Assembly: GCA_030602965.1 (NCBI GenBank)
Contig: JAUVYS010000002.1
Location: forward strand, 1 to 46,433
Source of the DNA: Candidatus Bathyarchaeota archaeon
GTDB lineage: Archaea; Thermoproteota; Bathyarchaeia; RBG-16-48-13; JAGMEO01
Reading direction: 5' to 3'
Length of the DNA: 46,433 bases
Notes under the pieces: model-generated
The model's input: only the letters and a program-made list of their open reading frames with translations
Databases searched by the model: none
What the model was told of the DNA's origin: nothing
Shown: positions 1 through 46,433 of the stretch, piece by piece
Numbering within the stretch: the first letter of the stretch is position 1
How the letters are laid out: every line of letters starts with the position of its first letter
Translations under genes and position numbers: made by a program

Positions 1-1
1 C

Positions 2-47
2 AAAAAAAAAAAAAAAAATGGTCTAGTCCTTTTTTAGCTTAAGACCA
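2..47 (-). terminator. oligo-T tract (T17 on minus strand) preceded by a weak hairpin, downstream of the leftward genes
   Basis: A17 at 2-18 on the + strand. Inverted 6-mers TGGTCT (19-24) and AGACCA (42-47). Lies just past the last leftward ORF. Confidence 0.4.
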
Positions 48-53
48 GCCAAC

Positions 54-190
54 AAGCCGACCCAATAACCCAAAGCATAAGCCGACATAATAAACCAAAA
101 CAAACCAACACATAAGACGACAAACAAACTTTAACCGTCCATAATGTTAAGAGCTTCGTTTACATCTTCAATAGCCGACACAATAAATTC
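54..190. repeat. direct copies of an (A/T)AGCCGAC(A) motif; further copies at 1397, 1795, 1822 and inverted at 2521
   Basis: AAGCCGACCCAATAACC at 54, AAGCCGACATAATAAACC at 79, degenerate AAGACGACAAAC at 113, TAGCCGACACAATAAA at 172. Confidence 0.6.
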
Positions 191-313
191 TCTTAAACCC
201 GAGCCTTTTTCAGTAAAAATCTCAGCATTAACCAAACCACTTTTCGCAATTCCCAACCACTTTATTATCTGAGTCTGTTTCCACGCGGGCAACGGGTGAG
301 TTTCAAAAGCCAA
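131..313 (-). CDS. hypothetical protein (60 aa, TTG start)
   Basis: ORF preceded by the GAGAGG SD-like box and the bipartite upstream motif. Confidence 0.55.
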   Translation of the reverse strand: MAFETHPLPAWKQTQIIKWLGIAKSGLVNAEIFTEKGSGLREFIVSAIEDVNEALNIMDG

Positions 314-330
314 CTTAAAAACCTCTCTAA

Positions 331-350
331 CCTATACCTATACGTTTTGC
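331..350 (-). promoter_or_regulatory. bipartite upstream motif GCAAAAC-N7-TATAGG
   Basis: Minus-strand reading: GCAAAACGTATAGGTATAGG. It is followed by GAGAGG and the TTG start at 313. Confidence 0.55.
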
Positions 351-449
351 TTGATTCGGACAATCTTCAGGGATAAACGCTTTAATGTTTAAGCAGTATA
401 TACCACGATTATTTGAGCAACCTTTACAACTCAAAGTTTTTCACCTGTC

Positions 450-743
450 TTATCTTCTCCCTGAATAATGGAGGTTAGCCTGGGGGATCTCCCAAGTTCG
501 AGGTCGTAATCTGTTTATCTCAGCATCAACAAAATAGCCCCAAACTTCAACACTTCCCTGAATGAAACCAAACCATTTTTTCCCCTTAAGAACTCCATCG
601 GGAAATTCATATTCTCCCTCTTCAACTATCTCAACGCCAAACCAAAACCAACCACTAAAAGATTCCCAACCTTTCAAAACCTCTTTGTCGTCTATAAAGA
701 GCTTAGTCTTATCGCCCACTTCCCGACTTTCAAACCGTGCCAT
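450..743 (-). CDS. hypothetical protein (97 aa)
   Basis: ATG start with GGTGAG SD 5 nt upstream, plus the upstream motif. Confidence 0.7.
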   Translation of the reverse strand: MARFESREVGDKTKLFIDDKEVLKGWESFSGWFWFGVEIVEEGEYEFPDGVLKGKKWFGFIQGSVEVWGYFVDAEINRLRPRTWEIPQANLHYSGRR

Positions 744-756
744 ATTCTCACCTTAA

Positions 757-776
757 CCTATACTGGAAGGTTTTGC
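757..776 (-). promoter_or_regulatory. bipartite upstream motif GCAAAAC-N7-TATAGG
   Basis: Minus-strand reading: GCAAAACCTTCCAGTATAGG, then TTAAGGTGAGAATATG. The motif abuts the TAA stop of the upstream gene. Confidence 0.6.
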
Positions 777-1160
777 TTAGATCTTTTCTACGTCTTGACC
801 TAAAAGTTTCGCAAAGGCTTCGGCTGTTTGGTGGTCGTTTACTCCTTCAAGAGTCTTAAAAGCTATCTCTCGCGCTTCGCTAATACTGTATTTGATAGCT
901 CTACCGATTACCTCAGTTAAGGCATTATGAAGAGCGGTCTTTTTCTGTTCCTCTTTTGACATCTCAAAGTCTTTCTGAAGTATGCGGTACTTCAAATATT
1001 CCCGATTATGACGAATCAAGGGTTCAAGAGATTCAATAACCAACTGAATGTTTAATTCATATTTCTTACTTTCTTCATACCTCTTCCTCTCATGCTCGTT
1101 GATAAAATCCTGTTCTTCTTCGGTGTAACTCATTTCAATCAACCTCTTCATTTTCATCAT
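777..1160 (-). CDS. hypothetical protein (127 aa, helical and charged)
   Basis: Long ORF on the dominant strand, overlapping the upstream gene end. Confidence 0.7.
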   Translation of the reverse strand: MMKMKRLIEMSYTEEEQDFINEHERKRYEESKKYELNIQLVIESLEPLIRHNREYLKYRILQKDFEMSKEEQKKTALHNALTEVIGRAIKYSISEAREIAFKTLEGVNDHQTAEAFAKLLGQDVEKI

Positions 1161-1353
1161 CCCAAATAATGTAATCTACTCTACTGAATGGCATAAATAT
1201 TTTATTTCCATTCTCAAGAATAGCTTTTACATATAACTGTTGAAAAATCGTGTGTGCGGTGATTTGAATCTGTGCATGGCTATCTATAGTATCAGTCACT
1301 AATCTACCTGACCCCTCTTTATTTGACATGTTTTCACGAAAATATTTATTCAT
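1135..1353 (-). CDS. hypothetical protein (72 aa from the ATG at 1353; track start 1368 is TTG)
   Basis: The ATG at 1353 lies 9 nt after GAGGTC and downstream of the motif. Confidence 0.6.
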   Translation of the reverse strand: MNKYFRENMSNKEGSGRLVTDTIDSHAQIQITAHTIFQQLYVKAILENGNKIFMPFSRVDYIIWDDENEEVD

Positions 1354-1368
1354 ATTTCTTGACCTCAA

Positions 1369-1388
1369 TCTATAAACTGAGGTTTTGC
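1369..1388 (-). promoter_or_regulatory. bipartite upstream motif GCAAAAC-N7-TATAGA
   Basis: Minus-strand reading: GCAAAACCTCAGTTTATAGA, then TTGAGGTCAAGAAATATG. Confidence 0.6.
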
Positions 1389-1495
1389 GTTAACATTAGC
1401 CGACAAAAAAAAGATATATGAAATATACGCAAAAATGGATCCGAAAAGATGATAAATGAATCGTACATCAAAGACAAAAAAAAAGAGGGAGGCAG

Positions 1496-2476
1496 TTAAG
1501 CCTTTATCAAGTCGCTGAGTTTCTTCAGCTTTCCAGACTTCACCCGTTCCTTAAGCCAACCAAGACCTTTATCAACCGCTTCTTTTTTGTCGTCTATCAA
1601 TAAGCAAGCTCCTGAGATCGTGCTTAGTTTCTGTTTAGTGTGGTCTGTCTGTCCCTTCGGAGTCTTCCTGAACTCTCCATGTCCAGCGATCCAACTGGAA
1701 GCCATAGCCAAACCCCAAAGCGTCTTCGGTTCATCTTTGAAACGATCAAAAACCGTCTTGATTGTCTTCTTACCTAACCCATAGCTTAAGCCCATAGCCG
1801 ACATAATAACCCTCATTTCTTTAGCCGACACACTAACTTTTCTCGATTGTTTTACACGGTTAAATACGCTGTGCTGATTGTCTTCTGCTCGTTTGATTGC
1901 TTCTTTCAATCTCGGTTCAAGTTCTCGAAGGCGTTCAATCCTTAACACCCGTTCAAAGTTTCCAGTGTTCAATCCGAACCTTTGAAGCCCTGACACATTC
2001 AACCAGGAGAGAGGATTAAAACACAACTCTACACGAATGAAAGATCCTATTCTTATGGCGTTTCGTGTGGTGATAGTTCCCCCGTTGATCTGGAAGCCCA
2101 CCTTCAAACCTGCAACTTCTCTGATAAAATCTACTTTCCCGTACATCCCTTCAACATCCAACAAAGGAACGCCTATGATCTTCTCTGCTGTTTGATACAC
2201 AACTTCGGGAGGGATCAACAAATGCTTCTGTGTGGCTACTGCCCTAACTTTCCCGTCTATTACGATAAACTGCAAAGGCTTCGAGTTAGGCGTGTGGTTT
2301 TCATCAAAGAACCCTAAACCCTTCCTTTTAATCTCTGCATCTATCTTACGCCCATGCACAAGTCTAAGATAAGACCATTTCGCACGTTTCCTCCAAACTG
2401 GAAGATCCGCCTGTGTGCCGTCTTCTAACTCTACAACACTCGGAGATTGTAAAGTTCCAACTAAAATCTGCTCCAT
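1496..2476 (-). CDS. hypothetical protein (326 aa), possibly DUF932-like phage/plasmid protein
   Basis: Long ORF. The segment GFQINGGTITTRNAIRIGSFIRVELCFNPL recalls the DUF932 core pattern (recalled from memory, not searched). Confidence 0.6.
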   Translation of the reverse strand: MEQILVGTLQSPSVVELEDGTQADLPVWRKRAKWSYLRLVHGRKIDAEIKRKGLGFFDENHTPNSKPLQFIVIDGKVRAVATQKHLLIPPEVVYQTAEKIIGVPLLDVEGMYGKVDFIREVAGLKVGFQINGGTITTRNAIRIGSFIRVELCFNPLSWLNVSGLQRFGLNTGNFERVLRIERLRELEPRLKEAIKRAEDNQHSVFNRVKQSRKVSVSAKEMRVIMSAMGLSYGLGKKTIKTVFDRFKDEPKTLWGLAMASSWIAGHGEFRKTPKGQTDHTKQKLSTISGACLLIDDKKEAVDKGLGWLKERVKSGKLKKLSDLIKA

Positions 2477-2490
2477 TATTTCACTCTCAC

Positions 2491-2510
2491 CCTATAAGTA
2501 AGGATTTTGC
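2491..2510 (-). promoter_or_regulatory. bipartite upstream motif GCAAAAT-N7-TATAGG
   Basis: Minus-strand reading: GCAAAATCCTTACTTATAGG, then GTGAGAGTGAAATAATG. The motif abuts the TAG stop of the upstream gene. Confidence 0.6.
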
Positions 2511-2807
2511 CTAATTTGTTTGTCGGCTTCTGTTTTTCCATCTCTTATGTATTTCTTTTCGAGTATGCTCAATGCAAAGCCTCCATATATCGCATAAACT
2601 CCCTTTAGAGACAATTTCTTGTTTTTGACATTTTTTACAAGCAATTATGAATCCACTTTTCATATCCTTGAGTACCCCACCCGTTTCAAGAATAACTATT
2701 CCACCTTTATTTTCATAGATTTCTTCAACAAGAAAGAAACTTTTTCCCTTCTCTTCATGGATCTTCATTAATTCTTTCTTTTCCAAAAAATTTTCTACGT
2801 AAGCCAT
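2511..2807 (-). CDS. hypothetical protein with a CxxC pair (98 aa from MAYVENF)
   Basis: The ATG at 2807 overlaps the upstream stop (TAATG coupling). The track start at 2837 would overlap the upstream ORF. Confidence 0.6.
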   Translation of the reverse strand: MAYVENFLEKKELMKIHEEKGKSFFLVEEIYENKGGIVILETGGVLKDMKSGFIIACKKCQKQEIVSKGSLCDIWRLCIEHTRKEIHKRWKNRSRQTN

Positions 2808-2977
2808 TATTTCGCTTCTCCTTCTTTCTCCATACATTCTTTACATATCGGGTAAGATTCCCCGTGACCTTGACAATGAAACCAGTCCTTATCTTCAACC
2901 ATATCAGAAGTCAAGTCTTTACCACAATTAAAACAGTCACCCCAAACCTGTAAGAGTTTATCTATGTCGTCTATCAT
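2807..2977 (-). CDS. zinc-finger mini-protein (56 aa, MIDDIDKLLQVWGDCFNCGK...CKEC), absent from the ORF track
   Basis: ATGA overlap with the upstream gene and TAATG overlap with the downstream gene. Two CxxC pairs. Paralog of 3156..3350 (shared IDDIDKLL). Confidence 0.6.
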   Translation of the reverse strand: MIDDIDKLLQVWGDCFNCGKDLTSDMVEDKDWFHCQGHGESYPICKECMEKEGEAK

Positions 2978-3159
2978 TTCTCAACTTTCCCGTCTAATCT
3001 GAAGCTCCTACATTTCAATACATCTTTAAGGTATTGACGATTAGGCTGTTCTATTGAATGTTGTTCAATCTCTAAATAGTACCCGTATTTCATCTGACAG
3101 TTTCGACATCTCTCTGAAGAAAAACCACTATTCCAAACATGACCGCTTGCTTCTATCAT
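2974..3159 (-). CDS. zinc-binding mini-protein (61 aa)
   Basis: Contains a CxxC motif and is coupled to both neighbours by 4-nt overlaps. Confidence 0.6.
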   Translation of the reverse strand: MIEASGHVWNSGFSSERCRNCQMKYGYYLEIEQHSIEQPNRQYLKDVLKCRSFRLDGKVEK

Positions 3160-3350
3160 TTCGCTTCCTCAAAACAATCTGGACATAATCGATTATAATG
3201 AAGAGGTAAATCATTTCTTCCACATTTTTTACAGGGAACATTCAAAATATCCTCCTTCAAGAGTTTATCTATGTCGTCTATAATCTTAGCTCTCTCAACA
3301 TAACCGTCAAGAGTCTTTCCCTTGAAGAGATCCTTAAGTTTCTCGTTCAT
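3156..3350 (-). CDS. zinc-ribbon mini-protein (64 aa)
   Basis: CKKCG...CPDC motifs. Shares a 23-nt identical stretch with 2807..2977. Confidence 0.65.
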   Translation of the reverse strand: MNEKLKDLFKGKTLDGYVERAKIIDDIDKLLKEDILNVPCKKCGRNDLPLHYNRLCPDCFEEAK

Positions 3351-3590
3351 CTTTATTCCTCATACGTCTTATTTTTCCTTTGTACCGATAAGAACGTGGA
3401 CATCTTTTCATAGTCTAGTCCTCAATCTAAGCAGGTCTTTGAATTCTCCTTATTTCGTATCCCCAAGACTTTTCAAGCAAGAGATATTTACCTTTGAAGT
3501 GTTCCCGTTTCTGTATGGTTTCAAAAAGATCCTTTAATAAACCAATAGCGTTCAATCATTCTCCCTCAATAAAGAAAAGGAGGGTTTTGC

Positions 3591-4016
3591 TTATCCTTGT
3601 TTATAGATCCATTGTTTAAGACGACATAGATACTGTTTGTCTTGCAGTTGTAAGATTGCTTCATGGTCTTCTATAAAATCAGAGTTGTCTGGATAGAATC
3701 GTTTCAATAGATGAAAATAGATTCTTGTCCACATACGATCTAAGGGAGCATCCATACTTGCTGTTGCGATATACGTTAATGCTTCATAATCGGTGGCTTC
3801 CGTTATTTTCTCCCCTTTACTATTCTTGATTTGTTTTAATCGTTCCATTTGGATTCGAGTCTTTTGTTCCTCAGTTATCATAGCTGACCATCCTCTATGA
3901 CCAATGATAGTTCTCGGCTTCGAGAGAAGTTCAGCTAACATATCAAATATCCGTAAACCTTGTTCTCTCTGTTTAACTGTGCCTTCACCGAAAAGCAGTT
4001 TTTGTTCTTTCGTCAT
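3591..4016 (-). CDS. hypothetical protein (141 aa)
   Basis: ORF with the upstream motif. Its stop is directly followed by GCAAAAC. Confidence 0.65.
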   Translation of the reverse strand: MTKEQKLLFGEGTVKQREQGLRIFDMLAELLSKPRTIIGHRGWSAMITEEQKTRIQMERLKQIKNSKGEKITEATDYEALTYIATASMDAPLDRMWTRIYFHLLKRFYPDNSDFIEDHEAILQLQDKQYLCRLKQWIYKQG

Positions 4017-4026
4017 GGTATCTCAA

Positions 4027-4046
4027 TCTTTACTCTGTCGTTTTGC
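4027..4046 (-). promoter_or_regulatory. bipartite upstream motif (GCAAAAC-N7-TAAAGA variant)
   Basis: Minus-strand reading: GCAAAACGACAGAGTAAAGA, then TTGAGATACCATG. Confidence 0.5.
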
Positions 4047-4142
4047 TTAGAAAATTCTAAAGCTCCGCATAAAGCATCATTGCTTAAACTATTCAAGTAA
4101 CCAAGAAGGAGTCTTCTTCGGCATTAGTACCATCATCACCCC

Positions 4143-4586
4143 CTAAAAGAAGTTAGATAGAGATTTTTGATCTCCTTGTTGTCCAAATAATTCTCTAGTT
4201 TTCTTCTTGAATATTTTAATCAAAGCGTTATTGATCTCTATTGGAATATTGACTATGACTTCCCCTTCACAATTTAAACAATTAGTGAGATAAGCGGTTC
4301 GGTCTTTTTCAGGATCAAAACAGAAACTATTCGAGTTGTATGTATCACATATTGGACATTTAACATTAGTCCATGCTATTTGTGTTGAGAGGATTCCAAA
4401 ATTCTCATCTTTAAACTCTATACAGGGTGTTACTTTTCCCTTCCCATCCATAAACACAACTTCTTCTGTCGTCTTCTCTTCTATTGAGGGTTTCCAGTCT
4501 TCCCGTACTTTATCAAAGGTTTCTCCAAGAGTAGCCATTTCCATTTGACGCGCAAGTTCAATAGCATCATCAGCCGGTTGGCGCAA
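4143..4586 (-). CDS. zinc-ribbon protein (147 aa; start uncertain, TTG at 4586 or an internal ATG)
   Basis: CPICD...CLNCEG motifs on the dominant strand. Confidence 0.6.
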   Translation of the reverse strand: MRQPADDAIELARQMEMATLGETFDKVREDWKPSIEEKTTEEVVFMDGKGKVTPCIEFKDENFGILSTQIAWTNVKCPICDTYNSNSFCFDPEKDRTAYLTNCLNCEGEVIVNIPIEINNALIKIFKKKTRELFGQQGDQKSLSNFF

Positions 4587-4601
4587 ACAACATCATCTCT
4601 A

Positions 4602-4622
4602 CTTTAAACATAGAGATTTTGC
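4602..4622 (-). promoter_or_regulatory. bipartite upstream motif, degenerate (GCAAAAT-N7-TTTAAAG)
   Basis: Minus-strand reading: GCAAAATCTCTATGTTTAAAG, then TAGAGATG. Confidence 0.4.
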
Positions 4623-4631
4623 GTAGATTTC

Positions 4632-4880
4632 TCAATCTTTCTTCATGACCTCAGCTTTCATCTCTTCAAATTTTTTGGAATAAGATTTTTTCAGATCCAA
4701 ATATTTCATTAAACGATTTGATTCATCCTGCACTCCTTCATGTATCAAAGATAGTAATGGACAAAATTGACTGAGAACTTCTCTTACCTTTGGCTTCACC
4801 TCTGGCACATAATTCTGAACCGCAAAACGTTTTTCTTGTTCACACTCATCCTTCACAGGACACAACTTACACTTCATCAT
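4632..4880 (-). CDS. Cys-containing hypothetical protein (82 aa)
   Basis: CKLCPVKDEC near the N-terminus. SD GAGGTTGAA precedes the ATG. Confidence 0.65.
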   Translation of the reverse strand: MMKCKLCPVKDECEQEKRFAVQNYVPEVKPKVREVLSQFCPLLSLIHEGVQDESNRLMKYLDLKKSYSKKFEEMKAEVMKKD

Positions 4881-4891
4881 TTCAACCTCAA

Positions 4892-4911
4892 TCTATACAA
4901 AAAGTTTTTGC
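4892..4911 (-). promoter_or_regulatory. bipartite upstream motif GCAAAAA-N7-TATAGA
   Basis: Minus-strand reading: GCAAAAACTTTTTGTATAGA, then TTGAGGTTGAAATG. Confidence 0.6.
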
Positions 4912-4915
4912 GTGA

Positions 4916-5287
4916 CTATTCACCCAACAAAAAAATAATATCTTTAATAAGTGATCTTGAAACTTTCACATGATCCTCTGGTGGCAGACATTTTGAGCAT
5001 CCTTTTCCTTTACACACATTACATGATTCATGTAAAAAACCTTCAAGATATTTCTGTAATTGTCTTTTTCTTTCTTTCATATAAGAGGGATTCTTTCTAA
5101 CGGAAACAGATGATATTACTTGTTCAAAGTCTTCCTTCTTAACTGAACCTAAAGGTGTGAGATTAGTATCTTCACCTGACGATTCTAGTAGGGATACACT
5201 GTATGTATCAGGGCTAGTCTTATCCCAAATAAACATCAAAGTCTTATCAGAACCTAATTCCAACTCAAACATTTTCTTCTCAGTCAT
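4916..5287 (-). CDS. hypothetical protein with a DnaJ-type CxxCxGxG zinc motif (123 aa)
   Basis: C-terminal CNVCKGKGCSKC. Confidence 0.65.
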   Translation of the reverse strand: MTEKKMFELELGSDKTLMFIWDKTSPDTYSVSLLESSGEDTNLTPLGSVKKEDFEQVISSVSVRKNPSYMKERKRQLQKYLEGFLHESCNVCKGKGCSKCLPPEDHVKVSRSLIKDIIFLLGE

Positions 5288-5296
5288 TATCTACAC

Positions 5297-5512
5297 CTAA
5301 CGCGTAAAGATTTTATCATAGAATAAAATAATAAAAAAAAACCCGATTACAAGAATTCCAATAAATAATATTACACCGATGATAATCCAACTTATTAGAA
5401 ATATCCAAAGAGGTATTTTATATCCAACAAGCAAATAAGCTGCTATACATGCCGCTACAAAAGCAACATAACCAAATGCTAATATGAGCATGAAAGCCGA
5501 TATTTTATCCAT
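5297..5512 (-). CDS. small integral membrane protein (71 aa, 2-3 TM)
   Basis: Almost entirely hydrophobic sequence. Confidence 0.65.
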   Translation of the reverse strand: MDKISAFMLILAFGYVAFVAACIAAYLLVGYKIPLWIFLISWIIIGVILFIGILVIGFFFIILFYDKIFTR

Positions 5513-5515
5513 TTT

Positions 5516-5863
5516 TTATTTGTCCTGGGCATTTTCTTCCCTTAACATTTTTTGAATTGTTTCAGCTAATTCCTTATATTTATCATTGTACACCTTAATT
5601 TCCCATTTCCACCCGTGCAGTCCTGCTACTTCACGTTCTATCGTCATGATCCCATGCCATTTATCACGCCAACCAAAAGGAGTATATTTTCGTAAAAAAT
5701 GTCCTTCTTTTGGATGAATAACTATCCACGGCGCATCGACACATGAATACAATTCGGCGATCAGATTTCCAGGTAATACTCTCTGTACCTTCTCTTTTAC
5801 CTCTTTTATGGTTAGAACCTTTTTGGGTTTAACAATTTCAATCGAAACATCAACCATACTCAA
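5516..5863 (-). CDS. hypothetical protein (115 aa)
   Basis: ORF on the dominant strand, tightly packed with its neighbours. Confidence 0.65.
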   Translation of the reverse strand: MSMVDVSIEIVKPKKVLTIKEVKEKVQRVLPGNLIAELYSCVDAPWIVIHPKEGHFLRKYTPFGWRDKWHGIMTIEREVAGLHGWKWEIKVYNDKYKELAETIQKMLREENAQDK

Positions 5864-5902
5864 TCATCCTCTTCTCTATCAACTGTGCTTCATTACTCTT
5901 CA

Positions 5903-6151
5903 TTACTCTGTAAGAGTTTTAGGGGTAGCACGTACTAGAAAAACATCGTCTTTGAGGATACCACTAATCTTTTTTCCGTGAAAAAGCACTTTCACCACTG
6001 TTTCCCCGTCACAGATTCGCACGTCTCGATCAACATCAATAATGATTTCTCTGAGATCCGGCTTCCAACCAAGAGCTTTCATTTCCTGTGGGCTAACTTT
6101 TGGTTTAAATCTAATCCACAAATTCTTATCATCTCGCATTTCAAGATACAA
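5903..6151 (-). CDS. hypothetical protein (82 aa, TTG start)
   Basis: GGTGAG lies 5 nt upstream of the TTG, with the upstream motif beyond it. Confidence 0.6.
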   Translation of the reverse strand: MYLEMRDDKNLWIRFKPKVSPQEMKALGWKPDLREIIIDVDRDVRICDGETVVKVLFHGKKISGILKDDVFLVRATPKTLTE

Positions 6152-6164
6152 TTCAACTCACCTA

Positions 6165-6185
6165 CTTTATACTCAGAAGTTTTGC
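6165..6185 (-). promoter_or_regulatory. bipartite upstream motif GCAAAAC-N7-TATAAAG
   Basis: Minus-strand reading: GCAAAACTTCTGAGTATAAAG, then TAGGTGAG. Confidence 0.55.
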
Positions 6186-6383
6186 TTAAAAATGACCTGG
6201 AGGAGGATATTTACCAAAAAATTCTATTAATTCTTCTACAAACTTGTCAATACGTTTCTTAATTTTCTTCTTGATCGTTTTGAGCTTCATCTTTCTATTC
6301 ATCTTCGGACAAACCAAAAAACCGCGAATAAACCCGAAGAAATCAATCCATCAACCTGAACTCCCATAGTTATAAACTCCTCA

Positions 6384-6404
6384 TATTATACTGTTAATTT
6401 TTGC
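6384..6404 (-). promoter_or_regulatory. bipartite upstream motif GCAAAAA-N7-TATAATA
   Basis: Minus-strand reading: GCAAAAATTAACAGTATAATA, then TGAGGAG and the ATG at 6367 of a short ORF. Confidence 0.5.
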
Positions 6405-6411
6405 CTAAAAG

Positions 6412-6419
6412 TTTAAAGG
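6412..6419 (+). promoter_or_regulatory. classical archaeal-type TATA box (AAAAG-TTTAAAGG) for the rightward gene
   Basis: TTTAAAGG ends 31 nt before the ATG at 6451. It is divergent from the leftward motif. Confidence 0.45.
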
Positions 6420-6450
6420 AACGGAACACATATCTTTTTTGTGGTTAAAC

Positions 6451-6735
6451 ATGGTTTTTCTTTATGAAGATTATAAACCACAACAAATCAAATCTCCTAT
6501 TTCAGATACGAGAATAGGGAGAGAACGAATAAAAAACAATCAGATAACTGGAGAAGTTCCCTATCATCCTCCTTTCCGTCCTGTTGGTCCACACTCAGTA
6601 ATAGAGGAAATCGGCGGCGGTGTCGACAGTAAACACCGTCTTGGAAGAACTCAATATTGGCCTACAGAACATAAAAGCCCGGGTATAGTTGACAGTCAAT
6701 GGTATCCTTGGCAGACAACAATTGAAGAAGTTTGA
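6451..6735 (+). CDS. hypothetical protein carrying the N-terminal MVFLYE tag (94 aa)
   Basis: Starts MVFLYEDYKPQ. The ATG at 6451 fits the TATA spacing better than the track start at 6439. Confidence 0.65.
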   Translation: MVFLYEDYKPQQIKSPISDTRIGRERIKNNQITGEVPYHPPFRPVGPHSVIEEIGGGVDSKHRLGRTQYWPTEHKSPGIVDSQWYPWQTTIEEV

Positions 6736-6795
6736 TACACACCAACTAGAAATATTTAAAAAGAAATATTGAATAATAAAAAAAGATGATATAAA

Positions 6796-7326
6796 ATGGT
6801 AGATTCAATAATCAGTATTATGATACGAGATCCAGTACATCCTTGTGGGCCTTACGACCGCACAGGACACTCATTTCGAGTAGATATTTTTAATTGTGAC
6901 TTCACCCCCCTTTTTTATAAGGGTATAACCTACAACAATTTCCCGCTTAACGTAAAGGGAAAGAAAGGAGGTTCCATACATAGACAAATCAGAGTTCCTC
7001 CCGGTTTTTATTTGATTCGTGGTCATGCCAGATGCCATAATGTTGTTACAGAGTGGGCTATGGTTCAGGTAGGATGCGGCACAACAGTATGCGTAAACTT
7101 GTTGCCTACATCAATCCATTACTGCCTATTGAGAACCGTAGGAGCCATATTAGCCACTGATCAAGTGAAAAAAATTTACGCTAAAGAAGCAGACGAAGTA
7201 GTTCGAGCAATCAATAAACTACTAAAAAGAATGCCTAGAACCTTGATGCCTGCACCACCTACAGCCAAACAACTCGAAGAACTAGAAAACGAAGAGAAAG
7301 AAGAGGAGAAAAAAGAAGCTAGCTAA
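6796..7326 (+). CDS. Cys-rich hypothetical protein with an E/K-rich tail (176 aa)
   Basis: ORF with TATTTAAA 35 nt upstream and a hairpin plus T5 after the stop. Confidence 0.65.
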   Translation: MVDSIISIMIRDPVHPCGPYDRTGHSFRVDIFNCDFTPLFYKGITYNNFPLNVKGKKGGSIHRQIRVPPGFYLIRGHARCHNVVTEWAMVQVGCGTTVCVNLLPTSIHYCLLRTVGAILATDQVKKIYAKEADEVVRAINKLLKRMPRTLMPAPPTAKQLEELENEEKEEEKKEAS

Positions 7327-7345
7327 GTAGCTAGCTACCCTTTTT
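7318..7345. terminator. hairpin plus T-run between convergent genes
   Basis: GCTAGCTA/TAGCTAGC palindrome at 7318-7335, followed by TACCCTTTTT. Confidence 0.5.
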
Positions 7346-7367
7346 ATTCTTAGATTTAAGAACCTAC

Positions 7368-8234
7368 TTAAACTTTGAATATGCCTGTATCAACCCATTC
7401 ATGTTTTATGATCGTCCACCAATCGATTGCTAAACCTGTTAAAACATACTCGTAAGGTAACCATCCATAACCGTTATCACCCCAACCCGTACCCCAAGAA
7501 TTTCTGATGAGTAACGCTCCAACAGTATTTTTTCTGCAAATATTATTCTTAATCTGCCTATCATTGTTGTATCCAACAGCCACCACAGCATGACCTCCAA
7601 GAATCCTTTCTCCACGACATGGATAAGGAATCTTCCCATCTCCTGCTGCTTGTCTGATTGAACTGTAAACTGTAAATCCGAACATGGATGGCAGGCCAGC
7701 CGCTAAATTCGTTTTGATTCGAGCTAACAAAATGTCTTTAGGTGTAAGTGAAGGATCTAACCTCACATACTTAAGTGGTTGATAATTTTGTGCAAAAGAA
7801 TAACAAAACGCGGAAGGCTCATCATCAAATTTACTGATGACATACGGCATATATTCCTCCGGAGGAACACCGAATAATCTCATTGCTCCCATAGTTGTAC
7901 GGAGGTATGCTCCAGTGTCTCCAGTCCAATGAAGCAATTTCCGTGTTACCTTGTAAAGGAAGAGTCTGGATGCATCAATATGTCTTCCAAAAGCCTTCCG
8001 TTCATAATATTCAACTAAAGATATACCAGCGTTTGCTGTGCAGGAACCGAGGGCACCTTGATCCTCAATCGGTGGACACCACGCACGGAGATCCACAGCA
8101 GTTGGAAGACCAACTTTTAAAGGCTCAACAATCCCCATTGTTTCTATCATAGATTTAACTTTTTCATGTTCCAGTGTGTAATCTCTAAAATCAGGTAAAT
8201 CAGGAAGCCATCCCATACTTCTTACTTCACTCAT
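7368..8234 (-). CDS. papain-family (C1A) cysteine peptidase
   Basis: QGALGSC (catalytic Cys), GGHAVVAVGY (His) and NSWGTGWGDNGYGW (Asn-Ser-Trp) appear in the canonical order. Confidence 0.88.
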   Translation of the reverse strand: MSEVRSMGWLPDLPDFRDYTLEHEKVKSMIETMGIVEPLKVGLPTAVDLRAWCPPIEDQGALGSCTANAGISLVEYYERKAFGRHIDASRLFLYKVTRKLLHWTGDTGAYLRTTMGAMRLFGVPPEEYMPYVISKFDDEPSAFCYSFAQNYQPLKYVRLDPSLTPKDILLARIKTNLAAGLPSMFGFTVYSSIRQAAGDGKIPYPCRGERILGGHAVVAVGYNNDRQIKNNICRKNTVGALLIRNSWGTGWGDNGYGWLPYEYVLTGLAIDWWTIIKHEWVDTGIFKV

Positions 8235-8301
8235 CTTTTCAACCTCACTAAAAATTATCTATTATCAATTTAAATTTTGTGTGTCCTCGCGTTTCCGTGA
8301 G

Positions 8302-8496
8302 TTATTTTTTAAAGACGACGATTCTTATTACTTGAGCCAAGATCATAAAGGCAACCGCGAACCCAGCTACGATAACAATTATGATTAAACTACCACTCGT
8401 TGATTCCCATACGTCCGTAACAGGAATAACTGCAATAATTAGGTTTAAGAAGAGAAATATGAATCCCATTACTAACAAGATCTTAGACAGCTTCAT
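8302..8496 (-). CDS. small membrane protein (64 aa from MKLSKILL, 2 TM)
   Basis: Two hydrophobic helices. The ATG at 8496 avoids overlap with the upstream gene. Confidence 0.55.
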   Translation of the reverse strand: MKLSKILLVMGFIFLFLNLIIAVIPVTDVWESTSGSLIIIVIVAGFAVAFMILAQVIRIVVFKK

Positions 8497-8510
8497 TTGA
8501 CGCGCGATAC

Positions 8511-9026
8511 CTAAAGAATGATGCTCATAGTTTCCATTGTTCTCGGTAAAACTACCCACGCGCTTAACCATGCATTTACATGTGGTTTCACTGGATCTGC
8601 TTCTGACACAATTTCAAAACTGAAAGTATCTTTAAAAATGGGTTGAGGATACATAGCAGCCGTTTTTTCTTCTTTTAATGCTACAAACTTGGTGAACCAA
8701 TCGGAAAGATATCTGATGAAACAGCCTTCATACCACTTCATAGAAACAAAATCCACGTCTGTACTGAACATGCCGACAGGATAAAACACTACATTACTCT
8801 TTAAAGTTACACAGTGTTCCCCTACAGGCATTTCATAAGTAGGCCAACCGAAATGAACAGGTTGAAAACCTACAACTGACATACGAATTCTCTGTTCTTC
8901 TTCAATCTTAGCTGCTTCTGCTATTGCATCTTCATATCTACTTAACGCACGAACATTATTATTCATGAAATTCTGAAGAAGATTTTTAGTGCTTAATTCC
9001 TCAGTTTCAGGATATAAAAAAACCAT
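8511..9026 (-). CDS. hypothetical protein with an MVFLYP N-terminus; paralog of 26422..26970
   Basis: Shares RYxDA..EAA.I..E.RI+M....PVH.G.P and the C-terminal VLPRTM motif with 26422..26970. Confidence 0.7.
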   Translation of the reverse strand: MVFLYPETEELSTKNLLQNFMNNNVRALSRYEDAIAEAAKIEEEQRIRMSVVGFQPVHFGWPTYEMPVGEHCVTLKSNVVFYPVGMFSTDVDFVSMKWYEGCFIRYLSDWFTKFVALKEEKTAAMYPQPIFKDTFSFEIVSEADPVKPHVNAWLSAWVVLPRTMETMSIIL

Positions 9027-9090
9027 AATTACTATTTAGTTTTTAAATTAATAAGAGTTTGCAGATACCTATGCTAATACGCGAGAATCT

Positions 9091-9276
9091 TCATCGGATA
9101 CTTGTTTCTCTTCGCCAATCATAATACCATCCATAGAAAGTTTCTCTCTCCAAAAAATCAAGTATTAAGTATTTTCGTAAATAAATACAATAAAACTTCA
9201 CAAGTTGCCTCTTAACTTTGTAAGGAAAATCTTTTGGGAATTGCCCTTTTGTATTAATCATTTCAGTCTCGCTCAT
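9091..9276 (-). CDS. hypothetical protein (61 aa)
   Basis: ORF on the dominant strand. Confidence 0.5.
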   Translation of the reverse strand: MSETEMINTKGQFPKDFPYKVKRQLVKFYCIYLRKYLILDFLERETFYGWYYDWRRETSIR

Positions 9277-9512
9277 GGTCTCATAGAGCTTCCTTCGTAT
9301 TAATCAAGTTATACGCGTATGAATTCTGGATCTGGATTTGTGCTTCCTAAATTATTTATGTAAGATTTAACGTCTGAGGGCTATAGGTGTTGAGGTTGAA
9401 TGAAACTCAGATTGATGCTTTGGATTTAACGATTGCTGCTTTGCGCTCTTACGAGAAACGAATGGGTGAACTTGTAGAAACATTCGCTGAATTGATTGTA
9501 GAAGTGACTCGC

Positions 9513-9755
9513 CTAGTTAAACAGGTGAATTAACATTCTTCTTCCTTTCTTGATATGTTCACACTCATATTCAACTGTACGAGTTTCTTTATTATACTTG
9601 TAAGCTAAATGACCATCAATTTTATCAAAAAGCCATGAATATTTTTGTGTTGAATATGCTCTCGCCGTTTTACTATAATCTGATAATCTAAGGGCATCAG
9701 GATATTTTTTCTTAAATTCAGATTCATTTATTGTGTTTTCCATCTTTCCACCCAT
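9513..9755 (-). CDS. hypothetical protein (80 aa)
   Basis: ORF in a coupled gene chain. Confidence 0.55.
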   Translation of the reverse strand: MGGKMENTINESEFKKKYPDALRLSDYSKTARAYSTQKYSWLFDKIDGHLAYKYNKETRTVEYECEHIKKGRRMLIHLFN

Positions 9756-9937
9756 GGTAGGTTTGTCTCATCCTTCAGTTGCAGTTCGTCTTGGTCTATA
9801 TATGATTCTTTCAATTCGCACACGCGCGCAAACCTGGTTACTTTGTTACATCTTATGCATCTGATTACGAGTTTTTTTCCCTTTATTTTGCGAACTTCAT
9901 ATCGGTTGGTTCCGCAAACTTCACAATCCAATTTCAA
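9728..9937 (-). CDS. zinc-ribbon protein (69 aa)
   Basis: CEVCG...CIRCN motifs. Confidence 0.6.
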   Translation of the reverse strand: MKLDCEVCGTNRYEVRKIKGKKLVIRCIRCNKVTRFARVCELKESYIDQDELQLKDETNLPWVERWKTQ

Positions 9938-10176
9938 CCACCTCGAACGTAATTTTTACATGAAGATGCTATGAGTTTTAGTAAATCTTCTTTGAATTGA
10001 CTAAACTTTGATTCTTCAATGACTTTACTGAGTGATGGAGCAAGAGACAAAAAAGTAGGATTTTCTGCTATCTGATAATTCGCCTTCTCTAAGATAGAGC
10101 AGCCTCGATTGCAATTACGACAACTTTCTAACATTATATCACCTCCCTTAAGCCTCGATGAATCTATTGAATTCAT
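9934..10176 (-). CDS. Cys-containing hypothetical protein (80 aa)
   Basis: CRNCNRGC motif and a 4-nt overlap with the downstream gene. Confidence 0.55.
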   Translation of the reverse strand: MNSIDSSRLKGGDIMLESCRNCNRGCSILEKANYQIAENPTFLSLAPSLSKVIEESKFSQFKEDLLKLIASSCKNYVRGG

Positions 10177-10402
10177 TCCACATTTCTAGCGCTGTATCGC
10201 CTTTTGTTGTAGTCACAATTTTTTTCCTTTTTTTCTCCTTGACTTCTATACGTAATAATCCTCTTTCCTCTAGGTCTTTAATATACCGCTTAACCTTGGG
10301 AAAGCTTACGCGCGCTCCAAAATACAGATTAGTTACTCCACAACCGCTATGTGCTAGCTCTAACATCAACATTTGAATCTCAATTTTGCTACGACGACGC
10401 AT
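10148..10402 (-). CDS. winged-helix DNA-binding protein
   Basis: KIEIQMLMLELAHSGCGVTNLYFGARVSFPKVKRYIKDLEERGLLRIE fits a wHTH layout. GGAGG SD is present. Confidence 0.65.
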   Translation of the reverse strand: MRRRSKIEIQMLMLELAHSGCGVTNLYFGARVSFPKVKRYIKDLEERGLLRIEVKEKKRKKIVTTTKGDTALEMWNEFNRFIEA

Positions 10403-10634
10403 AAATCATATTCCTCCAATTCACGCCATGCCTAAGACTCAAAAACAAAGGGGTTAACGTTGCTTCAAGCCAAGAGATATCTTCAGAGCAGGGTTTCGTG
10501 CTAGAGAACATCAATAAATACTTTTTTAGCGTCATGAATCTTTATTAATTCTTTCCTCTTCGCTATCAGCCAATCCCTAAAGTTCTTCTCTCCCAAATCA
10601 GGTTCTTCACACCTAATATAATAAACAACTTGCA

Positions 10635-10832
10635 TCATTCCACCTCCAAAGGTTTACAAACTGCGAACCAATGTCCTATATCGATAATATCATGATCTTC
10701 TATGCCTTTTCCACACTTCGGACATGGCCCACATTCAAAATAGACTTTAGCCCACATTTCGGCTGTCTCACCACGAATACGAACCTCTTCAGATTCAATC
10801 ATTTCTTTTCCCAATTTCTTTTTCTCCTTCAA
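10635..10832 (-). CDS. zinc-ribbon protein (65 aa)
   Basis: CGPCPKCG...C motifs. Confidence 0.6.
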   Translation of the reverse strand: MKEKKKLGKEMIESEEVRIRGETAEMWAKVYFECGPCPKCGKGIEDHDIIDIGHWFAVCKPLEVE

Positions 10833-11030
10833 TTAACCATAATATGATGTGTCGTGAAGACAGCCTAATTCTTGTGATCCACAGAAAGGACAATATTTCG
10901 GTTTTTCCTTAAGGTTTTCCTGCTTATTACTATCTTCTTCAGGAATCCAGGGATAAGTTGATTTTACAACCATTGGAAAATCTAAATTACATTTTTTACA
11001 TGTAATCCAACCAAGACCTATTTCTCCCAT
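10833..11030 (-). CDS. zinc-ribbon protein (65 aa)
   Basis: CKKC...CPFCG motifs. Confidence 0.6.
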   Translation of the reverse strand: MGEIGLGWITCKKCNLDFPMVVKSTYPWIPEEDSNKQENLKEKPKYCPFCGSQELGCLHDTSYYG

Positions 11031-11404
11031 CTTTTTCTCCTTCTCTTCTTCATATATCCCCTTGGAATTTTTGCGTAAAAAGGTTTAGCTAACACGTTTT
11101 CAGAGAGCTCTTTTCCCACGATTGAACCCCACCAATTAAGACGGACATTAAAAGTGAATGTGTAACCTTGCAGTTCAAAATAAGCTACACGTCCTTTACA
11201 GTCATTAAGCATCATGAGTTCATGCAGGGTGAATCCTTCTTTTGCGTAAATATGATAGCCTCTCCCTGAAGGACTACTCCTTAACTCAACAGTCTTACCA
11301 AGGTAACGAGCATTAAAATATTTTTGTAGCATACGGAATTGATTACAATAATCCATATCAACTGACTGGGCTCTTGTAGGTCTATGAGGAATGGTTTTAA
11401 TCAT
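11018..11404 (-). CDS. hypothetical protein with archaeo-eukaryotic primase (AEP)-like motifs (128 aa)
   Basis: VDMDY (DxD-like) and SPSGRGYHIY (sGxGxH-like) lie 33 aa apart. The protein is too short for a canonical AEP. Confidence 0.35.
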   Translation of the reverse strand: MIKTIPHRPTRAQSVDMDYCNQFRMLQKYFNARYLGKTVELRSSPSGRGYHIYAKEGFTLHELMMLNDCKGRVAYFELQGYTFTFNVRLNWWGSIVGKELSENVLAKPFYAKIPRGYMKKRRRKRWEK

Positions 11405-11609
11405 GTTTTTCCTCTCCTACGCGCGCGTATTTTACATCTCTAAGATCAGGATGCCTTCTCATGACTTGAACAAGAATGATACTTGTATCCCACTCTTGTC
11501 TGAGATGTAGAATTTTATGATTCTGAAACATTCTTAGTGCATCACGAGAATTATCTTCTTCGCCTAGAATTTCCATGTTGTTTTCTTTGAGTAGTATGTA
11601 GTCTTTCAT
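11397..11609 (-). CDS. hypothetical protein (70 aa)
   Basis: ORF coupled to the downstream gene. Confidence 0.55.
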   Translation of the reverse strand: MKDYILLKENNMEILGEEDNSRDALRMFQNHKILHLRQEWDTSIILVQVMRRHPDLRDVKYARVGEEKHD

Positions 11610-11767
11610 TTTTTATTCATTCTCCTCTGATCCTAAGTAGTGTTTTCCCTTAACATTTGGAAGTTTTACATAGAAGAGTCCGTTTTCATCTTCGAAGATT
11701 TTAGTCAATAGATTAAGTTTAGGAATGAAGAACATTCCAAGATCTTCTGTACTTTTCATCTGATCCT

Positions 11768-12721
11768 TCATTTTTTCTTGCGCCCTCTTTTTGCGCCTGC
11801 ACGTTCTCCTAATGGAATATCTTCATCCCACGTCATATCTCCACTGTCTTTTTCTCCCGGGCTAGCAAAAACTCCACGTCTACGCCAGTACCAATCATAA
11901 AAAATAGGGGTTACTTCTTCTTTTCGACTTATTAATTCACGGATTATTTCTGGTGGTGTATCTGAATATGTTGCGCTTGGTTCTGCCGTGATGCTTCCAT
12001 AGAACATGGACTTAAACCAAGTTCTGATTTTTGTTGTAGCATACGTTAAGTAATACTGTGTTCTAGATCCTCTAACGTCATAGTCTAAACTGATGCTTAT
12101 TATGATAATTACGCCTTCACTTTCTGTATCAACATTGGCAGTTACAGTGACATGGTGAATTCGAGTCTCTAATATTTCATGTTTCTGTTTTAAAAAGGCT
12201 TCTTCTTCTCTAATTGATGTGGTTAAGGTGCTGATTTGTCCAAGGTAATATTCATAATTACTTCGCAGTTCAGCAAGTCGAATGATATAAGTTTGTTCTC
12301 GTTTTATCCAGCCTCGATATGCACCTAGACTTCTTCGATCCCGAGTCTGCCAACCTTCATAAGAACTTATTACCCGTATCAATTTACGGATTGATTCAAG
12401 AATACTGAGTCGTCTTATAGGAATAGGTAGAGGCCATTCATACAAACGTTCTTGAAAAATAGTTAAACGTTTACTTATCTCTTCAATTTTTTGTTGTCGA
12501 TCACTTATTCTATCTTCTAAGTTTTGAATAGCTTCACGTCTAGTTTTTATTCGTTCATCTCTATCAATATCTTGTTCTTTTTTTATTAATTGAGTGATTT
12601 CATCCAAGTATGTTTTAGCAGCAGACAATTGTTCCTTAGAATCTTCAAGGATTTCTTCTTCACGAAGTATTTCAGCAGTTAATTCTTCATCTGATAACTG
12701 ACTGAAATCTATAAAAGCCAA
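11768..12721 (-). CDS. coiled-coil protein (317 aa)
   Basis: The N-terminal 200 aa are heptad-like and E/K/R-rich. The C-terminus is basic. Confidence 0.7.
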   Translation of the reverse strand: MAFIDFSQLSDEELTAEILREEEILEDSKEQLSAAKTYLDEITQLIKKEQDIDRDERIKTRREAIQNLEDRISDRQQKIEEISKRLTIFQERLYEWPLPIPIRRLSILESIRKLIRVISSYEGWQTRDRRSLGAYRGWIKREQTYIIRLAELRSNYEYYLGQISTLTTSIREEEAFLKQKHEILETRIHHVTVTANVDTESEGVIIIISISLDYDVRGSRTQYYLTYATTKIRTWFKSMFYGSITAEPSATYSDTPPEIIRELISRKEEVTPIFYDWYWRRRGVFASPGEKDSGDMTWDEDIPLGERAGAKRGRKKK

Positions 12722-12737
12722 CCAATCACTTTCTAGC

Positions 12738-12902
12738 TCAGTCTGTTTTTATCCGTCTTACTATAGGTGGACGTTTCTTCTGGAGAACACGGTATCCACA
12801 ATGAGAACATTTAATGCGACCACCGCGCATTTCTAGTTCTTTATATGAAGTGTCACGTCCACATCGAATACATTTATACATTAATTCGTCTTTTTCACTC
12901 AT
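12738..12902 (-). CDS. rpoP: RNA polymerase subunit P (RpoP/Rpb12)-like zinc ribbon, 54 aa, absent from the ORF track
   Basis: MSEKDELMYKCIRCGRDTSYKELEMRGGRIKCSHCGYRVLQKKRPPIVRRIKTD matches the Y.C..CG...i+C..CGyR+L.KkRpp...+vk pattern. TAATG coupling links it to the upstream ORF. Confidence 0.7.
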   Translation of the reverse strand: MSEKDELMYKCIRCGRDTSYKELEMRGGRIKCSHCGYRVLQKKRPPIVRRIKTD

Positions 12903-13153
12903 TAATAACAAAACCCTTGTTCACGATCATATTTACATTTACGTCGAATCGGGGCGGCGCGGTTCCACCAAAGCTTCATATCTCCAGCTTCCCGTCGTTG
13001 CTGTACACGACAATGACTACGACAATACTCATTTTGTTCAAGAATATTCACTTGTCTATATCGTCTTCCCCTTAACCTTCTCATACAAAGCATACAATCT
13101 GATATAGGAGGATCGATTACGTTTTGCATCTCTATAATCATTAAAGACTGCAT
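12902..13153 (-). CDS. Cys-rich basic protein (83 aa; alternative start at MIIEM)
   Basis: CMLC...YCRSHC...C motifs. First gene of the operon that contains the RpoP-like ORF. Confidence 0.55.
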   Translation of the reverse strand: MQSLMIIEMQNVIDPPISDCMLCMRRLRGRRYRQVNILEQNEYCRSHCRVQQRREAGDMKLWWNRAAPIRRKCKYDREQGFCY

Positions 13154-13163
13154 GAACCTTCAC

Positions 13164-13184
13164 TATTATATACTGAGTTTTTGC
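13164..13184 (-). promoter_or_regulatory. bipartite upstream motif GCAAAAA-N7-TATAAT; its AT-rich core is shared with the divergent rightward gene
   Basis: Minus-strand reading: GCAAAAACTCAGTATATAATA, then GTGAAGGTTCATG. Confidence 0.55.
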
Positions 13185-13196
13185 TTATTTTAGCAT

Positions 13197-13733
13197 GTGG
13201 CTGGTTTGGATAAAGATAAGATTTCGTTGGCTAAACTGTTTCGATCCAAAAAAAAATTGAATACTCCCCTGCAACGGGCATTATACAAACCGTCACTAAT
13301 AGAATTATTAACAGCGGAACCGGAAGAGGACGGGGTGATCGTGGAGGATGTTGCAGTCGTCCTTAAACCTTATGGAAAAACTAAAAGTATGATAGCACGC
13401 GTTTTTCCTTTGATTGAAATCCAAAAATTTAAGCCGTTGATCGACAGAAAAAAAATAACTGGATTAAAAATAACAGTGAAGGATGGTGCGTTAGCATGTT
13501 TAGTCGCTTCGGGCTGTGGAACTGTAAGTCAAATAACAGGTTTTTTACGCGCAGTCTCAGTACATTACCCTGAATTTAAAGATGTGAAAACCGAGACGGT
13601 TGGCCAGGCTCTCAGCAGATTAGTTGCAGGCAGAATCATTCAACCTTCTTCAGATTATGTGTCTGGAGAAAAAGTGCAATGCTTATCAGTGCCTAAACAA
13701 AAAGAATTATTATACAGAGAACGATGGTGGTAA
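13197..13733 (+). CDS. putative DNA-binding protein with two winged-helix-like segments (178 aa, GTG start)
   Basis: LIELLTAEPEEDGVIVEDVAVVL and TVSQITGFLR...TVGQALSRLVAGRII segments. Confidence 0.5.
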   Translation: MAGLDKDKISLAKLFRSKKKLNTPLQRALYKPSLIELLTAEPEEDGVIVEDVAVVLKPYGKTKSMIARVFPLIEIQKFKPLIDRKKITGLKITVKDGALACLVASGCGTVSQITGFLRAVSVHYPEFKDVKTETVGQALSRLVAGRIIQPSSDYVSGEKVQCLSVPKQKELLYRERWW

Positions 13734-13734
13734 C

Positions 13735-15243
13735 GTGCCACTGACAAAAGAACAGTTAAGATTGATTTGGGATCGTTGGAGAACAAAGTATCCCTGGGAT
13801 GTTCTTAAACGTACTTTTCCTTTTCCTCAAAACCTTATTTCATTATATGATTGGTGGACAGGAATCTTACATTCAAGAGGAGTAGACATTGACGAATATG
13901 ATTTTGAAGCTTATCTTGATCCAACTTTAACAAGAAAAGAACATGAACAACTCCTTGAAACATTGATTACTGCTCCTCCAGGAGAAGAAATGTATGAAGC
14001 ATGGGCGCAAGAAGCCATAAATAAAATACAGGATGAAGCTAGAGAAGCCGGATTATTAGAACCGTACGAAAAAAAAATTAGAAGTCTTGAACGAACAGAA
14101 AAAAAATCCAAACGAAAATATGAGAAAGCGAAAGAATTAGAAGATGAATTACGAAGAGAACTCCGAGAAAAAGAGGGTGAGGTTGAACGATTAAAACTAA
14201 CTAAAAAAGTCACTGTGAAATTCACACGTGACTATCCTAGTTTTGTCGGGTATGATTTAGAAACTTATGGTCCCTTCAAAACAGGTGAATTAACAAGTCT
14301 TCCAGAAGCAAACGCCGCCATCTTAATTGAACAAAAAGTGGCTTCTATTTGGGGTATACCTAAAATTGAAAAAGTTTTACCGGTAATGCCTCCAAGAGAA
14401 TTGACAAAAGAAGAGAAAAAGAGGCTTCAAGACGTTTTTAACGCTGCTCTTTTTGATGGTTTAGGCCGGATACCTGCAAGCACTATTTCTAAGTTCAGGG
14501 TTGAACTCGAAAAAATTAAGGATCTGTCTTATGTTGAAGCAGAGAAACGTATTTTAGAGTTAGCACAAGAAATTGTTGGAATGATTATAGCCACTAAAAA
14601 AATTGTGCCTGCCAGACCGCCTAGAAAAGTTGAAGTTTATCGTCCACCACGAGAAGAAGATGAACTCTACGCTATGCCTCATGTTTCACCTGCCGAACCT
14701 CCTGAATGGCCGTTAGAACCGCCTGTAATGAAGTTTCCACGAAGCCCCTCAAGTCGAGAGGAACAAGCATTTTGGAAAGCTTTTCAGTATAAACTTCAAA
14801 CGCAGGGATTTAATCCTTGGGAGTGGCAACGAGAATTTAACAATTATATTTCTAAGATGCAGTTCCGTAGCTGGAAAGCTCTTGTTAAAGCCTACGAATT
14901 GTTTGTTGAAACCATTAAGGAAAAGAAAGAGCTTCCACCGTTATGGCAGTGGAGCGGGGTTCCACCTCCAAGCTTAAACTATTTGCCAAAAGAATTAGAA
15001 AAGAAAAGAGCAGGAGCCATAATTCACTACACATCAGTATTGATTAGAAACGCTAGACGTGCGCGTGAACCTTATCAACCAACCTTAGAAGAACTGAGAG
15101 AGGATCTCGGTGATATTATGGGTATAACTAATGTAACATTTGATGAAATAAAAACTGCTTTAATGGAAGCTTACAAAGAAAAAGACGTAAGACTAATAGG
15201 GATTACACTGGAAGAGTTAAACAATTTTCTGGAAGCAACCTAA
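13735..15243 (+). CDS. large hypothetical protein (about 502 aa; E/K coiled-coil plus Pro-rich segments)
   Basis: The GTG at 13735 follows GGTGG and the upstream stop. Track start 13624 or the ATG at 13657 are alternatives. Confidence 0.65.
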   Translation: MPLTKEQLRLIWDRWRTKYPWDVLKRTFPFPQNLISLYDWWTGILHSRGVDIDEYDFEAYLDPTLTRKEHEQLLETLITAPPGEEMYEAWAQEAINKIQDEAREAGLLEPYEKKIRSLERTEKKSKRKYEKAKELEDELRRELREKEGEVERLKLTKKVTVKFTRDYPSFVGYDLETYGPFKTGELTSLPEANAAILIEQKVASIWGIPKIEKVLPVMPPRELTKEEKKRLQDVFNAALFDGLGRIPASTISKFRVELEKIKDLSYVEAEKRILELAQEIVGMIIATKKIVPARPPRKVEVYRPPREEDELYAMPHVSPAEPPEWPLEPPVMKFPRSPSSREEQAFWKAFQYKLQTQGFNPWEWQREFNNYISKMQFRSWKALVKAYELFVETIKEKKELPPLWQWSGVPPPSLNYLPKELEKKRAGAIIHYTSVLIRNARRAREPYQPTLEELREDLGDIMGITNVTFDEIKTALMEAYKEKDVRLIGITLEELNNFLEAT

Positions 15244-15266
15244 AAAGTCTACTATAAAAAAAGAAG

Positions 15267-15296
15267 AGGTAAGTTTACCCTAGAGTAAATTTACCT
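15267..15296. terminator. bidirectional hairpin between convergent genes
   Basis: AGGTAAGTTTAC / GTAAATTTACCT form 12 bp including one G-T pair, with a 6-nt loop. Confidence 0.5.
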
Positions 15297-15551
15297 AGTC
15301 GGTGTCACGGTGACTTTCTTGTATAGTTTAGATCCTTTTCTTGCTTTTGACACGTACTTTTCTTGACCGGGGCCTTTCCCTACCATATCCCTAGAGATGA
15401 TAGCGTTTCTTTCAGCTCTGCTTTCAATGCCTAAAGTCTTATGTGCGGCAACTGTAAAAGCTGCCTTAACGTCTGGATGTCCAGCACCAGGAGCACGTCG
15501 GCTTCGGGGAAATATCGTTACGTGTTTCTTAGCCGCGGTTGCCATAATCAT
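15291..15551 (-). CDS. small basic protein, locally GC-rich (about 86 aa from MIMATAAKK)
   Basis: GGTGG SD precedes the ATG at 15551/15545. Rich in K, R, A and G. Its composition differs from the neighbouring genes. Confidence 0.5.
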   Translation of the reverse strand: MIMATAAKKHVTIFPRSRRAPGAGHPDVKAAFTVAAHKTLGIESRAERNAIISRDMVGKGPGQEKYVSKARKGSKLYKKVTVTPTR

Positions 15552-15729
15552 TATTCCACCTTTCTGGCCTAGTAACAAGAGGCCGGCAGGATTAATTCGT
15601 TGCCATTTCGCGACCATTTTATATCACTGAGGGTAAATGTGGTGAACTCAGACATTTAAAACTTCCGTGAACGTGAGGGTTATTGATCTGAACAAAAAAC
15701 TAATAAGTGTCTACTACGTGTTTAATTGC

Positions 15730-16320
15730 ATGCAAACTTGTTCGGATGAAGCTGTAGCTTGGTTCTTCATGGGTGAAGGAAATGCCACGTTTGAGTGTAT
15801 GCAAAGACATGAGCAAAGAGGACTTTCAGCTATTTTAGGCTACCAAGTAAGACCATATATATCAATTTCAAACACTGACTTAACCCTCATGAGGTTACTA
15901 AGAGGTTGGTTTAAAGCTAAAAAGATAAAACATAATGTGTATATACCAAAAACCAAACCACCTCGTAAACCTTGTGCGGTTTTAAAAATAGGACGCGTTG
16001 TAGATGTGAAAAAATTCTTAGAGATTATTTTGCCATACCTTATAGGACGAAAACAGACGGTTTGCCAACTTATGTTGGAATGTTTAAATAAATTTGGAAG
16101 AGAAGGATGGAGTGAGATTATAAAAACGAAGGGAATAATAACTCGTACAAAAAAAGGAAGGATCTCAAGTTTGATCATAAACTGGGATGTGGAACAAGAG
16201 AAGAAAAGGTTTTTAGAGATAATGAGATACAGAGATTACATCTTATCCATTAATAGTGGACGGAAAGCAAAAAATAACTACGCCTATTTTGCTAATCTTT
16301 GGGGGATGGAAATTGGGTAG
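15730..16320 (+). CDS. LAGLIDADG homing endonuclease (single-motif type), free-standing
   Basis: AVAWFFMGEGNA lies near the N-terminus, followed by LKIGRVVDVKKFLEIILPYLIGRKQ. The track start at 15667 is GTG. Confidence 0.75.
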   Translation: MQTCSDEAVAWFFMGEGNATFECMQRHEQRGLSAILGYQVRPYISISNTDLTLMRLLRGWFKAKKIKHNVYIPKTKPPRKPCAVLKIGRVVDVKKFLEIILPYLIGRKQTVCQLMLECLNKFGREGWSEIIKTKGIITRTKKGRISSLIINWDVEQEKKRFLEIMRYRDYILSINSGRKAKNNYAYFANLWGMEIG

Positions 16321-16600
16321 TATTGTTCATCGTATTAAGGGTAAAAAAGACCGATTCTATCCTCCGTTCAAGATTTTTCCTTACGAAGAATTAGCTGAGG
16401 TTTTGAAGAATGATATGACCGCTTTTATTGAGGATCGTCCTACAACTAATAGTTTTAAACGAGGGACGGTTTGGAAGGCGAGTAAAAAATTGTCCGACAT
16501 GCTTGGTAAGAAAGTCGCTTATAAAAAAGGATTTATGCGTCTTGACGATGGAGACGCATTAGAGGGCTACCTCTTCTATATTGAGGGTGAATCTATATAG
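16313..16600 (+). CDS. hypothetical protein (about 95 aa; start uncertain, track start 16256)
   Basis: The TTG at 16313 follows GGGGGA. The ORF overlaps the end of the endonuclease gene. Confidence 0.45.
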   Translation: MGSIVHRIKGKKDRFYPPFKIFPYEELAEVLKNDMTAFIEDRPTTNSFKRGTVWKASKKLSDMLGKKVAYKKGFMRLDDGDALEGYLFYIEGESI

Positions 16601-16622
16601 AGATTCTTTTACATCTCAAAAA

Positions 16623-17132
16623 TTAGCCTGTTGGACCGATGGTTCTCATTCTAACAAATTGTTTATAGACTCCTTCCAGTTGTTTTTTTAGTTCTCTCGC
16701 TTCTTCGCTTCTCAGTCCTTCAAGGCATTCGTAAAGAATTTGTACCAACTCATATTCTTTTATGTTAGCTTCTCGTCTTGCTTTGGTGAACCAGTCAGTC
16801 ATTTTTGTTTTTCCGTTGAGTACATCCGTAAGTTCCTGTCTTTCTTGTACTCTGATTTTTAAGGCTCTGTATCTTGCATCACGGTCTAACCCGTCTAGGG
16901 GAGTGAGTCTTTCCACTACTTGATTCACGAAGATGGTCATATCCGGGTTTAATGATTGAGGAGAAGAAGAAATAACTGGTTGACTAGATTCAGATACAAC
17001 TTCCATATTTAATGATGAAGCGAGTAATCCTTGTGTGTATGGCGATTTAAAATAGAGTTCACTGGTTGGACATTGATAAAGTCCTTGGGCGATTCGTTGA
17101 AGTTTCTGGTCACAATAAGGACAGTTACGCAC
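16623..17132 (-). CDS. protein with an N-terminal zinc ribbon (169 aa, GTG start)
   Basis: CPYCDQ...YQCP motifs, with a helical C-terminal half. Confidence 0.6.
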   Translation of the reverse strand: MRNCPYCDQKLQRIAQGLYQCPTSELYFKSPYTQGLLASSLNMEVVSESSQPVISSSPQSLNPDMTIFVNQVVERLTPLDGLDRDARYRALKIRVQERQELTDVLNGKTKMTDWFTKARREANIKEYELVQILYECLEGLRSEEARELKKQLEGVYKQFVRMRTIGPTG

Positions 17133-17135
17133 TTT

Positions 17136-17459
17136 TTAGTCACTTGGTTTCAATCTGTATTCTATCCCAAGTTGAGCAGCGAATCCTACAAAGAATCCGA
17201 AAACTAAATAACAGATTCCTTCAAGAGTGTTTCCTGAAATAATGTTAGATATTACGGCTGGACTTGCTCCCGCAGCACCCATTAATCCAGCTACAAAAGC
17301 TCGATGATACTTATTTACATCCCAAGGCTTACCTTCATTTTCATTAGAAGAAGCATTGGTTTTCACTCTCTTTTGGAAAATAAGGTTTTGATTAAGCTTG
17401 GAAAGTTTAAAGAAAGATTTTTTTAATTCCGTTTTTTTCTCCTCCAGTTTATGATTCAA
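17136..17459 (-). CDS. glycine-zipper membrane protein (107 aa)
   Basis: AFVAGLMGAAGASPAVISNIISG...YLVFGFFVGFAAQLG. Confidence 0.6.
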   Translation of the reverse strand: MNHKLEEKKTELKKSFFKLSKLNQNLIFQKRVKTNASSNENEGKPWDVNKYHRAFVAGLMGAAGASPAVISNIISGNTLEGICYLVFGFFVGFAAQLGIEYRLKPSD

Positions 17460-17628
17460 TTATTCTGTATTCTGTCCAGAATTTGCCTTCAACACCTTCG
17501 ATTTCTAAGAATTCAGGATCTATCAAGTAACCTTCTTCTGGTGTCGGTTCAGTGTCGCTAGGTCCAACAATCCTATACTCCAATACTGCGTCTTTTACAA
17601 TTTGAATAGGCACCGTTAAATAACTCAC
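17449..17628 (-). CDS. hypothetical protein (59 aa from the GTG at 17628; track start 17664)
   Basis: GGAGGGGG SD. The GTG lies 1 nt after the stop of the glycosidase gene. Confidence 0.45.
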   Translation of the reverse strand: MSYLTVPIQIVKDAVLEYRIVGPSDTEPTPEEGYLIDPEFLEIEGVEGKFWTEYRIIES

Positions 17629-17629
17629 T

Positions 17630-18676
17630 TTACCCCCTCCTTTCATATAGAAAAGGTATATCATCTAAAAAAGATTTATCATAGGAATAGGTTGAAAACG
17701 AAGTAACAAGATAAGTTAATCCTGCTACTCCTAAACCTACTAGCAATGAAACAACAGGTTTTTTTGTAGCAACAAGTGTGACTGTTCCCGTTCCTATTCC
17801 TAAACCTAATACTATTGGATATACCGTTGGAAGTGTGGGTGTGGCAAGTTTCTGGTACATCGAGTAAGCGGGTTTCACGTTAAGATCCACGGTTACCAAT
17901 CCCATGTAATCACTGTAGTTTGTTGATTCTTCAGGTAAAGCATAGTCTTGGAATGTGTACCAAAAAATTTTTTGTACACTGTAATCTTTAAGAAATTGGT
18001 CAAGATCCTTCAAGTATTCTGCTTGTCCTTCTAAACCAAAAGTTAAACTGCTTACTCCTGCTTCTGTGATCCATAACGGTTTTGGCGAAGTAGTATTTAT
18101 TATGTTTTGTAAATAGTTGCCGTATTCTTCTTCAGCAAGATAAATATGGTATGATGCTATGTCACAATAGGATGCTGCACCGAGGTTCCAACAGTCTTGA
18201 ACAAGTTGATCTGAGCCTGGTTGAGGTGACATTGCGCTGAACACTATTGGTTTTCCGGTTGGATTCATTACTTCATAAATTTTTTGTAGCATATCCACGA
18301 TGTGCTGTGCAGAACCATCTTGGTACCCTAATTGAAATTGTGGTATATTCGGTTCATTCCATGCTTCCCATGCATCAATGTCTGGAAAAACATTTTTTGT
18401 GTTTATTAACGCTGTTTCCCAATCGTTGAGGGTGAAAGTAGGTGATTCATTCACAATGTATCTATCTAAGATTCCAAGTATTTTCATTCCGTTTGCATGA
18501 GCGTTTGTTATGACCGAGTTCATTCGGTCAATTAACCATTGTACCGTCGGTGAAAGAATTTCCACTCGCACCCATTCACATCCTAACGCCTTGATAAGGC
18601 TCCAATAAGCCGCTTCGTCATAGTATGGTTTTTCTATATCCCACGTATGTATTTGTACTCCTTTCATTTTTTTCAC
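17630..18676 (-). CDS. clan GH-A (TIM-barrel, GH5/GH39-like) glycoside hydrolase with C-terminal TM anchors
   Basis: WEAWNEPN (acid/base Glu) and PLWITEAGV (nucleophile Glu) at typical spacing. Two hydrophobic helices near the C-terminus. Confidence 0.75.
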   Translation of the reverse strand: MKKMKGVQIHTWDIEKPYYDEAAYWSLIKALGCEWVRVEILSPTVQWLIDRMNSVITNAHANGMKILGILDRYIVNESPTFTLNDWETALINTKNVFPDIDAWEAWNEPNIPQFQLGYQDGSAQHIVDMLQKIYEVMNPTGKPIVFSAMSPQPGSDQLVQDCWNLGAASYCDIASYHIYLAEEEYGNYLQNIINTTSPKPLWITEAGVSSLTFGLEGQAEYLKDLDQFLKDYSVQKIFWYTFQDYALPEESTNYSDYMGLVTVDLNVKPAYSMYQKLATPTLPTVYPIVLGLGIGTGTVTLVATKKPVVSLLVGLGVAGLTYLVTSFSTYSYDKSFLDDIPFLYERRG

Positions 18677-18726
18677 TTTTTACATATTTCTTATTTCTTA
18701 TTTATTTCTTACTTATTTTTTCTTAT

Positions 18727-19551
18727 CTATCTGTCTTGTTTCACTCCCACATAATCAAGATCTAAGATTTTGTTTGCGTTCTCTAATGTTCCAAAATCAA
18801 AAAATACTTCCAGATAATCTCCCGCGTCATCAGGAATATTAGTTGTTATATCGTTTGTTAAAACCCCGTCAATATAAAAGTCGATTTGAGTCAGTCTAGT
18901 AGCATCCACCCTAAAAATGTGATAGTCCGTGTCTAAAGCGACTCCAGTATCTTCACTTGTTTGTACTCCACCATCCCTGCATCGAGCCAGCCAATTAGCG
19001 TCTTGAAACGATACAAACCCTATATAATCATCACCATCAAACCGTAGAAGCATGAAAATGAACTGGTCAGTGTCAGATTGACCTAGCTTCGCCTTAACTT
19101 CAAACACCACCCGTTTTGAAACATGTAGGCTTCTAATAGTCCCCCAATCAAAATTTAATCCATCACCGTCTACTCCACCAGTTTGCAGACGAGCTATGCC
19201 TCCTATTTGACTGTCCACAACTGCTACTGATCCACCGTAAAGATTTGTTCCCCATTCATCTTTTATTTGGTCGCCTATAAAATCATCTATAAATAGAAGT
19301 TGGTCTTGAAGAGAATCCAAACATCTTGCTTCGTGACTTCTGTAAGCATCGTTTTCCCCTCCTATGAGATCAACACTTCTCCACTTGGAGTTCAGGTACT
19401 GATATAATCTGTATCCTACCTGCGTCGAGTTGTAGACTAAGACGGTTCGACCTTCATATACTGCTCCAGTCGGATCAGCCCAAATACCTGCCTGTGTTTG
19501 AACTGAAATATATGTTCCTGCACCCACGGAAGCTCTTGTTCTCGCAGCCAT
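18727..19551 (-). CDS. ConA-like/LamG-like jelly-roll protein (274 aa from MAARTRAS)
   Basis: Beta-rich, with a DDFIGD...W...G...FYIDGV...LDLDYVGV pattern. The ATG lies 1 nt after the upstream stop. Confidence 0.5.
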   Translation of the reverse strand: MAARTRASVGAGTYISVQTQAGIWADPTGAVYEGRTVLVYNSTQVGYRLYQYLNSKWRSVDLIGGENDAYRSHEARCLDSLQDQLLFIDDFIGDQIKDEWGTNLYGGSVAVVDSQIGGIARLQTGGVDGDGLNFDWGTIRSLHVSKRVVFEVKAKLGQSDTDQFIFMLLRFDGDDYIGFVSFQDANWLARCRDGGVQTSEDTGVALDTDYHIFRVDATRLTQIDFYIDGVLTNDITTNIPDDAGDYLEVFFDFGTLENANKILDLDYVGVKQDR

Positions 19552-19552
19552 C

Positions 19553-21112
19553 TTAGTTGACACCCACATAAGTTATTATGTCATTCAACGTGCCGATGCA
19601 CCATATTCTATCTGTATTATCTATATCATAACTGACGGTGCAACCAGGTCTCAGAGCGTAGCCAGTGCCCGCAACCACAGTATTATCATTCCCTACGTAA
19701 ACCACAGCGTTACCCAAAGTTCTGTCAGAATCATTCTCTATCGTCACGCTTTTACAAGCATTCGCTGGAAATTGTTGTGCAGCCCCACCCATTGTAACTT
19801 GTCCATGAATTATAGATGTTGGTGATGCTTCTTCGGTTTCAAGAGGTTTACCTTCCTCCTGGTTAATCATCATTACAAAGCTGCGTTTGACTACTGCTTC
19901 ATCCACGAGAAAATTGGTGAGTGTCGTTCCTGCAGCGCTTGTTATCACGTATATGGCAACGTAAGTTACCGCTGATAAGTTGGCTCCAACACCTATCACC
20001 CCGTCTACTTCACTCATTAAACGATGGTAATGATGCCACTGGTCGTATTGAATATCGGCAAGAGGAATTTCCCAGTAAAACAGGTTGCCCGCATCTGTTC
20101 CCAACGCAATATACAGGTTAGTTATTGTGCCGCCTACAGGCGTTGGAACATACATGAAGCACATAACTTTTGCGTGAGTGCTATACACACTTAAATCTAA
20201 AGCCGCTGGAGGAACAAAAGATACTCCACCTAAAACTCCACCTGCAACTTTATCCCATTCAACACTGTTAGTACCCTGTCCTCTATGATCAGTGTTTAAA
20301 GCAAGATTCAATGTGCTGCCTTCAAGTGAAACACCGGCAAGAGAGTCGAAACCTGCCAGTAACACTTTAGCTGGAGCTACAGGTATGCTGCCATCAGGAT
20401 AAACTTCACCATCATCTGTAAAATCTGTTAATTGAACTTTTCCAACTTGACGGGTTGGTCGATCAATTACGTCTACTGCTCCTCCAGCTAAAACATCCGA
20501 GAAACTGAAAAGGTAGAATATACAGTCTTGAGTTGCAGACGCCGCCCAAGCAGGAGGTGTCAATGAAACACAGAAGTTTCCTGCATGAGTTGGAGTTGAA
20601 GAGTCTATTCCTACTTCAACCTGTCCCGCAACAGAAGCAGATAGCCAGATAACGATAACATAGTCTTGTTGAGGTTCAAGAGTGTATGGTGTGGTGAAAT
20701 GAAAATTCACTAGCTCAATAGTTAATCCTAAAGATGGCTCTGTGCCTAACACGTTATCGCTTGTAGCTAACACTCCGCCCGCTATGTCTGGAACAGCGTC
20801 TACACCAACCACTGTGCCTGCTAAAACCCTGTAAAGCCTTGCTTGAAGAATATTTCCCGCAACAGCGAAGGCTGCGTTTCTTTGAAGATGAAACGATACG
20901 TCTGTCAACCGTAACAGTGCAATGGGTGAGGTGAAGGCTTGACCGCATGCCTCGTTAACCGCGTTTAAAATTGTGCTTGTATCCTGGTTTGCTTTGCCGT
21001 AGCTTTCAATAAGGTGGCTTAACAAGTTTCCCCAATTGATAGGTAACGGGTTAGCTACTCCTACATTGGCTCCGTCAATCCATAAATCTACTTTTTGTCT
21101 TGGTTCAGCCAA
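19553..21112 (-). CDS. large beta-rich structural-type protein (519 aa, TTG start)
   Basis: Longest ORF of the module. Rich in G, A, T and V with no TM segments. Confidence 0.7.
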   Translation of the reverse strand: MAEPRQKVDLWIDGANVGVANPLPINWGNLLSHLIESYGKANQDTSTILNAVNEACGQAFTSPIALLRLTDVSFHLQRNAAFAVAGNILQARLYRVLAGTVVGVDAVPDIAGGVLATSDNVLGTEPSLGLTIELVNFHFTTPYTLEPQQDYVIVIWLSASVAGQVEVGIDSSTPTHAGNFCVSLTPPAWAASATQDCIFYLFSFSDVLAGGAVDVIDRPTRQVGKVQLTDFTDDGEVYPDGSIPVAPAKVLLAGFDSLAGVSLEGSTLNLALNTDHRGQGTNSVEWDKVAGGVLGGVSFVPPAALDLSVYSTHAKVMCFMYVPTPVGGTITNLYIALGTDAGNLFYWEIPLADIQYDQWHHYHRLMSEVDGVIGVGANLSAVTYVAIYVITSAAGTTLTNFLVDEAVVKRSFVMMINQEEGKPLETEEASPTSIIHGQVTMGGAAQQFPANACKSVTIENDSDRTLGNAVVYVGNDNTVVAGTGYALRPGCTVSYDIDNTDRIWCIGTLNDIITYVGVN

Positions 21113-21359
21113 TTACTACACCTAATTCAAATTCGAGTACGGTAAGCTCTACTTCTTCTTCATGTTTCTCTATTTTATTTCCATGCATAATTGACTGTTT
21201 CACTTTAACTTTAACTTTCTTCTTTTTATGTTTCGGTTTTTTCAGTTTCTTAACCTTCACTCTTTTCGGCTTCTTTTCAGGCTTTTCAGGCTTCTCCTCT
21301 TCTTCTTCTTCAGGCTCCTCTTCTTCTTCTTTCGGTTTCTTCTCTTTTTCTTTGTTCAT
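21105..21359 (-). CDS. charge-block K/E-rich protein (84 aa from MNKEKEK)
   Basis: An acidic block (EEEEEPEEEEEE) is followed by a basic block (KKPKRVKVKKLKKPKHKKKKVKVKVK). Confidence 0.55.
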   Translation of the reverse strand: MNKEKEKKPKEEEEEPEEEEEEKPEKPEKKPKRVKVKKLKKPKHKKKKVKVKVKQSIMHGNKIEKHEEEVELTVLEFELGVVIG

Positions 21360-21360
21360 G

Positions 21361-21837
21361 TTAGTAACCTGATGTTTCAACTAATCCAGCTAAGTTCACG
21401 TTTAAATCAAACGTGGGGTTTCCAGAGAAGACAGCGAAAAGAATATAGTAATATTTGCCTTCTATAGTTGGGATGCCCTTGGTGAATTTTAGTTTTACAA
21501 CTCCATACCCAAATTTTTGTGCCATTATTTGTTCCAGAACTACGCCGGATTCATCATATCTAGCGAATCCTCCATAAACAAGAGCATTAATGAGTGTAGC
21601 GAATTGTATCTCATAAAAATGAAAAGGTAATGCTGAAGCGGGAACTAAACCTGCTAATGCTACGCCATAGATATTAAAGAAAGGCAGAGTTGGAACACCA
21701 GTATATGCAGCGCTATACATTACTCTGCCTTGATCGCTTCGGATGAGGTCGCTTGTGCCATACTCCACATTTATAGAGTAGTCTGGTAAGCCGACGCCTA
21801 ACGGTGTAACACTAAAAGTTTTTTCGATAACGACCAA
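21361..21837 (-). CDS. beta-rich protein, paralog A (158 aa, TTG start, MVVIEKTF); candidate capsid-type protein
   Basis: The first about 25 aa and about 40 nt are nearly identical to 21847..22311. AGGTG SD is present. Confidence 0.65.
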   Translation of the reverse strand: MVVIEKTFSVTPLGVGLPDYSINVEYGTSDLIRSDQGRVMYSAAYTGVPTLPFFNIYGVALAGLVPASALPFHFYEIQFATLINALVYGGFARYDESGVVLEQIMAQKFGYGVVKLKFTKGIPTIEGKYYYILFAVFSGNPTFDLNVNLAGLVETSGY

Positions 21838-21846
21838 TTATGACAC

Positions 21847-22311
21847 CTACAAACTTAGTTGATAACGGGTTAGATCCATATCTACACCGTGAACAGTATA
21901 TACACCAAGTAATGCTCCGAGAGAATGATTAGTTATTTCAAGTCTATAACCTGACAAGAATTTGCCGATGGGCATCCCCCGCGACAAATGTTTCTCTATG
22001 TTTTGATAATCATATTCTTGAAGAAAAGCCGCTTCTGGACCAGTTATAGGTACTGCTATCGCATCTAATTGTAACAATACATTTGCAGGTACACTAACAA
22101 AAAAGTCGTACAGCATCCAAACTCTGTCAACAGGCCGTGTTTGAAGGTCTAAAACAGTTACGCCAGGATTAAGCATTGCTTGCACAGAATAGGTATATGC
22201 GGTTTCCCAACTGCGAATAACAGGCTCGACACTAACTTCAACGTTTTGGCTGTAATCTCTTCTTCCAATTCCAAGAGGTGTAACAGCAAAAGTTTGTTCT
22301 ATAACGACCAA
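21847..22311 (-). CDS. beta-rich protein, paralog B (154 aa, TTG start, MVVIEQTF); candidate capsid-type protein
   Basis: Tandem duplicate of 21361..21837. Confidence 0.65.
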   Translation of the reverse strand: MVVIEQTFAVTPLGIGRRDYSQNVEVSVEPVIRSWETAYTYSVQAMLNPGVTVLDLQTRPVDRVWMLYDFFVSVPANVLLQLDAIAVPITGPEAAFLQEYDYQNIEKHLSRGMPIGKFLSGYRLEITNHSLGALLGVYTVHGVDMDLTRYQLSL

Positions 22312-22709
22312 CTTTTTCTCACACCCTCAAGATCAAAAATAATACCCGGCGTATGAGGATTACCAGCATCAGTGTTTTGCACTTCAACAAATAAGCGTTG
22401 ACCGAGCATAACATCTTTATAAACGGGGAACGGGGGGGTTGCATTATCTAAAGCGATGAAACCGTTTGAAGGTATTATCTGTATCTGTCCGATTCCAGCT
22501 CTTAATAACACTAAAGCATTACAACCATTTGGATAATGAAAAGTTATGCTGATGCATTTACCTGTAAGTGGACATACTTCACTCATAATTATTCCTGTTG
22601 AAGCTAATACAATTTGTCTGAATTGAACTTGTGCTGTTTGTTTCTCGTATTCTTGAAGTATGGATTCGTCTATTTGTCTTGGTTGAAACATACTAGTCTT
22701 GTTGAACAC
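22299..22709 (-). CDS. beta-rich hypothetical protein (136 aa)
   Basis: ORF in the structural chain. GTG start lies 5 nt after GTGAG. Confidence 0.6.
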   Translation of the reverse strand: MFNKTSMFQPRQIDESILQEYEKQTAQVQFRQIVLASTGIIMSEVCPLTGKCISITFHYPNGCNALVLLRAGIGQIQIIPSNGFIALDNATPPFPVYKDVMLGQRLFVEVQNTDAGNPHTPGIIFDLEGVRKSWSL

Positions 22710-22722
22710 GAGATCTCACGTC

Positions 22723-23262
22723 TTAGAACCCGCGTAATACTGCTTCGCCTTCAGGAGTTAATTCTATGTATCTTTTAGGAGCTTCACCTGAAGCTAGAGC
22801 TACAGTATACTCGATGATTTCAAAGTATAATGTTTGTGCGCCAGCAGCTTTATTGATTTTCATATGTATTTCTATAGAGTAACTCCACTTATCCACTTCG
22901 TAAGGCCCAGTTAAAGCCGCTAAAACATTGTCTAACGGATTTATTGCTACACTGCTCAGCATAGGCTCGTCCTGCCAATACATGTTACATTGAACTAGTG
23001 TACTGAAAGAAAGATAGTGGATGTGAACAATTCTTTTTTGATCTATAGCACCGTGTAAAGGAGTGTATGCAGGTGCTCCTGTCGGTGCTTGTGCAGTTAA
23101 TGGATCTCCAGGGGTTTGAGTGCTAGCAGCATTATATGGCACTGCTTGCCTATTACGCTTCACCTTTGTAACAACGTAAAATTTCGCTCCGATTTTGAAG
23201 ACGTGTCCAGCTTTACTTACGGGAAGTCTCTCTGTCCTTATTTGGTATGGTATAAAACTCAT
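22723..23262 (-). CDS. hypothetical protein (179 aa)
   Basis: ORF in the structural chain. Confidence 0.65.
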   Translation of the reverse strand: MSFIPYQIRTERLPVSKAGHVFKIGAKFYVVTKVKRNRQAVPYNAASTQTPGDPLTAQAPTGAPAYTPLHGAIDQKRIVHIHYLSFSTLVQCNMYWQDEPMLSSVAINPLDNVLAALTGPYEVDKWSYSIEIHMKINKAAGAQTLYFEIIEYTVALASGEAPKRYIELTPEGEAVLRGF

Positions 23263-23325
23263 TTACTCGCCTCGTACTACTAATACTATGAATAGAATAA
23301 GAGAGGGTTTCTTATTTTAAAGTTA

Positions 23326-23970
23326 TCATAATTTTGCGTGTGTATCTCCAAAAAACCGTGCGTGATTATAATTGTAAAAGAGATATTTAGCAGTGAGAAT
23401 ATTGTTTTGTTCTTCCATCATTGTTACATAATACAAAAAACTGTTTTTCATGTCGTTAAAGGCTTCTCCCGCAGTTTTTCCTTCATCTAACCCTAAAGGA
23501 AACTGTAATGCACTGATAAAAGAGGGGTAACTATCATTGTCTGGAGGTCCAGAATCTGACGCTGTGAAAATGAAGGGGCGGTCAAACGCTACAACTGCTG
23601 ATGCTCCGTGTTGTATTAGTGCAGGTGCAAGTTCTTTTCCACAGTTACAAGTAAACAAATAAACGATACGGTCACTCATCCAGGAAGGGTTTTCATCCTG
23701 TATTTTCAGGTTTAAGTCAGGATCAAAATTTTTTATGCCTAAAATAACGTTTTCGTTGCATCCTTTAATTCCTTTACTTCCACCATGACTATTCAAAATT
23801 ACTAGTCGTGGATCAAATTTGACCAGGGCATCATACAAAGTTGATAAAATTGCAGTTCTTAAAAAAACAACTTTATGTTTTTTTGCTAAGTGATCAGCTA
23901 ATGAACGGAGATAATAATATCCATATTGAATACTTGTGTCCTCTGGACAACAAACAATCAATATAGACAT
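23326..23970 (-). CDS. caspase/gingipain-fold (clan CD) cysteine peptidase candidate
   Basis: RLVILNSHGG (His-Gly) and IVYLFTCNCG (Cys) follow hydrophobic strands, then GASAVVAF. Confidence 0.5.
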   Translation of the reverse strand: MSILIVCCPEDTSIQYGYYYLRSLADHLAKKHKVVFLRTAILSTLYDALVKFDPRLVILNSHGGSKGIKGCNENVILGIKNFDPDLNLKIQDENPSWMSDRIVYLFTCNCGKELAPALIQHGASAVVAFDRPFIFTASDSGPPDNDSYPSFISALQFPLGLDEGKTAGEAFNDMKNSFLYYVTMMEEQNNILTAKYLFYNYNHARFFGDTHAKL

Positions 23971-23991
23971 ACATTCTGTATTCCTTGCAGA

Positions 23992-24291
23992 TTATCTTAG
24001 TCGCTTACGGATCACTCTTTCTCCTCGTCTAGCCGCGGCTTCTGCGAGTTCTCGACCTAAAGCTGTGAAAATAAAGAAGCCTATTACTAATCCAACAGCC
24101 ATTCCTGGAATGAATCGATCGAAAGATGATGTTTGAAAAGATTGTTTTTCAAGCCGTAATTGAAATGGTTGTTTCCCAAGCCGTAACTGAAATGATTGCT
24201 TCCCAAGCCGTAGTGTTTTGCTAACACGTTCGCCAAGTCGTTCGCCAAGTGTTTTTTCTTCAAATTCTACTTCTTCATATAAGAAGACCAT
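23992..24291 (-). CDS. tagged (MVFLYEEVEF) single-pass membrane protein with internal 9-aa repeats
   Basis: LRLGKQSFQ x3, LGER x2, and the TM segment IPGMAVGLVIGFFIFTALG. Confidence 0.7.
   Translation of the reverse strand: MVFLYEEVEFEEKTLGERLGERVSKTLRLGKQSFQLRLGKQPFQLRLEKQSFQTSSFDRFIPGMAVGLVIGFFIFTALGRELAEAAARRGERVIRKRLR
24134..24214 (-). repeat. three in-frame 27-nt tandem repeats; a 12-nt x2 repeat lies at 24227-24250
   Basis: Units at 24134-24160, 24161-24187 and 24188-24214 encode LRLGKQSFQ-type units. Confidence 0.85.
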
Positions 24292-24422
24292 TATTTCGTT
24301 CTCCTTTCATATTCACGGTCTGCTTCTGATAATGCTTTTCCTAACGTGGTTCCACGTTTTTTTTCTTGTTCCGCCTCATCAAGATTAAGAACTTTCTTAT
24401 CCACAACTATTTTTTTTGTCAT
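24291..24422 (-). CDS. small charged protein (43 aa), absent from the ORF track
   Basis: GAGGTGA SD. TAATG coupling to the downstream gene. Confidence 0.45.
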   Translation of the reverse strand: MTKKIVVDKKVLNLDEAEQEKKRGTTLGKALSEADREYERRTK

Positions 24423-24426
24423 GTTT

Positions 24427-25035
24427 TCACCTCTCCTTCACAGCCTTAATTACAATCGCTGTTCCTATAAGACCCGCAACGATTAATACTCCGTATATAA
24501 TTTCTTTTGGAATTTTCGCTAGGGCTTCTGGAACTGCTTTGATCCAAGATCCTATTTCTCGTGCATTCTCTAAAAGAAAATATCCTGCGATAAATATGCC
24601 TACTACTATAATAACAGCCTTGATTATGCTAATTATAGCAGCAGAGACAACAAATGAATGAACATCTACGTCAGGTATATCAGTCTTAAAAAATGTAGTT
24701 GTTGTAACATAACACCGATAAGCGTTTTCGTATCGTTCATAATCATAATATAGCCATTCCCAACGAAAAGATACATTTATCGAGATTATTTGTAATGCAC
24801 GGCCTTCCTTCAGAAATTCTGCGGTTAATTTCTCGAATACTGCTGCCTTCATTCTTTCTGTAATCTCTGGTTCATGCCAATTTGGACTTACAGAGGGTGG
24901 AGAATACCAAAGTGCAGTCTCAAGAAGCCACTTCCATTCATACTCAAACAATTTTTGAAGTGACCGAACAACTTGAGGTTTAAGAGATGAAATAGTTTTG
25001 TCTTTAAATTCTAATTCTTCATATAACAAAACCAT
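24427..25035 (-). CDS. tagged (MVLLYEELEF) membrane protein, 2 C-terminal TM
   Basis: The ATG at 25035 follows GGAG. TM segments are VVSAAIISIIKAVIIVVGIFIAGYFLL and IIYGVLIVAGLIGTAIVI. Confidence 0.7.
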   Translation of the reverse strand: MVLLYEELEFKDKTISSLKPQVVRSLQKLFEYEWKWLLETALWYSPPSVSPNWHEPEITERMKAAVFEKLTAEFLKEGRALQIISINVSFRWEWLYYDYERYENAYRCYVTTTTFFKTDIPDVDVHSFVVSAAIISIIKAVIIVVGIFIAGYFLLENAREIGSWIKAVPEALAKIPKEIIYGVLIVAGLIGTAIVIKAVKER

Positions 25036-25095
25036 TATTTTCTCCATCCATTAATATTTAATTCTAAGTTTTATGAGTTTCCACTGGCTGCACGA

Positions 25096-25953
25096 TTAAC
25101 TCTTGAGATGTAATTCAAATTGGTTACAAACCGTTTCTGCTTCACAATCATTAGGTATAGGATCTCCCCAACCTTCAATTCCAAAAGCTATTTCTTCTAT
25201 TGTCCATCCATCACCTATAGGCGGTGCTTCTCCCCGATTACTTCCTCCAATATTTGTTTCTTGATTAATAGGAATGTAACTTTCACCTTCTGTTAAATTG
25301 TGATGCCAAAAAAATGTTTGTGCACCTTTCTTGTATCTACAATCAACATAAATGTTACAAGCTCCCAATTTCTTCATTATCTCATAATCAAGAATAATGT
25401 AGCCTTCAACGGCTGGAATAGAATTTAAAAGCTGTTTCAAATGGCAAAGAGCCACTCTTCCATAAATTGTTTGATGTTCCTTCAAATAAAGACTGACACG
25501 ATCATCCAATCCCTGTATTTTATAATGCAGAACAGTTCCAGAACCGCCGCCGGCCCAACTCCAAGATGCTCCTGTGAAATGCCAATCAGCCACATCTTTT
25601 TCTAGACTTGAATCAAAACCTTCTTCAACCCAACGCCCTACATTAAGACTGGAATTCCTGTTAACAATAACATATTCTGATGGTGCAGCAGCAGTAATCA
25701 TCGGCAACGAAATCAAAGAAGCTAACCCTAAACTTCCAACCGACAAAAGAACAGGATTAATAGTCTCTGGTTTCTTAGAATCATATATACCTAAAGAAAT
25801 AATTGTAGCTGCCGCGCTACCAATTAAAAAAAGTTTCTGCCAAGGAAAACTAGGTTTTTCAAGAGGGGGAGGTCCATTATCCCCTTTTATTTTTATCGAG
25901 AAAGGTCTAACATCAAACCTTGTTTCCTCCTGTAAATCATAAAGAAATGGCAT
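25096..25953 (-). CDS. tagged (MPFLYDLQEE) membrane protein (285 aa from the ATG at 25953)
   Basis: The tag and the RFDVRPFSI motif are shared with 25967..26368. Two TM segments precede a large C-terminal domain. Confidence 0.65.
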   Translation of the reverse strand: MPFLYDLQEETRFDVRPFSIKIKGDNGPPPLEKPSFPWQKLFLIGSAAATIISLGIYDSKKPETINPVLLSVGSLGLASLISLPMITAAAPSEYVIVNRNSSLNVGRWVEEGFDSSLEKDVADWHFTGASWSWAGGGSGTVLHYKIQGLDDRVSLYLKEHQTIYGRVALCHLKQLLNSIPAVEGYIILDYEIMKKLGACNIYVDCRYKKGAQTFFWHHNLTEGESYIPINQETNIGGSNRGEAPPIGDGWTIEEIAFGIEGWGDPIPNDCEAETVCNQFELHLKS

Positions 25954-25966
25954 AGCTGTTTCCCAG

Positions 25967-26368
25967 CTATGGAGATCTATTTGGAGGGCTTTCGATCCAC
26001 ACTTCACCACTTATGTTTTTAGCGGGCATTATAAAGAACATGTCATAATAGTCAACTACGCCTGGATCTAAAGATGAAAAAGGCCATTCATAAGCGTCTA
26101 CTCCATCCGCCGCTAATTGTGGTTGAAACTCTGCTCTGACGTTTCCAGTGTTTCTGATGTCACCATAAACCTTTACGCTTTGTCCTGCTTCGGCTTCAGA
26201 AGGATAATTTATAGATACAAACTCTACACTGATTTGTGGTTGAAATCTAAGATTGATATTAAAACTTCTAACATCGTATCTTGCAGGGGAAAACTTGCGA
26301 GAAGCAAACCGTAAACTATATTTCTTTTGAGGTATTTTTTCAAATACACTCTCATATAGTAAAACCAT
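25967..26368 (-). CDS. tagged (MVLLYESVF) protein with a CARDB/Ig-like beta domain
   Basis: AGQSVKVYGDIRNTGNVRAEF is typical of CARDB-like domains. Confidence 0.6.
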   Translation of the reverse strand: MVLLYESVFEKIPQKKYSLRFASRKFSPARYDVRSFNINLRFQPQISVEFVSINYPSEAEAGQSVKVYGDIRNTGNVRAEFQPQLAADGVDAYEWPFSSLDPGVVDYYDMFFIMPAKNISGEVWIESPPNRSP

Positions 26369-26399
26369 AGCTTAGACCAACTAAACGATCCTCACGCAG

Positions 26400-26421
26400 A
26401 CAGATAGCGTAAGCTATCTGT
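26400..26421 (-). terminator. strong intra-operon hairpin directly after the stop of 26422..26970
   Basis: ACAGATAGC-GTAA-GCTATCTGT forms a 9-bp perfect stem with a 4-nt loop. Confidence 0.5.
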
Positions 26422-26970
26422 TTAGACGTAGATTTTGGATTCAGCCATTGTTCGTGGCAATACTATGAAGGCTAACAGCCATCCAGGTGCAGGGCTTGAT
26501 GTAGAATGCACATAAAACCTGAAGGTTTCTCCGCCTTTGAAAACGTAATGGTCTAGATTGCCTTTGTATGCGCCTTGTCGTTCTAGGAAGAAGCATACTG
26601 GCCCAGTGAACCATTCACCGATCCAATCTATTCCACCACCACTCCACCATCGCATATAGTCAAAGTCCATTGTTGGCAAACCGAAACTGTCATCAACACC
26701 CCAATTCATTATTCCCCAAGGGAAAAATGCAGTGTTCTGCAGCAATGTTTTCTGTGTGTTTCCTTGCGGTAGATTATATGCTAATGCAGTTGGTAAAGGT
26801 AATCCGAGATGAACAGGTTTATGGCTTTCGATACGCATTTTAATGCGTTCACGATCGGCGATAGCAGCAGCTTCTAGTTTAGCATCTCTATATCTCATAG
26901 ACATTATCGTATAAAATTCATCTCTTGAAGTAGGAGTAAAAACTGGTCCTTGAATTATCGCGACCATCAT
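26422..26970 (-). CDS. hypothetical protein, paralog of 8511..9026 (182 aa)
   Basis: Shared internal motifs and the C-terminal VLPRTM motif. Confidence 0.7.
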   Translation of the reverse strand: MMVAIIQGPVFTPTSRDEFYTIMSMRYRDAKLEAAAIADRERIKMRIESHKPVHLGLPLPTALAYNLPQGNTQKTLLQNTAFFPWGIMNWGVDDSFGLPTMDFDYMRWWSGGGIDWIGEWFTGPVCFFLERQGAYKGNLDHYVFKGGETFRFYVHSTSSPAPGWLLAFIVLPRTMAESKIYV

Positions 26971-26982
26971 TCTAATCCACTC

Positions 26983-27405
26983 CTAAATTTCCTCGACTAA
27001 TTCTTGTTCAGGAAACTCGATTGGTGTAGGATACTGAAGCCCTTCTTTTAATGGAAGTTTTCTAGGTGTTCCAGATGATCTTCTTCTGAATTCATAGGTT
27101 CCACGTTTTCTTAACTCGTCCAGTATGATGATACTTGTGCCTGTTGCAAGTCCTGCACCGCCCATTGCACCTAGCAACGCTCTGTTTTCTGGATCTGTTG
27201 TGATTTTACCTGTTTTGTGGCTGTAATATGCAAGTCCTATACCTAGGATTCCTTGAATTAATCCTATAATTCCACTGATTTTAATTCCTGATTTAGCTAC
27301 GGCTGGATCGCCTAAAACTCGTCCGCCTTTCAAAGCATATTCAGATACTAATGGAACGCCTACGCCTAAAACCGCGCCTCCCGCAGTCTTTAATACCACG
27401 GACAT
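26983..27405 (-). CDS. glycine-rich hydrophobic protein (140 aa); candidate membrane or virion protein
   Basis: GGAVLGVGVP..., SGIIGLIQGILGIGLAYY and GAMGGAGLATGTSIIIL segments. First gene after a TATA box. Confidence 0.65.
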   Translation of the reverse strand: MSVVLKTAGGAVLGVGVPLVSEYALKGGRVLGDPAVAKSGIKISGIIGLIQGILGIGLAYYSHKTGKITTDPENRALLGAMGGAGLATGTSIIILDELRKRGTYEFRRRSSGTPRKLPLKEGLQYPTPIEFPEQELVEEI

Positions 27406-27440
27406 TTTTTTTCCTCTTTAGAGTAGTAAGGTATTAACCG

Positions 27441-27448
27441 TATTTAAA
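27441..27448 (-). promoter_or_regulatory. classical archaeal-type TATA box (TTTAAATA) for the structural operon
   Basis: Minus-strand reading: AAAACAAGC-TTTAAATA, then 36 nt including GAGG, then the ATG at 27405. Confidence 0.5.
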
Positions 27449-27480
27449 GCTTGTTTTATTAAAATAAGCTATTAGAACAC

Positions 27481-27508
27481 TTATTATATCTAAAGATTAC
27501 TTAAGTAA
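27481..27508. promoter_or_regulatory. 25-nt repeat copy A containing the 12-bp perfect palindrome TTACTTAAGTAA
   Basis: TTATTATATCTAAAGATTACTTAAG matches 39337-39361 at 23 of 25 positions. The palindrome lies at 27497-27508. Confidence 0.6.
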
Positions 27509-27522
27509 CCATTTGGTATACA

Positions 27523-28284
27523 TCAAGTTTTCATCCCCCATTTCTTCACGGTTTTTGTTTCAATAAATTCTAGAATGATGTTTTCCATTAAGATGCCGAG
27601 AAGGGAGATGCAGAAGAGGGTGCCAAGCATTCCCGCCGCGTTTAATTGAAATCGATTAACGTAGATAAGCCAGCCTAACCCTCCTTTACCGCCTACTGCA
27701 CCGAACACTAATTCGGCGGCGACTACGCTTCTCCAAGCGACTCCCCAAGCACTTCTGAAACCGGTGATAAGATGGGGAAGAGAGGCAGGTAATAATATGT
27801 ATCTGACTAAAGGTAATCCTTGAAGACCATAATTTTTTCCAACTTCCACTGTGATTCCTCTAAGAGTGTTCAGTCCATTCATGATGTTAAGGGTGTAGGG
27901 ACATAATGACCCGAAAATAGTTATGAAGATGATAGCGTTCTCTCCTAGGCCGAACCATAAAATAGCGAAGGGAAGCATTGAAATGGCTGGAACTGGATTA
28001 AATATTGAAATTATCGCTTCTACTACAGGTCTGGTTCTTTGTGAAAGAGCAGATAAGGTTCCAAGGATGAAACTTAAACAACTGCTAATTGAAAGTCCTA
28101 TGAATAATAACTTGAAAGTGTAAGTGATAGCTTCAAAAAGCCTGGTGTAATGAGTTATCATATAGATGATTGTGTCTGTTATTGATGGAAAAATAAAGGG
28201 GGAGAAGATACGTATTCGCGCAATTGTTTCCCAAAGGGTTAATGCTGAGAAAACGAAAAAGATTTTGATATGTGACTTTTTCAT
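27523..28284 (-). CDS. ABC transporter permease, NitT/TauT (sulfonate/nitrate/taurine) family
   Basis: Six TM segments. NPVPAISMLPFAILWFGLGENAIIFITIFGSLCPYTLN resembles the SsuC/TauC signature region. Confidence 0.8.
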   Translation of the reverse strand: MKKSHIKIFFVFSALTLWETIARIRIFSPFIFPSITDTIIYMITHYTRLFEAITYTFKLLFIGLSISSCLSFILGTLSALSQRTRPVVEAIISIFNPVPAISMLPFAILWFGLGENAIIFITIFGSLCPYTLNIMNGLNTLRGITVEVGKNYGLQGLPLVRYILLPASLPHLITGFRSAWGVAWRSVVAAELVFGAVGGKGGLGWLIYVNRFQLNAAGMLGTLFCISLLGILMENIILEFIETKTVKKWGMKT

Positions 28285-29327
28285 TTTCCTATCAATCCTT
28301 TTGTTTCTGCGAATAGCATATCTTCAAACGTTAATGTTTTTTGTATCAAGTCTAGTTTGTGCATTATTGCTGCTATGTCTTCTACTGCAGATAAACCGAA
28401 AGTTGGATTCCACATTAAGCATGGTTGCCCCAAACGATTCTTAAGGAGCCATAGATCCCAAGCTTCATCTGGTTCGTATTCATAGACTAATCCTATAATT
28501 TTTGATGCTTCCTGCGGATTGTTAATGATGTATTCGGTGGCTTTGAACCACGCTGTCATAACAGCAGATAATAATTCTGGATGTTCTTCACAGAATTCAA
28601 CTCGACCGATAAGAGAGCTTCCTGGAAGAGGAGTACCCCAAATTTCAGTGTCACAAGTAACCATGTGATATTTCGATTTTGTTTCACCTTCAGGATTCAC
28701 TTCAACCGCATTAGCATATTGAATTGTGTAAGGAACTCCAGTGAAAGCACAATCTATTTGTTTTTCTTCCATCAATTGAAAAGCGTCTGGGTGAGTGAAG
28801 AATACACTCACAGCATCAGCTTCTTCTTTTGTTCTACCTAAGTCACCGAAGGCTTTGATTAATCCTGCTTGTTCAATGCTTCCAAGTTTTACAACTCCAA
28901 CTTTGTCTCCACGTTTAATGTCGGCTATTGATTGGATATCCTCTCTCCAAGTCCAAAGTTCATGTTCTTTGCTTCCCATACTTAACAAGATTTTAGTGCC
29001 TATTTGTTGGTCTACTCCTTTAATGGCGGGCGCGATCCCCATAGATCCGAACTCTAAGCTTCCCGCTACAAAAGCCTCATTGATTGCTGTTCCTCCACTG
29101 ATTTTTTGAAATATGCCTATTGCTGTGCCATTTGAGTATTTTTGTAATAGATTAAAGTGATCTATGATAATGTGTTGTCCATAATGAAAACCGAATTGAT
29201 ACGCGAAACGTACTTCGGTAACAGATATTTCAGGAACATAGGGATTAGACATTGAATACAAGAAAACACTAGACAAAATAATTAGAGTTAAAGCTAAAAC
29301 AACTGATACAACTTTATATTTATTCAT
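28281..29327 (-). CDS. ABC transporter substrate-binding protein, NMT1/THI5-SsuA-like
   Basis: N-terminal TM/signal anchor. The ATG at 29327 overlaps the ATPase stop (ATGA). Placed in an operon with the permease and ATPase. Confidence 0.7.
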   Translation of the reverse strand: MNKYKVVSVVLALTLIILSSVFLYSMSNPYVPEISVTEVRFAYQFGFHYGQHIIIDHFNLLQKYSNGTAIGIFQKISGGTAINEAFVAGSLEFGSMGIAPAIKGVDQQIGTKILLSMGSKEHELWTWREDIQSIADIKRGDKVGVVKLGSIEQAGLIKAFGDLGRTKEEADAVSVFFTHPDAFQLMEEKQIDCAFTGVPYTIQYANAVEVNPEGETKSKYHMVTCDTEIWGTPLPGSSLIGRVEFCEEHPELLSAVMTAWFKATEYIINNPQEASKIIGLVYEYEPDEAWDLWLLKNRLGQPCLMWNPTFGLSAVEDIAAIMHKLDLIQKTLTFEDMLFAETKGLIGK

Positions 29328-30046
29328 TGTTTCACCTCCATTTCCTTTAATACTGCTGTCCAATACTTACCAAAGTCTGCGCTGGCAACGTTTCTTGGTC
29401 TAGGTAATTCTATGTCAAATATTGATTGGATTCTGCCTTTTTTAGATAAGACAACCACTCTATCGGCAAGAAATATGGATTCTCGAATGTTATGTGTTAC
29501 AAAGAGTATGGTTATCTTAATTGTTTGCCAGATCTGTACCAGTTCAGACTGTAACCTTCTTCGAGTTTGCGCGTCAAGGCTTCCGAACGGTTCATCCATC
29601 AATAATATGGACGGGTTCATTACAAGCGCGCGTGCAATCGCCGTTCTCTGTTTCATGCCTCCACTCAATTCATGAGGGTATTTGTGTCTTGCATCTGTTA
29701 AACCAACAAGTTCTAACATTTCAAGAGGTTTTCTAGATGATTTATTTCCTGATAGTTTTGGGCCGAAAGCAATATTTTCAATTGTGGTTTTCCAAGGAAG
29801 CAATTGATTTAATTCTTGAAATACCATAAATCTCGTTGGTGACGGTGCAATTATAGGCTTATCATCATGTAATACTGTGCCAGTGTAGGATTCAAAACCT
29901 CCCACCACCCGTAATAAAGTGGTTTTTCCACAACCCGAAAAACCGACTATACAAACAAAATTTCCATCATCTATATTTAGATTGATGTTGTCAAGAACTT
30001 TGTTTGAATCAAAACTTTTTGAAACGTTTCTAAGAGTTAAACCCAC
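29324..30046 (-). CDS. ABC transporter ATP-binding protein (TauB/SsuB-like)
   Basis: Walker A GFSGCGKTT, signature LSGGMKQR, Walker B LLMDEPFGSLD. Confidence 0.9.
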   Translation of the reverse strand: MGLTLRNVSKSFDSNKVLDNINLNIDDGNFVCIVGFSGCGKTTLLRVVGGFESYTGTVLHDDKPIIAPSPTRFMVFQELNQLLPWKTTIENIAFGPKLSGNKSSRKPLEMLELVGLTDARHKYPHELSGGMKQRTAIARALVMNPSILLMDEPFGSLDAQTRRRLQSELVQIWQTIKITILFVTHNIRESIFLADRVVVLSKKGRIQSIFDIELPRPRNVASADFGKYWTAVLKEMEVKQ

Positions 30047-30101
30047 AACATACGCCTGTTCTCCTCAAGCAGTTTCCATTTGGAACTTGTTACTTAAATA
30101 A

Positions 30102-30446
30102 TTATAGTTCCCATTCAGATAATTCTCTCAACATTCTACCGCTTATTTTCAAGGGGCCTATTTTGCTTCTACGTAAATGTCGAGATTTAATACCTAGCTT
30201 CTCCATTTTCCTTATAGTCTGTAAGTTACCCGTGACTACAACATCAAAACGTGGTAAATCATCAAAGGTTTCTCTTTCTATAAAACCTTTTCCTATAACA
30301 ATCACTTTATACTTAGGTAAATGTTTGAATACATCCTCTAATATTCTCTCGATCTCATTTATTGCTATAACCTGTTTCCTTGTCCCACCATATGTATAAG
30401 TGGTAATTGCTACGATTATTTCACTATACAAAGGATATATTCTCAT
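30102..30446 (-). CDS. hypothetical protein (114 aa)
   Basis: ORF on the dominant strand. Confidence 0.55.
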   Translation of the reverse strand: MRIYPLYSEIIVAITTYTYGGTRKQVIAINEIERILEDVFKHLPKYKVIVIGKGFIERETFDDLPRFDVVVTGNLQTIRKMEKLGIKSRHLRRSKIGPLKISGRMLRELSEWEL

Positions 30447-30505
30447 AAGTGATAGAACATGACCTAGATGCGGAGGTTGGAAACGTTATCGACCAGGAAA
30501 AATTG

Positions 30506-31087
30506 CTATCCCTGGCATGACACCACCTCCTTACCGTTCCAAACTATTTCTATTGGAACGATTTCATATTTTCTTTTCAAATGATCTAAAGAATTACAGA
30601 CTTTACATAAAACATTTAAATCATCAGTTTTTCTCGTCCCATTTAAAATGCTTCGATGAAAATATCCTTGTCCTCCAACATCAAATTTCTCTTTAGATCC
30701 TCCTCCATTAACATGATTTATTTCTAAAAAACGAATGTCATCGCAACCACAATTAACACATTGAGGAATATTATTACCAGAAACTTTTTGAAGAAGCTTC
30801 AAACGTAATTTCACGCGGTAAATACGTCTTTCTTCTGGATGTTCTCTTGCGTATTGTCTTTTTTGGGCACGTTCTCTTTCTTTATTCAACTCATACCATT
30901 CCTTGAAACTATTTTTTCGTTTTTCTTTATGTGTTTCCCAACGTTTTTTCTCATATTGAGATTTACACTTCTTACAACGTGAATCTAATCCATTAAGTCT
31001 TGTAGGATCTTTATGAAATTCACTAATAGGTTTTTCTTGTTTACATTTATAACATCGAAAAATCGCGATCTTCTCATTTGTAGGCAT
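30506..31087 (-). CDS. HNH endonuclease with an N-terminal zinc-binding region
   Basis: CYKCKQEKP...CKKC at the N-terminus. C-terminal CVNCGCDD...EINHVNGGG...LCKVCNSLDH. Confidence 0.75.
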   Translation of the reverse strand: MPTNEKIAIFRCYKCKQEKPISEFHKDPTRLNGLDSRCKKCKSQYEKKRWETHKEKRKNSFKEWYELNKERERAQKRQYAREHPEERRIYRVKLRLKLLQKVSGNNIPQCVNCGCDDIRFLEINHVNGGGSKEKFDVGGQGYFHRSILNGTRKTDDLNVLCKVCNSLDHLKRKYEIVPIEIVWNGKEVVSCQG

Positions 31088-31625
31088 AAATCATAAACCT
31101 TTCTTTTCTTTCAGGTGGCACAGCAAACGTATATTTTGGAAAAAATGGCTTAAGCCAATCATCTATTACTGCATTACTTATTTCCTTCCATTTGTGTGTT
31201 TCAGACGGATCATTCCAAGGAGAAGCGAACGTAAAGAATCCTCCTTTTTTTAATACTCGATACACTTCAGCAATAAATCTTTTAGGATCATCTAAGTGTT
31301 CCATCACTTCAACGGCAAGTATCGAGTCAAACACTTCGTTTCGGAAAGGCAGTTGTTCAACATTACTACGCGCGCGCGGTCTAGAGCCGCCTACCCAACG
31401 TTTTTTTAAGGCTACACTGCTGAAGTCAAGAAACAAACCGTTTTTTATGAATCTGGCTAAACAGCCAAATCCACATCCAGCATCAAGCACATATCCTTTA
31501 GTTTTTTTTGCCATAATAATCTTGTAAGGCCAAGGATGTTCTGCTTGGCGTTGAGTTCTAGGAAGCCATTGATCAAAGTGTTCATCGTATTTTTGTGGGC
31601 TTCCCTCTGTCCTGTACCAACTCAT
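31074..31625 (-). CDS. class I SAM-dependent methyltransferase
   Basis: Motif I VLDAGCGFGCL and post-I/II FDSILAVEVMEHLDDP...LKKGGFF. Confidence 0.8.
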   Translation of the reverse strand: MSWYRTEGSPQKYDEHFDQWLPRTQRQAEHPWPYKIIMAKKTKGYVLDAGCGFGCLARFIKNGLFLDFSSVALKKRWVGGSRPRARSNVEQLPFRNEVFDSILAVEVMEHLDDPKRFIAEVYRVLKKGGFFTFASPWNDPSETHKWKEISNAVIDDWLKPFFPKYTFAVPPERKERFMIYAYK

Positions 31626-31636
31626 TTAAAATTACT

Positions 31637-31864
31637 TCACAAAATTTTCTTTTCTAGTATATCAGGAAGTTTAAGGAGGATCTTAGCCATCTTCAATTCA
31701 TAAACTGCTATCCCCATTAAGTGATGTTGTAATTCATGAAGAAGAAAACGCCCAAGCAAAATCCGATTCCTAGCAAAAATGATTATTTCAGGTACGTTAT
31801 AATCAATAAAGGCTAGGTTTTCACCGTTTGTTAATTTAACTGAAATTTTAGGAATAAGCTTCAT
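31637..31864 (-). CDS. small protein with an HExxH motif (75 aa)
   Basis: HELQHH. Too short for a confident metallopeptidase assignment. Confidence 0.4.
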   Translation of the reverse strand: MKLIPKISVKLTNGENLAFIDYNVPEIIIFARNRILLGRFLLHELQHHLMGIAVYELKMAKILLKLPDILEKKIL

Positions 31865-31869
31865 ACATT

Positions 31870-32517
31870 TTACAAACCTAGCTTTTCATAATTGAGTTGC
31901 ATATTTAGTCGACTGGGAAATCTGCAATGTTTCATATGTATTATCGCCATTTTTGTTAAAGCTATTTTAGGCCACTTGTCTCGATGAATTCCTTTAGCAT
32001 TATAGAGTTGGTAATGTTTCCCTTGCCAATGTAAACCTTTTTGCCATTTCAGAAAACGTGGTTTCCAACCTAAATATTTCAAGTGAAACTCTAGTTTCTT
32101 GTTTAAGTAAGGTTCCCACATACGCACATAAGCAACTAAAGCTTTCCCTGATTTTCTAATTCGATTGAAAGCTTTTTTGATGTTTCCTGATGGAATTTCA
32201 TCATCGCTCAAAAGGTATTTCCATTCACCAGGCTTCCAATACTTTCTTTGTTGCATAAACATTTTCTTAGCTATTTCATTTTCATAAAAGTTAGTGCAAC
32301 GTATCCAACGTAAATTACATTTTAACTTTAGACTGGCAATAACATCTTCAGTTCCGTCTGTACTGTGAGGAACATTAGTATAACCCGCGTCCTTCATAAA
32401 TTTGAAGGCGCCATCAAAACATTGTATTTCATCTACATGATTATGAACTGCTAAGAGAGGTGCCGCAATGAATTGAGCGCAATTCCAACAGAAACTTTGA
32501 ACGATTATTCTACTCAA
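31870..32517 (-). CDS. GT-A-like glycosyltransferase candidate (215 aa)
   Basis: STDGTEDVI and LSDDE (DxD-like) motifs, in a glycosyltransferase cluster. Confidence 0.45.
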   Translation of the reverse strand: MSRIIVQSFCWNCAQFIAAPLLAVHNHVDEIQCFDGAFKFMKDAGYTNVPHSTDGTEDVIASLKLKCNLRWIRCTNFYENEIAKKMFMQQRKYWKPGEWKYLLSDDEIPSGNIKKAFNRIRKSGKALVAYVRMWEPYLNKKLEFHLKYLGWKPRFLKWQKGLHWQGKHYQLYNAKGIHRDKWPKIALTKMAIIHMKHCRFPSRLNMQLNYEKLGL

Positions 32518-33404
32518 TGAAATGTTTCCTCTATAAATTTGATTGCTCTTAGACAGGCTTTTCCATCGATTTCTCCCATCACTTTTTCACGCCAGCCTAA
32601 ATGTTTGGTTATATCTGGATTATCAAAACATTTCTTGATGACAAGTCTCAAACTGTTAAAGTCTGCTTTTAATACGCCTCCAGGAAAAACTCTGCCCCAT
32701 TTCTCTCCCTGTTTCATGTGGATCGAAGGTCTGCCAGTAGCCATGAATTCCCAGAGAACCCCGCTTGATTCAGATACTACTATGTCTGCTAAGGGAAAAA
32801 CAATTGTGATATCACTTAAGGGATCAAGCAACTTCATTTTGTTTTTCTGTAGTTCGGATGTCATATTTTTGTATTGATCTTTATAAAACTGGTATGTTCC
32901 ACCGTGAGCTTTAACGAGTAAGGTGAAGCTTAATTGTTTGGATAAAGTGATTAGTAACTTTAAGGTTTTCATGCGATTAAAATCGTGCATGCTTGAGGCG
33001 TAAAGAACTGTTTTGGTAGATGATTGTTTCCGGTTTCCAAAAAGAAAGTCGCTTTTCGGCCATCCTACAATTTTCGATTTACGAATGTTTTTCCATTTAT
33101 TCACCCACCAACTGCCAGGGAGCATGACGGCTTTGAAGAGTTTCATGTGTTTGTAATCTTGTTCGGCTGGATTAGTGTGATAAGGACTTAAGCTGTGAAA
33201 ATGATATATCGTGTTTTTTGCGCGTGGAAGTGCTTCTTGTGCAGTTGAAGAAACAATATGATTGTATTTCGTTGCTTTTTTGAATGGTTGATTAAATACT
33301 GCTACAGCGTCTTTACCTAATTCCTTCATTTTACGGTAGATTGGGCGTATAGCGGCTGAGTGTTGTTCAGCTACAGAATAAAAACAGATTGTTAAATTAT
33401 TCAC
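32514..33404 (-). CDS. GT-B-like glycosyl/glycerophosphotransferase candidate (296 aa)
   Basis: The C-terminal VVSESSGVLWEFMATGRPSI resembles a GT-B donor-binding region. Confidence 0.45.
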   Translation of the reverse strand: MNNLTICFYSVAEQHSAAIRPIYRKMKELGKDAVAVFNQPFKKATKYNHIVSSTAQEALPRAKNTIYHFHSLSPYHTNPAEQDYKHMKLFKAVMLPGSWWVNKWKNIRKSKIVGWPKSDFLFGNRKQSSTKTVLYASSMHDFNRMKTLKLLITLSKQLSFTLLVKAHGGTYQFYKDQYKNMTSELQKNKMKLLDPLSDITIVFPLADIVVSESSGVLWEFMATGRPSIHMKQGEKWGRVFPGGVLKADFNSLRLVIKKCFDNPDITKHLGWREKVMGEIDGKACLRAIKFIEETFH

Positions 33405-34260
33405 CTTTGTATGTATATTTTTTGATTTGTTCTTGTGTTATGCTTGTTTCAAAATGCTTAAATAGCTTGAATTTTTTTTTGGTTTGTAAAAGTCGATTTT
33501 TCTTTACGATTCTTTGATGAGTGTTTGTTTTGAAATCTCTATAGTTTCCTCCACCCGGCATTTTAAACCGTACATCTTTCATCTCTCGGCAATCAGCGTT
33601 TCGGACATAAACACTTCTAAGATTATGATGTTTTTGTCTAGCGTGATAATTGCTGTCTTCTAAACCGTAAAGACTCCATTCTCTGAAATATCCAAGTTTC
33701 TTGAATGTGGAAGCATTGAAAACGTAGATTCCTCCTGGATTAGGACAATTATCTAATATGACACCGTTAACAGTTTTCCACTGAGTGACTTTGAACCATT
33801 TATATTCTCGTCTTTTTCCGAAGCCCTGCACGTTAGAGCCGACTACTCCTAATCCATCATATTTTCCAAGTTCACTTTTAGGAATGTTAGTAGCATAACA
33901 CATGTAACTTAGCCAGTAAGGACTCCTCACTTCTATGTCATTGTCTATGCAAGCATACCAGTTTGCTTTATCTTTCCAAGTTTTCAACCCGTAGTTTTTG
34001 CCTCTGCCTATACCAACATTTTTAGGTAAAAGAATAACCTTATCAATTTTCCCTGTACGTTTAAGATGTTTCAGTTTTTCTGGTGTTCCATCCCAGCTAC
34101 CATTATCTACAACTGTTAAGGTGTGTGGTAAATGCGTGTTTTTGAAGATTGATAATAGACTTAGACGGGTGAGACTCCATCGATTAAAACACACCATGAT
34201 GATAGCTACTTTTTTCTTAGCGGTTTTCATTTGTGCACTGTATTTTTTGGGATTGAACAA
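33397..34260 (-). CDS. family 2 glycosyltransferase
   Basis: VAIIMVCFNRW, VVDNGSWDGT and CIDNDIE (DxD) motifs. Confidence 0.75.
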   Translation of the reverse strand: MFNPKKYSAQMKTAKKKVAIIMVCFNRWSLTRLSLLSIFKNTHLPHTLTVVDNGSWDGTPEKLKHLKRTGKIDKVILLPKNVGIGRGKNYGLKTWKDKANWYACIDNDIEVRSPYWLSYMCYATNIPKSELGKYDGLGVVGSNVQGFGKRREYKWFKVTQWKTVNGVILDNCPNPGGIYVFNASTFKKLGYFREWSLYGLEDSNYHARQKHHNLRSVYVRNADCREMKDVRFKMPGGGNYRDFKTNTHQRIVKKNRLLQTKKKFKLFKHFETSITQEQIKKYTYKGE

Positions 34261-35571
34261 TTAAGAAAGAAACTCCTTCTTTTTTTGTTCAATAAATTGA
34301 CGATCAAATTCATTGCTGCGTTGCCTCTTTTTTATGTATGTTACACCTTCAGGCCAGCCCCAATCAAGTTTTACTTTTCTGTTAAGTATTGAAAGTTTAG
34401 ACTTCCAATTATCTAAATATAGTTGTACTGCGGATTGTGGGATACCTTTACCAGTTTTTCTTTGAGTGTAAGCCCAAAAATGAGTGAGAACAGCTTTTGG
34501 ACAAAAAACATTTCGTAAATTTTTCATCACTACTTTAAGACCGTAATCTACATCAGAATATCCGAAACGATATTCTTCATTAAGGTACCCTACTTTTTTG
34601 ATGGTTGATCTTTTGATTAAGAGGCAAGCACCTGTATTGAAGGGAACATTACGTGATTTATACGCGGCTTGTATGGATATTGGAGCACCTTCAAAAGGAT
34701 GATGAGGTGAACCGCTATGTATAGCTCCTCCGATATGCTGTATTCTTCTATGGGGATAGAATAGTTTAGCGCCGACAGTGCCGATCCTACTGCTGGTCAT
34801 GGCATAATTAACCATTTGAGTGAGCCAGCCTTTATGTCGAGCGAAAACGTCACTATTCAATAAAACAAAGAAGGCACCCTTACTTTTTTTGATGGCGATG
34901 TTGTTTCCTTTCGCCCAACCGAAATTGCCGTGATTCTTAATTAACTTTAAGTAGGGTTGCCGCTTTAACCAAGAAATACTTTGGTCAGACGAAGCATTAT
35001 CCACAACGATTAATTCGTAAGGATAAATCGTGTTTTTGAGGATGCTGGCGATTCCCACCGGTAAAAGCTCTAAAGTGTTATAGTTAAGAATTATAAGACT
35101 GGCAAAGCTTTGTTTAGGATCATAATTAATAATTTTACTCTTTGTTATTTTCAAGTTCTCTGCAAATGGGATTTGGTTAGGCAACGGTTTACGTGGTGGT
35201 TTAGGGGGTGCGCCAGCGTGTGTAAGGGATCCCATAGTTATTGTTTTCAAAAGTTTTCTTTTTTGTCCCTTACATCCTTTTTTTACATCAGGAAAAAGAA
35301 CTTTATTTCCTAAATACACAGCAGAATGACAATTGATCGTTTCAGTTTCCAAGTAATTTATGATTGTGATAATTCTGTTTTTACGATTAATTTTAAGAAT
35401 GAGTTGGCTTTCGCACCAATATAAAGTGAAGGTTACATGCCAAATGAAAGGGGATAATTGTTTTATCGTACAATATTGTTTTTCTTTTGTTGTTATTACT
35501 TGACCTGTATCCTGTACACGTATCCATAGATCAGAAATATTCCATGAGCGCTGAGTAGTTTTCGGAGTCAA
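34261..35571 (-). CDS. protein with a C-terminal family 2 glycosyltransferase domain (436 aa)
   Basis: SLIILNYNT, VVDNASSDQS and VLLNSDV motifs. The N-terminal 140 aa are unknown. Confidence 0.75.
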   Translation of the reverse strand: MTPKTTQRSWNISDLWIRVQDTGQVITTKEKQYCTIKQLSPFIWHVTFTLYWCESQLILKINRKNRIITIINYLETETINCHSAVYLGNKVLFPDVKKGCKGQKRKLLKTITMGSLTHAGAPPKPPRKPLPNQIPFAENLKITKSKIINYDPKQSFASLIILNYNTLELLPVGIASILKNTIYPYELIVVDNASSDQSISWLKRQPYLKLIKNHGNFGWAKGNNIAIKKSKGAFFVLLNSDVFARHKGWLTQMVNYAMTSSRIGTVGAKLFYPHRRIQHIGGAIHSGSPHHPFEGAPISIQAAYKSRNVPFNTGACLLIKRSTIKKVGYLNEEYRFGYSDVDYGLKVVMKNLRNVFCPKAVLTHFWAYTQRKTGKGIPQSAVQLYLDNWKSKLSILNRKVKLDWGWPEGVTYIKKRQRSNEFDRQFIEQKKKEFLS

Positions 35572-36571
35572 ATTGTTTTTTCCCCTGGCCGATTTTACGT
35601 GCCATACGTTTTCTCATTTTTTTATCAGTGAGTAACGTAATAATACTGTCCGCGAGATCATCAACACTATAAGTATGCAGTTGTTGAATCATCAAGTTTT
35701 CCCATCGTAGTTTCTGCACGTCTTTCATTGGAATTAACAAGCCTGTTTTTCCATGATCGATTAGGTCACTCATTGGAGACGTGTTTACTGCAATCACAGG
35801 TTTATTATGTCGGAAGGCTTCAATTATTGGTAAGCCGTAGCCTTCTACAAAGCTTGGGCAAACGTAAATTTTACAGAGTTTATAGAGAGTGTTCATTTTC
35901 TTTTCGTCATAGAGAGTGAAACAGTTAGTAGGCCAGAACTGTTTTAGTTGTAGTCGTTGTGCTATTCCACTGATGTCAAAGAATCCTCCGCCTGAATGTA
36001 ATATTGAAAAAACATCTGGTATTTCTCTTTCCACAAGTTTCACGGCGAGCAGTAAGTTATCGATTCCTTTACGTTGAATATTAGCTGCCACAGTCAAGAT
36101 GACTTTTTTTGTTTTAATCGCTTTCTTCATTGTGGTATAGAAGGGTTTATCGATTTCTTTGTCGGTCATATCTATACCGTGTGGCACTACTCCATCACAG
36201 ACTAATTGAGTGGATTCAATCATTAACTTGGTGAAGTCGCTGTTAGCTATGATTTTAATGTTTTTCGCGATTTCATAACTCATAGGATCTAATATTGGAA
36301 ATCCTTCAGTTGTAGTATAAAACACCACGTTTTTGTCTGAGAAACGAGTTAAGTAGCTTAGTGTTGGATGGGTGATAGTGGCTATAAACAAAATGTTTTT
36401 TTCAGGTATATCTTTAGCTTCCCAATCATACATGCTAATATCCACAGATTGATGCTGTGTATCTCTTTTATTTTTGAGTGCGTTATAGATGTCGCGGGCG
36501 ACTTTTTGGTGGCTGAATCCCATTTGGATTCCGAAGAATGTTCCAGCTTGTGTTACTATTGCTAGTTTCAT
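35531..36571 (-). CDS. GT-B (GT4-like) glycosyltransferase
   Basis: PSFVEGYGLPIIEAFRHNKPVIAVNTSPMSDLIDHGKTGLL, an E-x7-E region. Confidence 0.8.
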   Translation of the reverse strand: MKLAIVTQAGTFFGIQMGFSHQKVARDIYNALKNKRDTQHQSVDISMYDWEAKDIPEKNILFIATITHPTLSYLTRFSDKNVVFYTTTEGFPILDPMSYEIAKNIKIIANSDFTKLMIESTQLVCDGVVPHGIDMTDKEIDKPFYTTMKKAIKTKKVILTVAANIQRKGIDNLLLAVKLVEREIPDVFSILHSGGGFFDISGIAQRLQLKQFWPTNCFTLYDEKKMNTLYKLCKIYVCPSFVEGYGLPIIEAFRHNKPVIAVNTSPMSDLIDHGKTGLLIPMKDVQKLRWENLMIQQLHTYSVDDLADSIITLLTDKKMRKRMARKIGQGKKQFDSENYSALMEYF

Positions 36572-37173
36572 GTTTCTTCTTCCTCTTTTTCTTCTTCTAA
36601 ACCTATTATTACTTTTACATCCTGTAAGTTACGTTCTAACCATTCCCCTCCTTCAGGACCATAACTTTTAATGATTTGATAAACAACAGGATTTTCAAAA
36701 CGAAGAGTAAAAATAGTAACTTTCATGTTCATAGCGTTCCGAGCTTTTTTTCTAAGACTCGGCCAATTTTTCACAAAAGCACGTCCAGTTCCCACAGCAA
36801 TTCTTGTAGGTAAACTGGTATATTCTCTATATTTATCTGCAATTGTCTCCTGGTATTCTAAAGCATCAACTACATCGTCAGGATCAAGATCTACAAGCCA
36901 ATCAAAATAAAGTTCTACTAAAGGTCTGACTGCCGCGTGGATTTGATCCATCAATTTCTTTTTTGTTTCAAAATATAATTCAGGTGTAATATCTATAATT
37001 AGCTTAGTTGGAACTTCCTCAACATCAGATATAACTGAATCTTTTTGAGGCGTGTCATCGATTGATGTTAATTCGTCTTGTGATTCTCTAAGAGATTCTT
37101 CCTTACCTTCTTCCCTCATTTTCTCTCGATCTGTCTCTATTGGCAATCTTATTTTTACAGGAACGGAATTCAT
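36568..37173 (-). CDS. acidic hypothetical protein (201 aa)
   Basis: ORF coupled by a 4-nt overlap to the GT4 gene. Confidence 0.65.
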   Translation of the reverse strand: MNSVPVKIRLPIETDREKMREEGKEESLRESQDELTSIDDTPQKDSVISDVEEVPTKLIIDITPELYFETKKKLMDQIHAAVRPLVELYFDWLVDLDPDDVVDALEYQETIADKYREYTSLPTRIAVGTGRAFVKNWPSLRKKARNAMNMKVTIFTLRFENPVVYQIIKSYGPEGGEWLERNLQDVKVIIGLEEEKEEEET

Positions 37174-37179
37174 ATCGAA

Positions 37180-38520
37180 TCAATCCGAATCTACCCATTC
37201 CTTCATGAATTCTTCAGTAAACTCTTCTTTCGCGCGCGGTGTTTTTCTCTGTGTTAATCGTTCTCCAGAAGGTTTCTTAATAATTAAAGCTCCACTTTTT
37301 TGTAATCGATAATAACTCTCCTCCACTTCACCAGGAGCTAAATTCAACTTACGCGCTGCAACTCCTGTGTCTATTTCAGCAGCACCGTCTTCTATCTGTT
37401 TAAGAACATAATTGAGAACTCGTTTATCAACTACACCATCTGTAACTTGTTTAGACGGTGTTTCTTCACGTCTTCTCCCTTCTCGGGTTCTTCTTTCACG
37501 CGTTCTTTCTTCGCGTGTAGGTCGTGTTTCTTTAAAGGCTTTTACTGCTTCTTTACTCACTTCTCCAAAAGTGGATATTGCAACGGCTCTCCAATCGAGC
37601 ATTCCTCCTTCACCACCACTTTTAAATTTTTTACCGACTTCATCCATTTTATTTGTTATTGTAATTAAAGCATCCAATAAATCAGTTAATTTACTAGTTT
37701 CGGTCCCGCCTTCTTTACCAATAGTTTCTAATTTCGCTGTGACTCTACCTAGTTCCTCTCTTAATGGCTGGATTTCATCTTTGAATTCTGCTTTACGTTC
37801 CAGATCTTTTACTTTAGACTTTTCAACTTGTAACTCTGATTCTGGTGATGCTTGATAAACACCCTCCTCTTTATTTAGAATCATGTCTATTTGATTTCCC
37901 ATTTGATTCATTGTAACGATAAGAGGGTTGACGGCATCTTGTAATTCGTTTTTACCTTCAAGTCTCTCCAGTCTCTTCATCATATATTCCATTTCAGGAT
38001 TTTTACCGGGGTTTCCTCCTCCCATATCTCCCATTCCTCCTCCCATTAAGATACGCATAGCCATGACTTGTGGAAGAAATCTATCCATTATTTTCATAAA
38101 TTGGTCTTGTCCTTCTTTATTTAATTGTGGAATTTGCTTTAGAAGTTGATCTCCTACTTTAGCTGCGACAACAGCGTTTATAGTGTCTTTAGTTGCTTTT
38201 GATGAAGGCGTGTCAGGTAAAACACTTAAGGTTCGGTTTATCGCGTCTATTGTCGGCATTAACTGTTCTAGTTCACTGTATGGATTGAAACCCATGTCAG
38301 AGAATGTTTTAGTTAAGAGGATAGCGGCTTGTTTCTTGTTAGGAATTCCCATTTTTTCACAGTATAATTCGAGAAAAGTATCGAATTCCGGCCTGTCAAG
38401 AGGTGTCTTAATTGTAACTATCGGCGGTTCTTTTTTTAGTACAGGTTTTTCTTCTTCTATACTTTCAGTAAGTGTTTCTTCTTCTTGAATTCTTTCTTCT
38501 TGTGTTTCTAGCTCAGACAT
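37180..38520 (-). CDS. large hypothetical protein (446 aa): coiled-coil, Gly/Met-rich loop, C-terminal winged-helix-like segment
   Basis: MGGGMGDMGGGNPG loop, RERRTREGRRRE tract, and C-terminal VLNYVLKQIEDGAAEIDTGVAARKLNL. Confidence 0.65.
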   Translation of the reverse strand: MSELETQEERIQEEETLTESIEEEKPVLKKEPPIVTIKTPLDRPEFDTFLELYCEKMGIPNKKQAAILLTKTFSDMGFNPYSELEQLMPTIDAINRTLSVLPDTPSSKATKDTINAVVAAKVGDQLLKQIPQLNKEGQDQFMKIMDRFLPQVMAMRILMGGGMGDMGGGNPGKNPEMEYMMKRLERLEGKNELQDAVNPLIVTMNQMGNQIDMILNKEEGVYQASPESELQVEKSKVKDLERKAEFKDEIQPLREELGRVTAKLETIGKEGGTETSKLTDLLDALITITNKMDEVGKKFKSGGEGGMLDWRAVAISTFGEVSKEAVKAFKETRPTREERTRERRTREGRRREETPSKQVTDGVVDKRVLNYVLKQIEDGAAEIDTGVAARKLNLAPGEVEESYYRLQKSGALIIKKPSGERLTQRKTPRAKEEFTEEFMKEWVDSD

Positions 38521-39160
38521 TTTGTTGTCCTCTAATTAAAATTTGTAATTGTGATGCCACGTGCTCTTGTACGGTTGGATTCACTTCATAACCGAGTGCG
38601 CGTAACTGAATAAGTTTATTTATAAACTCTGTGTAGATTCTGAAAGCGGCTAATCGAGTGAATATTGGTTGAGTGGATTCAACTAGGATGCTTGAGAGAG
38701 CGCGTAAACTATTCATTTCTTGCACCATGTTTTCTATTTGATCACCATATTCTTCATAGGTTGTAATTGCTGTTGTGACATATTCTTCCATGCTCATTCC
38801 ATGTGTAGCCGCGTTCATGTAATATTCACTGATTATTTTTTTACCGATTTTTCCAATATCAGCAAAAAATAGTTTGTAAGCATCATCACCTATCTTTATC
38901 TCTGGAGCTTTAGTACCTTTAGAGGCGGGAACTCCTCTCGTTTTCCGCCAACCACTGAATGAAGTGTTTAAGCGTTTATATGTCGGTTGATCATAACCGA
39001 AGCCTTCCATCACTAAAGTTTTCAGTTGGAAGCCTGGTTGATCCCGTACTGAAACTATCCACTCAAATAATGTATCTCTTTCTTGTTGATTCAATCTTCT
39101 AGTTATACGCGCGGTAATGATAGCTTGAATCTCTTCAGGAACTTCATCTGGAGAAATCAT
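38513..39160 (-). CDS. hypothetical protein (215 aa)
   Basis: ORF coupled to its neighbours. Confidence 0.65.
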   Translation of the reverse strand: MISPDEVPEEIQAIITARITRRLNQQERDTLFEWIVSVRDQPGFQLKTLVMEGFGYDQPTYKRLNTSFSGWRKTRGVPASKGTKAPEIKIGDDAYKLFFADIGKIGKKIISEYYMNAATHGMSMEEYVTTAITTYEEYGDQIENMVQEMNSLRALSSILVESTQPIFTRLAAFRIYTEFINKLIQLRALGYEVNPTVQEHVASQLQILIRGQQNV

Positions 39161-39306
39161 TAGTCTTCCACATTTTTTTGTTTCATTCCTAAGTGATTTC
39201 GTAAAATCATCTCTATATAAAAGCTTAAAGCTGATTTTCTATTCCCGAATAATTCACGCGCTTTAGCTTCAGCTTCTTTTTTCACTGTTGTTGTAAGAGT
39301 GAACAT
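39160..39306 (-). CDS. ribbon-helix-helix (CopG/Arc-type) DNA-binding protein, absent from the ORF track
   Basis: MFTLTTTVKKEAEAKARELFGNRKSALSFYIEMILRNHL. TAATG coupling to the downstream gene. An upstream TTG at 39336 is an alternative start. Confidence 0.6.
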   Translation of the reverse strand: MFTLTTTVKKEAEAKARELFGNRKSALSFYIEMILRNHLGMKQKNVED

Positions 39307-39336
39307 AAACTTTGAGGTTTCTTCAGTATCAACCAA

Positions 39337-39361
39337 TTACTATACCTAAAGATTACTTAAG
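39337..39361. promoter_or_regulatory. 25-nt repeat copy B (imperfect palindrome TTACTTAAGGTA) in a divergent intergenic region
   Basis: TTACTATACCTAAAGATTACTTAAG. On the minus strand, TATAGTAA lies 30 nt upstream of the RHH ATG. Confidence 0.6.
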
Positions 39362-39450
39362 GTATCATAAGTCATATAAGGATACTGTATAGAAAAAAAA
39401 TGAAGCAAAGTTTTTATGGCTAAAAAAACCAATATTAATTCGTTGGTAAT

Positions 39451-39807
39451 ATGCCGATTCTTTTTGAAGAGCATGAGTTTCATACAATTGACATTTACGA
39501 GTTTCAATGGGGAGAATTAGTAACCTTAGAACAAGTAAAAAACGCTTTTGAAAATCAAGGTGGCGTAGTGATTGCTCATGAAGGCTATCCAGAATGGACT
39601 AAAGCCGTGATATTGAGTGAGGAAAACAGTCTTTCTTGGGCGGATGCAGAAGCAATAGCTAACGCTTTAGCTGTTAAGTACCCGGGTGGATTATGGACTT
39701 GGATGGTTCACAGCGATAAATTATATGGATACACTAAGAGCCTATGGACAATAAGCGGAGTCGCTATTGCAGGAGTCACAGGATTAGCTATAGGATTCAT
39801 GTTGTAA
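39451..39807 (+). CDS. tagged (MPILFEEHEF) protein with a C-terminal TM anchor
   Basis: N-terminal tag variant. C-terminal WTISGVAIAGVTGLAIGFML. TTTTTATG box 32 nt upstream. Confidence 0.65.
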   Translation: MPILFEEHEFHTIDIYEFQWGELVTLEQVKNAFENQGGVVIAHEGYPEWTKAVILSEENSLSWADAEAIANALAVKYPGGLWTWMVHSDKLYGYTKSLWTISGVAIAGVTGLAIGFML

Positions 39808-40304
39808 TGAACTTATTATTTGTTATAGGATCTCTTTTTGCTGGTCAATGGGTACTGAATCAAGTTTATAATATTGTTGAAAAGAACACTGTAAGTCTAC
39901 GCGCGCGTGAATATGCTGATTCATTAGGTTTACCTGTCTTAGATTTTGGTTGCGGGATTGATCCTAGAGGAGACTATAATGTAGATATAACTCATAGACC
40001 AGTAGCTTCTAATTTCACTTTAATACAATCTTTTGAAAAATCATATTTACCTTTTCCAGACAAGTTTTTTGGTTCAGCCTTATGTTTCCACGTTCTTGAA
40101 CACGTCAATGATCCTCAACATACACTAGATGAATTATCCAGAGTAGCGGAACGAGTCTTCGTTATAACCCCTCATCCTTTCTTCTGGAGAACATGGATTC
40201 ATGGAGGCCATAAATGGATATTTATCAACGGAGTCTGCTATAGAAACCCTTTACATTCAACAATAGAAGAATTAAACGATATACCGATCCTCTACCCTGA
40301 ATAA
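39807..40304 (+). CDS. class I SAM-dependent methyltransferase with an N-terminal TM helix
   Basis: VLDFGCGIDPRG and FGSALCFHVLEHVNDP motifs. The ATG overlaps the upstream stop (TAATG). Confidence 0.7.
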   Translation: MNLLFVIGSLFAGQWVLNQVYNIVEKNTVSLRAREYADSLGLPVLDFGCGIDPRGDYNVDITHRPVASNFTLIQSFEKSYLPFPDKFFGSALCFHVLEHVNDPQHTLDELSRVAERVFVITPHPFFWRTWIHGGHKWIFINGVCYRNPLHSTIEELNDIPILYPE

Positions 40305-40305
40305 A

Positions 40306-40470
40306 CTATATTTCTTCAACTGAATCTTTCTTCTTTTCGGGTTCTACAGTTACTTCTATTCCTGGAAACATTGAAGTTATTGCTTTTACAACGGTTTCTT
40401 TTGTCGGTAAAGTAACTTTCAAAGTTAAAGTTCTAGTTTCTTCCTCAACCTTTTTTTCTTCTTCACTCAT
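40306..40470 (-). CDS. small acidic protein (54 aa), absent from the ORF track
   Basis: ATGA overlap with the upstream gene stop. Confidence 0.4.
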   Translation of the reverse strand: MSEEEKKVEEETRTLTLKVTLPTKETVVKAITSMFPGIEVTVEPEKKKDSVEEI

Positions 40471-41051
40471 GAATTAATCACCTCCTTTGTCTTCTTACTT
40501 TTTCGGGGGAATTCCCATACAAAGTCGAAGATGTCTGGATTATCAACTTTTGTACCTTCAAATACTGCTAAGATAAGAGTGAGATTATTGTTCTGTTGTT
40601 TAATGAGTTTGTATCCTGTGAGTTTAGGACCATCTCTCAAAAGGTTGCTTCTCGGGTTAATTTCACATTCTATGATATACATCATTTGACCATAAGCCAT
40701 CTTAACTAATTCAGCATAGGCATCCATGTTTCCAAGTTTTTTGTGTCTTTCAGCATTCTTCATTAAGTCAGAGTCTAATGAATCTAATGGTTCTTTTTGT
40801 TTGTATCGATCAGCTTTCGCATCAAACTGAGCTATACAAGCTATATCCGCATACATACGTACTTCTGCGAACGCTACTCTTGAATAACCAAAACCTAGTC
40901 CTCTGATTTCGCTTTGAGTCTTAACATCTAAGGGCATTTCTCTAACTACAGTTATGTTTAACCATTTGTCTCCTATCAACTCCTTGAGAAGTTTTTGACT
41001 AGCCATACGTATTAGGTTTTGATGTCCAGAAGATCCGCTACGACCACTCAT
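40467..41051 (-). CDS. hypothetical protein, possible PD-(D/E)xK nuclease fold (194 aa)
   Basis: YADIACI ... MMYIIECEI resembles D...ExE/K spacing. The match is weak. Confidence 0.5.
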   Translation of the reverse strand: MSGRSGSSGHQNLIRMASQKLLKELIGDKWLNITVVREMPLDVKTQSEIRGLGFGYSRVAFAEVRMYADIACIAQFDAKADRYKQKEPLDSLDSDLMKNAERHKKLGNMDAYAELVKMAYGQMMYIIECEINPRSNLLRDGPKLTGYKLIKQQNNNLTLILAVFEGTKVDNPDIFDFVWEFPRKSKKTKEVINS

Positions 41052-41095
41052 ATTATAATCATCTATGCTCTATGATTTTTAACGGTTCTCACAGC

Positions 41096-41377
41096 TTAAC
41101 CTTCACGTATATGCTCACGTAGTTTAATTTCAAATTTGCAGTATTTACAACTTATTTGTTCTGTTGTCCATAAAGAATTCCTAAATTTACGCATACTTAC
41201 GTATAGACTATGTATTCCTTTTGGACATAAGATATAACAAAAAAAAATGGCGGTTGGTTGAGAAATTAAAAAAAATCGTATGAAGGTGAAAAGTCTTGCC
41301 TTAAATTGTGATACTCGGATTCTCAACTTCAAGACTTTTAGTTTTAATCGTCGCTTGATCTTGTCCATCTGATTCAT
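41096..41377 (-). CDS. hypothetical basic/hydrophobic protein (93 aa)
   Basis: ORF with a GTGAG SD. Confidence 0.45.
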   Translation of the reverse strand: MNQMDKIKRRLKLKVLKLRIRVSQFKARLFTFIRFFLISQPTAIFFCYILCPKGIHSLYVSMRKFRNSLWTTEQISCKYCKFEIKLREHIREG

Positions 41378-41411
41378 GATCTTATCTCACGCGTATTTGA
41401 TTCTAGATCCA

Positions 41412-41591
41412 TCAGTTTTTAGCGAGACAAAAAGGACAGACATAACCACTCCAACCAGGTATAATATATGGAGTGTACGTTCTATGACCACACTTCAAAC
41501 AAAGAAATGGTCGGCCTGATGGGTTGAATTCTGAATTACCTAAACGATACTCCCTAACTTGCGTGGTGAGTACATACTTCATCACAATCAT
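41412..41591 (-). CDS. zinc-ribbon protein (59 aa), absent from the ORF track
   Basis: CLKCGH...CPFC motifs. ATGA overlap with the upstream HTH gene. Confidence 0.55.
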   Translation of the reverse strand: MIVMKYVLTTQVREYRLGNSEFNPSGRPFLCLKCGHRTYTPYIIPGWSGYVCPFCLAKN

Positions 41592-41794
41592 CTTCTTTTT
41601 TTCTTTTTTCGATATAAAACACTTCGATATTTACGTTTTACTCTATCGGATTCTCTTATTTTCGCTTTCACATTATCTCTTATCGAGTAAACAGTTGATG
41701 GTTTTATTTCTAGCTTATCCGCAAGAACCTTTACTGTCTTGTTTTGTAATCCGTCAAGAATTTCCTTTTGGCGTTTAGAGAGAAAATAAACCAT
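41588..41794 (-). CDS. HTH DNA-binding protein (LuxR/sigma-70 region-4-like)
   Basis: LSKRQKEILDGLQNKTVKVLADKLEIKPSTVYSIRDNVKAKI, with a basic tail. Confidence 0.65.
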   Translation of the reverse strand: MVYFLSKRQKEILDGLQNKTVKVLADKLEIKPSTVYSIRDNVKAKIRESDRVKRKYRSVLYRKKKKRR

Positions 41795-42150
41795 TATTCT
41801 ATCTCCTTAATTCGTTCTATTTTTAAGGGAATAACAATTTTTCCCTTGAAAAAGTCAGTAGCCATTATCCAAACTTCATTCACATATCTAAAAAGGTCAG
41901 GTATCACAACAATAAACTTAGTAATACCAATATCCATAGAAATATTTTGTTTCTGCCAATACTGTAACTTATCTACTGTTGGACTTAAAGATTCATACTC
42001 TACTCGCAGCACTTCATCATTTTTACTCATGAGTAAATCAGGTTTGAACTTAATCTTCATTATTCCCTTAACTTCTTCACGCTTGAATCCTTTTTCAGCC
42101 AGAATACGGCTGATCCGATCAATTATAGCATCATGTTCCTGTTTTGCCAT
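41794..42150 (-). CDS. hypothetical protein, possible PD-(D/E)xK nuclease fold (118 aa from MAKQEHD)
   Basis: KPDLLMSKNDEVLRVEYES. TTTATATT lies 35 nt upstream of the ATG at 42150. Confidence 0.5.
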   Translation of the reverse strand: MAKQEHDAIIDRISRILAEKGFKREEVKGIMKIKFKPDLLMSKNDEVLRVEYESLSPTVDKLQYWQKQNISMDIGITKFIVVIPDLFRYVNEVWIMATDFFKGKIVIPLKIERIKEIE

Positions 42151-42544
42151 CTTAAACACAATTTTGCTATTATCTAGGTATAGCAAATATAAACTTTACT
42201 ATACCCTATATGGCTATGCTATCTTAAGGGATGGAGATTAACTTACTATTTCTCAGTCAATAACCAGGACTAAACACCATTACTTTCCATCATTAAACAC
42301 TGTTTTTACCATACAAAAAATCATTGTCGAGAGAGTGTAGCCATAGTGTGAGAAGATTATCTACACCCTCCCTCCAAAATTAACGTAGACCTGCTTCAGC
42401 TTTGTAAGCTGTTTCAGAGACCTGGCCTTTCCAAGGTCCACAACAGATCTACGTCCAGAGGTGATGTTCTTTGTCAGTCAACTCTGAGATTGTAAGTAAA
42501 ATAACGATATCATATAAATTTATTGGTTTAACTGTGAATAAAGG

Positions 42545-42614
42545 TTATAAGGTGTAAGTTATAAGGTGCAAGGTATACGTGATAAGGTATCAGGTGTAAG
42601 GTATACGTGATAAC
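42545..42614 (+). repeat. five tandem 14-bp iterons (centromere/operator-like) abutting the parA start
   Basis: TTATAAGGTGTAAG, TTATAAGGTGCAAG, GTATACGTGATAAG, GTATCAGGTGTAAG, GTATACGTGATAAC. Confidence 0.75.
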
Positions 42615-43362
42615 TATAGCTGTTACTAACCAGAAAGGAGGAACAGGAAAAACGACGTGTTCAGTGAATTTGGCTGCTGCCCTTGCCTTAGCAGGAAAAA
42701 AAACTTTGCTTTTAGACCTTGATCCTCAAAGCCACTCAACAATCAGCCTTGGAATTGAAAAGAATAGTTTTACCGCGTCAATGTATGATGTTTTGATTGG
42801 GAATATAAGTTTACCTTCAACTCTCTTAAAGACTGAGATTAACGGATTGTTTGTTGGACCTGCTGACATAAATTTAGCTGGAGTCGAATTTGAATTTGTT
42901 ACACGGCCTAACAGAGAAAACGTTTTGAAGAATGTTCTAACAAAAATTATTGATATTGACGTTTGTATCTTGGACACTCCGCCAAACTTGGGACTGTTAA
43001 CAATCAACAGTTTATGTGCATCTGATTATTTGATAATTCCCATAAGTGTGGGTTTCCTTCCCCTTGAAGGACTTAAACGATTACTGGACGTGGTTGAATT
43101 AGTGAAGGAGAGACTAGGCGCAAAAACGAAACTTTTAGGAACTGTCATAACGTTCTATGATGAAAGAACCAGACTGAGTAAAGAAAGCACTGAGGAGATC
43201 CAGAGGTTCTTCAAAGAAAAATGCTTTAAAACTGTGATTCATAGATGCGTGAAAATCGCGGAGGCTCCATCTCACGGAGAAACAATCTTCACTTACGCTT
43301 CAAAAAGTCGATCAGCCAAAGAATTTAAAGAATTAGGAAAAGAGGTATTGAAATATGTCTAA
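42607..43362 (+). CDS. parA: ParA/Soj-family partition ATPase (GTG start)
   Basis: ITIAVTNQKGGTGKTT deviant Walker A, LLLDLDPQ, and ILDTPP Walker B-like motif. Confidence 0.9.
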   Translation: MITIAVTNQKGGTGKTTCSVNLAAALALAGKKTLLLDLDPQSHSTISLGIEKNSFTASMYDVLIGNISLPSTLLKTEINGLFVGPADINLAGVEFEFVTRPNRENVLKNVLTKIIDIDVCILDTPPNLGLLTINSLCASDYLIIPISVGFLPLEGLKRLLDVVELVKERLGAKTKLLGTVITFYDERTRLSKESTEEIQRFFKEKCFKTVIHRCVKIAEAPSHGETIFTYASKSRSAKEFKELGKEVLKYV

Positions 43363-43624
43363 AAAAGCGTTAGGTAAAGGAATAGGATCAGGGCTTGATT
43401 CTGTCATACGTCCGGATCGCCAGATTGGAGTCGAGCAAAAGCGTGACATGCGCGCGATTAAAACCGTTAATCCACGAATCACCGTGTACTCTCCCGTAGC
43501 AGCCTCCGTTCTCACCCACCTAAAAAATACACAGCCTAACTTCAGCAAAAGTAAAATAGCCTGTGAAATCTTAGAAGAAGGCTTAAAAAAGCATTATCCT
43601 GAAATATGGATAAAGTTTGAATAG
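43355..43624 (+). CDS. small partition adaptor candidate (89 aa) with a ParB-like N-terminal peptide
   Basis: KKALGKGIGSGLDSVI resembles the ParB N-terminal LG(R/K)GL..L motif. The ORF overlaps the end of parA. SKSKIACEILEEGLKKH lies near the C-terminus. Confidence 0.6.
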   Translation: MSKKALGKGIGSGLDSVIRPDRQIGVEQKRDMRAIKTVNPRITVYSPVAASVLTHLKNTQPNFSKSKIACEILEEGLKKHYPEIWIKFE

Positions 43625-43692
43625 GTGAAACTAAATAGGAGCACTAAAAATATGGACTCGGACAGCGTTCATAAAACTTCAATGATCGATCT

Positions 43693-43878
43693 TCAAGATT
43701 CATTTTTTTTCAATTCCTCTACCTTTAATGCAATTTCTCTCATCTTTTTTAAAGACTCCAGTTGATATTCTACTTCTAGTTGGATTTTCTTTACTTGATA
43801 AAATATTATTCCAAGCCTAAAGCAAACTATTAATCCTCCTAAAAAAATCCCTAGTATAAAAACGAGTAATAAATTCAT
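43693..43878 (-). CDS. single-pass membrane protein with a coiled-coil tail (61 aa)
   Basis: N-terminal TM segment LLLVFILGIFLGGLIVCF. Confidence 0.5.
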   Translation of the reverse strand: MNLLLVFILGIFLGGLIVCFRLGIIFYQVKKIQLEVEYQLESLKKMREIALKVEELKKNES

Positions 43879-43986
43879 TTTTTATTCTCTCTTTGAAAAG
43901 AAGAAAGTATCACATCAATTATTTTCACAGTTAACTTGGGCTTTTCGATTATGAAGTATGCTGTAAGTCCAGCTAAGATTATTCTG

Positions 43987-44331
43987 TCAATCCTCTTCAT
44001 CAGTTCTCAACTTCTCTTTGTTAATCACTTCTACTTTATAGAGCCATCCATTACTGGTAATAGAAACTTTTTCATTCAACGAAACTATTGCATTTTGCCA
44101 TATATCAATATCACTGAAGCTGCTTCGATCTACAAACGGTCTTAAGTAAAGAGGCTTCCGAAATCCTATCTCTGTTATAAAAACATCAGCGATCTTCTTT
44201 GTTCCACGACCTGAATTAGCCCAATCTTTTCCTGTTTTTTTCCGCTTATTCTTTCGCCAAGTATAAACCATTCCGGTTTTAAGCAAAAACTCTCGTACTT
44301 GCTTAACTGAAAAAGAAATAACCAAATTCAT
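43987..44331 (-). CDS. hypothetical protein (114 aa)
   Basis: ORF on the dominant strand. Confidence 0.55.
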   Translation of the reverse strand: MNLVISFSVKQVREFLLKTGMVYTWRKNKRKKTGKDWANSGRGTKKIADVFITEIGFRKPLYLRPFVDRSSFSDIDIWQNAIVSLNEKVSITSNGWLYKVEVINKEKLRTDEED

Positions 44332-44394
44332 TCCTCCTTTACATTATGGGATCGATCATCCAGTTTTTTTGTACAAAAACAACAATAATTAGAA

Positions 44395-44580
44395 TTATCT
44401 GGAATTTTTTCGTCGTAAAATTCCAATAAATTTATCGATTATCTTATTAGTAAAGCTATATAGTTCATAATGTATTTTACAATAATACCATAACTCAACA
44501 CCTCTTTGGTCTTCAGTAGGCACAGAGATAGCTCCATACACTGATTCTCCACAGTTTTCAACACGACATTTTTTATTCAT
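44395..44580 (-). CDS. Cys/His-containing mini-protein (61 aa)
   Basis: CRVENCG...YYCKIH motifs. Confidence 0.5.
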   Translation of the reverse strand: MNKKCRVENCGESVYGAISVPTEDQRGVELWYYCKIHYELYSFTNKIIDKFIGILRRKNSR

Positions 44581-44749
44581 TTTTTTTCAATTCATCATTT
44601 AGTTTTTTTCTACAATACGCGCAATAATTAGAGTTATCTGAAATCTTTTCTCCACAGTAAGGACAAGGTATCAACGGTGTGAAATGTGCTTCGATTATTT
44701 GAGCTAGTGAAGGATTCTTATTTAATTTGGGTTTAAACTTTTTATTCAT
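44573..44749 (-). CDS. zinc-ribbon mini-protein (58 aa), absent from the ORF track
   Basis: CPYCGEKI...CAYC motifs. Overlaps the downstream start. Confidence 0.5.
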   Translation of the reverse strand: MNKKFKPKLNKNPSLAQIIEAHFTPLIPCPYCGEKISDNSNYCAYCRKKLNDELKKNE

Positions 44750-44755
44750 ATTTAT

Positions 44756-44938
44756 TCATCCGACTGGAAGTTGTCTTTTAATAGGATGATCCTTTTTTTG
44801 TTCAATCACTTCCCCTTCAAACTCTATTTCACATCCCCAAGATAGAGCCTCATTTAGATCTCCTGCACAACTGGGAAAATCATTACATCCAGAACCTTCA
44901 CATCTAACGACTCCTGTAAACTTCCATACCTTCCTCAT
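44756..44938 (-). CDS. Cys-rich mini-protein (60 aa)
   Basis: ORF in the chain, with several Cys residues. Confidence 0.45.
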   Translation of the reverse strand: MRKVWKFTGVVRCEGSGCNDFPSCAGDLNEALSWGCEIEFEGEVIEQKKDHPIKRQLPVG

Positions 44939-44958
44939 TTTTAATTCCTATTTGTTTA

Positions 44959-45168
44959 TTACTTTTCTGTGTCGTCTAGTTTCTTTTCTTTGGATAAAAT
45001 TAGATATACTACTGAGGCATAATCACGTAATGTTAAGGGCGTGACTGTTGGATGTCGAGAGAATGCTTCATTAAAAATGATGGGTATTGTAACTTCTGAT
45101 TTTATATCGCGCGCCCATTCAAGTAATGCCATTATACGTTCTTTTCTTATGTCAGCATAAGTAGGCAT
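44959..45168 (-). CDS. hypothetical protein (69 aa)
   Basis: ORF downstream of the RHH gene. Confidence 0.5.
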   Translation of the reverse strand: MPTYADIRKERIMALLEWARDIKSEVTIPIIFNEAFSRHPTVTPLTLRDYASVVYLILSKEKKLDDTEK

Positions 45169-45191
45169 AATTTCACTTCTAAATTAATGGA

Positions 45192-45362
45192 CTACTCCAC
45201 TCCTACAATTTCTCCTTGTTGTCTAGCCTGGAGATCTTCTAGTAATAGACGCATACCTGCTCGGATCGCTTCGGTTCTAGTTGCATAAGAGTCTTTTATT
45301 GCTTCATCAAATGATTCTACAAATTTTATAGGCAAAGTAATATGTATTTTCTTTCCATTCAT
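45192..45362 (-). CDS. ribbon-helix-helix (CopG-family) DNA-binding protein, 56 aa, absent from the ORF track
   Basis: MNGKKIHITLPIKFVESFDEAIKDSYATRTEAIRAGMRLLLEDL. GAGGT SD is present. Confidence 0.7.
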   Translation of the reverse strand: MNGKKIHITLPIKFVESFDEAIKDSYATRTEAIRAGMRLLLEDLQARQQGEIVGVE

Positions 45363-45374
45363 ATCATTACCTCT

Positions 45375-45401
45375 TTTTATGTATACTTTTATGTATATAA
45401 A
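45375..45401 (-). promoter_or_regulatory. TATA box (TTTATATA) overlapping two tandem 11-12-nt repeats; likely RHH promoter/operator
   Basis: TTTTATGTATA at 45375-45385 and 45387-45397. On the minus strand, TTTATATA lies 31 nt upstream of the ATG at 45362. Confidence 0.5.
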
Positions 45402-45409
45402 AAGTTTTT

Positions 45410-45509
45410 GATAGAGAAAGAGAATAAGAGAGGAAAAGACAGAGAAGGAGAGATAGGGAGAGAGAGGGAGAAGGAGAGAGAGAGGGAGAAGGAGAGAACA
45501 GAGAAAAAT
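45410..45509. repeat. polypurine/polypyrimidine (GA-rich) tract of about 100 nt with an 18-nt tandem repeat
   Basis: Pure purine run at 45455-45498. GAGGGAGAAGGAGAGA occurs twice with period 18. Confidence 0.85.
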
Positions 45510-45560
45510 ATAAATACTTATTTTATTACCCTAAGATCAAGCGCGTTTAGAAGTACGTAG

Positions 45561-46433
45561 ATCTGGGATATACGCCTATCTTCTAATCCAAGGACAGCTT
45601 GTTTTTCTCAGATCTACTGTACCGTTTTTTAAGTAATATTTAAAAAGGATCTCCTTTAGTACCTATTTCTTGGATTAGAAAATAGGTAATTGTGCTAACC
45701 GTTAGGAATAGAGAAACTTCCAACACGGTTGTCGATCAAGTAATTGATCAGTGATAACTTGCGGAATGAAACTCTGAGAAATAAATCAATTAGCGGGAAA
45801 CACCTTCTAGGGGCCTATGGATGGGCGACGGAGGCTGCCAACCTACTTTCGTTCTATATAAATGGGATGGGAAAACTGGTATATGAGAAGCTCAATGTTT
45901 CTGATTGACAGATCCAGGAACTACCGACCAACGGCAAGATTTGATACTAGCTGTCCCACACTGTGTAGAAGAAGGATAGAGGTTTAAGCTTACTTTCTGA
46001 TTCCCTGATAAGCCTGTACCCATGTCGATATGGGAAGAGGTGTTTATCAAGTGAAGCCTGGGATACGTGACATGTGTCTCCGCGATTTCGGTGACGGATC
46101 GGTGATAATAAGTCCATTGATGAAGTTCAATGATGTGGGCTTGTTGCTGGGAGGAAAGGGCTGAGATAGACGAGGGTGGGTGTATTCCCTAGTGTTAAGT
46201 CTAAATCATATATTACTTAAAACACAAAACATAAAAAAATTATGTTAGTATGTGTTTGGAGAATTCCAGTGGAAATGGAGGTTGGGGGTTTGGTATTTAA
46301 ATGTTTTGTTTGTTTGGGTAGGATCTACCCGGTAGGTTTGTACCCTACACAGCCCTTCCTGTCTAGGACGTTGAGGGGTTCGGTGTAAGTCTGGGTTTGG
46401 GTTTGGTAGGAGTTCTCAAAGACGGGCTTTGTG
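45561..46433. other. 870-nt ORF-free, GC-richer, inverted-repeat-containing region (candidate origin and/or large ncRNA)
   Basis: No ORF of 60 aa or more in any frame. 18/19-bp inverted repeat at 45575-45593 / 45669-45686. GATCAA-GTAA-TTGATC hairpin at 45733-45748. G/T-rich 3' end. Confidence 0.5.

Follow-up and report, generated by a model that had tools for sequence, protein, structure and literature searches.

A repeated GCAAAAY-TATAG-GAGG unit ahead of eleven small genes in an archaeal extrachromosomal element, possibly a compact core promoter with a Shine-Dalgarno leader

Results

The window, that is, the whole 46,433-nucleotide stretch of DNA analysed here, carries ahead of eleven small genes a repeated unit of ~35 bases, which runs from GCAAAAY through TATAG to a ribosome-binding GAGG. 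All ten bipartite minus-strand sites of the original prediction were confirmed in position and strand, and an eleventh was added at 3571-3590 (the variant GCAAAAC-N7-TTCTTT-ATT-GAGGG). Also as predicted, the motif is enriched over shuffled sequence: GCAAAANNNNNNNNTATAG (GCAAAA-N8-TATAG) with at most one mismatch gave 12 matches, against a mean of 1.52 and a maximum of 5 in 100 dinucleotide shuffles. Nine of these 12 are predicted sites, on the minus strand between 332 and 13184, and the tenth predicted site (4602-4622) is a TTTAAA variant. A self-trained position weight matrix (PWM) scored the sites at 22.6-36.1 bits, the best shuffled score being 18.5, and had no matches on the plus strand of the window. 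GCAAAAY by itself is not enriched genome-wide (22 vs 21.1); it is the bipartite unit, and where it is placed, that carries the signal. Unbiased counting of 6-mers in the 50 nt upstream of 99 ORFs ranked GCAAAA (9 vs 2.2) and TATAGG (7 vs 1.3) in the top seven, together with words like the Shine-Dalgarno (SD) sequence.

The complete unit reads A-N-GCAAAAY / N7 / TATAGR / N2-3 / GAGG-type SD / start codon. Counting from the G of GCAAAA (G1), position -2 is always A and position -3 frequently T, and the N7 spacer is C/T-rich at its 5' end. The SD is locked to the motif, GAGG/GGTGA beginning at G1+22 to G1+24 at every site, and the start codon varies from G1+30 to G1+37. TATAGR ends 10-17 nt before the start codon, which bears out the predicted proximity but not the predicted range of 8-24 nt. 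The box was said often to follow the stop codon of the previous gene; it does so directly at 776, 2510, 3590 and 6185, but TAA/TAG is retained at 4046, 6404 and 13184, where there is no upstream ORF, and is thus part of the motif. A TTG start behind a strong SD is found in several cassette genes, among them two orthologues of the 326-aa gene described below. The cassettes, SD included, fill almost exactly the gaps between successive ORFs of the same strand, and T-run terminators immediately precede those at 1388 and 4911 and, in related elements, at L054:1834 and L050:10109.

All cassettes of the window lie on the minus strand. Cassette 1 (313-352) reads caaGCAAAAC-gtatagg-TATAGG-tta-GAGAGG-N8-TTG and leads ORF 131-313; cassette 2 (743-778) reads TAA-GCAAAAC-cttccag-TATAGG-tta-AGGTGA-gaat-ATG, its TAA being the stop codon of 777-1160, and leads ORF 450-743. 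Cassette 3 (1353-1390; aacGCAAAAC-ctcagtt-TATAGA-tt-GAGGT-N8-ATG) has a T8 run and TGTCGGCT (1398-1405) upstream. Cassette 4 (2476-2512; TAG(stop)-GCAAAAT-ccttact-TATAGG-GTGAG-N-ATG), with AGCCGACA (2521-2528) 8 nt upstream, leads the 326-aa gene at 1496-2476, which is DUF932-like and conserved in the family. The added variant (3555-3592) reads GCAAAAC-cctcctt-TTCTTT-att-GAGGG-N-TTG after the TAA stop of 3591-4016, an ORF that is itself led by cassette 5 (4016-4048; TAAGCAAAAC-gacagag-TAAAGA-tt-GAGAT-acc-ATG). In cassette 6, the TTTAAA variant (4586-4624; tacGCAAAAT-ctctatg-TTTAAA-gta-GAGAT), the start is ambiguous (ATG/TTG). Cassette 7 (4880-4913; cacGCAAAAA-ctttttg-TATAGA-tt-GAGGT-tgaa-ATG) leads ORF 4632-4880, and cassette 8 (6151-6187; atttttTAAGCAAAAC-ttctgag-TATAAA-gt-AGGTGA-N6-TTG) an operon of 5903-6151 and downstream genes. 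Cassette 9 (6367-6406; cttttAGGCAAAAA-ttaacag-TATAAT-at-GAGGAG-N9-ATG) shares a divergent gap with a canonical plus-strand promoter at 6407-6419. Cassette 10 (13153-13186; aaaaTAAGCAAAAA-ctcagta-TATAAT-agt-GAAGG-ttc-ATG) starts the gene array and fills a 43-bp divergent gap between the minus-strand gene 12902-13153 and the plus-strand gene 13197-13733.

The cassette is conserved across elements. Among relatives collected via the 326-aa protein family, five related elements have a GCAAA(A/G)C box 15-17 nt from the SD and about 35 nt from the start codon, at the same distances as in the window. Ahead of the 326-aa orthologue, the cassette is conserved in five elements. The arrangement box-N15-17-GAGG-N7-8-start is common to L046, L050, L054 and L055. 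ACGCAAAVC occurs 11 times in L050 (0.42 expected) and seven times in L046 (0.28 expected), on the coding strand in all copies. GCAAAAC is kept while the A/T box shifts or degenerates from element to element, and the spacer is N10 in L046 against N7 in the window; the exact form GCAAAAY-N7-TATAGR is specific to the window element, in line with the predicted element-specific, gene-proximal motif. The box lies inside upstream coding sequence in L046 and L050, and a few boxes are in tandem or without SD/ATG (L050:9003, L050:3414 and L046:4875). Divergent gaps hold the cassettes at array starts (13184, L046:3635 and L047:187).

Canonical BRE/TATA promoters form a second class, likewise predicted, and were found at five locations in the window, so that two promoter classes coexist in this genome; in the original prediction, the cassette genes are putative early-type genes and the two classes may point to temporal control. 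Two are on the plus strand (6407-6419 and 6752-6763) and three on the minus strand: ACAAAA followed by TTTAAATT at 8267-8280, 20 nt ahead of GAGGT of a papain-like gene (7368-8234); AGC followed by TTTAAATA at 27441-27451, 24 nt ahead of GAGGA of ORF 26983-27405; and CAAAAAC followed by TTTTTATATA at 45394-45410, 20 nt ahead of GAGGT of ORF 45192-45362.

The contig is a whole 46.4-kb extrachromosomal element, uncharacterised and virus- or plasmid-like. Its archaeal nature is evident from a Gins51_C domain in its replication protein, the HTH_45 and Rpo12 proteins below, a relative's contig binned to a Bathyarchaeia MAG (n=1) and no excess of sigma-70 sites; it is probably associated with Bathyarchaeia. 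The same array as the cassettes encodes a winged helix-turn-helix protein (HTH_45; 10148-10402, minus strand; Pfam E=6.7e-12; PHROG transcriptional regulator), a candidate transcription regulator. An RNA polymerase component had been overlooked in the original prediction: in the operon behind cassette 10 (site 13184), the second gene encodes a full-length homologue of Rpo12/RpoP, RNA polymerase subunit P (12738-12902, minus strand; 54 aa from its own ATG). It matched Pfam PF03604 (E=6.4e-6; 26.2 bits, cutoff 24) and, in phmmer, archaeal Rpo12 chains over the full length (E=4e-7), and its orthologue lies at L046:3713-3886. No TFB-like or TBP-like protein was detected among the window proteins. 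L053 has a single TFIIB-repeat protein.

Discussion

We tentatively favour a model in which each cassette would join a compact, unidirectional, element-specific core promoter to a short SD leader, and would be transcribed by the multi-subunit RNA polymerase of the host together with TBP and TFB. Adjoining the box on its 5' side would be a weak TATA-like octamer, rich in A/T, which often holds the TAA/TAG stop of the preceding gene. Directly downstream, the invariant A-N-GCAAAAY at about -21 to -15 would be a recognition element specific to the element family; it would probably be contacted by TFB or bound by a regulator that the element encodes, which would set these genes apart from the canonical BRE/TATA class; regulator binding, one alternative of the original prediction, is part of this model. 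After a spacer of 7-10 nt, TATAG would be an A/T-rich initiator or melting region with the start predicted on or beside its AG, and the predicted 5' ends at the G of TATAG fall at window positions 332, 758, 1370, 2492 and 4893. GAGG/GGTGA would follow 1-4 nt past the 5' end, and the start codon 2-10 nt after it. We infer the seat of TBP, the protein reading of GCAAAAY and the transcription start site (TSS), the last from geometry.

Of the upstream positions, the octamer that begins at -11 to -8 from G1 is the richest in A/T, both in the window (6.3 A/T of 8 vs background 5.0) and at 28 relatives' sites (5.8 of 8 vs 4.4), each above the 95th percentile of a maximum-over-offsets null. Clear octamers directly before GC are ATTTTTAA (6185), TAAAATAA (13184) and TTTTCTAA (4046), and in relatives T7AA past a terminator (L054:1834) and CTTTTAA (L047). 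With TBP on the octamer, the usual ~22 bp would place +1 at the AG of TATAG in the window (N7) and in L046 (N10), and the resulting relation of TSS to SD is the one that this spacing also predicts for the three canonical window promoters (TATA 3' end 20, 20 and 24 nt before GAGG). On the other hand, GCAAAA fits the Sulfolobus BRE consensus RNWAAW, and CAAAA(A)C is the BRE beside true TATA boxes at 45394-45410 and in L052 and L049, so GCAAAAY could be a displaced BRE. At several sites (GAATCAAG at 350, ATAGTCAC at 4911) the octamer also makes a poor TATA box, and it is mostly purine-rich in L046, L050 and L055 (GAAGAAAC); the conserved A at -2 and the stop codons supply part of its A/T richness. 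We know of no archaeal factor that reads a box just downstream of TATA.

A rival TATA-like signal farther upstream would move the TSS to or into GCAAAAY, and this is the main rival, which we consider somewhat unlikely. Here a degenerate BRE/TATA about 16-23 bp upstream, inside the preceding ORF, would direct a conserved 5' UTR of about 30-35 nt, with the box as an initiator or 5' tag and UAUAG, rich in A/U, keeping the SD accessible; a 30-nt leader with an embedded SD would be conventional. TATA-PWM matches start at -26 to -23 from G1 at 14 of the 28 relatives' sites (random mean 8.5; p=0.001 with offsets scanned), but the window signal is not significant (matches at -32 to -29 at 7/11 sites, p=0.14), and a Mann-Whitney test over all sites gave p=0.053. 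At 10/11 window sites an A/T-rich octamer could be picked by hand 20-24 bp upstream of G1 (e.g. CTTTTAGG after GCGAAA at 799-806, and CTTTATCC at 13208-13215), whereas there is no upstream A/T box whatever at window 4622 or L046:9966, and the box at L054:1834 is preceded by a terminator T-run and 2 nt only. Array starts have clear boxes in L046 (TTTAAATA, gap 16) and L047 (TTTTATCC, gap 17), though the former could instead serve the divergent gene, and TATAGACGACA is shared by the 326-aa orthologue promoters of L053, L050 and L047, where its position relative to the start codon is -55 to -57. However, the gap depends on the clade (about 22 vs about 16 bp), so that the box would not be at a fixed position relative to +1, and the canonical window promoters predict very short leaders.

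It is unlikely, in our judgement, that the internal cassettes act at the RNA level only, as intercistronic modules for translation initiation or processing inside long polycistronic transcripts made from few real promoters; GCAAAAC would then be where the RNA is cleaved or a protein binds, and UAUAG-GAGG would enhance ribosome binding. The nearly exact filling of inter-ORF gaps, the coding-strand orientation of all copies, the boxes within coding sequence in L046 and L050 and the weak TATA-like sequence at several sites are consistent with this. But no conserved RNA structure was found (fold z-scores -3.75 to +1.1; own versus cross-site pairing at each site, p=0.15) and an Rfam search gave no matches. 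Moreover, a new start is needed at cassettes right after T-run terminators, a promoter must exist in the divergent gaps of the array-start cassettes, and tandem boxes or boxes without SD/ATG are as expected of DNA binding sites. Less probable still is a reprogrammed polymerase that reads a split promoter, with GCAAAA as a true BRE-type and TATAG as a true TATA-type element, 7-10 bp apart; this exceeds the standard TBP/TFB span, and recognition would depend on a factor encoded by the element, possibly alongside the Rpo12 that it also encodes. GCAAAA does match BRE-like A-rich elements beside canonical TATA boxes (45394-45410; GCCAAAACGC followed by TTAAAA in L052/L049), TATAG equals the 3' end of the L053 canonical TATA box (TTATATAG), and L053 encodes the TFIIB-repeat protein. 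Both elements that have the split cassette and a visible array start, the window and L046, encode an Rpo12 homologue there, but L047 and L052 do not, a co-occurrence of two elements with the gene against two without, and to our knowledge Rpo12 does not contact promoter DNA. Subunit P is needed for open-complex formation and readily exchanged in the enzyme (PMC2680338). Against the split promoter, the window has no detected TFB-like or TBP-like protein, the conserved 326-aa protein is DUF932-like rather than TFB-like, and that protein's N-terminus, conserved from about residue 3 and modelled as a beta-strand, rules out a TSS some 22 nt past TATAG.

For the same reason TATAG is excluded as a canonical TBP site: as originally noted, a start 22-24 nt after it falls within the ORFs. 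Leaderless mRNAs with GCAAAAY at the TATA position, another earlier suggestion, disagree with the TTG starts behind strong SDs and with a start codon that varies by 7 nt. Sigma-70 sites show no excess (37 vs 40), and the sigma-70 and SD-hairpin readings are both rejected. TATAGG/TAAAGA and GAGG superficially resemble -4 to +6 of T7, T3 and SP6 promoters, and the favoured model also predicts a start near that G. Nevertheless, we give almost no credence to the T7-type reading (TATA followed by G at +1), which lacks two of the features that define it. The counterpart of the specificity region (-11 to -5, N7) is unconserved (at most 0.9 bit per position), TATAG changes place or decays in relatives that keep GCAAAAC, and, as predicted, no single-subunit RNA polymerase is encoded in the window (largest ORF 539 aa; no polymerase domain in the scanned proteins). 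Such enzymes are not known in archaea or their viruses (PMC5569661).

Compared with known systems, the cassettes share with T7/T3/SP6 promoters a TATAG-like sequence followed by purines, but lack a cognate polymerase and contiguous conservation over 17-23 bp, and their spacing varies among relatives. With the canonical TFB/TBP core they share an archaeal host, a GCAAAA that fits the purine-rich BRE pattern and a TATAG that resembles the 3' half of the lineage's TATA box, canonical examples being present in the same genome. The canonical boxes are contiguous, whereas those of the cassette are 7-10 bp apart, and TATAG cannot be at -26 of any start that keeps the ORF because only 10-17 nt, which include the SD, separate it from the start codon. 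Phage middle/late classes, such as the MotA-box middle promoters of T4, are likewise a second promoter class in one mobile genome, in which a conserved box replaces or supplements a weak core element, implying a dedicated factor and coordinated regulation. The T4 system relies on the sigma-70 machinery of bacteria, and its activator and co-activator are known; the cassette machinery is archaeal and its factor putative, so the analogy is functional only. In the Sulfolobus rudiviruses SIRV1/2, promoters have a virus-specific GTC motif that follows closely on the TATA box (Kessler et al. 2004, reviewed in PMC5569661). As far as that review describes it, GTC has 3 nt and a clear TATA, whereas the cassette box has 7-9 nt (A-N-GCAAAAY), a weak TATA, a fixed register with the A/T initiator box and SD, and a TSS that is predicted rather than mapped, and it marks one of two promoter classes. 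Both motifs are short, conserved and present in most promoters of a single archaeal element, both would lie just downstream of TATA in the favoured model, adding to canonical host signals, and both are proposed as element-specific cis-regulatory sites.

The composite cassette and its register

Eleven minus-strand sites in the window share one composite cassette, in which a GCAAAAY box, a 7-nt spacer (N7), a TATAGR box and a GAGG-type Shine-Dalgarno sequence (SD) precede a start codon. Judged by its sequence, this cassette most likely functions as an element-specific archaeal promoter class, in which an A/T octamer abutting the GCAAAAY box may act as TATA. All ten sites of the original prediction lie where it placed them, and the motif is real: GCAAAANNNNNNNNTATAG with at most one mismatch has 12 matches against 1.52 expected and a maximum of 5 in 100 shuffles, and nine of the 12 are sites on that list. 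In the tenth listed site (4602-4622) TTTAAA replaces TATAG, and we added an eleventh, variant site at 3571-3590. GCAAAAY by itself is not enriched in the window (22 vs 21); what carries the signal is the composite unit together with its placement. When 6-mers were counted without bias in the 50 nt before each of 99 ORFs, both GCAAAA (9 vs 2.2) and TATAGG (7 vs 1.3) ranked within the top seven words, beside SD words.

The aligned sites read (T)-A-N-GCAAAAY, a C/T-rich N7, TATAGR, 2-3 nt, GAGG or GGTGA, 2-10 nt and the start codon; the start codons, and in some cases the ORFs, were set manually. Counting from G1, the G of GCAAAA, the window sites all have A at -2, the N7 positions carry 0.1-1.0 bit each, the SD starts at G1+22 to G1+24 in every site and the start codon varies from G1+30 to G1+37. 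Because of this register the end of TATAGR lies 10-17 nt before the start, so the predicted closeness to the start codon stands and the predicted range of 8-24 nt does not. Tandem or orphan boxes occur occasionally among the GCAAAA-type sites.

Conservation of the box in related elements

Ten related loci (L046-L055) were retrieved from contigs bearing homologues of a DUF932-like 326-aa protein, whose gene (1496-2476, minus strand) lies behind the cassette at 2510. In a search of these contigs the box proved conserved at clade level. ACGCAAAVC occurs 11 times in L050 (0.42 expected) and seven times in L046 (0.28 expected), with all copies on the coding strand; thus 7-11 box copies per 11 kb in these loci, against fewer than 0.5 expected, stand beside the 11 window sites in fixed register. 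The layout in L046, L050, L054 and L055 is (A)C-GCAAA(A/G)C, 15-17 nt, GAGG, 7-8 A-rich nt and a start at G1+34 to G1+40. Before the orthologous 326-aa gene the cassette can be recognised in five elements; that of L046 reads GCAAAAC-ccataacc-TTTATAG-t-GAGG-aaaaaaac-TTG. The A/T box varies more, lying 7 nt after GCAAAAY in the window and 8-10 nt after it in the four relatives, where it is often degenerate. Since the relatives keep the register of the box and the A/T box shifts, the element specificity that had been proposed holds for the exact N7 form, and the box with its register to SD and start belongs to the clade instead. Elements with the same cassette register share only ~50% identity in two proteins.

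The box is absent from L048 and L051. L047 shows another arrangement that is in part palindromic (TTNTAAGC-AAC-GCTTANAA), and the distant relatives L049, L052 and L053 have ordinary contiguous promoters (GCCAAAACGC/TTAAAA and AAAGC/TTATATAG, with a slash at the box boundary) 41-58 nt before the start. The motif GCAAAAN8TATAGRTTRAGG had no match in IMG/VR, and its 43 single matches in JGI metagenomes were rejected as chance, none having clustered copies or related proteins. An HMM trained on the window motif misses the sites of the relatives because their spacing differs.

Content of the element and its family

The window spans the whole of a 46,433-bp contig with ~37% G+C and the majority of its genes on the minus strand. 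Nucleotide similarity revealed no close relative in phage records or IMG/VR, nor did searches of viral collections with single proteins, and every tested protein is a singleton at 90% identity. The archaeal domain content comprises a Gins51 C-terminal domain (E=3.7e-15) in a 539-aa ORF (13624-15243, plus strand), an HTH_45 winged helix found by domain match (10148-10402, minus strand) and an Rpo12/RpoP homologue. A complete three-gene ABC importer (27523-30046, minus strand; NMT1-like binding protein, BPD_transp_1 permease and ABC ATPase) has four glycosyltransferases (32514-36571) and two SAM methyltransferases near it, and an HNH endonuclease is also encoded. A papain-family (C1) cysteine peptidase (7368-8234, minus strand), an unusual gene for an archaeal element, stands behind a strong canonical promoter of its own. 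Among the window proteins no capsid, portal or terminase could be recognised, and the element may be either a virus or a plasmid.

A partition cassette (42546-43624, plus strand) consists of parA with four 14-bp iterons of the TATAAGGTGTAAGG type and an 89-aa gene downstream. This ParA is bacterial and Soj-like, ~50% identical to Firmicutes Soj. The entire partition cassette with its iterons recurs on L044, a 3.1-kb Logan contig of higher GC that otherwise looks unrelated (ParA 72% identical), and the ParA search yielded only this relative and bacterial Soj proteins.

Several structural features were observed along the contig. It begins with an 18-nt A run (1-20), which is a T run on the gene-coding strand, and its final ~900 nt hold few ORFs; no inverted terminal repeat was found between the left and right ends. 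A GA-rich imperfect tandem repeat (GAGAGAGGGAGAAGGAGAGA, period 8-10) at 45414-45507 adjoins a divergent promoter region near the right end. A perfect palindrome with an 8-bp stem at 7317-7336 (AGCTAGCTA...TAGCTAGCT), flanked by T-runs on both strands, sits between the convergent genes 6796-7326 (plus) and 7368-8234 (minus) and looks like a bidirectional terminator. The small-gene array is putatively 'early', judged by its gene content and position. Within it, the small zinc-ribbon genes 2807-2977, 2974-3159 and 3156-3350 have a common 31-nt 5' segment (2947-2977 and 3254-3284, 90% identical, MIDDIDKLL...), and the sharing of this segment by neighbouring genes suggests a recent tandem duplication.

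Homologues of the 326-aa protein number 73 in a representative library and 62 in an indexed search, many of them on contigs of 27-73 kb. One relative is a contig binned in an uncultured Bathyarchaeia MAG, and the family appears to be linked to Bathyarchaeia, an assignment that rests on this one 71-kb contig. What the window detectably shares with its relatives is the 326-aa protein and the Gins51-domain replication protein, together with a third, smaller match (ORF 2511-2837 to L050). In the replication module on the plus strand, a 178-aa ORF (13197-13733) overlaps the 539-aa ORF, and the L046 homologues of the two have 242 aa and 666 aa; L047 and L052 have one replication protein of 708-758 aa instead of two, with Gins51_C present in that of L047. 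The 539-aa protein had no other detectable homologue in a search of 5.8 billion proteins. The gene order is conserved, with the replication gene divergent from the small-gene array in L046, L047 and L052, the relatives that have it inside the fetched stretch.

The 326-aa gene is close to a contig end in L046, L047, L049, L050, L053, L054 and L055, and its product is the sole early-array protein kept family-wide. The protein model is confident (pLDDT 91) and has the DUF932/TIGR03299 phage/plasmid-type fold (Foldseek E=7e-10 against BFVD), with no significant Foldseek match in the PDB. This 'phage/plasmid-like' fold, that of proteins of bacterial phages, unexpectedly connects archaeal and bacterial mobile elements. 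We rejected the protein as a TFB-like factor, since its real fold match is DUF932/TIGR03299; the TFIIB matches in Foldseek were non-significant (E>1), and hhalign against a TFIIB-repeat protein of L053 gave 0.1% probability.

A second family-wide motif, TGTCG(T/G)CT, often follows a T-run (TTTTCTGTGTCGTCT). The window has 15 copies on both strands against 1.4 expected, 13 of them in the terminal 4.5 kb (80-4474) and the others at 28919 and 44970. Each of the eight relatives L046-L053 has 11-25 copies, against at most three in unrelated loci, and arrays stand at contig ends; the final 300 nt of L049 hold five copies. The motif occurs in every relative, with or without the GCAAAAC box, both after the stop codon of the 326-aa gene and in the promoter of that gene. 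It may serve as a site to which the DUF932-like protein binds, as a repeat of terminal or replication type, or as a signal linked to terminators.

Transcription-linked proteins

The evidence points to a host with an archaeal transcription apparatus: the family has the Rpo12 homologue, Gins51_C, HTH_45, the TFIIB-repeat protein of L053 and one relative binned in Bathyarchaeia. The Rpo12/RpoP homologue (12738-12902, minus strand) is full-length; it scores above the Pfam gathering score and matches archaeal Rpo12 chains of RNA polymerase over the whole length of those chains (E=4e-7), with the zinc ribbon and the conserved C-terminal RPPIVRRIK tail. Its orthologue in L046 (3713-3886) is the first gene of the early array there, and PHROGs has no family matching the Rpo12 homologue. 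RNA polymerase needs this subunit to form the open complex, and the subunit is readily exchanged (PMC2680338). According to reviews, archaeal viruses encode no RNA polymerase. Given the co-located homologue, such elements may modify the host polymerase, which would contradict the view that archaeal viruses add nothing to the enzyme itself. L053, which uses canonical promoters, encodes a 127-aa protein (4162-4545) that is a single TFIIB/TFB cyclin repeat (Pfam E=2e-7) and a candidate modulator of transcription initiation; a tblastn search with this protein found no TFB homologue in the window.

Promoter readings of the cassette

The 'TATA then G' layout had been likened to T7-type promoters, and this likeness did not hold up. 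The largest ORF (539 aa) carries only Gins51_C, no polymerase domain was found in 60 scanned proteins, and the element does not encode the cognate single-subunit RNAP of more than 700 aa that such a promoter needs. A T7-type promoter also needs contiguous conservation from about -17 to +6, including the specificity region at -12 to -8, and here N7 is unconserved; moreover, TATAG moves in the relatives, the spacing becoming N10 in L046 and L050. As for sigma-70 promoters, 1-13400 contains 37 pairs of -35/-10 hexamers with a 16-18 bp spacer against 40.1 expected, and the box-to-TATAG spacing is 7 bp, not the required 16-18 bp. The TBP site of a canonical promoter is an A/T box of 8 bp with its centre ~26 bp before the transcription start site (TSS). 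With TATAG in this role, transcription would begin about 22 nt after it, 5-12 nt into the ORFs, as the original prediction had anticipated. TATAG is not the TBP site, because such a start would delete the N-terminus of the 326-aa family; conservation there begins at residue 3, with G7 invariant, and the segment makes up the first beta-strand of the model. Nor is GCAAAAY a BRE contiguous with TATAG, given the gap of 7 nt in the window and 8-10 nt in L046, L050, L054 and L055. The proposal that GCAAAA serves as BRE/TATA for leaderless mRNAs is disfavoured by TTG starts behind a strong SD (window sites 350, 3590 and 6185; 326-aa orthologues L046:9966 and L054:759) and by the start codon, which moves by 7 nt while the SD stays fixed. 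A hairpin sequestering the SD by pairing of the C/T-rich N7 with GAGG was also rejected, being strong at 1388, 4622 and 3590 only; three of the 11 sites fold better than shuffles, own-site pairing did not surpass cross-site pairing (p=0.15), and no Rfam family scored above its gathering threshold. The cassette therefore belongs to none of the T7, sigma-70 and plain BRE/TATA families, since it failed tests for defining features of each.

The canonical boxes seen earlier elsewhere in the window are present, with an A-rich BRE and a TTTAAATA-type box ~40-48 nt before the ATG of several non-motif genes. Behind the cassette, transcription should start upstream of G1+22, because the SD must be in the transcript, and with ~22 bp from the TATA 3' end to +1 as the rule, two TBP positions are compatible. 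In the preferred one, TBP would bind a weak A/T octamer directly abutting G1. In both data sets no other upstream position is as A/T-rich as this octamer (6.3 of 8 against a background of 5.0 in the window; 5.8 against 4.4 at 28 sites of the relatives), and both values exceed the 95th percentile of a maximum-over-offsets null, in tests designed after the data had been looked at. Good examples, with a slash before G1, are ATTTTTAA/GC, TAAAATAA/GC, TTTTCTAA/GC and T7AA/GC. In both the N7 and N10 clades, +1 would fall on the AG of TATAG, 1-4 nt before GAGG, and TATAG would be an initiator or melting region; the same relation is predicted for three canonical window promoters, whose TATA 3' ends lie 20, 20 and 24 nt before GAGG. 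As predicted, the GCAAAAY box often directly follows the previous stop codon, and TAA/TAG is kept even where no ORF ends, probably because the abutting TATA-like octamer often contains the stop codon of the previous gene. The geometry is compatible, but not uniquely, with GCAAAAY lying between the TATA box and the TSS. A protein may read the GCAAAAY box, as suggested by the strong and asymmetric box beside a weak TATA-like octamer, the restriction to one gene class and the tandem or orphan boxes.

The other compatible position is a TATA-like octamer 15-24 bp upstream of G1, with the TSS at or in the box and the whole cassette as a 30-35-nt leader. This is possible: in TATA tests likewise designed after the data had been looked at, such an octamer was enriched in the relatives (14 of 28 sites, p=0.001), and it is clear at some array starts (L046 TTTAAATA, L047 TTTTATCC, window CTTTATCC), but in the window it occurs at 7 of 11 sites and is not significantly enriched (p=0.14). 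We rank the abutting octamer higher, though not securely, because its signal reaches significance in the window, a single geometry then serves both clades, it fits the short leaders predicted for the canonical promoters and it also suits L054:1834, where the box has nothing but a terminator T-run before it. A purely RNA-level role is possible for internal copies of the cassette. It is also possible, though improbable, that the cassette is a split promoter, whose BRE-like and TATA-like boxes 7-10 bp apart are read only after the element reprograms the host RNA polymerase. The candidate agents would be its own Rpo12 and/or a small DNA-binding protein of the early array, and the reading with these agents is a long shot as a whole; Rpo12 and the split cassette co-occur in two elements, against two elements that lack the gene. 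If true, phage 'polymerase appropriation' would gain its first archaeal counterpart, and an RNA polymerase subunit encoded by an archaeal mobile element would for the first time have a function assigned to it.

Comparison with known systems

The elements, of 27-73 kb, form an undescribed family that comes from sediment and wetland-type metagenomes and has one member binned in Bathyarchaeia. They carry a strongly conserved cassette that marks a gene class distinct from the canonical promoters of the same genome. The cassette is a testable handle on how uncultivated archaeal mobile elements tell gene classes apart, and box-N16-SD-N7-start can serve as a search key for annotating transcription units in related contigs. 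In the prevailing view, archaeal viruses and plasmids depend wholly on host TBP, TFB, RNA polymerase and ordinary BRE/TATA promoters, and very few element-specific cis signals are known in them, the rudiviral GTC motif being the usual example. No description of the cassette motif, of the element family or of a mobile-element Rpo12 was found in the searchable literature. The GTC element of SIRV1/2 is virus-specific and lies just downstream of TATA (PMC5569661), the position that GCAAAAY would take, behind a weak TATA box, in the preferred abutting-octamer model. Like the GTC element, the cassette has a short motif that recurs, always in the same register, in many promoters of a single element or family. 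It differs in size, in being coupled to a proposed initiator box and an SD, and in marking just one promoter class. Of the systems described so far, the rudiviral GTC element is the closest to it in kind.

Follow-up and report, generated by a model that had tools for sequence, protein, structure and literature searches.

Why should proteins that resemble each other in nothing else begin with the same few residues? The question is raised by the window (the whole 46,433-nt stretch of archaeal DNA analyzed here), for which an earlier note had reported a shared tag at the extreme N-terminus of seven encoded proteins. The tag is real and occurs far above chance, and it most likely serves as a shared docking or processing tag for particle or membrane assembly.

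Tags at the termini of dissimilar proteins

All seven N-terminal tags were verified at the coordinates and strands first given (Table 1). Seven ORFs begin M-(V/P)-(F/L/I)-L-(Y/F)-(E/D/P). Given the amino-acid composition of the window, chance would place the pattern [VP][FLI]L[YF][EDP] 0.42 times at any position in the 94 genes, but only ~0.003 times at residue 2 (Poisson P ~3e-22), and residue shuffles (n = 2000) never gave more than three N-terminal matches. N-terminal regions in related loci contain 122 copies of the forward motif versus 5, 8, and 1 of the reversed or permuted motifs. The starts were kept on re-annotation: just 1-19 open codons lie 5' of each tag start, and a separate, independent gene call likewise begins genes at 6451 and 9026.

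Table 1. Tagged genes of the window and associated members of the conserved array; N-terminal tags of minus-strand genes begin at the higher coordinate.
Position	Strand	Length	Tag or N-terminus	Description
6451..6735	+	94 aa	MVFLYED (codons 6451-6471)	Carrier; soluble; window-specific
8511..9026	-	171 aa	MVFLYPE	Carrier
17630..18676	-		C-terminal ...DIPFLYERRG* (IPFLYE, 17642-17659)	Glycoside hydrolase (Glyco_hydro_cc)
23326..23970	-	214 aa		Core caspase/CHAT-fold (clan CD) cysteine protease candidate; His62-Gly63 and Cys108 invariant
23992..24291	-	99 aa	MVFLYEEVEF	Carrier; LGKQSFQLR repeats, one TM, basic tail
24427..25035	-	202 aa	MVLLYEE	Carrier
25096..25953	-	285 aa	MPFLYDL	Carrier
25967..26368	-	133 aa	MVLLYES	Carrier; plausible Ig-like domain with weak CARDB match
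26422..26970	-		MMVAIIQGPVF	Untagged paralogue of 8511-9026; first gene of the conserved array
39451..39807	+	118 aa	MPILFEE	Carrier; tail-anchored
39807..40304	+		C-terminal ...ELNDIPILYPE* (PILYPE, 40284-40301)	SAM methyltransferase; N-terminal TM anchor

The tag proved not to be exclusively N-terminal, as near-identical copies occupy the extreme C-termini of the glycoside hydrolase and the methyltransferase. The looser relatives proposed earlier are not tags: those at 21837 and 22311 begin with TTG and are mutual paralogues with their whole N-terminus in common, and that at 26970 opens the untagged paralogue of the 9026 carrier, a protein whose relatives conserve a different N-terminus (QGPVFxPT). 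An eighth DNA-level match (+18625; MVFLYPTY in a 46-aa ORF) looks like chance; it sits in a T-rich stretch that runs across the 5' end of the glycoside hydrolase gene (antisense) and the neighboring intergenic region.

The carriers are indeed otherwise dissimilar and belong to separate families; the ten proposed carriers returned nothing informative from Pfam and PHROGs. The carrier at 8511-9026 combines tag, disordered linker, long helix, and jelly-roll-like beta-sandwich; each element has two members of its core family, of which this is the tagged paralogue. After its tag, the 25096-25953 protein has two TM-like hydrophobic stretches near the N-terminal third and then a large C-terminal domain, whereas that at 24427-25035 has a ~140-aa soluble domain followed by two such stretches near its C-terminus. 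The CARDB assignment of 25967-26368 is weak, its match to PF07705 falling below the gathering cut-off (E = 0.0062; 17.2 bits against 22.7); an Ig-like fold is plausible. The best-conserved carrier family, represented by 23992-24291, lies directly upstream of the protease gene in the window and in relatives.

The glycoside hydrolase is devoid of a signal peptide and ends in two TMs and a tagged tail, an extension that its cellular-type homologues stop short of. The methyltransferase, listed as an ORF from 39744, likely starts at 39807, where its ATG overlaps the stop of the preceding carrier, whose TM forms the extreme C-terminus; the C-terminal tag of the methyltransferase is kept in orthologues. 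Since enzymes are tagged C-terminally and cellular-type hydrolases lack the extension, the tag behaves as an add-on module, and its presence at the C-terminus of enzymes favors a docking or targeting role.

Conservation, topology, and genomic setting

The tag is kept in more than 70 related metagenomic contigs and persists in divergent relatives. The 105 non-redundant N-terminal copies found there have the consensus M-P-[LI]-L-Y-E-[SET] and the general form M-[P/V/S]-[L/I/F]-L-Y-[E/D]-[S/E/T]; at C-termini the motif reads [D/E]-x-P-[L/I/F]-L-[Y/F]-[P/E]-E, with 0-5 residues after it. The aromatic position is Tyr in 93 copies and Phe in 12, the E/D after it is nearly invariant, and small residues (S/T) come next. 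Several C-terminal copies terminate exactly at ...LLYPE*, and one at ...LLYP*. Between orthologues at 44-73% identity, the tag is constant and the next ~20 residues are variable; the residues that would be left after the putative cleavage are likewise not conserved, an observation that speaks against trimming. All six Leu, all four Pro, both Tyr, and both Glu codons are in use, and the start codon itself varies (ATG, GTG, TTG, ACG, or CTG), so selection acts on the protein, as had been supposed. An internal ILYP[EKD]G of a 446-aa family was rejected as a tag: it is part of an RHH-like helix, has Lys variants, and does not occur in the window.

Most carriers are predicted membrane proteins. TMs are predicted in 73 of 105 (~70%), and in 56 the last TM lies at most 25 aa from the C-terminus, a tail-anchored type. 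No carrier has a signal peptide. In real carriers no TM is predicted to start before residue 11, and in most none before residue 23; in the one carrier modeled with AlphaFold, residues 1-16 are disordered (pLDDT <50). Because positive-inside analysis of single-TM carriers was ambiguous (30 N-out, 16 N-in, 9 ties), carrier topology is deduced from the lack of signal peptides and the tail-anchored layout.

The exclusion of Sec, Tat, lipoprotein, and class III (pilin) signals was confirmed. Such signals pair a positive n-region with an h-region 7 or more residues long, accompanied by a twin-Arg, a lipobox Cys, or a [KR]-G/A cleavage site ahead of a hydrophobic stretch; the tag is acidic, five residues long, and without an h-region, and no predicted TM starts in the first 10 residues. 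Sortase and archaeosortase signals consist of a short motif, a TM helix, and a basic C-terminal tail, together with a sortase or archaeosortase gene; here, C-terminal tags follow the TM segments and form the last residues of the protein, and no sortase-like Pfam match was found. The PCNA-interacting PIP box, Q-x-x-[LIM]-x-x-[FY]-[FY], is not matched either, the tag logo having neither the Gln nor the aromatic pair.

The tagged proteins belong to a group of archaeal virus-like elements not described before. Weak jelly-roll-like fold matches and a HerA-type ATPase in relatives hint, weakly, at a virus. Capsid hallmark genes were unrecognized by Pfam, PHROGs, and PDB profile searches; Pfam and PHROGs gave no prohead protease, portal, or HK97 capsid, and PDB sequence-profile searches with the 179-aa core family and the 519-aa and 280-aa proteins gave nothing significant. 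Two ~175-aa core families were unrelated by profile-profile comparison, and the contig has no terminal repeats. With four proteins or profiles as queries, no relatives were found in IMG/VR, GTDB representative genomes, or a phage collection. An IMG/VR scan with the DNA pattern of one tag variant (MP-x-L-Y-E-[S/T]-T-D) returned three chance-level matches, none at an ORF start. No sign has emerged thus far that the motif is a general N-terminus of host proteins. Literature searches gave no match for the motif strings and, on archaeal viruses with caspase-like proteins, nothing describing such a system.

A caspase-fold protease candidate in the tag-gene array

A conserved gene inside the tag-gene array encodes the 214-aa core protein. 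Its AlphaFold model (pLDDT 96) adopts a caspase-hemoglobinase alpha/beta fold; the best Foldseek match is CHAT protease 8tl0 (E = 3e-8, probability 1.0), followed by caspase-11/4/1, gingipain R, and separase. H62, G63, and C108 are invariant in 29 homologues, and the motifs LNGHGG and VYLFTCN place His-Gly and Cys each after a hydrophobic strand. The model thus has the clan CD fold and catalytic dyad, and we regard the protein as a protease candidate. PDB sequence-profile searches with its family gave nothing significant.

Tag genes cluster around this gene. Across 37 loci, 96 of 111 (86%) lie between -2 kb and +1 kb of its start, a ~28-fold enrichment per kb, and 107 share its strand. Against a protease-tag link, such clustering may just reflect a late operon, and a distant standalone homologue of the protease occurs in a cellular-looking context with zero tags. 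A papain-family peptidase (7368-8234, flanked by two carriers) was set aside as a general tag reader, being absent from all relatives.

What the tag may do, and known systems

We tentatively favor, at a little under even confidence, the view that the tag is a docking motif, movable between protein termini, for a partner encoded by the element itself, most likely the caspase-fold protease, through dock-and-trim. This "P-hydrophobic-L-Y-E box" would be a portable short linear motif. The flexible terminus that bears it would remain cytoplasmic, given the lack of signal peptides and the many tail-anchored carriers, and the box would mark fast-evolving membrane and soluble proteins of a morphogenesis module for one common partner. 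The protease of the same array would dock on the motif and, at N-terminal copies, probably trim the tag afterward, with hydrophobic-L-Y-E/D readable as P4-P1 and an acidic P1. Such maturation would be akin to the T4 capsid-targeting sequence (CTS) with gp21 or poxvirus A17 with I7. An acid-specific caspase-type site fits, since E/D after the Tyr is nearly invariant and S/T come next; however, Asp11 of the protease, invariant and just past the first strand, lies where other clan CD enzymes place S1-pocket residues and might instead indicate a basic P1 specificity. We infer that the protease is the reader, that it cleaves and where, and that the module builds a virion.

Copies ending at ...LLYPE* have no scissile bond after the Glu, which favors binding over cleavage. 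A pure docking or cargo-loading peptide with zero proteolysis is accordingly a possible, if doubtful, alternative. The tag, acting as a strand or a hydrophobic peg, would fit a groove in some structural hub (a capsid, jelly-roll or scaffold protein, or a membrane-associated matrix), and membrane proteins, spikes, and enzymes would thereby be recruited into the particle. Such a peptide could sit at either terminus and on enzymes, and would be conserved only within itself, as observed; the tail, helix, and beta-sandwich of the tagged core protein also give a "fibre-like" layout. Yet no hub was identified, capsid hallmarks went unrecognized in the profile searches, and docking leaves the protease gene embedded in the array unexplained.

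Returning to the protease as reader, a bolder form of that proposal, which we think unlikely, is that the hexapeptide and the minimal caspase-fold enzyme constitute a new archaeal-virus sorting system, working by trimming or sortase-like transpeptidation. Soluble as well as tail-anchored proteins would be recognized by the enzyme through their box; trimming might then license incorporation into a virus-built membrane or particle, or a sortase-like transpeptidase might tether the tagged proteins (clan CD contains transpeptidases). If true, this would be a new class of virion-targeting signal and of maturation protease.

We consider it improbable that the tag mimics a host short linear motif to recruit a cytosolic machine, such as a tail-anchor insertion factor (Get3/ArsA-like), a chaperone, the proteasome/Cdc48, or membrane-remodeling proteins. 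The cytosolic, disordered terminus, the many tail-anchored carriers, and the shortness usual for host-directed viral motifs would suit mimicry, but the motif is not known to match any familiar one (PIP box, HbYX, MIM, late domains), the tag is also found on soluble enzymes and Ig-like proteins, and the tag co-varies with this clade only, the one-variant IMG/VR scan being at chance level. There is a slim prospect that the tag is a recognition sequence for modification of its Tyr (glycosylation, methylation, sulfation, or phosphorylation) by the many element-encoded sugar- and methyl-transferases. Every relative has glycosyltransferase, methyltransferase, epimerase, and radical-SAM genes on the flanks of the array, and acidic residues follow the nearly invariant Tyr; however, Phe removes the modifiable hydroxyl in ~11% of copies, including window 39451, one methyltransferase is itself tagged, and no precedent is known. 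A nucleic-acid signal (promoter or TATA-like box, downstream box, or recombination site) or plain chance is barely credible: the window is AT-rich and tag DNA T/A-rich (e.g., TTTTTATATGAA) and superficially TATA-like, but codon diversity effectively refutes TATA-box, downstream-box, and DNA-repeat explanations, GC-rich relatives encode the same peptide, frame and distance to the start codon are fixed, DNA upstream of tags is dissimilar, C-terminal copies exist, and reversed or permuted controls run 15- to 100-fold lower.

Should the tag prove to be a signal for processing or for targeting to virion or membrane, structural and host-interaction proteins could be listed from sequence only, in an uncultivated archaeal virus group whose genes are nearly all "hypothetical." The caspase-fold enzyme would join the small set of viral morphogenesis proteases; to our knowledge, no prokaryotic virus has been reported to use a clan CD enzyme as its morphogenesis protease. 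Surface and membrane proteins that evolve fast could be swapped while one docking handle stayed constant, and a compact six-residue tag with its cognate reader might become a tool.

Among known systems, clan CD enzymes (caspases, CHAT, separase, gingipain, legumain/GPI8) recognize a brief P4-P1 motif and are strictly specific at P1. The candidate shares their fold, with His-Gly and Cys after hydrophobic strands, but is a minimal standalone domain without a Pfam match. Encapsulin and microcompartment peptides are short C- or N-terminal sequences on unrelated enzymes that dock to a shell protein, and resemble the tag in being terminal, present on enzymes, and portable between cargo types. They differ in being uncleaved and in their Gly/Ser/Leu-rich or amphipathic-helix consensus, and most carriers here are membrane proteins; neither an encapsulin nor a shell gene came to light, and Pfam gave no encapsulin (HK97-fold) domain, though most core proteins are without fold assignment.

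The T4 CTS is a ~10-residue N-terminal peptide common to unrelated proteins (internal proteins, Alt) that directs them to the particle under assembly; the T4 prohead protease gp21 cuts it off after L/I-x-E. The extreme N-terminal position on unrelated proteins is matched in the seven window carriers and the 105 copies in relatives, and L-Y-E fits L/I-x-E at the sequence level. A full T4-type system, with an assemblin-type prohead protease and an HK97-fold head with a scaffold core, is nevertheless unsupported: gp21 is an assemblin-type serine protease whereas the sole conserved protease candidate here is caspase-fold, the T4 peptide is N-terminal only whereas the tag occurs at both termini, carriers here are mostly membrane proteins, and HK97-type capsid, portal, and scaffold are unrecognized.

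Poxvirus A17, a viral membrane protein, carries short consensus sites (AG-X) at its N- and C-terminus; its N-terminal peptide docks the jelly-roll scaffold D13, and the cysteine protease I7 trims it, releasing the scaffold. Short terminal sites on membrane proteins and a cysteine protease (here a candidate) are the likenesses, but I7 belongs to clan CE and the candidate to clan CD, one main substrate contrasts with a whole tagged-protein array, and the motif sequences are unrelated. In adenovirus, many virion precursors carry protease consensus sites, and the fibre tail FNPVYPY docks the penton base. Its motifs and protease clan differ from those here, its sites lie 10-50 residues from the terminus, and its double jelly-roll capsid was not identified here. 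It nonetheless offers two likenesses: a single viral cysteine protease that recognizes a short near-terminal motif on dissimilar virion proteins, and a conserved terminal Pro/Tyr-containing peptide that anchors variable fibres to a common platform.

The tag in the window and in related loci

All seven tagged ORF starts named in the earlier note proved exact, each with just 1-19 open codons upstream, and a separate gene prediction, made on another assembly of this DNA, places the starts at 6451 and 9026 identically. Given the window's own amino-acid composition (94 genes), chance would supply 0.42 copies of [VP][FLI]L[YF][EDP] overall and 0.003 at residue 2. The called genes contain eight, 39451 adds one more, and every copy is terminal (Poisson P ~3e-22); 2000 residue shuffles gave at most three N-terminal matches. 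The tag is not confined to the N-terminus, as first described: a glycoside hydrolase and a methyltransferase end with it. Three starts listed as looser relatives also fall away, since 21837 and 22311 are paralogues of each other and 26970 is an untagged paralogue of the carrier (tag-bearing protein) at 9026. A further ORF beginning MVFLYPTY runs on the opposite strand to the glycoside hydrolase gene, over its 5' end and through a T-rich repeat between genes; its resemblance to the tag is probably fortuitous, a product of the T-richness.

A profile scan of metagenome contigs yielded 66 related loci, the longest of their contigs measuring ~44 kb; more divergent relatives were reached via homologues of a 214-aa protease candidate. 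Homologues of the carrier at 8511-9026 (44-73% identity) keep the tag as MPILYES, MPLLYES, MSILLYES or MPPFLYPE, and the ~20 residues behind it are free to vary. The non-redundant N-terminal tags (n = 105) give the logo M-[P63/V11/S,T,A,G,C]-[L51/I35/F15]-L101-[Y93/F12]-[E96/D5/P4]-[S/E/T]. The forward motif occurs 122 times in N-terminal regions of the related loci, versus 5, 8 and 1 for reversed or permuted versions, and the strict form P[FLIV]LY[EP] has 68 N-terminal, 12 C-terminal and just four internal occurrences. Two families conserve the motif at the C-terminus, and there is also one family with it at residues 8-12, preceded by a conserved xFDR[F/Y]P.

The tags use all six Leu, all four Pro, both Tyr and both Glu codons, and the initiation codon varies (ATG 73, ACG 14, GTG 12, CTG 3, TTG 3) behind a GGAGGTG-type ribosome-binding site that precedes the start in every case. 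Selection therefore acts on the peptide and not on DNA or RNA, in agreement with the original claim of protein-level conservation. The apparent ACG (14/105) and CTG (3/105) starts lie 5-8 nt after the ribosome-binding site, are closely preceded by stop codons and appear to be non-canonical initiation in an archaeal element.

Features of the window and of related loci (L-numbered)
Feature	Position	Detail
N-terminal carrier	start 6451	
Papain-like Peptidase_C1 cysteine protease	7368-8234	between carriers 6451 and 9026
N-terminal carrier	8511-9026	
Gins51-domain proteins	13624-15243; L019:1577-3955	539 and 792 aa
Glycoside hydrolase	17630-18676	C-terminal end ...DIPFLYERRG (stop)
MVFLYPTY ORF	18625-18765 (+)	46 aa; probable chance match
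Glu/Lys protein	21105-21380	91 aa; structural module
179-aa core gene	22723-23262	
214-aa core gene	23326-23970 (-)	
N-terminal carrier	23992-24291	27-bp repeat x3 at 24133-24212
N-terminal carrier	24427-25035	
N-terminal carrier	25096-25953	
N-terminal carrier	25967-26368	
Untagged jelly-roll paralogue	26422-26970	
Membrane protein	26983-27405	
ABC importer operon	27523-30046	NMT1-like binding protein, permease, ATPase
Tail-anchored N-terminal carrier	39451-39807	stop in TAATG, 39804-39809
Methyltransferase	39807-40304	C-terminal end ...DIPILYPE (stop)
AAGGTAT array	42541-42605	~nine tandem copies; also read as 14-/28-nt units
ParA gene	42607-43362	
ACG/CTG-start tag genes	L007:9705-9740; L004:5060-5095; L058:12190-12225; L064:4105-4140	
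TM-anchored methyltransferase family		C-terminal ...EELNDIP-LLYPE, then 0-3 residues
~110-aa membrane protein family		C-terminal ...YPWKECP-LLYPE, then 0-5 residues; one member ends ...LLYP (stop)
Distant caspase-fold homologue	L076:1464-2108	standalone

Carrier proteins and the element

Tag presence follows family; clustering of the scanned loci gave at least eight tagged families, besides window-specific carriers. Carriers are short (49-285 aa) and none has a signal peptide; of 105, TM segments are predicted in 73, and in 56 the last TM lies within 25 residues of the C-terminus. The carrier at 39451, which ends in a TM, has the classical tail-anchored layout; its stop codon shares bases with the probable ATG start of the tagged methyltransferase, which suggests that an N-tagged and a C-tagged protein are translationally coupled. 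The carrier at 23992-24291 bears LGKQSFQLR-type repeats, encoded by the 27-bp repeat, between tag and TM. Soluble carriers include Ig-like domains (the CARDB match is weak) and a jelly-roll-like beta-sandwich. In the AlphaFold model of 8511-9026 (pLDDT 75), residues 1-16, tag included, are disordered and lead into a long helix and then a beta-sandwich, for which Foldseek matches were weak throughout (jelly-roll, TNF-like, nucleoplasmin-like). The untagged jelly-roll paralogue has an N-terminus of its own, x-QGPVF-x-PT, conserved across relatives, which may be a second, distinct docking peptide.

The nearest homologues of the glycoside hydrolase stop right behind the catalytic domain, one of them having a signal peptide; the window protein is without one and has gained two TMs and the tagged tail. 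The tag thus acts like a portable appendage on termini that probably stay cytoplasmic at synthesis.

The element is archaeal and mobile, and likely makes a virion. Its gene content includes a Gins51 C-terminal domain protein, a ParA preceded by short repeats and many glycosyl- and methyl-transferases; Shine-Dalgarno-led genes are present. Its relatives carry a HerA/FtsK-type ATPase, for which the best PHROG match is annotated as large terminase subunit. No relatives were found in IMG/VR, 185,579 GTDB representative genomes or a phage collection. The window, a metagenomic contig taken in full (46,433 bp), has a GC content of 35-42% and most of its genes on the minus strand; searches for tRNA genes and terminal repeats in it found none. 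The AAGGTAT array directly before the ParA gene resembles a partition site of centromere or iteron-like type, and the large proteins with a Gins51 C-terminal domain as sole domain match might serve as an adaptor at the element's replication fork. The 91-aa protein, nearly all Glu/Lys runs in which an acidic block leads into a basic one of KKxK type, may condense nucleic acid. The complete ABC importer operon, inserted between the putative morphogenesis array and a glycosyltransferase cluster, is absent in all relatives and is therefore probably host-derived cargo.

A caspase-fold protein as candidate reader of the tag

In this array, which is conserved, the membrane protein gene is followed by the untagged jelly-roll paralogue, four tag genes (starts 26368 to 24291), the 214-aa core gene and the 179-aa core gene. 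The 214-aa protein had no match in Pfam or PDB sequence searches. Its model (pLDDT 96) best matches the CHAT protease of SAVED-CHAT (E = 3e-8), caspase-11/4/1, gingipain R and separase, and the clan CD signature (His-Gly behind one hydrophobic strand, Cys behind the next) is invariant in 29 homologues. Tag genes cluster around the gene for this protein: across 37 loci, 96 of 111 have their start no more than 2 kb upstream or 1 kb downstream of its own, an enrichment of ~28-fold per kb, and 107 of 111 share its strand. The most strongly conserved carrier, built of tag, TM and basic tail, always lies immediately upstream of it, and keeps this place in divergent relatives though the tag shrinks to M-LYEE or xLLLYDE. 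In relatives, genes for a SAP-domain protein and a LAGLIDADG endonuclease adjoin the protease gene. The wider ~215-aa family is widespread and without Pfam match (876 representatives at 50% identity, E <= 1e-3); one distant homologue (L076) has Mrr_cat and AbiEii genes as neighbours, in surroundings that look cellular and where tags are absent.

Overall, the findings are consistent with a short linear motif at protein termini for which a single shared partner in the cytoplasm acts as reader. We tentatively propose, at not quite an even chance, that this reader is the caspase-fold protease candidate. The tag would dock on it and then be trimmed; hydrophobic-L-Y-E/D plus a small residue resembles a P4-P1/P1' site with acidic P1. 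The papain-like protease is present in the window only and in none of the relatives, and this lineage specificity rules it out as a general reader. Alternatively, the tag could be a pure docking peptide on a structural hub, with cleavage absent. Several C-terminal copies stop exactly at the motif and residues beyond it are not conserved, which speaks against cleavage and makes pure docking a strong rival, though a less likely one than reading by the protease candidate. Mimicry of a host-machinery motif seems to us improbable, and a tyrosine-modification sequon more doubtful still, as Phe takes the position in ~11% of copies. Chance, or a signal at the nucleic-acid level, is in practice ruled out.

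Finally, a literature search for the motif strings and sample accessions gave no matches. The motif is new, as are its placement at either end of mostly tail-anchored proteins, the candidate partner with a caspase fold and the host clade. Terminal peptides that several proteins share for targeting or processing are known in principle, and dock-then-trim maturation has precedents in T4 (capsid targeting sequence with gp21), in poxviruses (A17 with I7 and the D13 scaffold) and in adenovirus precursors.

Follow-up and report, generated by a model that had tools for sequence, protein, structure and literature searches.

Viral homologs of the host transcription machinery are a known theme, and a core-subunit copy on an archaeal mobile element extends this theme. 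The subunit concerned here, Rpo12/Rpb12 (RpoP), is a zinc ribbon at the periphery of the polymerase assembly platform; its contacts are with Rpo2 and Rpo3, and its C-terminal tail makes part of them. According to a 2022 review, none of the more than 230 sequenced archaeal viruses encodes any RNA polymerase subunit homolog (PMC9501531), which agrees with the remark in a first-pass annotation of the present DNA that such a gene is not known as a standard feature of archaeal viruses. Homologs of RNA polymerase subunits are likewise not mentioned in a survey of Bathyarchaeia viruses from 2024 (PMC10848311), and the accessible part of a 2026 provirus survey names ‘RNA polymerase’ for three proviruses of archaea but gives no detail. 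We scanned IMG/VR with the 54-aa protein described below and with a Bathyarchaeia-type RpoP alignment and found no RpoP; tblastn searches of GenBank phage and archaeal-virus records and of PLSDB plasmids were likewise negative for RpoP. The sole IMG/VR match (L096) was rejected, being a generic zinc ribbon in a phage. What is new here is RpoP on archaeal mobile elements showing no catalytic RNA polymerase subunits; the protein family itself is known.

The DNA that we analyzed (hereafter the window) is a whole metagenomic contig of 46,433 bp, of which an identical 10.8-kb piece is present in Logan run SRR14872671. An independent gene call on that Logan contig predicted both the 54-aa ORF and the 83-aa ORF in the following list.

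12738..12902, minus strand: RpoP/Rpo12/Rpb12 homolog, 54 aa, with basic C-terminal tail KKRPPIVRRIKTD (Pfam, NCBIfam, PDB, AlphaFold/Foldseek, identity to Bathyarchaeia RpoPs)
12902..13153, minus strand: basic 83-aa ORF, pI 9.6, six cysteines, without known relatives (translation; gene call on the Logan contig)
13154..13189, minus strand: promoter/operator-like motif TAAGCAAAAACTCAGTATATAAT, followed by GAAGGT (resembling a ribosome-binding site) and ATG (exact pattern match at 13167..13184)
11768..12721, minus strand: 317-aa ORF with a probable N-terminal coiled coil and a basic C-terminal tail, 16 nt downstream of the RpoP homolog

The ORF at 12738..12902 on the minus strand translates to 54 aa, MSEKDELMYKCIRCGRDTSYKELEMRGGRIKCSHCGYRVLQKKRPPIVRRIKTD, identical to the translation on which the first-pass annotation had based its proposal of an RpoP/Rpb12 homolog. 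The protein consists of a CxxC-x17-CxxC zinc ribbon followed by GYRVLQKKRPP, with Y-x-C and C-G motifs flanking the zinc knuckles. Pfam family PF03604 (Zn_ribbon_RPAB4; RNA polymerase 7-kDa subunit) matched it with 26.3 bits (E = 6e-6, model positions 1–32 of 32), above the gathering threshold of 24 bits; a genuine cellular Bathyarchaeia RpoP scored 28.7 bits. The next-best Pfam families were ~1000-fold weaker, and RpoP thus beat other zinc ribbons in the profile comparison that the annotation had suggested. All five NCBIfam RpoP models matched the protein, four of them as the top matches (four of the top five; best E = 4e-10). Its best score against the RpoP equivalogs (NF001604–NF001608) was 39.3 bits, below their cut-offs of 63–103 bits; because cellular Bathyarchaeia RpoPs reach only 39–46 bits on the same models and fall below too, this failure is uninformative.

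Comparison with structures led to the same family. The nine best matches among PDB chain sequences were all Rpo12/Rpb12 (E = 4e-7 for Rpo12), from Pyrococcus, Thermococcus, Sulfolobales, plants and animals, with alignments that extended through the C-terminal tail. With 24 homologs as input, AlphaFold gave a model (pLDDT 82) whose top Foldseek match was chain P of the Pyrococcus furiosus RNA polymerase (8cro_P), and eight of the top nine matches were Rpb12/Rpo12 chains, including chain L of Pol I/II/III/IV (TM 0.57–0.71). The Foldseek E-values were weak (0.03–0.1) because a fold of ~45 residues is tiny. All residues that are invariant across the 24-sequence alignment were kept (Y9, C11, C14, G15, C32, C35, K42, P46). 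The C-terminal tail (GYRVLQKKRPPIVRRIK) gave a gap-free alignment with the corresponding tails in Thermococcus/Pyrococcus Rpo12 and in Bathyarchaeia RpoP, the pattern tested being GYR-hL-K-x-RPP-x-V-K/R-R-h after the second knuckle. We concluded that, as first proposed, the 54-aa protein truly belongs to the RpoP/Rpo12/Rpb12 family, since all the sequence and fold tests that we ran point to it, and that the resemblance is far beyond chance in the Pfam, PDB and homolog searches (E = 6e-6, 4e-7 and 3.6e-14, respectively).

A word-indexed protein search recovered just the query for the 54-aa and 83-aa ORFs; an exhaustive HMMER search was required to find relatives of the 54-aa protein. Run against 1.84 billion representative proteins, this search gave 108 matches at E ≤ 1e-3, and the best relatives showed 57–60% identity (best E = 3.6e-14) and carried the JGI annotation RpoP/RPC12. 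When GTDB was scanned with each species represented by one genome, 145 relatives were found. Among the best 80 of these 145 loci, 78 were labelled Bathyarchaeia/Bathyarchaeota, and the remaining two came from a Thermoproteota SAG without further classification and from a MAG labelled ‘uncultured archaeon’. The 54-aa protein was 52–66% identical to Bathyarchaeia RpoPs, depending on the alignment; its mean identity to the cellular copies was 58%, compared with 80% among the cellular copies themselves. It has in common with Bathyarchaeia RpoPs a 17-residue inter-knuckle loop with ELExRGGx(I/V)KC, whereas the loop of Thermococcales RpoP is 15 residues long and does not contain the ELExRGG motif. 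Substitutions were concentrated in the inter-knuckle loop, where the exposed part reads RDTSYK instead of the AKVSTE of host RpoP, and the knuckles and tail were kept.

The first-pass annotation had proposed a phylogeny against host RpoP. In a neighbor-joining tree the 54-aa copy had a long branch and was placed at the margin of the Bathyarchaeia cluster. Bootstrap support was 92% for Bathyarchaeia plus the 54-aa copy against the PDB RpoPs and 41% for a position outside Bathyarchaeia, a tree of 48 residues being too short to decide between inside and outside. Base composition was 37.5% GC, and tetranucleotide frequencies correlated with those of low-GC loci of the Bathyarchaeia set (r up to 0.95). 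By these comparisons of sequence, the 54-aa gene is derived from a Bathyarchaeia-type RpoP lineage and is strongly diverged. The host of the element that carries it is probably also a member of the Bathyarchaeia, judging from this single gene and from nucleotide composition.

The 83-aa ORF (12902..13153, minus strand) ends ...TGT TAT TAA, and its stop codon overlaps the ATG of the 54-aa ORF (TAATG), which confirms the coupling described at first pass. That reading had also suggested that the 83-aa ORF might encode a second small polymerase-associated zinc protein, with a faint likeness to RpoN/Rpb10. Neither idea gained support: the ORF gave zero Pfam or NCBIfam matches even at E ≤ 10, zero homologs in a search of 5.8 billion proteins, and chance-level matches only against the PDB (best E = 0.08, a mitochondrial ribosomal protein). 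We rejected the RpoN/Rpb10 reading because the ORF has no detectable relatives and no Pfam, NCBIfam or PDB similarity.

The operon is headed by a motif, as had been noted, at 13167..13184 on the minus strand, and seven similar copies precede other minus-strand genes. The pattern TAAGCAAAA-N7-8-GTATA(G/A)-N2-5-GAGGT-N5-8-ATG describes all eight sites, each of which lies before a gene or operon.

759, 1371, 4033, 4894, 6168, 6387, 13167 and 45394, minus strand: sites of the shared upstream motif

Support for the motif comes from the common alignment of the eight sites and from their placement before genes; a scan at three mismatches gave 14 matches where 9.4 were expected, which is not significant alone. 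The spacing is a clean fit to neither an archaeal TATA box (−26) nor a bacterial −10 element. We regard the motif as a putative element-specific promoter/operator. A hairpin that would hide the ribosome-binding site by ACCTCA/TGAGGT pairing was rejected, as RNAalifold gave no consensus pairing.

Downstream of the RpoP homolog, the 317-aa ORF is presumably co-transcribed with it; its Pfam matches were at chance level only and mostly to coiled-coil families. Another ORF of the operon (128 aa, 11018..11404, minus strand) contains VDMD...SGRGYHIY...ND, which recalls motifs I–III of archaeo-eukaryotic (AEP) primases; an AEP primase reading was unsupported by Pfam profile or PDB search. Divergent from the operon is a 539-aa ORF (13624..15243, plus strand) with a Gins51 C-terminal (B) domain (PF22090, E = 3.7e-15; PDB matches to Thermococcus Gins51, 3anw_A and 5ghr_B). 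In host GINS, the B domain binds GAN (the Cdc45/RecJ homolog of archaea). By its domain match, the ORF appears to be a second case, beside RpoP, in which the element mimics a small module of host machinery.

The first-pass annotation had placed the RpoP homolog on a mobile element, and the rest of the window supports this. Its ORFs are mostly without relatives: Pfam matches were found in about one-fifth of the ~80 ORFs scanned, and in 3 of the 27 genes called on the identical Logan piece, compared with 9/14, 11/15 and 12/12 genes around the cellular rpoP genes examined. No tRNA, rRNA, Rfam match or housekeeping gene was found on the contig. The features that could be recognized outside the RpoP operon include the following.

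42546..42601: four 14-nt iterons, TATAAGGTGTAAGT-like, upstream of the ParA gene
42607..43362: Soj/ParA ATPase (Pfam AAA_31, E = 7e-51)
43355..43624: 89-aa ORF downstream of ParA, whose N-terminus ALGKGIGSGLDSVI resembles the ParB N-terminal motif
7368..8234: C1 peptidase
27523..30046, minus strand: complete NMT1-type ABC transporter (binding protein, permease, ATPase), host-like cargo
31074..36571, minus strand: methyltransferase and GT1/GT2 glycosyltransferase cluster, host-like cargo
21361..21837 and 21847..22311, minus strand: tandem jelly-roll paralogs (154/158 aa), within a module at 19553..22709
6451 (plus strand), 9026, 24291, ~25035, 25953 and 26368 (all minus strand): start codons of six ORFs with a shared N-terminus

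The region 42546..43624 is a predicted partition-like locus, with ParA, a ParB-like N-terminus and iterons. Among the small ORFs we found a PHROG HNH-endonuclease match and weaker endonuclease VII and Lar-like matches; the other recognizable genes encode methyltransferases, glycosyltransferases, the ABC transporter, the C1 peptidase and a glycosyl hydrolase. Profile searches of the contig ORFs detected no capsid, terminase, packaging ATPase, integrase or replicase hallmark, and Pfam scans of the ~80 ORFs detected no RNA polymerase subunit family besides RpoP. DNA and protein searches of the neighboring regions against phage records and IMG/VR gave no match. The contig has neither direct nor inverted terminal repeats, and for this reason the element may be incomplete or, conceivably, integrated into a chromosome. 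Judged by gene content, it looks like an episomal element that is either virus-like or plasmid-like.

Several smaller features were observed on the window. The six ORFs with a shared N-terminus are otherwise dissimilar and begin M-V/P-F/L-L-Y-E/D/P (MVFLYE..., MVLLYE..., MPFLYD...), a peptide that could be a targeting or processing signal. Three tandem 27-nt repeats (24133..24213) lie inside the ORF at 23992..24291 and encode LRLGKQxFQ repeats. Near the contig end is a purine-only, GA-rich low-complexity tract (45414..45507).

Both jelly-roll paralogs share the N-terminus MVVIExTFxVTPLGxGxxDYSxNVE. For one of them the predicted fold (pLDDT 70) is a jelly roll of eight strands, preceded by a disordered N-terminal arm, and Foldseek returned single-jelly-roll capsids (BMV, CCMV, IBDV, STMV) together with non-capsid beta-sandwiches; the jelly-roll match is a generic one. 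The 519-aa ORF of the module is beta-rich. The gene order of the module (136, 154, 158, 84 and 519 aa) is kept on other contigs of 43–76 kb from other metagenomes, at these places.

L093:9600-12100: module on related contig
L094:10000-12450: module on related contig
L099:9650-10900: module on related contig

The module is probably the virion module of an undescribed element family. The contigs that share it (L093–L095, L098–L100) also consist mostly of ORFs without known relatives, and a pattern scan of IMG/VR found no member of the jelly-roll family. These contigs are distant relatives of the element, and no RpoP was present in the 20-kb pieces of them that we examined; because of this, RpoP is not demonstrably conserved in the element family. 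On a further related contig (L102), a 78-aa zinc ribbon with a weak Thermococcales RpoP match was a generic ribbon by Pfam.

RpoP homologs were also found on three other unrelated contig families that consist mostly of ORFs without known relatives. For all three homologs (P0011, P0012, P0020) the best NCBIfam matches were RpoP models.

L003/L004, ENA contigs of 65–78 kb: P0011, with 28–29 co-directional genes in the 12-kb stretch around RpoP
L089/L090: RpoP homolog beside a weak Laminin-G match
L091/L092: RpoP homolog beside DUF5131

The 12-kb stretch around P0011 has almost no Pfam matches except PCNA, a DUF7736 protein and a collagen-repeat protein. The P0012 contig carries the weak Laminin-G match and large ORFs without known relatives, and P0020 adjoins DUF5131. 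Within the stretches examined, RpoP was the only gene common to the 46-kb contig and the three other families. In contrast, four homologs (P0111, P0124, P0119, P0033) lie in a cellular setting, among thermosome, STT3, Trm112, wyosine and nucleotide-sugar genes. A cellular 131-kb contig (L002) carries two tandem RpoP-like ORFs (5809-5913 and 6136-6285), one of them truncated, with thermosome, TIP49 and HSP20 as neighbors; cellular duplication of RpoP therefore occurs as well. On a 2-kb contig from JGI 3300042965, P0038 (L097:979-1752) consists of an RpoP-like zinc ribbon with an RGG loop fused to an N-terminal fragment of Rpo2 (RNA_pol_Rpb2_1, E = 2e-10, model positions 7–93), followed by an unrelated tail; from its domain matches it is a chimeric protein built of RNA polymerase parts.

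We favor, with a little better than even confidence, the joint reading that a captured and diverged RpoP resides on a mobile element and is built into the host polymerase, context claims included. By this reading an extrachromosomal virus- or plasmid-like element would have captured RpoP from a Bathyarchaeia-type host and would express it, within a cluster of several small genes, downstream of a motif specific to the element. In the host polymerase the 54-aa protein would occupy the Rpo12 site, which lies between Rpo2 and Rpo3, and would bind there by means of the conserved zinc knuckles and the GYRVL-x-K-RPP-x-V-R-R tail. Polymerases made during the life cycle of the element would then carry the element's subunit with its altered exposed loop, which may either supply a limiting assembly subunit or mark or tune the polymerase for the element, and the co-transcribed proteins possibly act together with it. 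The comparisons above establish the family of the 54-aa protein, the host lineage that it comes from, its divergence, its mobile-element-like surroundings and the recurrence of RpoP on other such contigs, whereas its attachment to the polymerase and any influence on transcription are inferred. A wider generalization, that viruses or plasmids of Bathyarchaeia and allied archaea have captured and remodeled Rpo12 time and again so that the infection-time polymerase receives an element-specific subunit, is put forward tentatively, and we hold it to be rather doubtful.

Other explanations differ in which part of this reading they replace. A generic zinc ribbon with no relation to RNA polymerase is effectively refuted as the identity of the protein: weak matches to many zinc-ribbon families (Pfam, E = 0.006–0.2) and the weak Foldseek E-values are what such a protein would show, but RpoP-specific models outscored any other family by 3–6 orders of magnitude, the top nine PDB matches were all Rpo12/Rpb12, and the 52–66% identity to annotated cellular RpoPs includes the C-terminal tail, which is not part of the zinc ribbon. 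The window could instead be a stretch of chromosome, from a genomic island or a poorly known lineage, with the cell's own or a paralogous rpoP. The tandem RpoP-like pair on L002 shows that cellular paralogs exist, and neither terminal repeats nor an integrase were found on the window. We nevertheless consider a chromosomal origin very unlikely, given 46 kb without any housekeeping, tRNA or rRNA gene, the 3 of 27 genes with Pfam matches on the Logan piece as against 9/14 to 12/12 around cellular rpoP, the ParA/iteron partition locus, and a jelly-roll module that is common only to similar contigs with mostly ORFs without known relatives.

If the gene is RpoP and the element is mobile, the protein might still serve another end, or none. 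A host rpoP captured by chance, as a passenger without a role for the element, would fit the other host-like cargo (ABC transporter, glycosyltransferases, methyltransferases) and the stretches of distant element relatives that lack RpoP. Such a passenger would hardly be expected to have diverged by ~40% from every cellular copy with its invariant positions intact, to be translationally coupled inside a tight operon, and to recur on at least three unrelated mobile-element-like contig families as the sole shared gene, and we judge this explanation quite improbable. The element RpoP might also act as a decoy or inhibitor that binds Rpo2 or Rpo3, gives defective or blocked assembly and stops host transcription. 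Its strong divergence from host RpoPs is in keeping with such a role, for which host TFS4 and the RIP of ATV are precedents as small polymerase-binding proteins that inhibit globally (PMC7289017, PMC9501531). However, the family-invariant residues and the C-terminal tail are all kept, the protein scores as cellular RpoPs do in Pfam and NCBIfam, and an element without its own polymerase would silence its own transcription too; inhibition is, in our estimate, unlikely.

A core assembly-platform subunit carried by mobile elements, and found on several unrelated ones, would be a kind of interplay between archaeal elements and host transcription that is new. On the wider generalization, the polymerase would be customized from within the core enzyme and not via initiation factors or inhibitors, and RpoP and the adjoining Gins51 B-domain protein would be two mimics of small host-machinery modules on one contig. 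The RpoP copy also gives a host link to Bathyarchaeia for an element family found in neither IMG/VR nor GenBank. The idea is directly testable: the element RpoP has just 54 residues, and archaeal RNA polymerase can be put together from recombinant subunits.

Viral genes homologous to cellular RNA polymerase subunits are likewise present in giant viruses, poxviruses and jumbo phages. These encode catalytic subunits and a complete enzyme, whereas the 46-kb contig yielded the smallest subunit alone in the Pfam scans. With rudivirus TFB homologs and the sigma factors of phages, the resemblance is that the element likewise contributes its own component of the transcription machinery without a catalytic polymerase (PMC9501531); they are promoter-reading initiation factors, whereas the element RpoP belongs to the structural core of the enzyme and is not known to contact DNA. 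RIP (ORF145) of ATV and host TFS4 are small proteins that act directly on RNA polymerase in virus-host conflict. RIP is unrelated to any polymerase subunit, unlike the element RpoP. TFS4 is a repurposed paralog of a polymerase-associated zinc-ribbon protein (PMC7289017), but it is host-encoded and binds in the secondary channel and not at the assembly platform. The nearest counterpart is the cellular Bathyarchaeia RpoP/Rpo12 itself (RPABC4; PF03604, COG1996), which has the same size, zinc ribbon, YxC and CG motifs, GYRVL-KK-RPP-VKR tail, 17-residue ELExRGG loop and predicted fold as the element copy. The element copy differs in being encoded on a ParA contig of mostly relative-less ORFs and not among cellular genes, in its coupling to an 83-aa ORF without known relatives, and in the substitution of its exposed loop and several tail positions.

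Follow-up and report, generated by a model that had tools for sequence, protein, structure and literature searches.

A caspase-fold protease candidate and a short N-terminal tag on unrelated neighbouring proteins look like a protein-addressing or maturation system in a probably archaeal element

The DNA analysed here, called the window, is one whole contig of 46.4 kb, and its source is probably an uncultivated archaeal element, virus-like or plasmid-like. A long block of genes on the same strand, from about 27405 down to about 17630, looks by its gene content like a structural or particle module; glycan-synthesis genes flank it in the window as well as in relatives. The block contains an ORF of 214 aa (23326..23970, minus strand) encoding a stand-alone candidate Cys protease of the clan CD fold, as judged from a homologue alignment and an AF2 model, and four genes upstream of it open with the tag M-[VP]-[FL]-L-Y-[ED].

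Going upstream from the protease gene, all on the minus strand, the first tagged gene (23992..24291, 99 aa, MVFLYEE) encodes a protein with one C-terminal transmembrane segment and belongs to a small tagged family found directly upstream of the protease gene. A conserved small untagged gene (24291..24422, 43 aa, motif ...LGKALSEADREYE...) sits between this gene and the next tagged one, and counterparts with the same motif are found in three other loci (L001 at 8473, L088 at 1462 and L170 at 275). The second tagged gene (24427..25035, 202 aa from the tag ATG, MVLLYEE) has hydrophobic, transmembrane-like stretches near the C-terminus of its product, while in the third (25096..25953, 285 aa from the tag ATG, MPFLYD) such stretches lie in the N-terminal third. 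The fourth (25967..26368, 133 aa, MVLLYES) has a weak match to a CARDB-like beta sandwich (Pfam CARDB, E 0.0062, under the family cut-off). The tag-bearing ATGs are therefore at 24291, 25035, 25953 and 26368. An earlier sequence-only reading of this DNA had described all four genes as tagged, which is correct, but two of the listed ORF starts were too long: one ORF had been started 4 codons before the true start at 25035, and a GTG listed at 26010 would overlap the upstream gene, the true start being 25953.

The module also contains three conserved neighbours of the protease gene that have no tag, again on the minus strand. Family TM (26983..27405, 140 aa) is a glycine-rich membrane protein whose C-terminus reads ...EEI; by tblastn it recurs in 50 loci, where its median distance from the protease gene is -3.3 kb. 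Family A (26422..26970, 182 aa; 55 loci by tblastn) has a long N-terminal helix followed by a beta sandwich, and family B (22723..23262, 179 aa; 53 loci by tblastn), with the conserved N-terminus MSFxPYxIY..RLPxLKxG, lies downstream of the protease gene. Two further tags of the window start 14-17 kb away from the protease gene, at 6451 and 9026. The first opens a fifth tagged gene (6451..6735, plus strand, 94 aa, MVFLYED), which is 17 kb from the protease gene and on the opposite strand. The second is a degenerate tag (MVFLYPETEE) on a paralogue of family A (8511..9026, minus strand; 35% identity to 26422..26970, BLASTP E 5e-25). The equivalent of this paralogue in 11 other loci opens with MPLLYE(S/T)IFEE and is encoded just downstream of the protease. 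Family A is therefore found both tagged and untagged, which shows that the tag is an add-on. In the AF2 model of family A (pLDDT 74), residues 1-13 are disordered (pLDDT < 50), and so the tag position of the paralogue should be accessible.

Results showed that the DNA pattern ATG-SYN-YTN-YTN-TAY-GA matches the window 5 times, always at an ORF start, against 0 matches in 100 dinucleotide-preserving shuffles of the window. Codons vary synonymously among the copies (GTT/GTC, TTT/TTC/TTA/TTG, CTT/CTA/TTA), and the tag is therefore conserved at the level of protein and not of DNA. A DNA- or RNA-level basis was rejected for the same reason, and the mRNA around the start at 26368 showed no unusual folding (z = -1.2). 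A second shared feature had been proposed for two of the tagged genes, the patch R(F/Y)DVR(P/S)F.I. It is indeed present in 25096..25953 and 25967..26368, but the pair is weak (BLASTP E 0.033), and of 242 tagged ORFs these two of the window alone carry the patch, none of the 240 from relatives having it; it was rejected as a part of the system. The sequence IPFLYERRG at the C-terminus of ORF 17630..18676 was taken as chance, considering that the relaxed motif has a background of about 0.05 per kb.

We then consider the protease itself. The three motifs on which the sequence-only reading based its clan CD call, VILNSHGG, YLFTCNCG and GASAVVAF, are all present in the ORF, and alignment gives His62 and Cys108 as the proposed catalytic pair, with Asp11 as a possible third residue. 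Among 29 homologues of 44-53% identity, H62, G63, G64, T107, C108, G111 and K112 are all invariant. Over 174 members of the superfamily, the His and the Cys are each kept in 173, and in the 129 remote homologues each is kept in 128. The AF2 model (pLDDT 96, pTM 0.92) places both residues as expected for this clan in DSSP terms, with a strand at 56-60 followed by H62-G63 and a strand at 102-105 followed by C108. Searching the PDB with this model by Foldseek gave 10 matches with E <= 0.001, and 10/10 were clan CD proteins (SAVED-CHAT, caspase-11, caspase-4); the top match was the SAVED-CHAT structure 8tl0 (E 2e-8, query-normalised TM 0.53-0.60), and procaspase-1, gingipain R and separase were also matched. 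The TM-scores of the matches are modest (0.42-0.60, query-normalised). Taken together, the alignment and the model support a clan CD (caspase-hemoglobinase) fold with a predicted His/Cys dyad, and the earlier call holds.

At the level of sequence, the protein is absent from existing family catalogues, as had been suspected. Single-sequence and profile searches of Pfam, NCBIfam, PHROGs, PADLOC and PDB sequences gave no match for the protease; in Pfam, no family was found at E <= 1 for the window protein, including the caspase family C14 (PF00656) and CHAT (PF12770). Among 10 remote homologues compared with Pfam, none matched at E <= 0.1 except for a sub-threshold Peptidase_C14 hit (E 0.094). 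An hhalign comparison of alignment A1 with an approximate sequence of human caspase-3 aligned the His strand only (LVILNSHGG/VCVLLSHGE, E 0.095, probability 0.6%). The protease is a bare catalytic domain of about 214-215 aa, with no sensor or regulatory domain.

We looked for the tag in related loci, which are metagenome sequences all retrieved via the protease. Wherever the sequence extends 4 kb or more upstream of the protease gene, as it does in 40 metagenome loci and the window, 2-7 tagged genes adjoin this gene (41/41), in agreement with the linkage that the sequence-only reading had proposed from the window. A motif-density count over 80 loci put x[ILFVM][LIMV]Y[ED] at 1.2-1.5 copies per kb and locus within 3 kb upstream of the protease gene versus about 0.05 per kb elsewhere, an enrichment of about 25-fold. 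The consensus in these loci is (M)-P-[LI]-L-Y-E, and in 214 unique instances the Tyr and the Glu/Asp are conserved at 100% and the Leu at position 3 at 89%. The motif lies within the first ~12 residues of the putative clients, about one third of the tags not being at the extreme N-terminus. By BLAST the tagged ORFs form at least 11 families unrelated to one another. Most of these families have 1-3 transmembrane segments, and a C-terminal motif common to them all was not seen. By tblastn, the tagged proteins of the window have no detectable homologues in the other loci except for the tag itself. The tag therefore behaves as a transferable address label, as the proteins that carry it in the window are otherwise unlike those that carry it elsewhere.

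Searches of the large ORFs with PHROGs and Pfam found no capsid, portal, terminase or other virus hallmark gene, and the model of family A, compared by Foldseek with the PDB and BFVD, gave no significant capsid match, only weak jelly-roll, receptor-binding-like or beta-sandwich ones (E >= 0.02). Profiles of families A and B found nothing among PDB sequences. IMG/VR contained no relatives of the protease, family A or family B, nor the DNA pattern of the tag, GTDB representative genomes contained no relative of the protease, and GenBank phage records were likewise negative for the protease, for families A and B and for a 519-aa protein. The ABC ATPase is only ~50% identical to those of mixed bacteria and archaea and is uninformative about the host. 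In the literature we found nothing on the tag motif or on caspase-like proteases of archaeal viruses.

Considering these genomic patterns, tag and protease look like a new protein-addressing or maturation system. Fast-evolving, mostly membrane-anchored proteins encoded just before the protease have the label (M)-[P/V]-[L/I/F]-L-Y-[E/D] as their sole common feature, and by this label proteins of unrelated families may be recognised as clients of a single assembly pathway. The protease, in the cytoplasm, would bind the label as an extended strand and clip it at or beside the invariant Tyr-Glu, and clipping would release or mature the client, following the logic of the T4 internal proteins, whose capsid-targeting sequence is removed by gp21, on a different protease fold. 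While the fold, the invariant His and Cys, and the tag with its conservation as protein, its spread over at least 11 unrelated families and its tight genomic link to the protease gene are shown, tag recognition and cleavage by the protease, the choice of the bond and the assembly of a virion-like particle by the module are inferred. To the whole reading, in which the tag is both an address and a processing signal, read and clipped by the cytoplasmic protease during one assembly pathway, we give somewhat less than an even chance.

We also considered, as an unlikely but serious alternative, that the tag is a motif for assembly or targeting whose reader is not the protease but another factor, such as family A, B or TM, a membrane or a host factor. 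In this case the protease would cut other substrates, such as conserved structural proteins or itself, and its adjacency to the tagged genes would reflect a shared late or structural operon. The co-variation of tag and protease that the sequence-only reading asked for, constant in the 41 loci above, does not extend to all protease relatives. The locus L173 has no tag although the gene module is the same, with families TM, A and B and a relative of the protease (E 8.5e-52); L171, L170 and L088 have one or two tags only (one in L171) beside divergent protease relatives, and remote relatives have none. With 876 cluster representatives at E < 0.001, the protease superfamily reaches far beyond the tag and is older than it. 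The window's own distant tagged genes, 14-17 kb away, point the same way, and the conserved N-termini of family B (MSFxPYxIY) and of untagged family A (LQGPVFAP) could be the real cleavage sites. On the contrary, no other conserved gene tracks the tag better than the protease, all of them being also in the tag-less L173, and the position of the tagged genes is tied most tightly to the protease gene: in 52 loci the commonest tagged family (~73 aa, corresponding to the first tagged gene of the window) immediately precedes it on the upstream side, with a median of -255 nt. Moreover, the position 4 residues past the catalytic His, Lys66 in the window protein, is K or R in 43 of the 45 proteins of the tag-associated subfamily, and most of the 129 remote, tag-less homologues have D/N/E/S there. 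This charge switch, specific to the tag-associated subfamily, argues for a reader that is the protease, and Lys66 is a possible specificity determinant, as a charge reversal beside the active site would fit an acidic substrate residue.

If the protease does read the tag, a portable and degron-like form of the system may be imagined, which we regard as doubtful when taken with all of its parts. A 5-residue N-terminal label, Pro-Leu-Leu-Tyr-Glu, which could be put on any protein, would be read and removed by a dedicated minimal caspase-fold protease with acidic specificity; the protease would thereby control the entry of membrane proteins into a particle or an envelope, in an unrecognised archaeal virus-like group. 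In such a form the label would become available once the Met is removed, or where initiation is non-canonical, at ACG.

Two other explanations are improbable. According to one, the tag is an N-terminal feature of stability or expression, the Pro-Leu-Leu-Tyr-Glu end, bared by loss of the initiator Met, setting half-life in an N-degron-like manner or the first codons tuning translation initiation. Methionine aminopeptidase acts when P, V, S, A, C, T or G occupies the second position, and exactly these residues stand there in 129/129 tags that directly follow the start codon, as this explanation would predict. However, 69 tags are set 2-12 residues into the ORF, MSEFDRF-PLLYES being an example, so that a free N-terminus is not required; the synonymous codon variation argues against a signal in the mRNA, and absolute conservation of Tyr and Glu/Asp within one gene neighbourhood is unlike a general expression feature. 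According to the other, to which we attach equally little probability, the protease, like other caspase/CHAT proteins of prokaryotes, is an effector of conflict (defence or counter-defence) cutting proteins of the host or of competitors, and the tagged genes are unrelated cargo. Its remote relatives do occur in defence islands, in tag-less three-gene cassettes near type I restriction-modification, Mrr and AbiEii genes, some of them between hsdS and hsdR, and among solved structures the CRISPR-associated SAVED-CHAT matches best. Against it stand the bare catalytic domain, the lack of a PADLOC match and the position of the gene, which is fixed inside a conserved structural-looking module in 80 loci.

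In sortase, PorU and GPI8 reactions, the acyl-enzyme retains the part of the substrate N-terminal to the cut. A sortase-like transpeptidase that cuts the tag and joins the client covalently to a lipid, glycan or wall component, the parallel drawn by the sequence-only reading, is thus mechanistically poor and highly improbable: clan CD does include the transamidases GPI8 and PorU, which remove sorting signals, the module is flanked by glycan-synthesis genes and many clients are membrane proteins, but with an N-terminal signal the acyl-enzyme would hold a hexapeptide and not the client, so that known transpeptidation cannot anchor the latter, a C-terminal tripartite signal is missing, and protease and clients have no signal peptides, which would make the reaction cytoplasmic.

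Coming back to a protease that reads and clips the tag, the closest working analogue is the capsid-targeting sequence of T4, a 10-residue N-terminal propeptide common to divergent internal proteins, removed by gp21 and thought to let the phage recruit varied cargo (PMC9026906). In both cases a short N-terminal label is carried by otherwise divergent proteins (IPI, IPII and IPIII in T4), and the T4 label ends in Glu as the tag here is closed by Glu/Asp. The T4 label directs clients into the assembling particle, and gp21, from the same structural module, removes it. The two differ in that gp21 is a serine protease with a fold of the herpesvirus-assemblin type whereas the protease here has the Cys/His fold of clan CD, and in that T4 clients are soluble basic core proteins, packaged in a capsid, whereas the putative clients here are mostly membrane proteins, from an element in which no capsid gene was found. 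The pair is therefore an analogue of the T4 system and not a member of it.

Other systems share single features with this one. SAVED-CHAT of type III CRISPR and TPR-CHAT/Craspase have the same His...Cys order and caspase-hemoglobinase fold, but the protease has no Pfam CHAT match and no SAVED or TPR partner domain, is much smaller than the 8tl0 chains (roughly 480 aa), lies in a structural-looking module instead of a CRISPR locus, and would serve many commonly tagged putative clients where CHAT proteases have one dedicated substrate. PorU (C25, type IX secretion) and GPI8 (C13) are clan CD enzymes that strip a common sorting signal from many unrelated clients; their signals are C-terminal and the client is moved to lipid or glycan, unlike the N-terminal tag here, and they have no sequence-level relation to the protease. 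Double-glycine leaders with C39 ABC exporters, and type IV prepilin leaders with PilD/FlaK, combine a short N-terminal leader, diverse clients and one dedicated, co-encoded peptidase. However, C39 is papain-like and PilD/FlaK are aspartic membrane peptidases, folds unlike that of clan CD, and both kinds of leader are coupled to export or membrane extraction, whereas the tag has 5-6 residues with no hydrophobic helix after it and the protease is soluble. Adenain, ASFV pS273R and poxvirus I7 are Cys/His proteases of membrane-containing or complex dsDNA viruses that trim several structural precursors at a short consensus during assembly, but they are of clan CE, cleave at Gly-Gly or Ala-Gly type motifs usually away from the extreme N-terminus, and are viral, while the present element is a virus-like one.

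Should the protease read the tag, it would represent a minimal branch of clan CD missing from all curated libraries, with a substrate motif readable straight from the genome, and a convergent counterpart of T4 CTS/gp21 cargo loading in a probably archaeal element. In the portable form the protease would be the first of clan CD to act in virion maturation, and together with the tag it would make a compact, portable pair. A short portable tag with a small cognate protease is a possible tool if specificity is confirmed. The superfamily of 876 representatives, partly in defence islands, is in addition an uncharacterised caspase-like family worth describing. The tag also flags putative client proteins of a group of elements invisible to IMG/VR, GTDB representative genomes, PHROGs and Pfam, and it corrects start-codon calls, as at 25035 and 25953 in the window and at ACG starts elsewhere.

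The 214-aa product of the minus-strand ORF 23326..23970, which the sequence-only reading had presented as a caspase/gingipain-fold protease candidate that it could not place in any described family, carries the three motifs named there (VILNSHGG, YLFTCNCG and GASAVVAF), with His62 and Cys108 as candidate catalytic pair. We found no match to it in Pfam, PHROGs, NCBIfam, PADLOC or PDB sequences; curated libraries do not recognise this protein. A search of 5.8 billion proteins returned 29 homologues of ~215 aa, all metagenomic and 44-53% identical, in whose alignment H62, G63, G64, T107, C108, G111 and K112 are invariant. The AlphaFold model built from this homologue alignment (pLDDT 96, pTM 0.92) places His62 just past strand 56-60 and Cys108 just past strand 102-105, and Foldseek comparison with the PDB found only clan CD enzymes at E <= 0.001, led by SAVED-CHAT 8tl0 (E 2e-8) and including caspase-11 and caspase-4, with weaker matches to gingipain R, procaspase-1 and separase. 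The TM-scores were moderate (0.42-0.60), and hhalign against human caspase-3 aligned the His strand alone without significance (E 0.095). Therefore, the clan CD fold is supported by structure prediction, while membership in a named family (C14, C25, CHAT) is not. We place the predicted protease in a clan CD branch that is new and so far uncatalogued.

The four same-strand genes upstream of the protease gene do begin with a common N-terminal tag, M-[VP]-[FL]-L-Y-[ED], as first proposed, although two of the listed starts were too long. All four start with ATG on the minus strand, at 24291 (MVFLYEE), 25035 (MVLLYEE), 25953 (MPFLYD) and 26368 (MVLLYES); the choice of 25953 in place of GTG 26010 eliminates an overlap with the upstream gene. 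The series also includes an untagged small gene (24291..24422). A fifth tagged gene starts at 6451 on the plus strand (MVFLYED; 94-aa ORF, 6451..6735), and the minus-strand ORF 8511..9026 opens with a degenerate copy, MVFLYPE. When the tag was searched as a DNA pattern (M-[V, P or similar]-[FL]-[FL]-Y-[ED]), the window gave 5 matches, all at ORF starts, versus none in 100 shuffles. The copies differ in their choice of synonymous codons, which puts the constraint at the level of the peptide. The R(F/Y)DVR patch reported in two of the tagged proteins is real but weak, and was found nowhere else. The glycosyl hydrolase encoded at 17630..18676 (minus strand; Glyco_hydro_cc, E 1e-6) ends in DDIPFLYERRG, placing a tag-like pentapeptide 4 residues from its C-terminus, which is probably due to chance considering the background rate of the motif.

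We then considered 80 related loci from a scan of metagenome contigs, every one retrieved through the protease. In same-strand ORFs of 40 aa or more, we counted a looser form of the motif, x[ILFVM][LIMV]Y[ED]. Its density across the 80 loci is 1.2-1.5 per kb per locus over the 3 kb upstream of the protease gene and ~0.05 per kb elsewhere, and 115 of the 116 matches located right after an ATG are on the protease strand. Every locus with at least 4 kb upstream (41/41: 40 metagenome loci and the window) contains 2-7 tagged ORFs. The co-occurrence of interest in the sequence-only reading held among these loci and was weaker in more divergent protease relatives, which sit in the same kind of module with fewer tags: L088 has MSFLLYEE and PIFLFEE, L170 has MEISDILLYRE and MIHELLLYDE, and L171 has only (M)LYEEAG, on the small membrane protein whose gene lies upstream of that for the protease. 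In L173, the tag count is zero, and the conserved untagged neighbours of the protease gene are all present, namely family TM (26983..27405 in the window), family A (26422..26970) and family B (22723..23262). By this distribution, the protease is older than the tag, and no conserved gene tracks the tag perfectly. One tag DNA pattern had no match in IMG/VR.

The consensus of 214 unique instances is (M)-P(65%)/V/G/S-[L/I]-L-Y(100%)-E(93%)/D-[S/T/N/E]-[Y/V/T]. In all 129 tags placed directly behind a start codon, the second residue is P, V, S, A, C, T or G, residues that permit Met removal. Another 69 tags are located 2-12 residues inside the ORF, as in MSEFDRF-PLLYES, so that a free N-terminus is not obligatory. 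Tagged ORFs fall into at least 11 families without BLAST similarity to one another, most of them with 1-3 transmembrane segments, typically C-terminal, and, with one small exception, no homologues of the window's tagged proteins were detected in the other loci; the label persists while the proteins carrying it turn over. Family A exists in an untagged version upstream of the protease gene and, in 11 loci, as a tagged paralogue (MPLLYE(S/T)IFEE...) just downstream of it, whose counterpart in the window is 8511..9026. In at least 11 tagged genes (including L008 5072, L015 2119, L033 10701, L036 10698 and L030 9389), ACG immediately precedes the tag, a Shine-Dalgarno-like GGAGGTG/GAGGTGA is found 8-12 nt upstream, and the reading frame meets a stop before any canonical start, so that ACG seems to serve as initiation codon in this element group. 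The same ACG pattern was found in several family B genes (K-T-SFKP).

Beyond these loci, 1.84 billion cluster representatives were searched with a profile, which gave 876 proteins at E < 0.001, of which only 20 at E < 1e-30. The remote members are likewise bare proteins of ~215 aa and retain the His and the Cys in 128/129 cases each. Position 11 is Asp or Glu in 121/129 of them; Asp11 is located just past strand 1 of the model and may orient the catalytic His in the way that Asn42 does in legumain. Position 66 is K/R in 43/45 members of the close subfamily and D, N, E or S in most remote members, a charge reversal beside the predicted active site. Remote homologues (E ~1e-22 to 1e-25) belong to a conserved three-gene cassette (~60 aa, ~72 aa and ~215 aa; L084 4540..5612, L085 2042..3114 and L087 1088..2108). 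For the two remote members that were inspected, one cassette is located between hsdS and hsdR of a type I restriction-modification operon, and the other adjoins Mrr and AbiEii genes; the tag was found in neither. PADLOC gave no match for this cassette, which may represent a caspase-like module for defence that has yet to be described. In the remote homologue P0193 (641 aa), an intein with a LAGLIDADG domain follows the catalytic H-G motif directly (GLGHGDA|C...); inteins usually occupy functionally critical sites. LAGLIDADG homing endonuclease genes were also seen in L001 (9198..10016), in one lineage, directly upstream of the protease gene and overlapping its start, and in L175 (12725..13447).

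The association of tag and protease is strong; a relation of enzyme and substrate between them is putative. The most economical reading, to which we give tentative preference, is that the tag would be a portable address and processing signal read by the adjacent protease. In its favour are the close proximity of the genes, the fact that the tag behaves as an add-on, and K66, the basic residue specific to the subfamily, next to the catalytic His. The tag would be bound as an extended strand, in the manner in which P4-P1 is bound by clan CD enzymes, and the cut would fall at the invariant Tyr-Glu or beside it. The main rival, in which the tag is read by a different partner while the protease acts on other substrates, is kept alive by the tag-less L173 and by the wide tag-less superfamily, and we hold it to be somewhat less probable. 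The sortase-type parallel drawn initially, and with it PorU- or GPI8-like anchoring, is unlikely: with the signal at the N-terminus, it is the peptide, not the client, that would stay on the enzyme.

For a tag read by its neighbouring protease, the nearest working analogue is the capsid-targeting sequence of T4, a 10-residue N-terminal propeptide common to divergent internal proteins, which is required for prohead loading and removed by gp21 (PMC9026906), a protease whose fold differs from that of the clan CD candidate. The system would belong with the maturation or sorting systems that combine a tag and a dedicated protease, a kind already known; what is new is the uncatalogued clan CD branch together with the N-terminal label.

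The gene order common to relatives is glycan genes, family TM, family A, tagged genes, protease, family B and, further on, a gene for a Gins51_C-domain protein. In the window, the latter encodes 539 aa (13624..15243, plus strand; Gins51 C-terminal domain E 4e-15); it recurs in relatives (7 loci by tblastn; L174 18215..19036 by Pfam) and is likely a replication gene. A probable archaeal host is indicated by the GINS domain together with GGAGGTG motifs that resemble a Shine-Dalgarno sequence. The window also encodes an HNH endonuclease (15667..16320), ParA (42607..43362) and a glycosyl- and methyltransferase block (30-40 kb). It has no tRNA genes and corresponds to an entire contig of 46,433 nt, in which no terminal repeats, direct or inverted, were found; at the contig start (1..20, CAAAAAAAAAAAAAAAAATGG), a C precedes 17 A.

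We recognised no gene for a capsid, portal, terminase or packaging ATPase in the element, the family A model (long helix and beta sandwich, pLDDT 74) gave only weak jelly-roll/receptor-binding-like matches, and the group has no relatives in IMG/VR, GTDB representative genomes or GenBank phage records; for these reasons, we only infer a virus-like structural module around the protease. Between this structural-looking module and the glycan-synthesis block sits an ABC transporter operon (27523..30046, minus strand; NMT1-like binding protein, permease and ATPase), absent from related loci, whose best genome matches, in mixed bacteria and archaea, reach only ~50% identity and are uninformative about the host.

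A C1 papain-type cysteine peptidase (7368..8234, minus strand; PF00112, E 6e-12), with no counterpart among 83 related loci, is flanked by the fifth tagged gene and the degenerate-tag family A paralogue, forming a second protease and tagged-gene neighbourhood in the same element. Two adjacent minus-strand paralogues (21361..21837 and 21847..22311; 158 and 154 aa) share a conserved N-terminus other than the tag, MVVIE(K/Q)TF(S/A)VTPLG(V/I)G. Next come a Lys/Glu-rich 91-aa ORF (21105..21380) and a 519-aa ORF; none of the four has homologues in related loci. Family TM, a glycine-rich membrane protein duplicated in some loci (26983..27405 on the minus strand of the window; L001 5645..6022 and 8813..9184), has a common acidic C-terminal motif (ELVEEI, EELIKEI, PQIKEI) and may have its own signal at the C-terminus. 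Finally, a 57-aa zinc-ribbon ORF (12738..12911, minus strand; CIRCG...CSHCGYRVLQKKRPP) presumably resembles archaeal/eukaryotic RNA polymerase subunit P (Rpo12), and several further small Cys4 zinc-ribbon ORFs are found at 9.7-11 kb.

Follow-up and report, generated by a model that had tools for sequence, protein, structure and literature searches.

What is the function of the last 873 nt of an archaeal contig that otherwise consists almost entirely of genes? The window, by which we mean the whole stretch of DNA analysed here (46,433 nt), is the complete contig C100 of a 1.44-Mb archaeal bin (180 contigs, 73.5% complete), and a GTDB relative of this contig sits in a Bathyarchaeia MAG. The region in question, 45561-46433, forms the right end of the contig. 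A sequence-only reading had offered three explanations for it, namely a replication origin, a large structured non-coding RNA and flanking host sequence. As described below, the region is genuine non-coding DNA, and replication or control DNA is a likelier description of it than a structured RNA or flanking host sequence.

The gene content of the window agrees with an uncharacterised, virus- or plasmid-like element of about 46 kb from a Bathyarchaeia archaeon. Protein family searches assigned a ParA gene (42607-43362), glycosyltransferases, methyltransferases, an ABC transporter, a papain-like peptidase and an HNH nuclease, and a 539-aa protein was found by Pfam to carry an archaeal Gins51_C domain; the majority of the ORFs had no family in the Pfam and PHROG searches. 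In the 74 ORFs of the window, Pfam detected no family of capsid, integrase, PolB, Rep or Orc1/Cdc6 proteins. The two Cdc6_C matches of the bin lie on contigs C14 and C174, not on the element. No CRISPR-spacer-like match was found between the window and the remainder of the bin.

The hallmark of the element family is a 326-aa protein encoded at 1496-2476 on the - strand. BLASTP found 61 homologues of this protein with 36-54% identity; the contigs that carry them reach 73 kb, and many measure 40-50 kb. One of these relatives, G401:C8 (hereafter C8; 71,478 nt), has a hallmark protein 48% identical to that of the window. A Foldseek comparison of the hallmark fold with the PDB gave no match at E up to 0.001, VIA-align returned only weak OB-fold rows (residues 1-86, Z 5-5.8), and the predicted structure of the 171-aa paralogue was poor (pLDDT 51.5). 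In the viral contig collection no relative was found with the hallmark alignment as the query, nor for the 114-aa and 69-aa small proteins near the region. The literature searched contained no description of this element family or of origin recognition boxes (ORBs) on Bathyarchaeia elements.

The absence of ORFs of at least 60 aa in 45561-46433, as claimed in the sequence-only reading, was borne out in all frames, as was the statement that the contig is over 90% coding (90.2% by a greedy ORF cover). The longest stop-free frame in the region, 98 codons on the - strand (45892-46188), has no start codon in its first half. The coding potential was assessed with a codon-position Markov model trained on 43 long ORFs of the window. 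All ten candidate small ORFs inside the region scored negative (-2.2 to -10.5 per 100 nt), and the two small genes just inboard of it scored +8.3 and +4.2. Nine stop-free frames of the region gave nothing when compared with Pfam and PHROGs, the best E values being 0.065 and 0.094. A 72-aa ORF at 45342-45560 is the GA repeat (Table 1) read through, and its coding score is negative. The ORF is thus non-coding, and the gene-free stretch really starts at 45363 and runs to the contig end.

The composition of the region was said to be visibly GC-richer. The GC content is indeed raised, 0.419 as against 0.374 elsewhere, but the difference is modest, since 5.1% of the same-size windows reach 0.419, and it is patchy: 0.345 in 45561-45760, 0.464 in 45761-46180, 0.237 in 46181-46260 and 0.48 in 46261-46433. 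The GC skew of the region is +0.235, a value reached by no other 873-nt window of the contig, and it amounts to +0.35 to +0.39 over the last 470 nt. Strand asymmetry is thus more pronounced than the rise in GC, and a G+T-rich + strand is a better description of this DNA than GC-rich.

Table 1. Features of the right end of the window, from the innermost gene outwards
Feature	Coordinates	Strand	Remarks
56-aa protein gene	45192-45362	-	First gene inboard of the non-coding end; coding score +8.3
TATA-box-like stretch	45385-45400	-	Upstream of the 56-aa gene; putative promoter
Purine-rich (GA) tandem repeat	45413-45506	+	Found with TRF; 18-nt period, about 3.3 copies in the core
Two interleaved inverted repeats	45557-45686		45557-73 with 45601-17; 45575-92 with 45669-86
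Non-coding body	45561-46183		Full element depth; no recognisable signal, no homologue found
Low-depth tail	46184-46433		Contains the AT-rich stretch, the ORB and G+T-rich words
AT-rich stretch	46184-46260		77 nt, 23% GC; adjoins the ORB core; candidate unwinding element
ORB	46264-46288	+	13-nt mini-ORB core TTCCAGTGGAAAT, GGA, then G-run GGTTGGGGG
TTTAAA	46296-46301		7 nt past the G-run; TATA-like, accompanies the ORB in relatives

The signal that can be defined in this DNA lies close to its outer end. The core at 46264-46276 resembles an archaeal ORB, and this assignment was tested by comparison. The core is followed by GGA and the G-run at 46277-46288. A perfect copy of the 11-mer TCCAGTGGAAA occurs once in the whole window, at 46265, and the 11-mer has three copies in the 1.44-Mb bin. 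One of them is located in an AT-rich spacer of contig C14, directly upstream of orc1/cdc6 (Cdc6_C at C14:33664-33942); the third copy, on C160, has no G-run and looks like a chance occurrence. The C14 origin contains a cluster of four ORB-type sites, two of which are oriented towards one another, G-runs inward, with about 135 nt of AT-rich DNA in between. The ORB core of the window and the host oriC ORB at C14:32301 are equal at 12 of 13 positions, and this core is all that an alignment of the host origin with the region has in common. The G-run of the window box is interrupted by TT (GG TT GGGGG), whereas the host boxes read N3-GGGGT.

The box was also compared with characterised ORBs of Pyrococcus. 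A 14-nt stretch at the core reads exactly as the P. furiosus ORB1 oligonucleotide of PMC1904270 does when reverse-complemented. According to that paper, the P. furiosus ORB1-3 and mini-ORB oligonucleotides hold, when reverse-complemented, TTCCAGTGGAAATG followed by a G-run, and the invariant motifs of the ORB are TTCC and GAA. The window core has both of these motifs.

The AT-rich stretch beside the core is among the lowest 1.3% of the 77-nt windows of the contig in GC content. It lies on the core side of the box, unlike the AT-rich DNA of the host origin and of C8, which is on the side of the G-run. A search of 45300-46433 for further ORB sites with up to four mismatches returned only the palindromic overlap of the core with itself. 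The contig ends 145 nt past the box and no partner ORB is present in those 145 nt; a partner may be located further out, past the contig end. The box has no orc1/cdc6 gene as its neighbour, and none was found among the 74 ORFs of the element.

The box recurs in relatives of the element. We searched 83 sequences (547,605 nt) for the core with at most two mismatches, followed by GGGG within 2-9 nt. There were 13 matches, compared with 0-1 in 20 block-shuffles (mean 0.45). The carriers are the window, C8, L011, L034, L043 (with two), L045, L047, L048, L050, L051, L055 and L086, a count that includes the near-identical elements L048 and L050. In 11 of these 12 sequences the box and the hallmark gene are on opposite strands, and a second ORB-like box, inverted and with a G-run of its own, is present in L048 and L086. 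The aligned sites, among which there is one stray 10-nt row, show the core, three bases, GGGG(T) and, after about 7-11 nt, TTTAA[AG] in most rows. The last motif occurs at this distance from the G-run in L045, L047, L048, L055, L086, L011 and C8, and L051 has TATAAG. We have high confidence that the ORB is real and conserved in the element family. A scan of IMG/VR with the ORB-plus-GGGG pattern gave 19 loci, two of them with inverted pairs, a number that may be no more than chance.

Inboard of the box, the most conspicuous features are repeats. The longest inverted repeat pointed out in the sequence-only reading (18/19 bp) exists, with arms of 18 nt at 45575-45592 and 45669-45686 that are complementary at 17 of 18 positions. 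Nowhere in the 46-kb window is there a better inverted repeat within 150 nt, and 3 of the 19 such repeats fall within this 1.9% of the window. The two small hairpins were found as well, CCCAT...ATGGG at 46019-34 as described and GATCAA-GTAA-TTGATC at 45734-45749, one base off the position that had been assigned to it. Both are chance-sized, since by simple arithmetic about one stem of 5-6 bp is expected per 873 nt. The repeat reported near the contig end is present in the form of GGGTTTGGTA, which occurs twice, at 46286-95 and 46399-408. TGTCGKCT, a motif specific to the element, has no exact copy in 45561-46433; its nearest exact copy is at 44970, and a site with one mismatch is found at 46134. 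A 16-nt inverted repeat of 94% identity (45624-39 with 46210-25) brackets the GC-rich core. A MITE-like insertion at 45624-46225 was considered and rejected, as the flanks show no target duplication and neither the bin nor the relatives contain another copy.

Several of the innermost features have counterparts in C8. The 56-aa protein looks like a ribbon-helix-helix protein by eye, with no match in Pfam or PHROGs, and a small gene in similar placement in C8 (2954-3169) has the same look. A near-identical TATA-like 16-mer is present in C8 at 284-299, in the same position, after a pyrimidine-rich tandem repeat (130-290) that corresponds to the GA repeat in place and strand. The GA repeat and the strongest inverted repeats adjoin genes for what would be small DNA-binding proteins, and ParA is encoded 2-3 kb away. 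Most simply, the repeats of the inner part (45363-46183) would be operator or partition sites, and the GA repeat in particular may serve the neighbouring small DNA-binding proteins and ParA in this way.

What, then, would the ORB do? The outer part of the region (46184-46301) brings together a host-type ORB with its G-run, the adjacent AT-rich stretch and a TATA-like element. Since the element has no orc1/cdc6 of its own, the box most likely binds Orc1/Cdc6 of the host. Such binding would start the replication of the element, in which case the site would be an origin, possibly cut by the contig end; alternatively, it would couple a promoter to the initiator of the host. The binding of Orc1, the function as an origin and the parts played by the repeats are what we infer from the sequence, and we put the chances at about even that the ORB with its surroundings acts as a replication origin or as an Orc1-dependent control site. 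The origin proposed in the sequence-only reading thus stands in part: a canonical ORB, an AT-rich neighbour, a match with the host and recurrence in relatives speak for it, but there is a single ORB and no orc1/cdc6. It is also in favour of an origin that no initiator gene or other origin candidate was found on the element, that a GINS-domain protein is encoded, that the box equals the host origin boxes and that two relatives have an inverted second box. Against an origin are the solitary ORB in the window, the interrupted G-run, the position of the AT-rich DNA on the core side, unlike in the host origin and C8, and the remaining 620 nt, which have neither an assigned signal nor conservation. 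Published binding data bear on the first of these points. According to PMC1904270, Cdc6 is not stably retained in vivo by a solitary 13-nt mini-ORB (Pyrococcus ChIP) and scattered mini-ORBs are without Cdc6 binding in vivo, whereas a single long ORB binds well in vitro.

In five relatives, the arrangement of the box resembles an operator, in that it has a TATA-like element on one side and the beginning of a winged-helix gene on the other. In L045, L047, L048, L051 and L086 the box is 1-20 nt upstream of the start codon of a gene for an HTH_45-type winged-helix protein, and TTTAA[AG], or TATAAG in L051, lies beyond the G-run. The ORB of the window could accordingly be a relic, an Orc1-controlled promoter operator whose gene has been lost here, with the rest of the region being fast-evolving spacer that has no specific function. 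The window has a homologue of the winged-helix gene at 10148-10402, without a box. Moreover, a run of seven T on the - strand within about 30 nt after the box would stop a transcript early, and nothing else in the region is conserved. This explanation, however, leaves the element without an origin, which it needs and for which neither another candidate nor an initiator gene was found. It also has to account for the identity of the box with the host origin boxes, the G-run included, and for the two relatives with inverted pairs, as at origins. We consider it rather unlikely. It is worth noting that at chromosomal origins the ORBs overlap the orc1 promoter too, and the roles of origin and operator are therefore not exclusive. 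A large structured non-coding RNA would fit the lack of coding potential and the G+U-rich + strand, and the minimum free energy of the whole region is below that of its shuffles, with z-scores of -3.4 (+) and -2.75 (-) from 20 shuffles per strand. Local folding, however, is near background. The 200-nt windows of the region have mean z-scores of about -1.5 (+) and -1.4 (-), within about one unit of the contig background (15 windows; mean -0.66, sd 1.45, on + and -0.20, sd 1.01, on -), so that the description of the region as structured is weakly supported overall. Rfam gave no match at the gathering threshold across the whole window, and the best rows of a permissive scan (E 5.2-7.4) are far under the gathering scores and at chance level. 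The collections searched held no homologous DNA that could lend support by covariation. An RNA gene of this kind is, in our opinion, very improbable.

The explanation as flanking host sequence was likewise not supported. ARAGORN found no tRNA, no integrase was present, and an att-like direct repeat between the contig ends was not found. Within its own bin, the region has no second copy outside C100 (blastn, tblastx), and comparison with 40 relatives, including a genome of the same genus, and with 400 genomes of the class gave only chance or low-complexity matches of 25-32 nt. No similar DNA was found in the phage and plasmid collections or in 87 loci compared with the region. The last 250 nt nevertheless require separate consideration. 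The sequence is present in one public run only, X1, a marine sediment sample that is probably the source; runs X2-X20 contain 0.05 of the sequence words, a share for which the GA repeat is suspected to account, and X2 yielded no contig on the region. No RNA run was among those containing the sequence, and X21 and X22, two RNA runs from the same sample or study, yielded no contig on it either, which carries no information on its expression. In X1, a Logan contig of 11,217 nt with a depth of 13.2 stops at 46183. A 180-nt contig with a depth of 2.5 spans 46220-46399, and 46184-46219 and 46400-46433 are uncovered. The tail (GC skew +0.35, G+T 0.62), including the ORB, thus has an about five-fold lower depth (2.5 vs 13.2), and these are depths of contigs and not of reads, compatible with a decaying end, a minor variant or a chimera alike. 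Because the ORB is within the low-depth tail, its linkage to the remaining contig is less secure. The break in depth would be expected if the last 250 nt were a host flank, an integration junction or an assembly chimera. Apart from the absence of tRNA, integrase, att-like repeat and host match, this is opposed by the words that the tail has in common with the left end and by the ORB-TTTAAA composite typical of the element family. The presence of the composite in the window argues that the low-depth tail belongs to this element family. A foreign origin of the tail appears improbable to us; the tail may instead be chimeric with DNA of another, less abundant element of this family.

The depth decay toward the right end would also be expected if the region were the terminal non-coding DNA, or telomere region, of a linear genome, serving the replication or protection of the end. 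The positions of the contig ends in the family bear on this possibility. We examined the window, C8 and 19 metagenome contigs, 21 contigs of at least 15 kb in all. The hallmark gene has its 3' end 13-1839 nt from a contig end, which is always on its 3' side, in 17 of them, and five contigs cluster at 39.8-40.9 kb. C8 has the same two-end layout. Its hallmark gene is at one end, and the other end carries ParA, the small downstream gene, small DNA-binding-type genes, the pyrimidine-rich tandem repeat and the TATA-like 16-mer, a layout equal to that of the right end of the window read on the - strand. Beyond the tandem repeat there are about 130 nt in C8 and about 930 nt in the window, with no nucleotide similarity. 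The two termini of the window resemble each other in their words and skew. In the number of shared 6- and 7-mers, the terminal 130-nt stretches, read outwards, exceed every one of 2000 random segments, and the skews of the termini are mirrored (+0.35 at the right, -0.43 at the left). The outward terminal 130 nt are G+T-rich in 11 of 15 relatives. Set against these observations, no inverted or direct terminal repeat was found in the window or C8, the best alignment of the window ends being 20 nt and at chance level, and no terminal-protein, PolB or protelomerase family was found. Homopolymer runs are typical assembly breaks, and the left end of the window starts at a homopolymer of 17 A. Among near-identical relatives the position of the ends varies by 30-500 nt, 4 of the 19 metagenome contigs have the hallmark gene in their interior, and many of these contigs are from one sample series and are thus not independent. 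A linear end is, in our view, possible but doubtful.

To our knowledge, almost nothing is known about the replication of mobile elements of Bathyarchaeia, which are abundant in sediments and uncultured. An element that has no initiator and carries a copy of the host origin box (12 of 13 positions) offers a concrete and testable handle on this question. Since the box must match the host initiator, it also provides a sequence-based route for linking such elements to their hosts. What had been described as an ORF-free, structured end is now a defined 25-nt signal and an unexplained spacer. Going further, we tentatively picture a family of initiator-less Bathyarchaeia elements of about 40-70 kb, each of which would keep one, sometimes two, exact host-type ORBs and capture Orc1/Cdc6 and MCM of the host, helped by its own GINS-domain protein. 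In the element studied here, the ORB would then mark an origin that adjoins the partition module and lies where the genome ends or is joined, and this end would be a combined replication-segregation control region. We would not give this picture more than a minor share of the probability.

The right end of the window can be compared with three kinds of known system. Among linear archaeal viruses, the lipothrixvirus AFV1 has short direct repeats near its genome ends. Genomes of Rudiviridae have hairpins at their ends, together with inverted terminal repeats of up to 2 kb, according to PMC5062984. Unlike in Rudiviridae, no inverted terminal repeat was found here, and no Adnaviria capsid or Rep family was detected in the element. 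The apparently fixed position of the end in the family, the non-coding terminal DNA and the G+T-rich outward strand are nevertheless like the termini of linear archaeal viruses. ORBs have been looked for in an archaeal virus before: an Aeropyrum virus was checked for them and none were found, as a preprint (10.1101/2021.04.21.440749) reports.

Lone ORBs at promoters are the second kind of system. Like these, the element has one box only, which keeps a fixed spacing to a TATA-like element; in the relatives the box is directly upstream of a gene. Unlike these, the box of the window is not followed by a gene, it is extrachromosomal, and there is no other origin candidate on the element. The third comparison is with the Orc1/Cdc6-dependent chromosomal origins, such as Pyrococcus oriC and Sulfolobus oriC1. 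The element differs from them in having one box on a mobile element, no inverted partner within the contig and no orc1/cdc6, and in having the AT-rich DNA on the other side of the box. In common with them it has the TTCC/GAA core, the G-run and AT-rich DNA beside the box, and its box is of the same type as the boxes of the C14 origin of its own host.

The 326-aa hallmark protein encoded near the left end of the window (Table below) marks an element family that has so far not been described. A total of 61 homologues were counted for this protein, and no match to it was found in Pfam or PHROG. The AlphaFold model of the protein was confident (pLDDT 88.5), and in this model residues 1-86 alone showed a weak likeness to OB-fold ssDNA-binding domains (Z 5-5.8). 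In 17 of the 21 long contigs, no more than 2 kb separates the hallmark gene from a contig end.

The 8-mer TGTCGKCT usually follows a T-rich stretch. The window has 15 copies of it where 1.4 would be expected, and 13 of these copies lie within the left 4.5 kb (80-4474). In the relatives, the motif is stacked two to four times in the final 100-300 nt of the hallmark-side ends. This grouping at contig ends looks iteron-like. The window itself starts with a C followed by 17 A (1-18), which is likely to be an assembly break. The left end of the window is therefore probably not a physical terminus.

Features of the element, its relatives and the host bin
Feature	Location	Strand	Remarks
Hallmark protein, 326 aa	window 1496-2476	-	also at 80 loci
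Paralogous protein, 171 aa	window 8511-9026	-	
Protein with Gins51_C domain, 539 aa	window 13624-15243	+	E 3.7e-15
Paralogous protein, 182 aa	window 26422-26970	-	
TGTCGKCT copy outside the left part	window 44970		
TGTCGKCT clusters in relatives	ends of L023, L026, L034, L057; G401:C8 71213-71443		
tRNA-Met gene	G401:C8 4682-4758		L091
HTH_45 winged-helix gene beside ORB core	L045:7446-7703		also L047, L048, L051, L086
Chromosomal replication origin of host bin	C14:32100-32775		AT-rich spacer, four ORB-type boxes

The 539-aa protein, whose counterpart in the related 71-kb contig C8 is 30% identical, is predicted from its domain to be a GINS-like part of the replisome encoded by the element. 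The two paralogous proteins share 35% identity and are conserved in at least eight relatives; they gave no family match, and the structure model of the 171-aa protein was too poor for use (pLDDT 51.5). In C8, the tRNA-Met gene lies directly behind the ParA/small-gene pair. No tRNA was found anywhere in the window.

In five relatives, the HTH_45 gene starts only 1-20 nt from the core of the origin recognition box (ORB), and the initiator box and the leader of this gene therefore overlap. The origin spacer of the host lies directly upstream of orc1/cdc6, and two of its four boxes are opposed, with their G-runs pointing inward. In the IMG/VR viral contigs L107 and L109, exact ORB-plus-GGGG boxes form an origin-like pair, with one box on each strand and a distance of 347 nt between them.
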